Assembly (NCBI GenBank): GCA_003990765.1
Contig: RBNJ01000244.1
Location: 1-35,622 of the forward strand
Direction of reading: 5' to 3'
Source: Jimgerdemannia flammicorona
Taxonomy: Eukaryota
Length of the DNA: 35,622 bases
The number at the start of each line of letters is the position of its first letter. Position 1 is the first letter of the stretch. Made by a program: the position numbers and the translations under genes. Positions 1 to 35,622 of the stretch are shown here, in pieces. The notes below the pieces were generated by a model, which saw only the letters and a program-made list of their open reading frames with translations, ran no database searches and was not told where the DNA came from.

Positions 1-99
1 TTTTTTAGAGTTATAGAGACTTCTACTTTATTACCAAACTATCTAAGAAATTCTAATATAAATGAAACCCCCTCACTCAATCTCACTTGGATCTCTCTC

Positions 100-3000
100 T
101 CACTCTCACTATTCCTCCAAAATACAGCTAATTCTCTGATCACTCCAATCCTCTCCCTACTCTTCCTACAGATCATCTTCACTAATCACCTCTGATATCT
201 CCTATCAGCACCCCCACTACTCTATGATCAAGTCAACATATCCAACATCAGTCACTCCTATCTAGCTACTTACACCCCTTACACACTCCTAACCAATGTT
301 CAGGAGTCTGCACCACCCCTCTCTTCTGTCTGATATTCAATCACTCCTTATACTCCTAGGTGCCTCCTTCCACTAAGTGACTTATTCAGTAGTTCAATAT
401 AATATTACACTGTAGAAATCTCCACCATACTACTTAGAACTTAGGTGAGATTTATCTCACCACCTACTTGTCCTACTGCTAGATACTATTTCAGTCCCAC
501 ACCTTTTCAATCTCCACCCCCTGCCATACCTCAGACCACAGATCTCTTCTGTATTCCCAAAGATACTCTATGCTATCCTCCAAGTCGAAATTATCCACCA
601 GTGCCCCACTTAACAGAAGGTGGTCCCACCTCTATATCTGGGGTTCCCATTCCTCCTCCCCCTCATCACTCTGCTATTAAAGACCAATATGGTGTACCCC
701 ATCAGCTACCCATAATCAAAATCCCCTATAACACTTTCCTGCAATACCACCAGAGATAGAAGGTTCTCAGTTGTACTCCAGGGGGAGAACTGGGTCTCTC
801 ACACTCTCTGTATAAGGGGAATCTACTCTCAATCTCTCAATATATTTGCTCACTTCAGCCACCATGTCTATATACAGTGGCGATACTTGGGAAAATCCAT
901 CAGACCCAGGTCTCTCTAATCTACTGATCAGGTCAACACCTCCTAATCAATCTGACTCTGTTGCCCTGCTCATATCCAAGTCATAGCTATCTTTAACAAT
1001 TACTTGATCCCCTATGCCAAAAAGTCTAAGTAGTACTCTAGATATCATAGCTTAGGCAACTAATAAATATTCAACACTATTATTCTTCTTGTCAGATATA
1101 TATAGCAACCACTCCATTTCAAGAGAGTGCTACCCTACTCTGCCAACCACTGTTTTTATCAATTCTACAGCAGCTAAAAATCATATACTGAGAAGTAGAT
1201 CTCCAGATAGTATGCAGCCTCTCTTATAGAGATAATTATTCCAATGACATTCCCACCTACTATCTCCCCCCCCAAAACCAATATCTCACACTTATGCCAG
1301 TTGAGCTTGGTACCCAAGTACTCTTCATATCACTATACTATATCTTTTAGTATTGCAATATTCTCAACTGACTCCAGCCTGACCACTATATTATTGACAA
1401 GGGCCCCTATCTTCCAATTAACTCTCAGAATGTCCAAACCTCCCACCTTATACTATATTCTATCCAAAAGAGGCTCCAGGGACAGTATATACAGAATTAG
1501 TAATAGTGGATCTCTCTGCAGCACTCTTCTACCCAGAGGGAATAAAACTCCTCTGTGTCTATTTATTATAATTGCTGCCCAACTTTCTTCCAGCAGACCC
1601 ACTAAGACCTATCAGACTCCAGAGGAGACACCAATGTACCTTAATACTCTTTTCAACCACACTCACCAGACTCTGTTATAGGCCTTCTCTTGATCTAAGA
1701 AAACTAGCTATCTATCTACTCTAGTAGTATAGGCACTCTTGATAATACAATACACCCAGGCTCTCCCATCTCTAATCAGATAACCCTCTATAAATCCTTT
1801 CTGCTCAGCCCTCAGAACTAGTTGAGCTACTCTCTATTACCTAGTTACTAAGATCTTTGTGACCAGTTTGCAATCTATATCTAGAAGCATGATTGGTCTC
1901 TAGTTCTTCTACTCCTCTCTCCTCTCCTTATTTTTAGACAGTAGAGCCATAAGACCCAAACTCTACCCTCCAATCTATATCTCTGAGCCTATTACTTTAT
2001 TGTATATTGCTGCTATTTCCTTTAGAATCAACTCAACTTCTGCCATCTTTTTCCAAAAATTTCACTGTAAGCTACATATTCTTCCATAGCATAGTTCTGG
2101 AGCTTGTTGTCATCTGAACTTACTGAATCTCTTCCTCTTAAACAGTAGTACCAAGGTCACCTAAGCCTATTACTAGATCAGTGTACTATTTCTCTAAGTG
2201 TCTATTAATGTCTATCACTCCCACTTCTCTATTCTCTTCACTCTATAGATGTCTATACTGTCTGCTCAACTGATCCTGAATCTTCAGTACTTCAATAACC
2301 AATTTCTTCACCTTATTCAAAACCCCCTCCCACTGCTGCCTTATTCTTCTAGCCTGCAGAAGCTGTGACAAAAACTTGATTGGTCTTTCCCCCTCCTCTA
2401 ATCCCTACTATTATAGCCAAACTACTATGCTCTTAACCTGTAGGTCCTCCTCTTGTCTCAGTATACCCTTCAGTTTCTCCACCTCCAGCCTGGTCTGTTG
2501 TATTTACCATTTCCCTTTCTTGCTAACCTTTAGCAGATCTGCCTAAGTTGCCAACAATCCACTAACCTCTGAGAGGCCCACCTTACTTGATTCTTTCTCT
2601 AAGTATCCCACATTTTTCCCACCTCCCCCCAGTACTATTGTATCTCAGATTTCAATCTTATTTTACAATCTCTAATCTCCAGCCCCTCTGCTCACCAACT
2701 TGGAACTCTGAAGCTAATATCTACCACTCATACCTCCTATAGAGAGACCTTCCCTAATAAGGAGATATTTAGTCAACAATGTCCAGGCCCCTCCCCACTT
2801 CTCCTAAAATACACCCCTCTTAGAAGATCTAGTGATCTGATTATAAATACCAAATAGTTTTCAGAGTTCTCTAGATATTAACTCTCTAGCAATTAACAGT
2901 CAATATCCAGTCAATTCTTGAGCCCAGCTCTGTTATCCAGTGGATAAAAATCCTACAAACCCCCCATTCAAGTCTCCCAGTATCTACTAAAGAGTTCAGA

Positions 3001-3510
3001 TATTTGACTTCCTTCCAAGTATCCATACCATCACTCCTTCCTACTATCTCTCTTCTCTCATTAGTTCTGTCTATCCTTTTATCATATACTATGTTAAAGT
3101 TCTCTTCTAGATAATTAATACTAGTCTCCACCAATGCTCCAGACTCTTGCAGCCCTTGAATCTATTTCACTCTCTCTCCCCTCTCAGCAGGATAATAACA
3201 AGACTCAAACATCAAGGACCTCTGGTCTGATCTCTTCCAAACTCCCAACACTACTCTGCTTCCACAGTATCCAATATCTCTAATATCTCCCTTACCCTTC
3301 CTAATCAGAATACCTATATATTCTCACCAAATAGCCATATCATCCCATTTCTTTATCCAGTTCAGCTATCTAAGTTCCTATTATACCCAATATTCTACAG
3401 TAGAAATAGATATGCTTCTATCTCCTCAGCTATCCAAAGATATTTCAATACCTCACTGCTCTCTATAGTATATTGATATTCAAAGATAATATTCAAGTTA
3501 TACTATTTAT
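100..3510 (-). pseudogene. Copy A ORF2 (APE-RT), many stops; 3' limit approximate
   Basis: Start region ATA AAT AGT ATA ACT at 3510 is homologous to MNSTT of copy C; colinear with ORF2 of the other copies. Confidence 0.8.
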
Positions 3511-3800
3511 ATTAAATAATATTATTTGAAAAACAGCTGTCCACTCCATAAATCCATGCTTGCTATATCACTAGCAATATCAAGATTCCTCTCAGCCTCT
3601 AGTTCATCTACCTCTCTCTGCTGAGCCTCTAGTATCTCTAAGATCTCCTGACAATCTATACTATCTACAGTCTCTATCTCTGTTTGGTACTTCTCATATA
3701 CCACTTGCTACTTAGCCAGCCCTTTTCTTGGACCTCACATATATGCCGTCCTATCATTTGTAATTATCAGAAGTACTACCTCTCTGTTATCATCTAGCTG

Positions 3801-3811
3801 ATATATCTTAG

Positions 3812-3815
<4 letters not shown>
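3801..3815. repeat. 15-bp target site duplication of copy C (partner 9574-9588)
   Basis: atatatcttagcctc vs gtatatcttagcctc, one A/G mismatch. Removing C restores the copy A ORF1 reading DEIIVVLLEAKIYQLDD. Confidence 0.92.
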
Positions 3816-3851
<36 letters not shown>

Positions 3852-3934
3852 GTCACTTGGACTGCCCTTTATTACTACCATCTATAATAATAATGATACA
3901 GTATCACCCCATCCCTTCAACCAATATCCCTCAG

Positions 3935-6900
3935 ACCCATACCACTCTCCTTGATGCCCCCTTGCCTGAGAATGACCCAGTCACCCACCACCTGAATCCT
4001 CTTGTCACTTTTTCATAAAATACACTGTACCAAATCTCTGTGCCTCCCCCTCCCTGGCCCCCACCCCTGCCACCAGCCATTCAAAATATCCAGCAACAAC
4101 CATTCCCAACGTGCTATCTTGTCCCCCACCCCAATCCGCTGACCCTCCTCAAATACATGCACCCAATGTCCAGCCATCTCAACCCATATAGCCAGAGCCC
4201 AGCCAAGCATCAGCTATTCATCCCCAATCCCCCTGACCAGCCTTTGGCAGAGCTCACCCCATCTCCCCCCTACCCCTCTCTCCAGGGCTCACAGCCCCAA
4301 CTGGTCCATGATATGTCCCCAGAACACCCCCAATACATTGCACTCAGTAAGCCAATGTTCAGGCATTTGAACCACCCCTCTCTCCTGATCAATGTTGAGG
4401 CATTCTTTATACTCAAAAGTGCCCCCATCCACCAAGTGCCCAGACCAATAGTTCAACATCACATTCCACTGTAGAACTCACCACCATACCATCCAGAACT
4501 TGGGGGGCAGCCACCACATCACCTGCTTGCTCCAAAGCCAGAGTCCATTTTAGTTCCACTCCTCACCAATCCCAACCCTCTGCCAGGCTTCAGGCCAAAG
4601 GTCACCATGCAAGCCCCACAGACACTCCATACCCTCGCCAAGCTGGAAGTTCTCCACTAAGACCCCACCCAGTAGAAGTCTGTCCCACTGCTACATCTGC
4701 AGTCCCCAGTCCTCCTCTCCTTCCCACCCTGCTACCGAAGTCCAATTCTCTTAGTGCCATCCATCACTCACCACCAAAAGCCCTTATACTGCATTCACCT
4801 GCTTCCCTCCATGGCCACTATCACAAGCAGGTCACTAGAGTCTCCATGAGGGGAATACTAGACCTCTCACACCCTCTGCATGAGTGGAGCCCATTCCCAG
4901 CCCCTCAGCTCACTTGCCCTCCACATCCACCAGGCCCTCAAGCAATGAAGCCACTTGGCAAAGTCCACTAAACCCAGCCCACCTCTTTCCACTGGCAGTG
5001 TGAGTGTTTCCCAACCAATCTGACTTCGCTGGCCCCCCCAGATCCACGATTTCGCCATCTTCAACAGCCCCCTGATCACCCAAGTCGAAAAGTCCAGATG
5101 GTACCTAATATACCACAGCTTCAGTATCCAATATACATTCAGCACCATCACCCTCTCTGCCAGGGACATGTACCATCCCCCCCACTACAGGAGCACATTT
5201 CCCCACTCTAGAAGTTGCTGATCCCACCATGCTTGGGGAAGGAGAGATCCATACACCAAGAAGTAGATCCCCAAGTATCTCACTGGCTTGCCTGCTAGCA
5301 CCACTATCCCAATTATGTCACTGCTGATGATTCGCATTTGTACTAATTGAGTTTAGCACCAGAGCCCCTCTCATACCATTCAACAGACTGTTGTAATTCC
5401 TCAACATCCATCAATGAGCCCAGTCCAACCACCATATCATCTGCAAAGGCCCCCACCTTCCAATTTATCCCTAGAATGTCCAAACCCCCAATTTGATGCC
5501 AGATCCTGTCCAGTAAGGGTTCCAGGGAGAGGGCAAACAGGATGGGTGATAAAGGGTCCCCTTGTGGTACCCTATGGCTGAGTGGAAATGCCACCCCCCT
5601 GTGGCCATTAATAACCAATACAGCCTGACTATTCTCCAAAAGGCCAATTAATGACCAACGAATCCCTGGGGGAATACCAATCTGCTTCAACACTCCCTCC
5701 AGCCAAATTCTCCATACTATCATATGCCTTCTCCTGATCCAAGAAAACTAACTGGCCATCCACTCCTGTAGCCTGGGTACCTTCAATCATACCATGTACC
5801 CATGCTGTCTCATCATGGATCAACTGGCCACCAACAAATCCATGTTACTCTACACTAAGCACTTGTTGAGCAATATCTTGCAGCCTCATCACCAATATCT
5901 TTGTCACCAGCTTGTGGTCCATGTCAAGTAGCATGATCAGCTACCAGTTCTTCCAATCTTCCTGCCTCCCCTTATTCTTGTAGAGCAAGGAGACCAGCCC
6001 CAGGTGCTGGCCCCCAATCCAAGTTTCTGACCAAAGAACCTCCCCATACATATCAGCTATTTCCTCTAACACCATATCCACCCCAGTAATCTTCTTCCAA
6101 AAGTCTCAGGAGAGTCCATCCTCCCCCCTTGCTGATTGTAGCCAGGACTCTGCCAATTTCCTCTCAGCTCACCAGGTCTCCCAGAGCTCCCAGGCCCATT
6201 GCGGGGTCTGGATGCCAATCTCCCAGCTGCCTTTCAATGTCCAAAGCATCTTCCCCTCCCTCCTCTTCACTCCATAGACCCTCCCAACAGGTTTGCAGCA
6301 ATCCTAAAATTGCCAGCATCCCCACCACCAGCTCCCTATCTATATCCAGAACTCCCTCCCACTGCTGCTTTGTTCATTGTACCTGAAGCATCCATGATAG
6401 AAACCTAGTAGGCCTCTCTCCCTCCTCCAGACCTTGCCACTGGAGCTGTGCCACTATCCCATGCAGCCTCACCTCCTCCTCCTGATATAGCACTTCTTTG
6501 AGCTCCACAACTTTCTTCTGGATCCTCACAATATACCAGTCAGTCCCTCTCTATCTTCTATCACACCTGCCCATCACTCCATGAGTGGTGCCAAATGCTG
6601 CAATGCCCATAACACCCTTTACCTTTGTTGGACACCCCTTCCTTTTCCTGCCTCCCTCTGGTACTTCTGAGCATTTACCTTCAGCCTCCTCCAGCAGTCC
6701 GTAATCCCCAAGCCCTGGTCCTGCCACCTTCCAATATTCCCAATAATCTCCTTTTCCCAGTCCACCCACAAACTCCCATCCTCTAACAGAGAAGAATTTA
6801 AGTGCCAATATTCAGGCCCATCCTCATTACCCCCAAACCTCCCCCCTCCTAGCAGCCCCCAGTAGTCAGACCATGGACACCAAACTACCTCCAGTGTTGT

Positions 6901-7542
6901 CCAGACATCTACACCCCAATAATCTGCCATTACAATCCAGTCAATTCTAGAGCCCAGCCCTGCTGTCCAATGCATATAAACCTGACAATCCTCCCAAAAC
7001 CATCTCCCTGAATCCACTAGAGAACTCAACCTCTCCAACTCCAACCAGTCATCCAATCCACCACTCCTACTCTGCATTCCTCTCCCTCCATCTGTCCTGT
7101 CCATTCCCTTATCCCACACCATATCGAAGTCACCCCCTAAACAGTCCAACCCAACCTCTCCTAAGATACTGGCCTCTTTCAACCCATGGATCCAATCCAC
7201 CCACTCCCCTCTCTCAGCTGGGCAATAAATAGCCCCCACTATCAATGGGCTCTGTTCAGGCTGCCTCTACACTCCCTACACCAATCTAGACCCCCAATGT
7301 CCAATGTTCCCAATGTCCCTCATCCCTTTCCGAACAAGGATATCCACCCTCCCCATCCATACCACAGCCCCCCCCCATTCCTTGGTCCAATCCTGTAAGT
7401 CCACATCTGCCTCATAATGGATATTCTGTAACAAGAAGAGATCCACATCTAGTCCTTTTAGCCAACCAAATATGTACCCCCTCCTTGTCACTCTCTGTAA
7501 CCCATTTACATTCAAAGAAAAAATCCTGGTTGTACTGTTCAT
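3935..7542 (-). pseudogene. Copy C ORF2: APE endonuclease, reverse transcriptase, C-terminal region; stops and frameshifts; 3' limit approximate
   Basis: Motifs MNSTTRIFSLNVNGL, IYCP, GGDF, SRIDWI, WSDY, WHLNSSLL, FLDQEKAYD, VPQGDPLSPILF, AFADD, LPVERGGLGLVDF. Confidence 0.93.
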
Positions 7543-7573
7543 ATTGAAAAATGTTTACAATTGAGGTCCCAAC

Positions 7574-9490
7574 CTAGTACTCCATACTCATCTCATCCCC
7601 AGCCAGATTCAAGCACCACTCTGCTTCTAAGTCACTCTCCACAACAGCCTGAGCATCCAATGCCTCCAAGATCTCCTGACATTCCACCCCATCCACCACC
7701 TCCATCTCTGACCAGTAGTCTCTGCAGACCACACGCCACTTCTCCAATTCCTTTCTTGAGTTCCACAGGAATGCCGCCCTGTCATTTGCAATCCCCCTAA
7801 GTTCCTCCTCCCACTGATCATTGACTTGATATTCAACTGATTCCAAGAGGACAGCTAGGATCTCATTCCTCACCTTCCTCAGCATCTCCTCTCCCCAAAG
7901 GATCTCCTCCCAATGCCTCTCTTCTATAACCCTAAAGTCCTCTCCTCCTAGCTCCTCAGCCGCCACCCCTTCCAGAGTCTTCCACAGCCACTTCTCCTCA
8001 TCCACTGCCTCTGCCACACCCTGGGCAATCTGCCCCCCCTCCACCTCTTGGTCCACCAGAGCACTCCTCCTCACAGACTCATCCCACTCCTCATCTGGGA
8101 CATCCAGCAACTCCTCCTCCCCTCTCTCTCCTCCCGGGACACTATACTGAGGGTGTACTCCTTTGCTCATTTCAGTATCAGCCTCCCCACCACCTTCTCT
8201 TGCCTCTCCCAATCCACACTGAGCCCCATCTCAGGCCACTCTGCATTCCCCAGCCCAGGCACTCTCCCTTAATCCCATATTTCCACCTCCTGTGCTGCCC
8301 CCTACTCTACTTCCACCCAACATCACCAGCAGCTCCTTCTGAATTTTCCTCCCCTGCATCTTCTCTCAGGCCACCCAATCCATCCTGACCCTCTTTCCAT
8401 CCACTTCTTCCACCACTATCCTGGCCACATATACCTTCCACACTGCTCTCCTCCTCTTGACTGCCCCTTCCAGATCCTCCAGCACCTCAAGCAAGTTCTT
8501 CTCCTCCTCCAGAGTCCCCTTCACCCTCATGACCCTGCACTCCACTGGGCCCCACCTCAGTGTTGCCAGCCAGTCTCTTGTCTTCCATGTGCTCTCCTTC
8601 CCAGCCAATTGTATCCTAATATCAACATCACCAGTCCAGAGCTCGGTACCCTCCCAGACCTTGAAACCAATATCCACAAAATTCCCATATTCCTTGACTG
8701 CTTCCACAATCAACTCCCTAGCCCTCACCTTTGACACTGTTGGAAGATCCAAAACTATCAACTGCACCACTTGAGGGTCCCAGTGTATATATCTGGCCAT
8801 AGGGACCACAATCCTGCCCACTATCACCTCCTTCTCCATGGCTACCAGTAATACTTTCTCTTTCTTAAACCCCACCTTGACCTCTTCTTTCCCCTTCAAA
8901 AACTTCACTAAAGCCGCACCTTTTGCCTCCTGCACCACTAGCCCCAGGATCATCCTTGCCGTCACTGCCAAGCCCCTGAAACACATTGTGACTGTGAATT
9001 CTGACCTTGATTTCTTGAGTAATGGTACTGACACCATGCCTGTCACCCCTTCTGCCAGGTCCCCAAGCCTCATGCTTACCCCCTGTCCTGAATTAGCAGC
9101 CACTGTCACATCTGGATTTTTTGCCAGATCCCAAGTCACAGTTCCATCAACAGTCACATCTCCCACCCCTACTCTCCCTCCTCCTCTACCATCAGACACT
9201 CCCTGAGGCACTCCTCCCTGTCCTCCAGCAGTAGCTGTTGATGCCTTCCCCAGACCCAGCCAGCCATCCAGACCTGAGGCCATCCTCCCCATCTTGACCT
9301 TGTCTGTGAAAGTCGACTGCTCCCCTCCTTGCTGCCTTAAGCCATCCCTCCCTCTGCTACCAGCACCCCGGCCAGCCATCAAGGCCCCCAGCATTCTCAA
9401 ACCATTGCTCCTCCTCCCCACCTGCTACCAGCCAAAGGCACCATCACCTCCCGGGCCAGCACACTCACCAGATTGATCATTGCCATCTAT
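7574..9490 (-). pseudogene. Copy C ORF1, single frame of about 638 codons
   Basis: Track ORFs 8366-9421 and 7574-8212 share one frame. It is interrupted only by TAG 9425-27, TGA 8366-68 and TGA 8231-33. The likely start is ATA (from ATG) at 9490. Contains TFTDKVK and an RRM-like hydrophobic core. Confidence 0.85.
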
Positions 9491-9588
9491 ATTGATAGTC
9501 CTCTGTCACTGAAAATGTTGAGAAGATATTGCCAAATTCTTGTGTCACCTGAATGGTACTTGTGAAAGATGTGGTATATCTTAGCCTC

Positions 9589-10816
9589 TAGTAATACTAC
9601 TATTATCTCATCCCAGACTGACCCTCCTCTTCTACCATCTCTACATTCTCTACCATGATACTTAGTTAATATCTTCCCCCCCTCCTAGGGTCTTCTTTCT
9701 TCTCTTCTGCTCAGATACTTGCTCTTGATCCAGCATCATTAGCAGTAGTCTCTCTGGCTGCTCCTCTCCCAACTTAACTAACAGAGTCTTCTGAATACAC
9801 CTCCTCTGTGCTCTCTTCCAGACTATCCAGTCTAGGTACACCTTCTTGTCATTCATAATCTCTATAACCTCCTGGCCTCAAACTCCTTTTATGTCAATCT
9901 CCTTCTCTCCATAGCTCCAGCCAGACCCTCCAAAGTCTCAAGCAAGTCCTTTTCTTCCTCCAATGTCTCTTTCACCCTCAAGAACTTGTACTCCACAGAT
10001 CCCTATTTGAGGACCACTGACTAGTCTCTTATCTTTCTTGTATTCTTCTTATCCACCAGCTACACTCTAATGTTCATATCAAAAGTCCTAAATTTGATAT
10101 CCTCTAATCCAAAACCCAATATTTACAATTTCTCTATACTCCTTAATAGCTCTGATAATCAACCTCTTGACTATTTCCTTTGATACTATTGAAATATCCA
10201 ATACTATCAGCTATATTTCAGTATAAGTACCAGATCATAGAAATTACCACTCCCCTACCACTACTCCTTTCTCCATTACATCCAGCAGTACATCTTTCTC
10301 AAAGCCCACCTCCACTTCTTCCAGACTCTTCAAGAACTTCACTGATACTGCTCTCTTCATCTTCTGGTCCAGAAACTCCAGAAGTATTCTCACTATTACT
10401 GTGAAGCCTTGAAAACACAATATGACAGAGAATTCTAATCTTGATTTCTTAAGTAATAGTGCTACCACTAGGCCTGTTATACTGTGCCACCCCCTGTCCA
10501 GATCTATCTCCTTGCCCTTTTCAGCCTGCCCTCTAGTCCAGTTATCAGATAACTCTCCTTTACATTATCTGCAAAGCTTGTCCTCCCAGTCTCCTATCTC
10601 CCAGTACTACCTCCTTCTCTTCTTTATCCCCCAGCCAGCAAGCCGTATATGCTTCTCCCAAACTATGACTCTTTCCTATATACTGTTAGTGAAATATACT
10701 GGGGCTACCCTGCCTAGCATATATATTAGAATACTCATTATTTGCCATATTGTTAGTACCTTTTTCCAAAAATGATATCTTGAAGTTATAACCTAAATAT
10801 TACTAGAGAAAGGATG
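9589..10816 (-). mobile_element. Copy A 5' segment (5' UTR and most of ORF1, internally deleted)
   Basis: ORF1 homology (LLKKSRLEFSVILCF..VKFLKSLEEVEVGF), ATG at 10748 (MANNEYS), 5' end CATCCTTTCTC at 10816. Confidence 0.88.
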
Positions 10817-13800
10817 TCCAATCCTCTTCTCCATTTAAGACCAAAAGAGCAGCCCACTTCTTCTGAAGCTGCATCAGCCTAGCAGAGATCTAGGCTATTC
10901 TTCTTCTCTGCTGTCTTCCTTACCCTACTAGTCTCACTCTAGTAAACCCTAGCAGTCTCCTTTAACCTCACCTATTGGACACCAACTAGAGTACTCTCTG
11001 GGACCCAACAATCTACTTTCTGACTAATGCTTTCTGTTCAAGTATTATATAGCCCATTCTTAGCTAGTATAGAGGAATTGAGATACTAATGTCCAGGCTA
11101 ATCCTGACTTTCCCCAAACTGCCCCTGCCATAATAAGTCTCAATAATCTGACCATGGACACCACTCAACCTCCAGGGACTTCTAGATATCCAGACCCCAG
11201 TAATTGGCTATTAGTACTCAGTTAATCCTAATCCCCAGACCACTCACCCAATGGAAATAGACCCTTCTATCTTTCCACATTACTTGATCAGTATCCACCA
11301 AAGAACTGAGTTACTCTACCTCCTCCTAACCCTCTCAGCTACTACTCTTGCTCTCTATATTCTTACCTCTATCTGTCCTGTCCAAATATGTCAAATGAAT
11401 CATATTGAAGTCTCTCCCAAATACCTCCACTCCTGCCTCTACAAGTACTCCACTATTCAAAAGACCCTCAATCTACTCTATATACTTACTCCTAACTATA
11501 GGACAGTAATAAGATCTAACTACAATTGACTCTCATCTAGGCTGATATCACTCTCTCTAAACCAATTGATCACTCAAGTTCCTGCTACTATATATTTCAC
11601 TTCATCCTTTCTATATCAGTAGTTCAGCCATTCTATTCCAAACTGCAGCTCTACCCTATTTCTTCATCTACTCCTATTGATTAAAATTCTTATTATATTA
11701 TATATCCTACAGAAAAAAGAGTTCAGCCTCTAATCTCTTTTAAGTAAAAATATTAGGCTGTCTCCCAGAACCCCTCAGGCTATTTACATTCAATAAAAAA
11801 ATATTAGTTATACTATTTATAGAGAATAATGTTGAAATAGATGTATTCTTTTTACAGCTCTATATTTACCTCCTCTCTCATCAAGTCCAATATACATAGC
11901 AGCAGCCTCCCCCCCCCTCAATCTACTTAGCTTCCAGTCTAACCAAAAGCTCATTGCTATATTATCCTTCAACTATATCTCCTTCTGATCTCCAATTAAG
12001 CCTCTTGCTTGATTTCCAGTCTATGTCTCTGCTCTAACCAGAAAACTATATACTCTCTAGTAGCTATCACCATCTCTATCTCTCTTACTTCATCTACTAT
12101 ATAACTCACCTCATCTAGAAATACAGCCAGTTTCTCTGTCACCAGAGCCTCTACAATACTCTCTCTCTGCTATACTTTGTCCAATACTTCTAACTGATAA
12201 CTTACAAGTCTAAATCCTCTACTCTTTAGCTACTAAGTTATTTATCACTCAGTACATCCACTGTAGATCTTCAATCTCCTGGCTTCTAAGAGTCATCAGG
12301 CAGCTGACCCCAAGTATCATAATATCTGCCCCAGTACTTGCAGACTCATCCCACTCCTCCTCAGAGATATCTACTAGCTCATCCTCCACAATCTCAACCA
12401 TCTGCCTCCTACTCACAATCTCAGATACTCCAAATTGAACATGGTGAGTCCCCAGCATCTCCATATTTTCACCAGCCTTTGGTCATATACCTCTAGCCTG
12501 CCTTCTTATTAGTGCTCCCAAACGAGTCAAATCAATTCGAATTGAATCGAATTGAGGGTCTAATTCGAACCCTAATTTTCAAAATACAATAACTCAGCAT
12601 AAACTCATCGAAATCTAGCATACTTTAGCTTGTTAGAATCATATTACTACAGTGAATCTACCAAGCTAAAATATGTTAAATTTGGATGAGGTTTCGTCGA
12701 GTTATTACATTTTGAAAATTAAGGTTTAAATTGAACTTCAAATCGAATTGGACCTTTGATTCGATTTGATTCGATTTGATTCGATTTGTTGGGAGCACTA
12801 CTTCTTATATTCTTACTCTCCTCTTATATTTCTAGTATAGAGTTTCTAATCTCTTGTCTCCTGACTCCAACCTCCAGTTTTTGCACTCCTGCCCACCTCC
12901 TCATTAGCCCAAATACTCTCTTAAGTACCCCCAACTATCTTATCCAAACTGGACAACAGCTTCTCCTTCTCCTTCAAACTAGCCTGCAACTCCCTTTGCC
13001 TTTTATATCTCTGAGCTCTCTTCTACTGCCTCTTATATATCTGAATATACTTTCTATCCACTACCTCTAAGTGTGTTAAGTCTACATAAGTCTGCCATAC
13101 CTTAGCCCACCTCTCTACTACCCAACTGAGCTCCACCAGTATCTCTATCAGATTCTCCTCCTTCTTTATACTCTCCTTCACTCTCATAAATACCTCCCTC
13201 ATCAATACTGAGGGCCAGTCTCTCAGCTTCCCCAAAGCCTCCTTTCCAGCTAGCTGGAGTCTGATATCCACCTCTTCTGTTCTGAACAAAGTCCCCTCTC
13301 AGACCTAAAAATAAATATTGACTACCTTGTAATTCTCTGTCATAACCTCCTCTACCCTCCTCCTTATCTCAATCATCATCACTATAGACACCCCCTTTAA
13401 CAGTAGCTAGACTATCTAGGGTCTCATCTTTGATAATGAGCTATCAAAACCACAATCTCACCTATAGTCAACCTTACCTTCAATATCTCCTCTAAGGGAG
13501 CAGTCTCCTCAAAGCCCACTTTTACTCTCTCAAGACTCTTCAAGAACTTCACTGAGGTAGCTCTAGCCATCTATATCAAGAGCAGCCCCAGAACCAACTT
13601 CACTATTACTATTAACCCCCAGAAGCACAGTATGACTTTAAACAATGAGATCAATTTCTTGAGTAATAGGGCCACTATCAGATCTGTTACACTATCAGCC
13701 AGATCTCCCTGGTCCTTCTAGTCTCTCTGCCTAGTGCCACTATCATCTATTATATTACTTTTTTTGTCTTAATTCCCCATCATACTATTATTTATAGTTA

Positions 13801-14095
13801 CTTCACTACTCCTAGCTATAGCTCCTCCTGCCCCTATACTTGTTCTCCTAGACAAAGGACCTTCTGCCCTCCTCAGAGTAGTCTTGTCTTTCCTCTCAGC
13901 TTTGCTAGTCTGATCACTCACCAGCAATCCACCCTCCTTTACCTTGTCAGTAAAGCTTAGGGGCTCAGATCCTCCCCCATTTCCACCAGACACTGGTTCC
14001 TCTCCAGAGCTCTTCCTGTTCTTCACATCTCCAAAAGAGTATATCTTCAGGCTATAACCCCTCTCTATATATTTTTAGCTAAATACCCCAGATCT
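10817..14095 (-). mobile_element. LINE copy B (ORF1 11852-14095, start of ORF2 10817-11820); host of copy A and MITE 1; 5' UTR missing
   Basis: SFTDKVK (13769-14026), DIRLQLAGK..DWP, LVDISEEEWDESAS, APE remnants. Homology to E stops at agatct about 14095. Confidence 0.88.
12510..12800. mobile_element. hAT-type MITE copy 1 (291 bp)
   Basis: Perfect 12-bp TIR TAGTGCTCCCAA/TTGGGAGCACTA, 8-bp TSD cttcttat (12502-09, 12801-08), subterminal AATCG/CGATT repeats, non-coding. Confidence 0.92.
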
Positions 14096-15432
14096 AAATT
14101 AGATGAAATTGATCAAATATATCTAGCTTTCAATACTAAGATTATTTATAAGTCAGATAAGATAAATATAGTAAGCAATACTTTATCAAGAAGGCCTGAT
14201 CCTTGTGTCATCAAGATGACCTCAGACCAAACTCTTTTAGATGAATAAAAAAAAGAATATTACCAGGATCTAGTTATAAAGAAAATCCTTATAAGTCTAT
14301 CAAAAGAATATTAGATCACTGATAGAATTATATACAAGAATAACCAAATATATATCTCAAATTCCAACAATCTTCACTTCAAGATTCTGAAGAAAATCTA
14401 TAACTTCTCTCTTACTAGTTATATAGAATCTTAGAAAACTATTCATAATATTTATTATTATTTCTTCTAGTCTATAATGAATTAAGACATTAAGAAATAT
14501 ATATCTATCTATATTACTGCCAAAAGAATAAGATATTAAGATTATAGCTATATAGTTTACTCAGTAAGTTATAATAAACTTTGTTGTCTAACTATCTAAG
14601 ATATCTTAAGAAAATGATATCATCATTATCTTTGAGGACTATCTCACTAAGACTATTAAGTTATAGACAACCAAACTAATGAAACTACCCCTGATACCAT
14701 CAAAATATTCTTCAAGATAATCAGATTATAAATAGTGAAGAAGAAATAAATTTGATAAGTTATTTCTTATAAATAAGATAACTGAGAATAATATCTTATC
14801 CTGTAGAGTTCACCTATAATAACTCAGTATAAGCCTCAATAGGCTTAATATCTTTTAAATTACTATATAGTCAAGATATGCAAAATTCATTAAGCCTACT
14901 TACTAAGTTAGTAAAGAACTATCTAACATTTCTACTATTAAAGATCTTATTAATAATACAACTTCAATAATTTAAGTTATTAAAGATAATCTACTTAAGG
15001 CTTCGATATTGTAAGTTAAATATACTAATACTAGAAGTTAAGAGATCAAATTCAAAATTGGTGATTAAGTACTCATCTATTACAAATCTCAATCTAATAT
15101 TCAAAATTATCTGCTCTCCTAAGAAATAAGATATATTAGTCTCTATAAGAGTATCTCTAGTAATAAATAAGTTAATACTACTATAGACTGTTTATATATA
15201 TCTTATCTTCTATATCTCTTTATTCAAGCCATACTATAATAGTCTATATAAGTACCCAAACTAGACTTTTCAGCTATCAGTACCTCTTTAGATTTATAGT
15301 CATACTAAGTATAAAGTTGATAAATATATATATTATAATTATATTATAAGTAGACTATCCTAAATATAATAGTACTTGGGAATCTATTAGAAATCTCAAA
15401 AACACTCAATGAGCTCTTTATAAATATGAATA
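14096..15432 (+). pseudogene. Decayed Ty3/gypsy (chromovirus) pol 3' part: end of RNase H, integrase, chromodomain
   Basis: Hand translation gives KSDKINIVSNTLSRRPD (about 14150-14200), IIIFEDYLTK, VEFTYNNSV*ASIGLISFKLLYSQD (about 14805-14880), EIKFKIGD*VLI, and NSTWESIRNLKN (about 15370-15405, chromodomain). Confidence 0.85.
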
Positions 15433-15466
15433 TTGAGAAAAATATTATCTTTCAAGTAAGAGAGAA

Positions 15467-15913
15467 TAAAATAATCTTCTATATTTTATTTTTCTTTTAT
15501 AAAATTATTATCTTTCTTCATTATATTACTCAATAGAATATTCCAGAATAGCTTAGAATAGTATAGAATTACTTAGTCATTTACCAAGAATCTATTTTCT
15601 AAATAATTCTATCAAGATTCCATTAATTACTTATTTATACTTAGTAATTCTCTATAATATTCACTATGTTCTACTAAGTATAACTCATTGCTTGGTATCT
15701 AGCAAAATAATATTCTATCTATTTCTTTTTCTTTCTATTTCTCTTATATAAATACTCTCTCAGAATACTTCAATAAAATTCAGGCTAGTTAGTTATTATA
15801 TATATATTTGAATCTTCTAAAGATAATTATACTTCTTAAGTTCTATTTCTTAAATTTAATTATATATTTCAATTTATACATTTGTTGATATATATTCTAA
15901 GTCTTAGATTTCA
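15467..15913 (+). repeat. Probable 3' LTR of the gypsy element (about 447 bp)
   Basis: Follows a purine tract (aagagagaa) after the chromodomain. Begins TAAAAT (mutated TGAAAT?) and ends ATTTCA. No second LTR in the window to confirm. Confidence 0.5.
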
Positions 15914-15983
15914 TCTGACTTAACTAGATCAAAGTACTCTTATACTTCAATAAGTATAATTATTCTCTATAATATATATATTG

Positions 15984-15998
15984 GAGATTTTTTCTATA
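15984..15998. repeat. 15-bp TSD of copy D (partner 21884-21898)
   Basis: gagattttttctata vs gagattttttccata, one T/C mismatch. Confidence 0.92.
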
Positions 15999-16081
15999 CA
16001 TACCTTGCTCTAGTACAATTCATGTTACACTAACTTCAAGCAATAGTTTCCAACACAACTCAGAGAAAAAATACTATTACA

Positions 16082-18091
16082 ATATCATTGAGCAAGAGTT
16101 CTGACAGATGTACTGAGTCGGGTGGACCTAGGGCTTTTGGTTGGCAGAATGTGGGGAGGGATTATAGCCTAGAGATGGGGGCCTTTGGAGGGTCAAAGGG
16201 TGGAGAGGGCTCTGGAGGAGGTCTGGTGCTGGGTGATAATGGGGGAAGGCCTGGCCCCCTAAGCTTTGCAGACAAGGTAAAGGGGAGTGGATGGCCAGCT
16301 GGAGCTAGGGCTGGTATTGCTGAGGGAAAGGACAAGGTGAGTCTTTGGTGGGGGGGATTTGCTCTGGCTAGGGGTGTGAATGTAGGGTCTGGAGGACTGT
16401 GGCTGGGAGTGGGACTGCTGATGGAAGTGTGATGGGGAATTAGGAAAAAAAAGGAGATGTGATAGCTGATGGCAGAGTGGAGCAGGGGTTCCCAATATGG
16501 AAGAGAGACCTGGCTGATGGTGTGATAGGGCTGGTGGTAGCACCATTACTCAGAAAATTGATCTCAGAGTTTATGGTGACTTTGTACTTCCGGGGCTTGG
16601 TAGTGATGGCAAGGATGGTCCTAAGAATTATCACAAAGCAGGTGGCTGGGGCCACCTGAAGGGTCTCAAAGAAGTTGAGATGGGCTTTGAGAAGAATGGT
16701 CCACTGGAGGAAATATTGAAGACTAGAGTAGTAGTAGGAGAGGTAGTTATCTCTATGGTGAAGTGTTTGAGGTGGAATTCCAGGGTGGTCCAGTTGCTAG
16801 TGAAAGGGGTGCCTATAGTGACAATGGTGGAGACTAGGAGGAGAGTGGAGGAGGTGATGGTAGAATATAGCAAGGTGGTTAATATTGGGTTCCAGATATA
16901 GGAGAGGACTTCATTCAAGACTAGAGATGTTGATATCAGAATTAGACAGGCTGGGACAGAGGCCATAGGGAAGACAAGTGACTGGCCATCAGTGATATTG
17001 TAGGGAGCCTTTATTTGCAAGATATCAAGGATAAAGAAGAGTGAGGAGGAGGAGGAGGACCTGCTGGAAGCTCTGGAGGAGATGAGTGGGACAGTGGAGT
17101 AGAGGGCAGAGGCTTGGAGGAGGTATGTCGAGTCAATACATTTGGAGATTGTAGAGAAGAAACATATCCACACTGATAAGAGGCAATGGGAGAGAGCTCA
17201 AGGGCACAAGAGGTAGAGAGAGCTATTGGTGAGTGTGAGAGAAGGAATGAAGAAAAATGTTGATGGGGCTGAGGGTCTGGAGGTGCCAAAGCCAGTGTCT
17301 GGGCTGATAAAGGAGGAGAGGATGTGGAGGAGGGCCAGGAGGAGGCTGGAAAGATACCAAGTAAGGATCTATATACAGATGGTATGTTTGAAGTTTGGGA
17401 GGAGGATGTGGGTAATACTCCCCCTCTTTTCAGGAGGGACCCAGCTGTGAAGGAGAGGGCATCAGAGGATGTATGGATGTGAGGTGTCCAGAGAGTGTAC
17501 TTTGGCATCCCTGTTGTAGTGAAAGGAGGACAGGTAGTAGCAGATAGCGAGGATGAGCTGGTGGATGTCTCAGAGGAGGAGTGGGATGAGTCTGCAAGTG
17601 CCAGGGCAGATACCACAATACTGGATACTAGAAGGCCAGTTATACCAGAAGGGAAGGAGGTGGGGAACCTACTGTGGATATACTGAATGATGAATAACTT
17701 TGTGGCTAAGAAGTTGGGAGAAGTGGACCTGAGTGTGTTGTCTGAGGAGCATTGGGCACAGATCCTGCATGGGGATGGGGTAGTGGCATCTCTGAAGGGA
17801 GAGATGCTTACAATTCTTCTGAAGGAGGAGGGGTATGAGGTTGACAAGAAGAGGGAGGCTGAGCTGGAGGTGGTGGCTGGGGAGCAGGCTGCCCACTATT
17901 GGGCAGAGAGGCATGGTCTGAAACTCTGGCAGGAGGCCTGCCTGGAATATCATAAGGAATTCGAGGAGAAGGAGGATGGAGTGATGGCTGAACTTTTGGT
18001 GAGATTGGAGGTAAAGGAGGCTGAAGAGGAGGAATTGGCTGCAGAACATATCTTGGACTTGATGCAGGAGGAGAGAAATGTGGATTTATAG
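16082..18091 (+). pseudogene. Copy D ORF1 (disrupted)
   Basis: AFGWQNVGR, SFADKVK, LLRKLISEF, LVDVSEEEWDES, LAAEHILDLMQEE. Confidence 0.88.
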
Positions 18092-18128
18092 AGTATATGC
18101 TAGTTCTTACTTCTAAATATTATTCCCA

Positions 18129-21100
18129 ATAAATAGTATAACTAACATTTTTTCTCTGAACATGAATGGGTTAAGGGACTCTGGGCAGTGAAAGAACATT
18201 TTTACTTGGCTTAAGGGACTGGAGGCAGATCTCTTTCTGTTGTAAGATATATGTTATAAGGATGAGGAGGATTGAGTGGAGTAGACTAAAGAATGGGGAG
18301 GGACTATGGCTTGGATTGGCAAAGTGGTGATATTGGTGCAGGTTGGTAGAAGGGATTTAGGTGGCATCAGAAACTGGGAAGACTGTTTGGTATGGGGGGA
18401 ATGGCATTCCCCTGGGTGGGAGCCTATGAAAGTTGGCTCTTGCTACTATCTGGCAGCTAGGGGTGAGCAGATTGCTTAGATTAAGGGTCTGTTAGAGGAA
18501 GGCATACTCTTGGAGGAAGAGATAGATGTTCTAGGAGGGGACTTCAATATGGCATGGAATTCTCAATTACATCAAACAGATGGAGGGAGGAATGTGGGCA
18601 GGAGGAGTGGTGGCCTGGATACATGAGAGGAAGTAGAGACCCTTAGCTCCTTAGGGAATATGGGCAGAGCACAGTGAGGAGAAAAGAGGATCTATACACA
18701 CTGGGTGAATAGACTAGATATAAGAATTGACTAGATCCTGATGTCCAAATACTGGGGCCTGGATGTCTGGAGGTTGCTGGAGGTGGAGTAGTGCCCATAG
18801 TCTGATTACTGGGACTTATTAGGGCAGGGGCAGTTTGGGGGGAGTGGAGATAGACCTGGACATTGGTGCCTTAACTCCTCTCTGCTAGTAGAGAAGGCTT
18901 TTTGGGACCCTTGGGTAGAGGATATACAGGTGAAGATTGCTGGCTGTATATATGAGGGGTTGCCAGTGGGTATCCGATAGTTAAAGTTGAAAGAGACAGC
19001 CTGGGTTTACTGGAGAGGAGCTGGCAGAGGGGTAGAGAAGCAGAGAAGGAGAAGGGTGTGGTATGCTTCCAACCAGTTGGTTAGATTATAGATAGAATGG
19101 GGAGGTTTGCTAAATTCTGGTAAGGTCAATGATTGGAGGTTAATGCATGTGAAATTGAAGGTGATGGAGTTGCAACAGGTGTTGAGAGAGAAGGAGGAGA
19201 TGTATAAGAAGGAAATGGCAGCCAGGTTGAGGTAGCAAGACTTCAGGAGGAGGAGTGACCCACTAGGTACTTATCACAGCTCCTCCAGGTGGCATCAATG
19301 GAATTAGGTCCTGGATGTAGATGGAGAAATGGCATACAACAGATCTTGGGAGTGCTGAAGGAGAGATGGAGGGATCTGTAGAGTGAGGAGGAAGGGGGTG
19401 TGGATGAGGGGGTGATTGGAGACATGCTAGAGGATTGGGAACCATTACAAGTAGAGGGCCTGGATGACTTGATTCTACTAGGAGATCCAGAGAGTCCTTG
19501 CTGAAATTAAGATGGCACCAGGAGAGGATGGGCTACCTTGAGACTTTTGGAAGAAGATAACAAAGATTCCTGGAGTTTTAGAAGAGATGGTAGCCCTCTG
19601 TGACCATATTCTTCTGAATAGTGAGTGGGTTGGCAAGCAGGACTTGGAGTTGGTGACCTTGTTGTATAAAGATAAGGGAAGGAGGGAGGACTAGAAGAAT
19701 TGGAGACCAATCATACTTCTGGATATAGATGGGAAGATGGTGATCAAGATAATTATTATGAGGTTATAGAAGATAGCCCAATGGGTGCTGGGTGAGGAGC
19801 AGCAGGGCTTTGTTAGTGGCAGGCTTATCTGAGATAGGACAGCCTGGGTCCATGGTATAATTGAAGGAGTGCAGGCTTGTGGACTAGATGGGAGACTGGT
19901 TTTTCTGAACAAGGAGATGGCCTATGACTGTGTTTAATGGGTGTAACTGGGCAAGATACTGGATAGAATTAGTATTCCACTATGTTTTTGGGCTTCTATG
20001 TTGGGTCTGTTGGAGGGCAGTAGAGCAGCATTGATGTGTAATGGGCATCAGGGTCTGGCATTTCCCTTGAGAAGAGGAGTTCCTCAGGAAGATCCATTAT
20101 CTCCTATTTTTTATACTCTATCATTAGAACTTTTGATGGATAGGATAAGACAGAAGATGGCAGGGCTATCTGTATATGGTATAGTGTGGAAGATGAGGGT
20201 CTTTGCAGATGATATGGTAGTTGGCCTTGGCTAAGTGGCAGATGTTGAGGTACTTTAAGAGATGGTGGAATAGTATGAGATGCATTCTGAGGTATAACTC
20301 AACTGGCATAAGTGTGAGACAAAAGTGCTTAAGAACAGGCTGGTGGGTGGGGATATTATTGGAACAATTGTTCCTACAGAAGAGGCAGTGAGATACTTAG
20401 GTATCTTCCTTTCTATATATAGTTCTATCCTACCACAGGTGTGGTGGAAAAGGAGGGTGGCTATTTGGAGAGAGGTCTATAGAGATTGGGGAGGTCACTA
20501 TATCTCTCTAGCAGGCTAGATATTAATTCTGAATGTTTACTGGTTCCCAAAGCTGTGGTATATTATCTATTATTTGGATTTTCCAGCTTGGGTGATATAC
20601 AGACTGATGAAGCTAGCTAGAGACTGAATTTGGAGTAGAAGGTGGTCCCAGGACAGTTGGAACACTCTGATGACACCAGTGGTGTGGGGAGGGCTGGGTC
20701 TAGTAGACATCCCTAAGAGGCTGTACTATCTGTATGCTTGGTGGTTGAAAAGGGCAATTAATTTACAGGGAAGCAGTTGGATGCCACTGATGCAAAAGGT
20801 GTGGGAGATGAGATTCTCTCTACAAGAGTCCTTAGAGTATTTGCTGTCTCTGGTGGGTCTAGATGGGAGCCAAGACTATAGTATACATAAGAGCTACTGG
20901 TAGTGGGTGGTGGATGGGGCACACTGAATAGGCCTGTACTGGTGAAGCATTGAGGGGGAAATATTGTGGAGACCAGCTATATGTCAGTTGGACAGGCTAC
21001 TTCTGGGGGATATTCTACTTATTGAATTTGATATTGGGGATGTAGTTGAGTGTGAGCAGGGCCTTAGTCAGGATCTTTGGCCAAGTGTTTGGCAGGCAGT

Positions 21101-21755
21101 AGGGATTGGTGAGGAGTAGGACTGGGTAAGAGTCTGGTCATAGAGTGCTGATGTGTGGAAGTGGCATCCTCCCAAGTTCTGGGTGGTCTGGTAGTGGATG
21201 CTGTGGAGAAATGTCATATTGAATTTTCATGCTGGACATCTGGTAGATGGTGGCTGATACTATTGTGAGGAGTGCTATAATGTTGGACAGGTTGCGGGTT
21301 TTGTGCAGATGCCTGAACATTGTCTGAGAGAGTGTAAGGTTCTGGGGAATTTTTGGATAGAAGTAGGAAACTGGCTGGGGGTAGAAAAGAGCCTGGATGG
21401 AGAGAGGGGTCACAGGGAGGATTTAAAAGCTAGGTTAGTGAGTGGTGTAGATAATGTATAGCTCACTGTAGGGTGGGTTTTGGTAGTTTGGATAGGGCTG
21501 GCTAGATATTGACTCTTTGTTTTTGAAGAAGGGTGGCAGATAGGTATATAAGAGAAGCTATCAAGATGGGAGGGGTTGATGGGAGATTTGCTTACTGGGT
21601 GGTGGGTTGGTTGGGGTCCCCAGGGTGGGCAATGCCACCATCTGGTAGAGAGAATCTGTAAACAGAGTTATTGATAGGTAGAGATGGTGAATGACAAAGT
21701 AGTCTTTTAGCAAGTAGGGGTGGGAGAAGGGAGGGTCTCTAGGGGGATCAGTTAG
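18129..21755 (+). pseudogene. Copy D ORF2 (APE-RT-Cys/His finger), disrupted; 3' limit approximate
   Basis: FSLNMNG, GGDFN, GVPQEDPLSPIF, VFADD, GGLGLVD, CEECYNVGQVAGFVQMPEHCLREC. Confidence 0.9.
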
Positions 21756-21821
21756 GGGTGAGCACAGTGTATTATGTTATGAATAGATGGGTATATTAAT
21801 AAAGGAAAGAGTCTGAGTAAC

Positions 21822-21886
<65 letters not shown>

Positions 21887-22662
21887 ATTTTTTCCATAAG
21901 TATATATTTTAATTATATCTTTATTAATAATATAAAATATATATATATTAAGAGAATTTACTTGATTTATTAAATTATTAATACATATAATTTGTATTAT
22001 TATGGATATACTTTTAAAGCTTAATTTATATATTTATATATTAAATAATTAGAATTTTAAATATATATATATAATTAATATAAAAAAGTATTTATATTAT
22101 AATAGTGACTCCAGAATAATGACATCAGCACAGGAGACAGCCTTTCCATACAAGCCACCAGATTGCAATACAAGAAGATTATATGGTATATAAGATGAGC
22201 AATGATGACTAACTGTGAGTCATTGTGACCATAGTTTAGATATCTTGAGGAATATAAAAGAAGGAACAAGGAACCATAGTAGCACCTTTCTCCTGTACAA
22301 TTTATGTTACACCAACTTCAAGCAACAGTTTTTTGACAAAATTCAGAGAAAAGATATTATAATAATATTATTGAGCAAGAGTTCTGATGGGTATGCTGGG
22401 TCAGGTAGATCTGGGGCTTTCAGCTGGCAGATTGTGGGGAGGGGTTATAGCCTGGGGATGGGGGCCTTTGGAGGGTTGAAGGGTGGCAAGGGCTCTGGAG
22501 GTGGGCTAGTGTCTGATAGCCATGGGGGGAGGCCTGGCCCCCCAAGCTTTGCAGATAAGATAAAGGAGAGTAGATGGCTGGCTAGATCTAGGGCTGGTGC
22601 TACTGAAGGGAAGGGCAAGGTGAGCCTAGGGAGGGGGGAGATACTCAGATGGGGGATGTGAG

Positions 22663-23086
22663 TAGTGCTCCCAATGAATCAAATCGAATCGAATTTGGCC
22701 CAAACTCAATTTGATTCAATCAAATCAAGGGTCCAATTTAATTTAATTCAAATCAAATCAAAGGTCCAATTTGATTTGAAGTTTGATTCAAACCTTAATT
22801 TTCAAAATGTAATGACTCCATGAGAACCCATCCAAATTTAACGTGTTTTAGCTTGTTAGATTCACTGTATTAATGTAATTCTAACAAGCTAAAGTACATT
22901 AGATTTGGATGAGTTTACACTGAGTTATTGCATTTTGAAAATTAGGGTTCGAATCAGACCCTCAATTCAATTCGACTTTTGATTCGATTCGAATTAATTT
23001 GAATTAAAAAATCCCCAATTTGATTCGACTCATTTAACCCTCAATTCGATTCGATTTGAATTTATTTGACTTGTTTGGAAGCACTA
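22663..23086. mobile_element. hAT-type MITE copy 2 (424 bp), opposite orientation to copy 1
   Basis: TIR TAGTGCTCCCAA / TTGGAAGCACTA, 8-bp TSD gatgtgag (22655-62, 23087-94), same core as copy 1 with more subterminal pentamers. Confidence 0.92.
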
Positions 23087-23105
23087 GATGTGAGTATAGG
23101 TGCTG

Positions 23106-23120
23106 GAGGTACTGTGGCTA
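23106..23120. repeat. 15-bp TSD of copy F (partner 29053-29067)
   Basis: gaggtactgtggcta vs gaggtgctgtggcta, one A/G mismatch. Confidence 0.92.
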
Positions 23121-23205
23121 CAAGCATCTTTCTCAGCTAACATTTACATTATACATACTTTATAACATACTCTCAAGTCATTTATTAGAGAAAGGTGATA
23201 AGAAA

Positions 23206-25230
23206 ATGGCAATCAACAAGTATTCTGGGGTGCATACTGGGTAGGGCAGCCCAAGTGTACTCAACTGACAGCAGGTGGGGAGAGGTCCTGGTCTGGGGGG
23301 TGACATGAGAGAGCTGTTGGCAGGAGGATGAGGAGGAGGTGGAGGCAGCAGTGGAGGACAGGGGTCTGGGAGGGCAAGCTTTGCAGAGATGGTGAAGGGG
23401 AGGCAGCAGATGATAGGGCTGGAGGGTAGGCTGAGAAAAGGCAAGGAGACAGAGATGATGACAGTTTGTGGGAGAGTAGCACTTGGGGGTGAGGGCAGTG
23501 GAACTGGGGGAGTAGTAGCTGGGGGGGGTGTGATGGCTGATGGTGACAGGACTGCCAATCTGGAATAAAATCTATATGTGACAGCTGATAGCACAGCTGA
23601 GCAACTGAGGCTTGGAAGGCAGGGAGATTTGGCAGATGGTGTAATAGGCTTGGCAGTAGCATCATTACTCAAGAAATTGATCTCGGCATTTGCAGTGACA
23701 TTGTGCTTCTGGGGCCAGATAGTGATGGTGAAAATAGTACTAGGGCTTATTGCTAAGCAGGTGGCTGGAGCAGCATCTGTGAAGTTCCTGAAGGGATTGA
23801 AGGAAGTAGAGGTGGGTTTTGAGGAGGCTGAACCCCTGGAGGAAGTGCTGAAGATTGGATTGATTATTGGGAAGATGTGTGTCCCGATAGTGCACTGTCT
23901 GAAATGGGACCCCAGGGTGGTCCAACTGCTAGTGAAAGGAGTGCCCATGGTGATGGCAGTAGAGATGAGAAGAAGAGTTGAGGAGGTTATGGCAGAGTAT
24001 AGCAAGGTAGTAGATATTAGGTTCAGAATCTGGGAAGGGATCTCACTCAGGACTGGGGATGTGGATGTGCAGATTCAGCTGGCAGGGAAATAAGCTACAG
24101 AGAAGACAAGGGACTGGCCTTCAGTGATGATCTGGGGGGTGACCTTATGCAAGGTAACAAGGTTGAAAGAGAGTAAGGAGGAGGAGGAAGACTTGCTGGA
24201 GGCACTGGAAGAGATGAGTGGAGCAGTGGAGTAGCAGGCAAAGGCTTGGAGGTCCTTTGTGGAGTCGACACACTTGGAGGTAGTGGATGGGAAGAGGATC
24301 AGAGTGGACAAGGGGCAATAGGAAAAAGCTCAGAGCTATAAATGCCAGAAGGAGTTACTGGCTAAGATGGAGAGTCAACTACTGAAGGAGGCTGGTAGAA
24401 TGGTGGAACCAGGGGGTGCCAAGGTGAGTGTCTGGGCTGGCAAGAAGGGTGGGAGTGCAGGGGAAGGAACTGAGGAGGACAGGAAAGCAGCTAGTGGTGA
24501 CCCATATGCTGATGGTATGTTCAAGGTCTGGGAAGAGGACTGAGAGAAATTGCCTACCTCTACTCCTCTCATCAGACAAGGGCTGGCTTACTATAGCAGG
24601 GCAGGAGAGGATGTACCAATGAAGGGGGCTCAGCAAGTGCAATTTGGCATGCCTGAGGTAGCAAATGGGGGACAGGTAGTGGTGGTTGAAGAGGAGAAAT
24701 TAGTGGATATCCCAGAGGTGTGGAATGAGGCTGTGAGTACCAGAGCTGATATCACAATGTTAGATGGTGGAAGACTGGTGATGTCAGGAGGGAAGGAGGT
24801 GGGAAATCTACTTTGGATGTGCAGGATGATGAATAACCTGGTAGCTGAAGAGCTCAGGAAGGTGGACTTGAGGGTGATGAGTGATGAGCATTGGGCATGG
24901 GTATTATAGAGAGATAGTGTGGAGTTGGCATTGAAGGCAGAGATCCTTGTAGTTTATCTAGAGGAGGAAGGGTATGAGGTGGATAAGGAGTGAGAGGCCA
25001 AACTAGCAGGGGTTGCCAGTGAGAGGGTCAAGTACTGTTGGGCCAAGCAACATAAGTTGCAGCTCTGGCAGGAGGTATGCCTGGAATACTGAGAGGAGTT
25101 TGAGGAGAAGGCAGATGGAGAGATGAATGAGCTGTTGGTTGAATTGAAGGCTCAGAGGGCTGAAGGGGAGGCAGTGACTGCAGAATATAATCTGGACATA
25201 GTATAGGAAGAGATGAACTTGGAGCAGTAG
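23206..25230 (+). pseudogene. Copy F ORF1 (disrupted)
   Basis: ATG at 23206 (MAINKYS), SFAEMVK, LLKKLISAFAVTLCF, WDPRVVQLLVKGVP, acidic C-terminus. Confidence 0.88.
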
Positions 25231-25263
25231 GGATGGACTAGATAAAAAACACTATACTTCAAT

Positions 25264-28200
25264 ATGAATAGTACAATCAACATTTTTTCACTGAACATAA
25301 ATGGGTTATGGAGTACTTCTCAATGAAGGAACATTTTTACCTGGCTGAAGAGATTGGAGGCCAATCTCTTTCTCTTGCAGGATGTCCAGTATAATGATGA
25401 TTTGGATAAACTGGAATGGACAAAGAAATGGGGAGGTGAGGCAGTTTGGATGAGCAAGGTTGGGATTCTGATATGGAAAGGCAGAGGGGAGATAAGGGAT
25501 ATGAAGAGCTGGGGAAATTGACTGGTCTGGGGTGAGTGGATATGTACTGGATGGGAGCCAATTATAGTGAGATCTTGTTACTGCCCTGCTATATGGGGTG
25601 AGCATATGGATGGGGTGAAGGGTCTTCAAGAGAGTGGGACACTCACAGAGGCTGGAGTAGATGTACTGGGTGGAGACTTTAATATGGTTTGAGAGGTACT
25701 GTTAGATAGAACAGATGGAGGACAAGGAGTTGAGGGTCAGAGTGGAGGGCTGGTGGCATGGGAGGAAGTAGAAAGGCTGAGTACTCTGGTGGATGTAGGT
25801 AGGAAGTGCTGGAGAGTTAGGAGGATATACATACATTTGACAGGAGGCTTGGGGATGAGAATTGATTGGATTCTGATAGCCAGCTATTGGGGTTTGGATG
25901 TTTGAAGATCACTAGAGGTGGAATGGTGTCCTTGGTCAGATCATTGGGGGATTCTAGGACAGGGTCAGTTTCAGGGGAGTGTGGATGGGCCTGGACATTG
26001 GCACCTCAATTCCTCCTTGTTAGATGATAGGATCTCATGGGATGGGTGGACTGCAGACATTTAGCTATAGGTAGAGTATTGGAGACAGGAAGGTACCTTA
26101 GTGGGTATTTGGTAGATGAGGATGAAGGAGATGACCAAGACATACTGGAGTGAGGCTGGTAAGGAGACTGGGAAACAGAGGAGGTGAAAGGTGAGATGTG
26201 CTTCCAGTAGACTGTCTAGGCTCTTAGGCAATTGGGTGAGACTGGTGACATTGGAGGGGGAGGAGAATTGGAGGTCTATAAGGGTGAAAAAGGAGGTTGG
26301 TGAACTACAACAGGTGCTGTGGGAGGAGGAAGAAGCGAGGGTGAAGGGCTTGGCAGCTAGGCTATGTTGGTAGGGTTTGGAAGAAGGGGAGAGGCCCTCT
26401 AAGTTTATCACAAGGGCCCTTTGGGCAAGGAGAGTGCAACAAAGGTAGGAGGGGGTACTCGACTCTGACAGTATTCTGGTCCATGGTATTTAAGACATTC
26501 TGGGATTTTTAAAGGAGCACTGGAGTGGATTGTAGAGTGAGGAGGAGGGTGGGGTAGATGCTGATATGATTGGCCATGGATTAGAAGATTAGCAACCCCT
26601 ACAATTAGATGGGATGGGTGACTTGGTTTTGCTAATCCAAGAGGAGGAGATCTGCCAGGTTCTCACTGTGACAATGCCAGATATAGTATCTGGCAAAGAT
26701 GGTTTGCCCTGGGATTTCTAGAAGAAGATGGTCAGGATCCCAGGAGTACTGGGGGAGATGACAGTATTGTGTGATCTTATTTTACAAACAGAGAGATGGG
26801 TGGGGGAACAGGATCTGGGGTTAGTGATATTGCTCTATAAGAACAAAGGAAGGTAAGAGAAATGGAAGAAATGGAGGCCAATTATGCTCTTGGATATGGA
26901 CAGAAAGTTGGTTACTAAGGTAGTAGGTGCAAGACTACAAGTGGTAGTATAGCAAATCTTGGGCATTGAGCAGAGGGGCTTTGTAGGGGAACAGCTCATT
27001 AGGGATGGTATGGCCTGGATACCAGGAGTTATTGAAGGGGCACAAGCTTGTAGATTGGATGGGTGCCTGGTCTTCTTGGACCAGGAGAAGGCTTATAACT
27101 GGGTGAGGCAGGTCTGGCTGGCAAAGGTTTTAGATAGGGCTGGGGTTCTGCACCAGTTCTGGTCAGTGATGGTCAGTCCACTAGAAGGGAGTAGGGTGGT
27201 GCTAATGTGTAATGGACATTGAGGGGTGGATTTTTCCCTGGGTAGGGGGGTGCCCCAAGGGGACCCATTGACCCCCATTTTGTATGCCCTTTTCCTAGAA
27301 CTACTACTGAATAGAATCAGGCGGAAAATAGTGGGGCTCTCTATCTTTAGCATTGGGTGGAAGGTAGGGGCCTTTGTGGATGATATGGTGGTCAGACTGG
27401 GATCAATTGCTGATGTTGAGGAGCTTAAGAAGACAGTGGAGGGGTATGAGGAGAACTCTGAGGTGAGACTTAATTGGCATAAGTGTGAAACAATGGTGTT
27501 AGGCAATAGTCTGATGAGTGGGGAGGTTATTGGAACAATTGTCTCTGCTGGTGAGGCAGTGTGGTACTTGGGTATCTATCTATCAGTGTATGGATCAGTA
27601 CTACCTAGGCTTTGGTGTGAGCAGTGGGTTGGCATCTGGGGGGAGGCCCTGTGGAGTTGGGGGGGCTGTCAATTGTCCCTGACATAGCATGTTATAATTT
27701 TGAACATTTACTAGTAACTGAAGTTGTGATATCTGGCATATCATCTGGACTTCCCATCCTGGGTGATGAAGTGGCTGATGAAGCTTGCCAAGGGATGGAT
27801 CTGGGCTGGAAGGAGGAGTCAGATAAGCTGGGAGGTCTTGTCCTTACCAGTGGCAAGTGGTGGTTGACTTTTCAAAGAGGCTGCACTGCTTGAGGGTTTG
27901 GTGATGAAGAGAGCTGTGGAATTGAGCGGGGGTGATTGAGTTCCCATATTGCAGAAAGTTTGGGAGAGGCAGTCCTTGCCAAGAAGCTCAACTGGCAATC
28001 TCCTTTCTCTGGTTAGACTTCAGAACACTAATCATTTGCGATATAAAGGCTTCTGGTGAGAGATAGCAGAGGGGGTGCACCACATTGGGATCCATTGGCA
28101 GGGAATGAAGGAGAGGAGGATTGGGACCCAGTGATGTGGAGATAGGACTGGGTGCTACTGGGCAGCATCCCTTTACTTGAGTTTGACATTAGTAATGGGA

Positions 28201-28903
28201 TAGCCTGCCAGAGGGAACTGGACCAGGATCTGTGGCCCAGTGGTTGGCAAGGTATAGGAATTGGCAAGGAGTGGGACTGGCATAGCATTTGGACATGGAG
28301 TGCCAAGGTGAGAAGATGGATGCTGCCGAAGTCCTGGGTGACTTGGTGGGACATGCTGAGGAGGAATGTCATGCCCAATTACCACTTGGGTCATCTTGTC
28401 AAGGGGGGTTATTTTCACTGTAAGGAGTGCTATAATGTAGGACAGGAAGGGGGTTATGTACAGATGCCTGAACATTGGCTAGGAGAGTGTGAGGTACTTA
28501 GTAACTTTTGGCAGACTGTTGGGGATCATTTAGGAGTAAGGTGTAGGGGAACTAGTATGTGGGGGTGGTGGGAGGTTTTGAGAGACAGACTGGTGGGGGG
28601 GGGTGAGAAAGGAATGGCTCATGCTTGGCTGGGCTCTGGCCATTTGGGTTGGGTTGGCTGACCACTGGTTTTTGTTTTTGAGGATAGGAGGAGACTGGGC
28701 TTAGAGGTCTGGCTACAGCAGTGGCATGGCCTTATGGAGGATACCTTGACAGGCTGGTGACTTGGTTGGGGGATACAGGGGGGCTGGAGGCATTATCTGG
28801 TAGAGAAAATTTGTAGGCAGAGTGGGGGAAGAGTAGGAGTAGTGGGAGAGAAGGTGGTCTTTACTTGGGTTGGGGTAGGGAGAGACCCCCCTATGGGGAT
28901 TAG
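25264..28903 (+). pseudogene. Copy F ORF2 (APE-RT-Cys/His finger), disrupted; 3' limit approximate
   Basis: MNSTINIFSLNINGL, LLQDV, GGDFN, WSDH, FLDQEKAY, GVPQGDPL, AFVDD, CKECYNVGQEGGYVQMPEHWLGEC. Confidence 0.9.
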
Positions 28904-28966
28904 ATAGTGGGAGAAAGACTGTATATTTAACAATAGAATGATAATAAATGGCAGAGTCCAAGTAAC

Positions 28967-29056
<90 letters not shown>

Positions 29057-29067
29057 TGCTGTGGCTA

Positions 29068-30758
29068 GGGATGGGACTACTGATGACAGTATGATGGGAA
29101 ATCAGAAAAAAAAAAGAGATGTGATAGCTGTTGATGAAGTGGGGCAGGGGTTCCTGATGCAGAAGGGGGATCTGGCTGATAGTATAACAGGACTGGCAGT
29201 TACACCATTACTCAGGAAATTGATCTCGGAGTTTGTAGTGACACTGTGCTTTCAAGACTTAGTGGTGACAGTAAGGGTGGTCTTGGGGTTTATCTTGAAG
29301 CAGGTGGCTGGGACTACATCAGTGAAGTTCCTAAAGGGTCTAGAGAGGGTTGAGGTGGGCTTTGAGGAGGCAGGCCTCCTGGAAGAGACTCTGAAGACTG
29401 GAGTGGTAGTTGGGAAGGTAGTGGTCCCCATAGTATGCTTCGTGAGGTGAGACCCCAGAGTGGTGCAGCTGCTGGTAAAGGGGGTGCCTATGGTGATAAA
29501 GAAGGAGGCTAGGAGGAGGGTGAAGGAGGTGATGGTAGAGTATGGTAATGTGGTGGATGTCAGTTTCCAGGTATGGGAGGGGACCTCCATTAGGACAGAT
29601 AATATGGATGTGAGGATTAGACTGACTGGAAGAGAGGCCATAGGAAAGATGAGCAACTGGCCCTTGGTGTTAATGTGGGGGGCTTTAGTCTGTAAGGTGT
29701 CAAGGATGAGAGGGAGTGAAGTGGAGGAAGAGGACTTGTTAGAGGCTCTGGAGGAGTACCATTGAGAGGAGGGTGAAGGCTTGGAAATTGTATGAGGAGT
29801 CGACACATCTGGAGATTGTTGATGAGAAGTATATTGGCACTGACAAGAGACAGTGGGAGAGGGCTCAAGGGCACAGGATGGAGAGGGAGTTATTGGTGAG
29901 CATGGAAGTTGGGGGTAAGATGACAACTATGGGCCCTGTGAAGTCTGGGGGAGTGGTGGCAAGTAACTGGGCTAGCCAGAGAGGAGGTGATAGGGAGAAG
30001 GGCCTGGAAGGAGCTGAGAAGGTGCCACCCAAGGACCCATTTGCTGATGGAACTTTCAAGGTCTGGGACACAGTTGTGGATAATACTCCCTCTCTGATCA
30101 GGAGGGGTCCAGCAGCAAGAGGTTGGGCAGCAGTGGACAAGCTGATACAGGGTGCTCAAAAGGTACACTTTGGGGTTCCTGATATAGCAAAGGGTGGACG
30201 GATGGTAGCAGTTGGTGAGAACAAGCTGGTGGATGTCCCTGAGGAGGGATAGGATGAGACTGGCAGTGTGGGGCTGATACCACAATGCTGGATGCAGGAA
30301 GGCCTGGGATACCAGGAGGAAAGAAGGTAGAGAACCTGCTGTGGATGAGCAAGGTGATAGATAACCTCATAGCTAAGGAGTTGGGGGAAGTGGACCTGTG
30401 AGTGATGAGTGAGGAGCACTAGGCAGGGATTCTGCAGAGAGAGGGGGTGGTGGGGGCATGGAAGGCAGAGATTCATGTGATTTTCCTGAAGGAGGAGGGC
30501 TATGAGATTAATAAGGAGAGGGAGGCAGAGCTTGCAGTTGTTGCTGGTGAGTGGGCTGCCTACTGTTGGGCTGAGCAGCATGGTTTGCAGCTCTGGCAGG
30601 AGGCTTGTCTGAAATATTGTGAGGACTTCAAGAAAAAGGAGAATGGGGTAATGGCTGAACTGCAGGAAGGGTTGGATGCACAGACTGCTGAGGAGAAGGT
30701 GTTGGCTGCTGAACATGACTTGGACTTGATACAGGAGGAGTTGAATGTGGATTTGTAG
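29068..30758 (+). pseudogene. Copy E ORF1, main part (5' part at about 22365-22662 and 23095-23120)
   Basis: Colinear with ORF1 of D: LLRKLISEFVVTLCF ... VLAAEHDLDLIQEELNVDL. Confidence 0.88.
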
Positions 30759-33316
30759 AGGCTGCAATTGATAATTAATATTATTCCTAATAAACAGTAC
30801 AACTAACATTTTCTCTCTGAATGTGAATAGATTGCAGAGTACTGGGCAGCATAAGAACATTTTTACTTTGCTTAAGACTCTGGAGGCTGATCTCTTCTTA
30901 TTGCAGGATGTATAGTGTGAGGGTGAGGAGGATCAAGTAGAGTGGACTAGAGAATGGGGAGGGAATACTGCTTGGATTGGCAAAGTGGCGATTCTGGTGA
31001 GGAAGGGTAGAGGAGATTTGGGTGGAATCAGAAGCTGGGGTGACCACTTAGTATGGGGAGTATGGCATAGACCTGGGTGGGAATCTGTTAAGATTGGCTC
31101 CTACAACTGCCCTGTGGTTAGAGGTGAGCAGATTGAGTGGATTAAGGACCTTTTGGAGGAGGGCATCCTCTTGGAGGAGGGCATCAATATTCTGGGAGGT
31201 GACTTTAATATGGTGTGGGATCCACAGCTGAATAGAACTGATGGCAGGAGGAGTGTGGGTGGGAGGAGTGGTGGTCTGTATAAGTGGGAGGAGGCAGAGA
31301 ACCTTAGCTCCTTGAGGGATATGGAGAGGATATGGTTGGGTGACAGGAGGGTCTATACATACTGGGTGAACGGGCTGGGTATGAGAATTGACTGGATTCT
31401 GACAGCTGAATGTTGGGGAGTTGATGTTTGGAGGACTCTAGAGGTGGAGTGGTGCCCATGGTATGATCACTGGGAGCTGTTGGAGCAGGAACAGTTTGGG
31501 GGGAGTGAAGATGGCCCTGGACATTGGTATCTTAACTCCTCTCTGCTGGATGAGAAGGGGTTGTGGGACCCATGGGTGGAGGAAATCTAGGAGAAGATCA
31601 CCTACTAGATATATGAGGGTTTATCTGTGGGGGACTGCTGGATGCAGTTGAAGGAGGCTGCAAGGGTATATTGGGGAGAAGCTGGTAGAGAGGCTGGGAG
31701 GCAGAGAAGAAAGTGAGTGAGGTGTACTTCTAATAGGTTGATTAGATTGTAGATGAAATATATTGATTTGCTTTCTTCTGAAGGAGTGGAGGATTGGAGA
31801 TTGATGAGGGTGAAATTAGAGGTAGTGGAGTTGCAACAGATATTGAGAGAAGAGGAGGAGATCTGTTTGAAAGGAATGGCTGCCAGATTGCAGTGGCAGG
31901 GGCTTAAAGAGGGTAAGAGGCCTACAAGTTACTTATCTAGGCTTCTTGAAGTAAGGAGGGTGCAAAATTAATGGGATGGGGCCTTTGATGTTGAGGGGGA
32001 CATGGTGTGTTACATGCAACAGATCTTGGGGGTATTGAAGGAGTAATGGAGAGGGCTGTAAAGTGAGAAGAAAGGGGGTGCAGATGGGGAGGCAATTGAT
32101 GATACACTGCAGAAGTGGATTCCACCACAAGTAGAGGGGCTTGGTGACTTGATTGAATTAGTCCAAGAGGGGGAGATCAAGAGTGTCCTTGTAGTGACCA
32201 AGCTTGGGACAGTGCTAGGAGAAGATGGGTTACCTTGGGACTTTTGAAAGAAGATTGCAAAGGTCCCTGGAGTATTGGGTGAGATGGCTGCTCTCTGTAG
32301 CCATGTTCTTCTGAATGGTGAGTGGGTTGGAGAGCAGGCCTTGGGGCTGGTGGCCTTATTGTATAAAGACAAGAGGAGGAGGGAGGACTGGAAGAACTGG
32401 AGACCAATTATATTCCTAGATATGGACAGGAAGATGGTGACTAAGGTGATTGTCGCAAGGCTATAAAAAGTTGCCCAACAGGTGCTGGGTGAGGAGCAGT
32501 GGGGCTTTGTTAGAGGTAGGCTAATAAGGGATGGGACTGCATGGGTGCATGGCATCATTGAAGGAGCCTGGGCCTGTGGACTGGATGGTAGATTGGTCTT
32601 TTTGGACCAGGAAAAGGCCTATAACTGTGTGCAGCAGGTTTGGCTCGGCAAGATACTAGATAGAATTGATGTTCCCCTATAATTTCGGACTTCTATATTG
32701 AATCTGTTGGAGGGCAGTCAGGTAGTGCTGATGTGTAATAGTTACTGAGATCTGGCATTTCCATTAGAAAGGGGAGTTCCTCAGAGAGACCCTCTGTCCC
32801 CTATTCTTTATACTCTTTCATTAGAACCTTTGATGGAAAGGATTTGCTTGAAGGTAGCAGAGCTCTCTATATATAGTATAGTGTGGAAGGTGGAAGCCTT
32901 TGCTGATGACATAGTAGTTGGACTTGGTTCTGTAGCAGATGTTGAGGTACTTAAGGAGACAGTGGAATAGTATGAGGCACACTCTGGGGTAAAGCTCAAC
33001 TGGTATAAGTGTGAGACAATAGTGCTAGGGAATGGACTAGTAGGTGGGGATGTCATTGGAACAGTTGTCCCTACTAGTGAGGTGGTGCAGTATCTGGGCA
33101 TCTTCCTTTCTGTATATGGATCTGTCTTACCACAAGTGTGGTGGGCAAGCAGAGTGACCATTTGGAGAGAAGTCCTTCGAGGATTGAGGGGCCACCATAT
33201 CTCTCTAGTAGGGTGGGTGTCAATTCTGAATGTTTACTGGTTCCCCAAGCTATGGTATATGACATATCACCTAGACTTCCCAGCTTGGGTGGTGAAGAGG
33301 CTGATGAAGATGGCTA

Positions 33317-33331
33317 GAGATTGGATTTGGG
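33317..33331. repeat. 15-bp TSD of the 1.2-kb insert (partner 34536-34550)
   Basis: gagattggatttggg vs gagattgaatttgga, two G/A mismatches. Confidence 0.88.
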
Positions 33332-34535
33332 CAGTCCCTTTCTCTGCTACCTTACTGGTTACAAGATTTGGTAGGCAACCTTCTGAGTCCCCTTTTCCCT
33401 ATTATTACCCCTCTACCTTAGGTTGGTTTGCTGTGCCTGTATGGGCATGGTGGGAGGAGGGCAATGGTGATGAGTTGCCCCTTTATCAGTGTCTAATCAG
33501 TGTCTTCTCCACTTTTTTGCAGTTTCTGGTGTCTTCAGCTGCATCTGGAGTGTATCTGTTTTGGTGCGGTGCCTTCTTCCTTTTGCTGTCATCAACAAGG
33601 TACAGCCTTGGTGTGTCATGGATTCCATAGAGAGTTGGCCAACCTTGGGCATCAAGTGCTCAGTATAGGTTACCTGCAGGTCCTTGGTGCCTGTGGTGGG
33701 GCCCTCTGGCTTTGGCAAGCTTCTCAGTGAGCATAGTTCTGATGTAGGTGACTATTTTTCAGATGTTGTTGGGATGGAAGGGGAGATGGCTGTCACAGAT
33801 AGGAGGATGGGTGATAACAGTGAACCAGTGGGGTGCTAGGCTAGGAGTGGTCATTGGGGCTAGGGCAGACAATATTTTGGTGGGGCCTTTTGATTGACTG
33901 GTGGGGGTGGGGTAGTGCAGGGGCTGGCATCCTGGCTGTACCCAACTGGAACTGAGAGCTGATATGGTAATACAATTGAGGCCTACAGGCTTGGGGAGTG
34001 GGGCCTTCATCATTTGGCAGTACCCAACTAGAACTGGGAGCTAACATAGCAATATGATCAAGGCCCACAGGCTTGGAGAGTGGGAGTGGGGTCTTTTCAG
34101 GCCCTAGCCCATGTGTAAGTCCTTTGAGGAAGGTGCTACATGTAAGTCCTTTACTCACCCACTTTGAATCTACTCTGCTCTCTGTTGGTTGGTTGGGAGG
34201 TTTTTTCTTTACCTTGGGCTTTCTTTTGTGGTTCAGGGGGCTATTCTTTATTCAGTTCTGGTGCTGCTAGATCTGACGCATAGGTGTGCTCTTGCATGTA
34301 AATGATGATCTAGTCCTAGTGAGCAGACAAGTCTAGTATATTTCATGTGGGTCAACATAGCCAGTGTTTGACAGACATAGCTGGAGCAGTGGGACTGCTG
34401 GACAATTTAGTAGCCTAGGTTAATGGTGGGATATTGTTCAGTGGATGGTGGGGGAGGGTTTTGGCCAATATAGTCTAGGTTCTCTTCTAATAAAAATCTG
34501 CAGGACTATGAGTCCATTAAATAAAAAAAAAAAAA
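33332..34535 (+). mobile_element. 1204-bp polyadenylated non-autonomous retroposon (SINE-like or LINE parasite), body unrelated to LINE ORFs
   Basis: 15-bp TSD, 5' CAGTCCCTTTCTC, AATAAA 34489-94, poly(A) 34523-34535. E ORF2 homology stops at 33331 and resumes at 34551. Confidence 0.85.
33933..34096. repeat. Two-copy 82-bp tandem repeat inside the insert
   Basis: gtacccaact at 33938 and 34020; the units differ almost only by transitions. Confidence 0.85.
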
Positions 34536-35622
34536 GAGATTGAATTTGGATAGAGAGGAGGTCCCAGATCAGTTGGGATACTCTTGCAACACTGGTAATT
34601 AGAGAAGGTCTGGGCCTTGTGGATTTCCCTAAGAGATTGCACTATCTGCAAGCCTGGTGGTTGAAGAGAGCTTTTGAACTGCAGGGAGGGAGTTGGGTAC
34701 TACTATTGTAGAAGATGTGGGAGATGAGATTCTCCCCTCAAGGGTTCTTGGGAGATTTGCTCTCTTTGATTGGGCTGAATAGCAGTCATTAGATGCAGTT
34801 TAAGGGCTTTTGGTGGGGGGTAGTGGATGGAGCACAGAATTGGCCTGCACTAGAGAGGTAATGAGGGGGAGGTAATGTGGGGTCCCAATATGTGGTGATG
34901 GGACAGACTTCTTCTGGGGGGTGCTCTACTGACTGAGTTTGATATTAGAGATGGAGTGGAGTGTCAGCAGGGTCTTGGTCAGAATTTTTGGCCAAGTGGC
35001 TGGCAGGTGGCAAGGATTGGCAAGGAGTGGGACTGGGCAGAGGTCTGATTGTGGAGTGCTGAGATATAGAGGTGGCTTCCTCCCAAGTTCTGGGTGGTAT
35101 GGTGGAGAATACTGAGGAGGAATGTTATATTGAATTTCCATACAGAACATCTAGTGGAAGGCAGACAATTAGATTGTGAAGAGTGTTATAATATAGGGCA
35201 AGTTGGGGGATTTGTGCAGATGCCAGAACATTGGCTGGGAGAGTGTGAGGTTTTGGTGGACTTTTGGATTGAAGTAGGGAATAGGCTAGGTATAAAGAGG
35301 AGGCCAGATTGTATGAGAGGCTACTGGAACTCAACTAGTAGGTAGTGTGGACAATAGTTGGCTCACTGTGGAGTGGGTGTTAGCAGTAAAGGTAGGACTG
35401 ACTGATTATTAGCTCTTTGTTTTTAAAGAGGGGTAATAGATGAGTTTATAGAAGAAGTTATTATGGTGGGAGGGGTTGTTGGGGGATCTGATGACTGAGT
35501 GATGGGTGGGTTGGGGCTACCAGGGTGGGTAACATTGTGGTCTGGTGGAGAAGATCTGTGAACAAAGTAGTGGGTGGATGGAGATGGTGTTAGACAGAGT
35601 GGCCTTTCATTGAGTAGAGGTG

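Follow-up and report, generated by a model that had tools for sequence, protein, structure and literature searches.

Nested LINE copies of the L1/Tx1 group with a probable TR^GAGR target preference and TSDs of about 15 bp

Mammalian L1 retrotransposons prefer to insert at TT^AAAA. The L1 endonuclease (L1-EN) nick site is described as T-rich, TTTTT/AA, in the available part of PMC8565326, and the available text of PMC4245944 places the target-site duplications (TSDs) of the L1 clade at a peak of 13-15 bp in many hosts, with the second nick of human L1 ~15 bp downstream and a sharp TSD peak among full-length L1 copies. APE endonucleases of the Tx1 clade are target-specific, Kibi being found in (TC)n and the Tx1 families of crocodilians in (TTCC)n/(TTTC)n, and a SINE family with a target preference linked to Tx1 has an expected TSD of 16 bp (PMC4494074, in the sections dealing with these families). 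The ingi clade has a constant TSD of 12 bp and a conserved pattern beside the first nick, common to its non-autonomous partners and read as an endonuclease binding site, as set out in the accessible portion of PMC3820030. A literature search on the 15-bp TSD found no element with a GAG target, which does not imply absence from print.

The window, by which we mean the whole stretch of 35,622 nucleotides that was analysed, holds LINE copies (A to F) and a short non-coding insert, many of them lying within one another (Table 1). Six of the seven copies reach a common 5' end. Copy B appears 5'-truncated, with its 3' part to the left of the window and its 5' junction placed within about 25 nt, whilst the junction between A and B falls at exactly 10816/10817, since the homology of B to D, E and F continues through GATTGGA and then ends. 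Point mutation has turned the copies into pseudogenes, in which 617-863 codons contain 13-21 in-frame stops, and no alternative genetic code opens the sense frames. In all five 3' ends AATAAA (as TAATAAA) lies ~20 nt ahead of the tail, and the insert carries AATAAA, GAGTCCA and A13 and has a repeat (2 x 70 nt) in its interior.

Table 1. Nested copies, their target-site duplications and one domain match in the window, in order of position.
Feature	Position	Strand	Description
Copy A, 3' part	1..3800	-	tail runs into window edge (TTTTTT at 1-6)
C 3' TSD copy	3801..3815	-	GAGGCTAAGATATAT
Copy C	3816..9573	-	full-length LINE, 5758 bp, within copy A; poly(A) seen as poly(T) 3816-3848
RVT_1 in copy C	5346-5747		Pfam
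C 5' TSD copy	9574..9588	-	GAGGCTAAGATATAC; cta precedes; CA after both copies permits 17-bp reading
Copy A, 5' part	9589..10816	-	begins CATCCTTTCTC at 10816
Candidate 5' TSD of A	10817..10831	-	GAGAAGAGGATTGGA; atg precedes; partner beyond window
Copy B, host of A	10832..14097	-	5' end adjoins gypsy-like pol remnant near 14098-14124
D 5' TSD	15984..15998	+	GAGATTTTTTCTATA; ttg precedes
Copy D	15999..21883	+	full-length LINE, 5885 bp; poly(A) 21825-21883; host is AT-rich gypsy-derived DNA
D 3' TSD	21884..21898	+	GAGATTTTTTCCATA
Copy E	22283..35622	+	split by F and insert; 3' end beyond window
Copy E, own pieces	22283-23120, 29068-33331, 34551-35622	+	
F 5' TSD	23106..23120	+	GAGGTACTGTGGCTA; ctg precedes
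Copy F	23121..29052	+	full-length LINE, 5932 bp, within E; poly(A) 28971-29052
F 3' TSD	29053..29067	+	GAGGTGCTGTGGCTA
Insert 5' TSD	33317..33331	+	GAGATTGGATTTGGG; cta precedes
Insert	33332..34535	+	1204-bp non-coding, non-autonomous, in E; LINE-like start CAGTCCCTTTCTC
Insert 3' TSD	34536..34550	+	GAGATTGAATTTGGA

Judged by domain and profile matches, the elements belong to the L1/Tx1 group of APE-type LINEs, the class to which the original prediction had pointed. The APE is matched at 30916-31587 (PF03372, E = 1.5e-8), RVT_1 (PF00078) matches in pieces of C, D, E and F, and the reverse transcriptase (RT) exhibits a FADD box, AFADDMVV. The ORF2 family profile, which is dominated by distant relatives that tblastn ties to the window at E = 3e-84, is collinear with human L1 ORF2p (8sxt) from the APE to the C-terminal region, over residues 7-1161, at E = 5e-170 (R2: 1e-62), and its best match to a solved LINE endonuclease is L1-EN (1vyb, E = 1e-28). 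In each of E and F, a 1202-aa protein with APE, RT and zf-RVT domains is aligned by tblastn over ~2.5 kb in one in-frame HSP. Towards the C-terminus a Cys-His motif, C-x2-C-x14-H-x4-C, occupies a corresponding position in D, F and E, pieces that have no match to Pfam PF13966, a family carried by relatives; a zinc-knuckle regex with narrow spacing returned nothing and the motif was recovered with wider spacing. A single-sequence PDB search with the APE piece gave nothing useful, and the same piece recovered only generic eukaryotic Exo_endo_phos clusters in the ESM Atlas.

The FADD box, AATAAA with a poly(A) tail and a TSD of ~15 bp (for the TSD, PMC4245944) are features shared with the L1 clade. 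The elements differ from that clade in their reach to a common 5' end, in their ORF1, which matched no Pfam family and among which no Transposase_22-type ORF1 was detected, and in their identity of at most 39% to the full-length proteins found. The best named relatives are fish proteins at 33-34% identity bearing the automatic name 'Transposon TX1', a likeness to the Tx1 clade (Tx1, Keno, Kibi, Koshi and the crocodilian elements) that lies in an automatic label, whilst the only close protein relatives are 2 + 9 metagenome fragments with 62-75% identity. Among sequencing runs, one from a soil metagenome shares 5% of the words; it covers 1062-1222 with a contig of 161 bp (2 differences) and 2897-2942 with 46 bases and has nothing at the left edge of the window, and the exact left end had 0 matches in metagenome_contigs. 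A 3'-end pattern (TAATAAA, AGTC..ACT.T, A6) that matches A, C, D and F within the window had 0 matches in metagenome_contigs, genome_contigs and viral_contigs, and the protein route with an RT alignment confirmed no locus in genome_contigs or viral_contigs.

All four complete insertions (C, D, F and the 1.2-kb insert) lie between direct repeats that measure 15 bp or more and match at 13-14 of 15 bases. A regex search recovered every 15-mer that the original prediction had quoted, each in its place, and junction print-outs confirmed that every TSD pair abuts a poly(A) tail on one side (33 A in C, 59 in D, 82 in F and 13 in the insert) and the element start, CA..CTTTCTC, on the other. Mismatches between the pairs number five in 60 compared positions, all of them C/T or A/G. 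At the sites of F and of the insert in copy E, the 15 nt are single in the homologous copy D (for the insert site, also in F), demonstrating that the TSDs are true duplications of single-copy host sequence.

The duplications of D and F are exactly 15 bp and unambiguous on both sides, whilst that of the insert can also be read as 16 bp (an A precedes the 5' copy) and that of C as 17-18 bp (both copies continue with CA, and the 5' copy has an A before it). The proposal of a fixed 15-bp TSD therefore holds as a minimal length in 4/4 pairs, but is not shown as a fixed one, given the longer readings of C and the insert and a sample of four. These lengths match the clade peak of 13-15 bp, and the contrast drawn earlier with a 'variable' L1 TSD falls away, since the L1-clade peak is sharp in full-length copies according to the relevant part of PMC4245944. 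Four full-length copies with 15-bp TSDs therefore show what the L1 clade normally gives and are no evidence of a special fixed ruler. A strict ruler, by which every insertion would be exactly 15 bp and which would set this family apart from ordinary L1, is rather unlikely in our estimation: the shared minimum, the two unambiguous pairs and a motif exactly 15 nt ahead of the start of copy A speak for it, as do fixed lengths elsewhere (12 bp in the ingi clade, in the portion of PMC3820030 available), but the four pairs include two that are equally well longer, full-length L1 already peaks sharply near 15 bp (PMC4245944, same text), and copy E lacks the motif at 15 nt.

What the insertions have in common is the sequence at the first-nick position. 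Across five sites in one 35-kb region (C, D, F, the insert and A), four of them within G/A-rich LINE sense strands, T at -2, R at -1, GAG at +1 to +3 and R at +4 each occur in 5/5, giving TR^GAGR, whereas the T-rich TT^AAAA of the L1 clade proper is seen at 0/5. Copy A, whose junction was mapped independently, has TG^GAGA exactly 15 nt ahead of the element start, and the non-autonomous insert carries the same motif, with cta before its 5' TSD, as had been proposed. No column is invariant around the second-strand cut position when the TSD sites are aligned. The motif is present at five of the six readable 5' sides, the exception being copy E, whose flank had been noted as no obvious fit and does depart from the motif: upstream of its start at 22283 it reads ac^AAGGAACCATAGTAG (22268-22282), in which ac^AAGG needs one G-to-A change at best in the GAGR part, a kind of change that does not explain the TR part. 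An alternative start of copy E 8 nt upstream gives aa^GAAG and fits no better.

Chance was assessed by a Monte Carlo without a preset motif, in which 200,000 draws of five random sites were made from the same host sequences and strands; at least three invariant adjacent columns anywhere in a 27-nt window arose in 1e-5 to 1.5e-5 of draws, so that, within the window, the motif proposed at the first-nick position goes far beyond chance. On the sense strands of the host LINEs, which are G-rich, GAGR accounts for 3.1-3.5% of positions against 0.30-0.40% on the antisense, so that it is ~9x commoner there; in the G-poor gypsy DNA that received D, it accounts for 0.45% of positions on the strand concerned. 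The nested insertions are co-oriented in 4/4 cases (C in A, A in B, F in E and the insert in E), as is expected from a strand-specific purine motif when GAGR lies mostly on the sense strand.

Co-oriented nesting would also follow if the elements homed to older copies of their own kind, whether by way of chromatin, by RNA-DNA pairing or at a regional hot spot, with GAGR a by-product of G-rich sense strands. Four of the five mapped targets are indeed LINE copies of the same group, all co-oriented, and nests rich in LINEs are common, but these four insertions struck their hosts at differing points, D sits in unrelated AT-rich DNA and still exhibits ttg^GAGA, and draws of random positions from these sense strands produced the motif run at a rate of about 1.5e-5, which leaves homing improbable. 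Small-sample coincidence, with a motif chosen after the data were seen, is more improbable still: G/A-rich hosts do make GAG-like starts common (the 3.1-3.5% above), only five sites are available and copy E fails, but against it stand the motif-free Monte Carlo on the same hosts and strands, the insertion of D at GAGA in DNA where GAGR is so scarce, and the motif of A at the predicted 15-nt offset, where the frequency of TRGAGR is 0.76%.

We consider it probable that the window records nested, decayed copies of one L1/Tx1-group LINE lineage together with a short non-autonomous partner, inserted by an APE with a TR^GAGR nick preference and a stagger of ~15 bp. All copies and the insert would have integrated by target-primed reverse transcription, the APE making a bottom-strand nick at 5'-YCTC^YA-3', seen from the element strand as TR^GAGR, and the polyadenylated RNA then being copied from the nicked 3' end. 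The top strand would be cut ~15 bp downstream with no visible sequence requirement, and repair would leave a TSD of ~15 bp beginning with GAGR. We infer that the motif is read by the APE itself; priming presumably proceeds with no pairing between primer and tail, and the second cut appears to be set by distance. Against this picture weigh the small number of sites, all from one region, the flank of copy E, the longer readings of C and the insert, and the fact that a primer ending in CTC would not pair with poly(A), unlike in the L1 model.

The unusual part is the nick-site preference, with GAG in place of a T-rich site that pairs with poly(A), whilst the stagger is that of an ordinary L1-clade element; TR^GAGR in 5/5 stands against the TTTTT/AA given for L1-EN in the available part of PMC8565326. 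The Tx1 clade offers a partial parallel, in that the (TC)n target of Kibi (PMC4494074, same sections) reads (GA)n when taken from the opposite strand and GAGR corresponds to a short stretch of such a purine/pyrimidine target. Tx1 elements differ in that the five targets here are unrelated and have six positions in common, with no repeat or RNA gene, and in that the tail here is poly(A) with no target-like repeat; in place of a single repeated target (RNA gene, transposon or microsatellite) the insertions lie in LINE bodies at differing positions and in AT-rich gypsy DNA. The ingi/L1Tc clade of trypanosomatids works alike, with a TSD of constant size and a first-nick pattern common to partners, as far as the accessible portion of PMC3820030 describes them, but the TSD is 12 bp there against at least 15 bp here and the proteins here are L1-like, so the analogy is one of mechanism only.

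A broader reading, which we put forward only tentatively, is that the window represents a lineage of the L1/Tx1 group that comes from a soil eukaryote and is otherwise unsampled, in which the T-rich nick site may have been replaced by 5'-YCTC^YA-3' with poly(A) kept, the primer would be unable to pair with the tail, insertion would be almost always full-length and a near-invariant 15-bp stagger would be common to the non-autonomous partner. Because a 15-bp stagger is standard for the clade, the gain is modest. The GAG cut preference would be a target preference new to an otherwise well-known kind of element, and its standing as a family-wide property needs more copies; the head-to-tail pile-up of copies within one another would arise because target sites abound on their own G-rich sense strand. 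The bases that the endonuclease reads and the placement of the second cut decide where LINEs land, and a short, strand-specific GAG preference in a polyadenylated element of the L1/Tx1 type would supply a data point lying between the loose T-rich targets of L1 and the strict targets of the Tx1 clade. If the tentative reading is true, these elements would be a natural case separating the use of poly(A) from T-tract priming in the L1 group, and possibly an intermediate between L1, with its loose targeting, and the Tx1 families that are specific to microsatellites.

Self-comparison, Pfam scans and junction print-outs resolved seven nested poly(A)-type retroelements in the window, six decayed LINE copies (A to F) and one short non-autonomous element (the insert), together with a gypsy-like pol remnant. 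The remnant carries LSRRPD, a motif of the RNase H/integrase boundary, at 14168-14203, its integrase zinc-finger region is decayed, and its GC content is about 23% with only 9% G. D inserted into it, and B and E probably did so as well. The copies share only 50-74% pairwise identity with many transversions, and therefore represent different sublineages, not recent duplicates.

Elements of the nest and palindromic MITE-like copies, with positions, strand, 5' end and setting
Element	Position	Strand	5' end	Setting
Copy A	1-3800 and 9589-10816	-	10816	split by C; located within B
Copy C	3816-9573	-	9573	inserted in A
Copy B	10832 to about 14097	-		adjoins gypsy-like pol remnant
Gypsy-like pol remnant	14098-15983 and 21899 to about 22265	+		
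Copy D	15999-21883	+	15999	within AT-rich tail of gypsy remnant
Copy E	22283 to window end	+	22283	split by F and insert
Copy F	23121-29052	+	23121	inserted in E
Insert	33332-34535	+	33332	1204-bp non-coding element, inserted in E
MITE-like element	about 12520-12790			in B
MITE-like element	about 22735-23008			in E

Every 15-mer quoted in the original prediction as a target site duplication (TSD) was located at its position. The 3' TSD copies of C, D, F and the insert lie immediately after poly(A) tails of 33, 59, 82 and 13 A, and their 5' copies immediately before an element start matching CA..CTTTCTC; the pairs are identical at 55 of 60 compared positions, all five differences being C/T or A/G. 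At the F and insert sites in E, to which the single-copy check applies (the C-in-A region aligns poorly), homologous copies have the 15 nt a single time; judged by these copies, the repeats are real duplications. The start of A was set independently: homology of B to D, E and F extends through GATTGGA and ends at 10817, and the 15 nt preceding the start of A are GAGAAGAGGATTGGA, after atg.

The minimal TSD is 15 bp in all four pairs, and is exactly 15 bp on both sides in D and F. That of the insert may be 16 bp and that of C 17 or 18 bp, because CA trails both C copies and the element core CATCTTTC begins directly after CA. Copy F has four additional bases (CAAG) ahead of this core, so that, with the CA of C, the 5' junctions are not perfectly uniform. 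The predicted fixed length of 15 bp thus stands as a minimum, but the four cases are indistinguishable from ordinary L1-clade behaviour: in human, cow, opossum and zebrafish the TSD length of this clade has its peak at 13-15 bp, human L1 cuts the second strand about 15 bp downstream, and a sharp peak is seen for its full-length copies (PMC4245944), which makes 15 bp here the clade norm.

The target motif TR^GAGR (^ marks the TSD start) was borne out more fully. Its T, R, G, A, G and R columns are each invariant in five of five sites (C, D, F, insert and A), with no further invariant column between -10 and +15. Five random sites were sampled 200,000 times from the host sequences concerned; three consecutive invariant columns turned up somewhere within a 27-nt window at a frequency of 1e-5 when the strand was randomised and 1.5e-5 when the observed strand was kept. 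As had been noted, the flank of E falls outside the motif: its start at 22283 comes after ac^AAGGAACCATAGTAG, which counts against it. An alternative E start 8 nt upstream was rejected, yielding aa^GAAG. The motif is present at five of the six readable 5' sides (B, whose junction is placed only within about 25 nt, was left out) and is probably real for this lineage. GAGR occupies 3.1-3.5% of positions on host LINE sense strands vs. 0.30-0.40% on antisense strands, a roughly nine-fold asymmetry which fits the finding that all four nested insertions are oriented like their hosts; on the strand of G-poor gypsy DNA hit by D the share is 0.45%.

Modelled on standard target-primed reverse transcription, the bottom strand would be nicked first, between positions -1 and +1 (5'-YCTC^YA-3'), because the tail adjoins the first TSD base, and the top strand second, following TSD base 15. 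The second nick looks to be set by distance and not by sequence, since nothing is conserved around it among the sites aligned. Initiation would proceed without the T-tract pairing described for L1, because poly(A) offers no complement to a primer with CTC at its end. The human L1 endonuclease (L1-EN) site is TTTTT/AA (PMC8565326). Elements of the Tx1 clade are target-specific (PMC4494074), Kibi targeting (TC)n, Koshi (TTC)n and crocodilian families (TTCC)n/(TTTC)n; the GAG preference would be a short version of such a target. No LINE with a GAG target was found in a limited literature search, which does not prove absence.

Sense-strand pieces matched Exo_endo_phos and RVT_1 (Pfam), and the reverse transcriptase (RT) contains AFADDMVV. 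A 1202-aa metagenome protein (APE endonuclease, RT and zf-RVT) gave single in-frame alignments of about 2.5 kb to E and F. The frames contain 13-21 stops per 617-863 codons and few shifts. A family profile (the window's APE piece plus eight full-length relatives) aligned to residues 7 to 1161 of human L1 ORF2p (E = 5e-170) and to L1-EN (E = 1e-28), and to R2 proteins in the RT only (1e-62). The best named relatives (28-34% identity) were fish proteins auto-named 'Transposon TX1', then Rhizopus and agaric proteins; close relatives (62-75%) were only 11 metagenome fragments. C-x2-C-x14-H-x4-C occurs at the same C-terminal position in D, F and E, where Pfam does not call zf-RVT, and TAATAAA lies about 20 nt ahead of the tail in all five visible 3' ends. 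This supports membership of the combined L1/Tx1 group. Six of the seven retroelements extend to one shared 5' terminus, CA(0-4 nt)C(A)TCTTTCTC, and at most one (B) is 5'-truncated; such truncation is usual for L1. A conserved internal A-run, about 450 nt into D, is A8 in D (16445-16452) and A10 in E (29106-29115), followed by GGAGATGTGATAGCTG and GAGATGTGATAGCTG, respectively.

The window, queried by its exact left end, had no match in the metagenome contig collection, the family 3'-end pattern had none in the metagenome, genome and viral contig collections, and a protein-based search found nothing in the latter two. One soil metagenome run matches two short stretches, neither of them at the left edge; its 161-bp contig on 1062-1222 has 2 differences, which places the organism, or one very closely related to it, in soil.

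LINE sense strands are G-rich and C-poor in every copy (G 29-38%, C 11-13%), with a GC skew of about +/-0.45 that changes sign along with the orientation of the elements near 15-16 kb. W and G are abundant in the proteins they encode. Compared with C, D, E and F, the older hosts A and B contain more adenine and less guanine. There is hardly any CpG (observed/expected 0.00-0.10 in each of the eight regions measured), which together with the TSD mismatches and the uninterrupted 59- and 82-nt tails points to mutation mainly from C:G to T:A, through either methylation-linked deamination or a RIP-like process. The palindromic MITE-like element (about 250-270 bp, arms of 80-131 nt about 80% complementary) sits at different positions of B and E, its two copies being 88% identical, far above the identity of their hosts.

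The insert is without coding capacity and contains a 70-nt internal direct repeat (33933-34002 and 34015-34084, 81% identical). Its resemblance to the LINEs is confined to the first 13 or so and last 40 or so nt, and it has the LINE-like start, AATAAA, GAGTCCA block, tail, TSD length and motif in common with them; it is probably mobilised by the same proteins as the LINEs. A constant 12-bp TSD and conserved nick pattern common to non-autonomous partners, as described for the ingi clade (PMC3820030), follow the same logic in a different clade.

What the first reader, a model, noticed from the sequence alone, without database searches (positions are those of the whole stretch)
33317..34550. Candidate new non-autonomous partner element mobilised by the LINE
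Seen: a 1204-bp sequence with no LINE ORF homology splits ORF2 of copy E. It ends AATAAA...poly(A) and has the same TSD length (15 bp) and target context (TA^GAGA) as the LINEs. Its first about 55 nt (cagtccctttctctgctaccttactggttacaagatttggtaggcaaccttct) align loosely with the 5' end of copy C (cacatctttcacaagtaccattcaggtgacacaagaatttggcaatatcttct), and its 3' end contains GAGTCCA like copy F. It is CpG-depleted like the multicopy LINEs. I see no tRNA-like A/B boxes. Inference: a Pol II-type parasite that kept the LINE promoter and 3' signals around a foreign body, rather than a classical SINE or a one-off processed pseudogene.
Basis: partly seen in the sequence, partly recalled or inferred. 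Interest (0 to 1): 0.85.

Follow-up and report, generated by a model that had tools for sequence, protein, structure and literature searches.

The report
Poly(A) retroposon inserted in a LINE
A 1.2-kb non-coding, poly(A)-tailed sequence was pasted into an old LINE element by the LINE's own copying machinery, and because related pieces turn up many times in public soil data it is probably one member of a repeated hitch-hiker family, a known kind of element though possibly an undescribed family.

Summary
The insertion is real. Bases 33332-34535 (1204 bp) interrupt ORF2 of a decayed APE/RT LINE. Removing them plus one repeat copy (1219 bp) restores colinearity and reading frame with other copies. 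The piece has AATAAA 28 nt before an A13 tail and a 14-15 bp target duplication. That duplication starts GAGR, as in all three LINE copies whose two ends lie in the window.

It has no tRNA, Rfam or A/B-box features. Nothing in it resembles a LINE ORF or any protein family.

It is not a one-off gene retrocopy. In contigs of four public runs from four studies, many distinct contigs 80-99% alike cover it, including pieces of 150-431 nt.

Its first ~45 nt resemble the conserved 5' terminus of the five LINE 5' ends in the window. The match is in register and is the best non-self hit of a profile, but it is weak: 4.4 bits, reached by 2 of 3000 shuffles.

The claimed 3' likeness (GAGTCCA) is no better than chance. 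CpG depletion is window-wide and says nothing.

Best reading (about 0.5): a Pol II-type non-autonomous retroposon with a LINE-like 5' head, as in NARTc/L1Tc. Shared termini among copies, Dfam/Repbase status and the host genome could not be checked.

The parts
33317..33330 (+). 5' copy of the target-site duplication (GAGATTGGATTTGG). Base 33331 (G) is either a 15th, mismatched TSD base or an extra base at the 5' junction.
33332..34522 (+). Body of the inserted retroposon, 1191 nt. It is non-coding and G+T-rich (A 0.20, C 0.19, G 0.29, T 0.32), with CpG o/e 0.03.
33337..33379 (+). LINE-like 5' head. It aligns in register (profile positions 5-46) with the conserved 5' terminus of LINE copies B-F.
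33933..34084 (+). 82-bp tandem repeat, 1.9 copies, 81% matches.
   Evidence: One X2 contig 'goes back 61' with 18 letters between at this place, which I read as one more repeat unit.
34489..34494 (+). AATAAA poly(A) signal (within TAATAAA), 28 nt before the tail.
34523..34535 (+). Poly(A) tail, A13.
34536..34549 (+). 3' copy of the target-site duplication (GAGATTGAATTTGG).
29053..33331 (+). Host LINE copy E, the part upstream of the insertion. Its 5' end lies at 22283, and it is also interrupted by a palindromic element and by LINE copy F.
34550..35622 (+). Host LINE copy E, continuing after the insertion and running off the window.
3816..9573 (-). LINE copy C. It is full length (5758 bp with A33), has TSD GAGGCTAAGATATA, and holds the RT and APE remnants used as reference.
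15999..21883 (+). LINE copy D, full length with A59 and TSD GAGATTTTTTC[T/C]ATA.
23121..29052 (+). LINE copy F, full length with A82 and TSD GAGGT[A/G]CTGTGGCTA, inserted into copy E.

Best explanation
The 1204-bp piece is a full-length copy of a repeated, non-coding, non-autonomous retroposon that uses the enzymes of the LINE family around it.

Proposed cycle:
1. Pol II starts at the element's first bases. This start is directed by a roughly 45-nt 5' head related to the conserved 5' terminus of the LINEs (inferred).
2. The transcript is cleaved and polyadenylated after TAATAAA. The signal and tail are shown; their use is inferred.
3. The LINE endonuclease nicks a GAGR site and the reverse transcriptase primes on the poly(A) tail, leaving a 14-15 bp duplication. 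The insertion hallmarks are shown.

The body is unrelated to the LINE. The element is therefore neither a deletion derivative with both LINE ends nor a Pol III SINE. It resembles NARTc beside L1Tc.
For: LINE-type insertion:
- Precise interruption of ORF2 with a 1219-bp offset, and frame restoration when it is removed.
- An A13 tail and AATAAA 28 nt upstream.
- A 14-15 bp TSD starting GAGR, as in 3 of 3 LINE copies with both ends in the window. The 15 nt before B's 5' end also start GAGA. The background frequency of GAGR is 3.5%.

Repeated family (contigs of X1-X4, four studies, laid at 80% likeness):
- At position 33495, 37 contigs in X1, 12 in X2, 5 in X3 and 5 in X4 carry the other letter.
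- At 33808 there are 34 such contigs in X1. At 34043 there are 19.
- Long pieces lie inside the insertion: 33367-33566 and 33690-33896 (X2), 33411-33708 (X3), 33607-33787 and 33931-34085 (X1), 34192-34433 (X2), and 34036-34466 (X4, 431 nt with 49 differences).
- X1 holds 10% of the insertion's sampled 31-mers.

5' head:
- The first 40 alignment columns are the best conserved block of the LINE 5' regions, at 64% mean pairwise identity against 32-60% further on, leaving out the short last block of 19 columns.
- A profile of the five LINE 5' ends finds the insertion's bases 6-48 at profile positions 5-46. This is the best non-self hit in 35.6 kb on both strands, and 2 of 3000 dinucleotide shuffles reach its score.
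- It is the only hit of a 380-nt LINE 5' profile within the insertion.

No Pol III features and no coding signal.
Against: - The 5' likeness is weak: 4.4 bits, window-wide E 1.9. Pairwise it is marginal against C, E and F and absent against D. Part of it is a pyrimidine run (CCTTTCTCT) that could be a common initiator type rather than shared descent.
- No copy with its ends and flanks could be fetched, so shared termini and TSDs of the family are unshown.
- Of the 24 loose ends shown (716 more were not shown), none marks a pile-up of contig ends at 33332 or 34535.
- The laid contigs come from metagenomes and one coded organism and may mix species.
- Contig depth is uneven across the element. 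It is high at 33299-33853 and 34409-34630 and about tenfold lower between. The tool warns that this is not copy number.
- The 3' end shows no LINE likeness, so nothing beyond poly(A) explains recognition by the LINE.
- The tail is short (13 A) beside the LINE tails of 33, 59 and 82.
Confidence: 0.5

Rival explanations
1. An occasional LINE-mediated retrocopy (processed-pseudogene type) of a Pol II transcript that came from some other repeated sequence or multigene family. On this reading, the many related contigs reflect the source repeat and not amplification by retroposition.
For: - Poly(A), AATAAA and a TSD are what any trans-mobilised mRNA would show.
- Uneven contig depth along the piece, with no shown pile-up of ends at the two termini.
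- Retrocopies of transposon transcripts are described as 'retro-DNAs' in primates (bioRxiv 10.1101/2020.03.19.999144; search listing and start of abstract only).
Against: - The 5' terminus matches the LINE 5' head in register. A random transcript would not be expected to.
- No protein, Pfam or Rfam likeness to any gene or transposon was found.
- Contigs are colinear with the piece over up to 431 nt in independent runs.
Confidence: 0.22
2. A one-off or founder chimera made by template switching. Reverse transcription of a foreign polyadenylated RNA jumped onto a LINE RNA about 45 nt from its 5' end and ran to that end.
For: - The LINE-like part is short, sits exactly at the 5' end, and abuts an unrelated body.
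- Such bipartite L1 chimeras are known. This is recalled knowledge and was not checked in a paper here.
Against: - The head is only loosely like any of the five LINE 5' ends in the window, although those ends also differ much from each other.
- Loose-end letters in X2 show that other copies continue 5' at least to about base 47 of the element (33378-33407). The body is therefore repeated together with sequence next to the head.
Confidence: 0.1
3. A decayed fragment or deletion derivative of a different, very divergent LINE lineage, with 5' UTR or ORF1 remnants joined to a 3' UTR, rather than an element with a foreign body.
For: - It shares the LINE-type 5' head and the poly(A) signal spacing.
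- LINE subfamilies in the window already differ by 20-40%.
Against: - No nucleotide or six-frame protein likeness to any of the LINE copies beyond the head.
- ORF1 starts about 85 nt from the 5' end in the LINEs and aligns among all five copies. The insertion shows nothing comparable.
- No likeness to the well conserved LINE 3' end.
Confidence: 0.1

Closest known systems
NARTc beside L1Tc (Trypanosoma cruzi). Also RIME/ingi and the Pr77 hallmark of trypanosomatid retroposons.
   Same: A non-coding, poly(A)-type non-autonomous retroposon whose 5' terminus is shared with the autonomous LINE while the rest is dissimilar. In L1Tc and NARTc the first 77 bp are identical and act as an internal Pol II promoter with transcription from +1. 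The remainder is only 54% similar (PMC1874656, passages read).
   Different: - Here the head likeness is loose rather than 100%, and covers about 45 nt.
- The body is 1.2 kb rather than about 0.26 kb. The NARTc length is recalled and was not seen in the passages.
- No HDV-like ribozyme family was found by Rfam anywhere in the window, and no conserved fold of the head.
- Promoter activity is untested.
- The partner RT is nearest to human L1 ORF2p among solved structures (E 2.3e-8), not to an ingi-type element.
SVA (hominid composite retroposon mobilised by L1)
   Same: Pol II-type and non-coding, about 1-2 kb, with a poly(A) signal and tail, L1-type TSDs, an internal tandem-repeat region, and mobilisation in trans by LINE proteins (PMC3287187, search listing and abstract).
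   Different: No Alu-like or retroviral parts. The tandem repeat is only 1.9 units of 82 bp. SVA has no LINE-derived 5' head (recalled).
Classical SINEs (tRNA, 7SL or 5S heads, often with a LINE-derived 3' tail)
   Same: Non-autonomous and dependent on a partner LINE, with target-site duplications.
   Different: No small-RNA head, no A/B boxes in place, no LINE-like 3' tail, and about 1.2 kb long.
Processed pseudogenes / retrocopies
   Same: Poly(A) tail, TSD and LINE-mediated insertion.
   Different: Many distinct related contigs in four runs, no coding remnant and a LINE-like 5' terminus.

Membership tests
LINE-mediated (target-primed) retroposition product | 3' poly(A) tail preceded by a poly(A) signal | tested here: met
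   A13 at 34523-34535, with AATAAA at 34489-34494.
LINE-mediated (target-primed) retroposition product | Target-site duplication of the same length and nick-site preference as the partner LINE | tested here: met
   14-15 bp starting GAGA after TA. LINE copies C, D and F have 14-15 bp starting GAGG, GAGA and GAGG. GAGR starts 3.5% of positions.
LINE-mediated (target-primed) retroposition product | Precise interruption of a known sequence, with the empty site seen elsewhere | tested here: met
   Offset jump of 1219 against copy C. The frame is restored against copy D. Contigs of other LINE copies skip a net 1219 in 4 of 4 runs (tables 5 and 5c).
Classical Pol III SINE | Head derived from tRNA, 7SL or 5S RNA, with A and B boxes near the 5' end | tested here: not met
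   ARAGORN found 0 genes. Rfam found 0 hits at E<=1 in 33000-35000. No B box in the insertion. The only A-box-like word lies at 34382.
Classical Pol III SINE | 3' tail shared with the partner LINE (stringent type) | tested here: not met
   No hit to profiles of the last 40 or 80 nt of copies C, D and F. The shared-word test is not significant beyond TAATAAA.
NARTc/RIME-type non-autonomous retroposon with a LINE 5' head | 5' terminus shared with the autonomous partner | tested here: inconclusive
   In register and the best non-self profile hit, reached by 2 of 3000 shuffles, but only 4.4 bits and E 1.9 window-wide. Pairwise p is about 0.03 against C and F, 0.07 against E, and not significant against D.
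NARTc/RIME-type non-autonomous retroposon with a LINE 5' head | Repeated family without coding capacity | tested here: met
   Many distinct contigs 80-99% alike in four runs of four studies. No Pfam hit passing its curated cut-off in 14 frames searched at E<=1; the one match listed, VapB, scores 14.2 bits against a cut-off of 27. No homologues of the 98-aa or 136-aa frames.
NARTc/RIME-type non-autonomous retroposon with a LINE 5' head | Copies share both termini and each has its own TSD | not testable with these tools
   No host genome is held. Scans of metagenome, viral and genome contig collections fetched no copy.
NARTc/RIME-type non-autonomous retroposon with a LINE 5' head | The head acts as an internal Pol II promoter with transcription from +1 | not testable with these tools
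   Needs 5'-end mapping and reporter assays.
Processed pseudogene of a cellular gene | Single or few copies, with recognisable coding parent | tested here: not met
   Dozens of distinct contigs per position in X1. No protein or family likeness. An intron-containing parent could not be searched for.

The most novel reading that the evidence does not exclude
Outside the trypanosomatids, a LINE family and an unrelated 1.2-kb non-coding element share a short portable 5' head that sets the Pol II start. On this reading, the hitch-hiker has become repeated to roughly the same order as its LINE partner with no LINE 3' signal beyond poly(A). It would be an independent invention of the NARTc/L1Tc arrangement with an L1-like partner.
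Probability: 0.35. Interest if true: 0.55.

Novelty: new member of a known kind. Interest (0 to 1): 0.4.

Why it matters
If the reading holds, the element shows which minimal parts a parasite of a poly(A)-dependent LINE needs: a roughly 45-nt start signal and a poly(A) signal. The conserved 5' head would also become a candidate internal promoter for this LINE family that can be tested directly.

It also matters for annotation. Such elements are missed by SINE finders that look for Pol III heads, and they can be mistaken for processed pseudogenes.

If the reading fails, the finding is an ordinary LINE-mediated retrocopy.

Tried and rejected
- **Own genome.** Dfam and Repbase are not among the tools.
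- **Fetching copies.** All attempts came back empty.
  - The search for related loci with the 98-aa read-through frame in metagenome contigs matched 322 pattern stretches, none confirmed.
  - A 29-letter degenerate DNA pattern from 33481-33509 gave 0 matches in metagenome contigs and 0 in viral contigs.
  - The LINE RT piece gave no confirmed match in viral contigs. In genome contigs it gave only two bacterial RT loci, L001 and L002, which are irrelevant.
- **Expression.** No RNA holder was listed by the look-up of sequencing runs. This says nothing about expression.
- **Contig depth.** Depth is lower at 33854-34408 than at the two ends. No joint that would show a short form was among the 15 joints listed (3 more were not shown), so no short form is claimed.
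- **Protein and coding tests of the body.**
  - Pfam on 14 frames of 42-136 aa at E<=1 gave one sub-threshold chance match, VapB at 14.2 bits against a cut-off of 27.
  - The word-indexed search of the 98-aa frame gave 0 hits.
  - The exhaustive HMMER search of the 136-aa minus-strand frame gave 0 hits among 1.84 billion representatives. Only these two frames went to the large databases.
- **3' end likeness to the LINE.** Rejected.
- **Conserved RNA fold of the 5' head.** None, with 0 predicted pairs.
- **HDV-like or other ribozyme at the LINE 5' ends.** No Rfam hit at E<=0.1 apart from a sub-threshold miRNA-family match elsewhere.
- **LINE clade.** Pfam shows only RVT_1 and Exo_endo_phos remnants.
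  - The nearest solved RT is human L1 ORF2p.
  - Relatives in the protein collection are unnamed metagenome fragments.
  - Atlas look-alikes of the endonuclease piece are eukaryotic with mixed taxa.
  - The host was not identified.
- **Earlier notes of this scan.** Nothing was found.
Full report
**What the window is.** The 35.6-kb window is a nest of decayed LINE copies.
- Pfam finds reverse-transcriptase and APE-endonuclease remnants on the G-rich strand.
- The best RT piece is nearest to human L1 ORF2p among solved structures (E 2.3e-8) and further from R2 proteins.
- Five 5' ends lie in the window: B at 10816(-), C at 9573(-), D at 15999(+), E at 22283(+) and F at 23121(+).
- Three 3' ends with long tails lie in it: C with A33, D with A59 and F with A82.
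- Copy F sits inside copy E and copy C sits inside copy B, all in the same orientation as their host.
- CpG is almost absent everywhere, with observed/expected 0.01-0.16 per 2-kb block, AT-rich spacer included.
- No whole genome is held for the window, and the host could not be named.

**The observation.** The insertion is real and its limits are exact.
- It runs from 33332 (CAGTCCC...) to the end of an A13 tail at 34535, which is 1204 bp.
- Against copy C the alignment offset jumps by 1219 = 1204 + 15.
- With the insertion and one repeat copy taken out, the ORF2 frame of copy E reads on (...KMARDWIW|VERRSQISW...) and runs parallel to copy D (...KLARD*IW|SRRWSQDSW...).
- In contigs of four public runs, other LINE copies skip a net 1219 bases at exactly this place (tables 5 and 5c).
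- The flanking repeat is GAGATTG[G/A]ATTTGG. That is 14 bp with one mismatch, or 15 bp if the preceding A is counted.
- The TSDs of C, D and F are 14-15 bp and begin GAGG, GAGA and GAGG after TA or TG. The 15 nt before B's 5' end also begin GAGA.
- GAGR starts 3.5% of positions in copy E and TRGAGR 0.7%. The shared nick-site context is therefore a modest but real argument that this LINE family's endonuclease made the insertion.
- AATAAA lies 28 nt before the tail. A second AATAAA merely abuts the tail.

**What the insert is not.**
- ARAGORN finds no tRNA, and Rfam finds nothing at E<=1 in 33000-35000.
- There is no B box. The only A-box-like word lies about 1050 nt from the 5' end, in a window where such G-rich words are common.
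- blastn at word size 7, six-frame tblastn and nhmmer with five LINE queries find no likeness of the body to any LINE copy.
- Fourteen open frames of 42-136 aa give no Pfam family passing its cut-off.
- The 98-aa frame that continues from ORF2 has no relative in the word-indexed collection.
- The 136-aa minus-strand frame has none among 1.84 billion representatives. Only those two frames went to the large databases.
- The long frames are expected in a G+T-rich, A-poor strand.
- The body contains an 82-bp unit repeated 1.9 times.

- The index of public runs listed four holders with small shares of the insert's 31-mers: 0.10, 0.05, 0.05 and 0.04. Three are soil metagenomes and one is a coded organism, from four studies in all.
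- I laid their contigs on 32300-35600 at 80% likeness. X1 gave 2092 contigs, X2 503, X3 104 and X4 300, ranging from over 99% to under 90% alike.
- Inside the insertion many distinct contigs overlap the same base. At 33495, 37 (X1), 12 (X2), 5 (X3) and 5 (X4) contigs carry the other letter. At 33808 there are 34 in X1, and at 34043 there are 19.
- These counts are of the same order as in the LINE flanks, for example 24 contigs at 33064 and 18 at 35064 in X1.
- Long pieces lie wholly within the insertion:
  - 33367-33566 and 33690-33896 (X2)
  - 33411-33708 (X3)
  - 33607-33787 and 33931-34085 (X1)
  - 34192-34433 (X2)
  - 34036-34466 (X4, 431 nt with 49 differences)
- Differences are mostly transitions, as in the LINE flanks.
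- One X2 contig joins back by 61 bases with 18 letters between at the 82-bp repeat, which I read as one more unit.
- I conclude that the sequence belongs to a repeated family and is not a one-off retrocopy of a single-copy gene.

**Limits of that evidence.**
- These are short contigs from mixed samples, and no piece spans the element.
- Of the 24 loose ends shown (716 more were not shown), none marks a pile-up of contig ends at 33332 or 34535. Shared termini and separate TSDs of family members therefore remain unshown.
- Summed contig depth is high at 33299-33853 and 34409-34630 and about tenfold lower between. The tool warns that this is not copy number, and I draw no structure from it.
- Attempts to fetch whole copies from the contig collections all failed.

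**The 5' end.** The LINE 5' regions align along their length.
- An ATGGCAA start lies about 85 nt in, and the first 40 columns are the best conserved block, at 64% mean pairwise identity against 32-60% further on apart from the short last block of 19 columns.
- The insertion's start lines up with them: CCTTTCTCT, then TAC, GGTTACA and AGATTTGG.
- Pairwise, the likeness is marginal.
  - Against C, 131 of 5000 shuffles reach it.
  - Against F, 162 of 5000.
  - Against E, 343 of 5000.
  - Against D there is nothing.
  - The summed score is reached by 51 of 5000 shuffles.
- A window-wide control with that free-end-gap pairwise score showed windows away from the LINE 5' ends (for example at 5841 and 14921, sum 37) scoring above the insertion's 25, so I do not rely on it.
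- The profile test is cleaner. An HMM of the five LINE 5' ends (70 nt) was scanned over the whole window on both strands. After its five training sequences it finds the insertion's bases 33337-33379 at profile positions 5-46, that is, in register at the terminus. The score is 4.4 bits and the window-wide E is 1.9. Of 3000 dinucleotide shuffles of the insertion's first 70 nt, 2 reach it.
- A 380-nt LINE 5' profile has this as its only hit within the insertion.
It stays weak, and part of it is a pyrimidine run that could be a shared initiator type rather than descent.
- No conserved RNA fold accompanies it, and Rfam sees no HDV-like ribozyme.

**The 3' end.** The three LINE 3' ends are well conserved (TAATAAA..GGCAGAGTCCAAGT.ACTAT), with profile self-hits of 25-60 bits.
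- The insertion's 3' end gives no hit at all.
- Local alignment is not significant: 96 of 1000, 833 of 1000 and 302 of 1000 shuffles reach it.
- Shared words beyond the poly(A) signal are at chance level.
- GAGTCCA is therefore a coincidence by these tests. Only a generic Pol II poly(A) signal at the usual distance is shared.

**Reading.**
- *Shown:* a LINE-type insertion event with this LINE family's target preference; a repeated, non-coding sequence family; no Pol III features.
- *Supported but weak:* a LINE-like 5' head.
- *Inferred:* Pol II transcription from base 1 under control of that head; polyadenylation; capture of the poly(A) RNA in trans by the LINE proteins; target-primed reverse transcription at a GAGR nick.
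- The extra G between the TSD and CAGTCCC could be a cap-derived base. Copy C has an extra C at the same place, so I give this no weight.
- The preference for GAGR also explains the same-orientation nesting. Copy E has 149 GAGR words on its sense strand and 18 on the other.

**Comparison with known elements.**
- The closest described arrangement is NARTc beside L1Tc in Trypanosoma cruzi. The first 77 bp are identical in both and act as an internal Pol II promoter with initiation at +1, while the rest is 54% similar. The same hallmark heads RIME/ingi and the degenerate elements (PMC1874656, passages read; abstracts of PMC3383444 and PMC8190864 seen).
- SVA is the other Pol II-type L1 passenger with an internal tandem-repeat region (PMC3287187, listing and abstract).
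- The present element fails the tests for a classical SINE and for a single-copy processed pseudogene.
- It meets the tests for a LINE-mediated, repeated, non-coding element. The test for a shared 5' head is inconclusive.
- I therefore file it as a probable new member of a known kind. It works like NARTc, but no descent from that family is implied.
- Whether the family is already catalogued could not be checked, because Dfam, Repbase and the host genome were unavailable.

**Verdict.**
- It is right on multicopy status, Pol II type and LINE dependence.
- It is plausible but weak on the promoter-like head.
- It is wrong on the 3' signal and on CpG depletion as evidence.
- Interest is moderate.

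Noticed in passing
window 22663-23075, with a relative at 12544-12779: An AT-rich palindromic, MITE-like element interrupts the 5' part of LINE copy E. Its arms, 22735-22865 and 22875-23005, are 79% complementary. It is 88% complementary to 12544-12769. Unlike its surroundings it still holds CpGs. Rfam gives a full-length but sub-threshold match to the MIR7504 precursor family (42 bits against a gathering score of 83, E 1.5e-4). In the paper listing that family name appears mostly in cotton studies. This is a weak lead on the host, nothing more.
   Followed up: partly
whole window. Strand blocks 1-15000 (-) and 16000-35622 (+).: LINE copies are nested in one another in the same orientation: C in B, and F and the retroposon in E. 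The sense strand is G-rich and C-poor (G 0.35-0.38, C 0.13), giving GC-skew blocks of about +/-0.45. GAGR, the start of every TSD, occurs 149 times on the sense strand of copy E and 18 times on the other. That asymmetry would by itself produce same-orientation self-targeting.
   Followed up: partly
whole window: CpG observed/expected is 0.01-0.16 in every 2-kb block, including the 24%-GC spacer at 14001-16000, while GpC is normal (0.74-1.09). This is far below the CpG depletion I recall for vertebrate or plant genomes, a comparison made from memory, and it remains unexplained.
   Followed up: no
LINE 5' ends at 10816(-), 9573(-), 15999(+), 22283(+) and 23121(+): The LINEs have a short 5' leader of about 85 nt before an ATGGCAA start. 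The start is mutated to ATT in D and E. The first 40 nt are the best conserved part of the 5' region, which makes them a candidate internal promoter or initiator.
   Followed up: partly
window 33411-33738 (contig of run X3): A 335-nt contig matches 33411-33708 and then continues with letters that differ from the window by transitions at 8 of the 9 differing positions in 30. At those 8 the contig holds C or G where the window holds T or A, which restores several CpGs. The ninth difference runs the other way. It looks like a much less decayed relative of the element, possibly a younger or unmethylated copy or one from a related species.
   Followed up: no
window 29106-29115: An A10 run followed directly by GAGATG lies inside copy E, near the junction with copy F. 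It could be the stump of a severely 5'-truncated poly(A) insertion at another GAGR site, or simply an A run.
   Followed up: no
window 21825-21883, 28971-29052 and 3816-3848: The LINE poly(A) tails are unusually long for old, decayed copies (59, 82 and 33 A) and are pure. The retroposon's tail is only 13 A.
   Followed up: no
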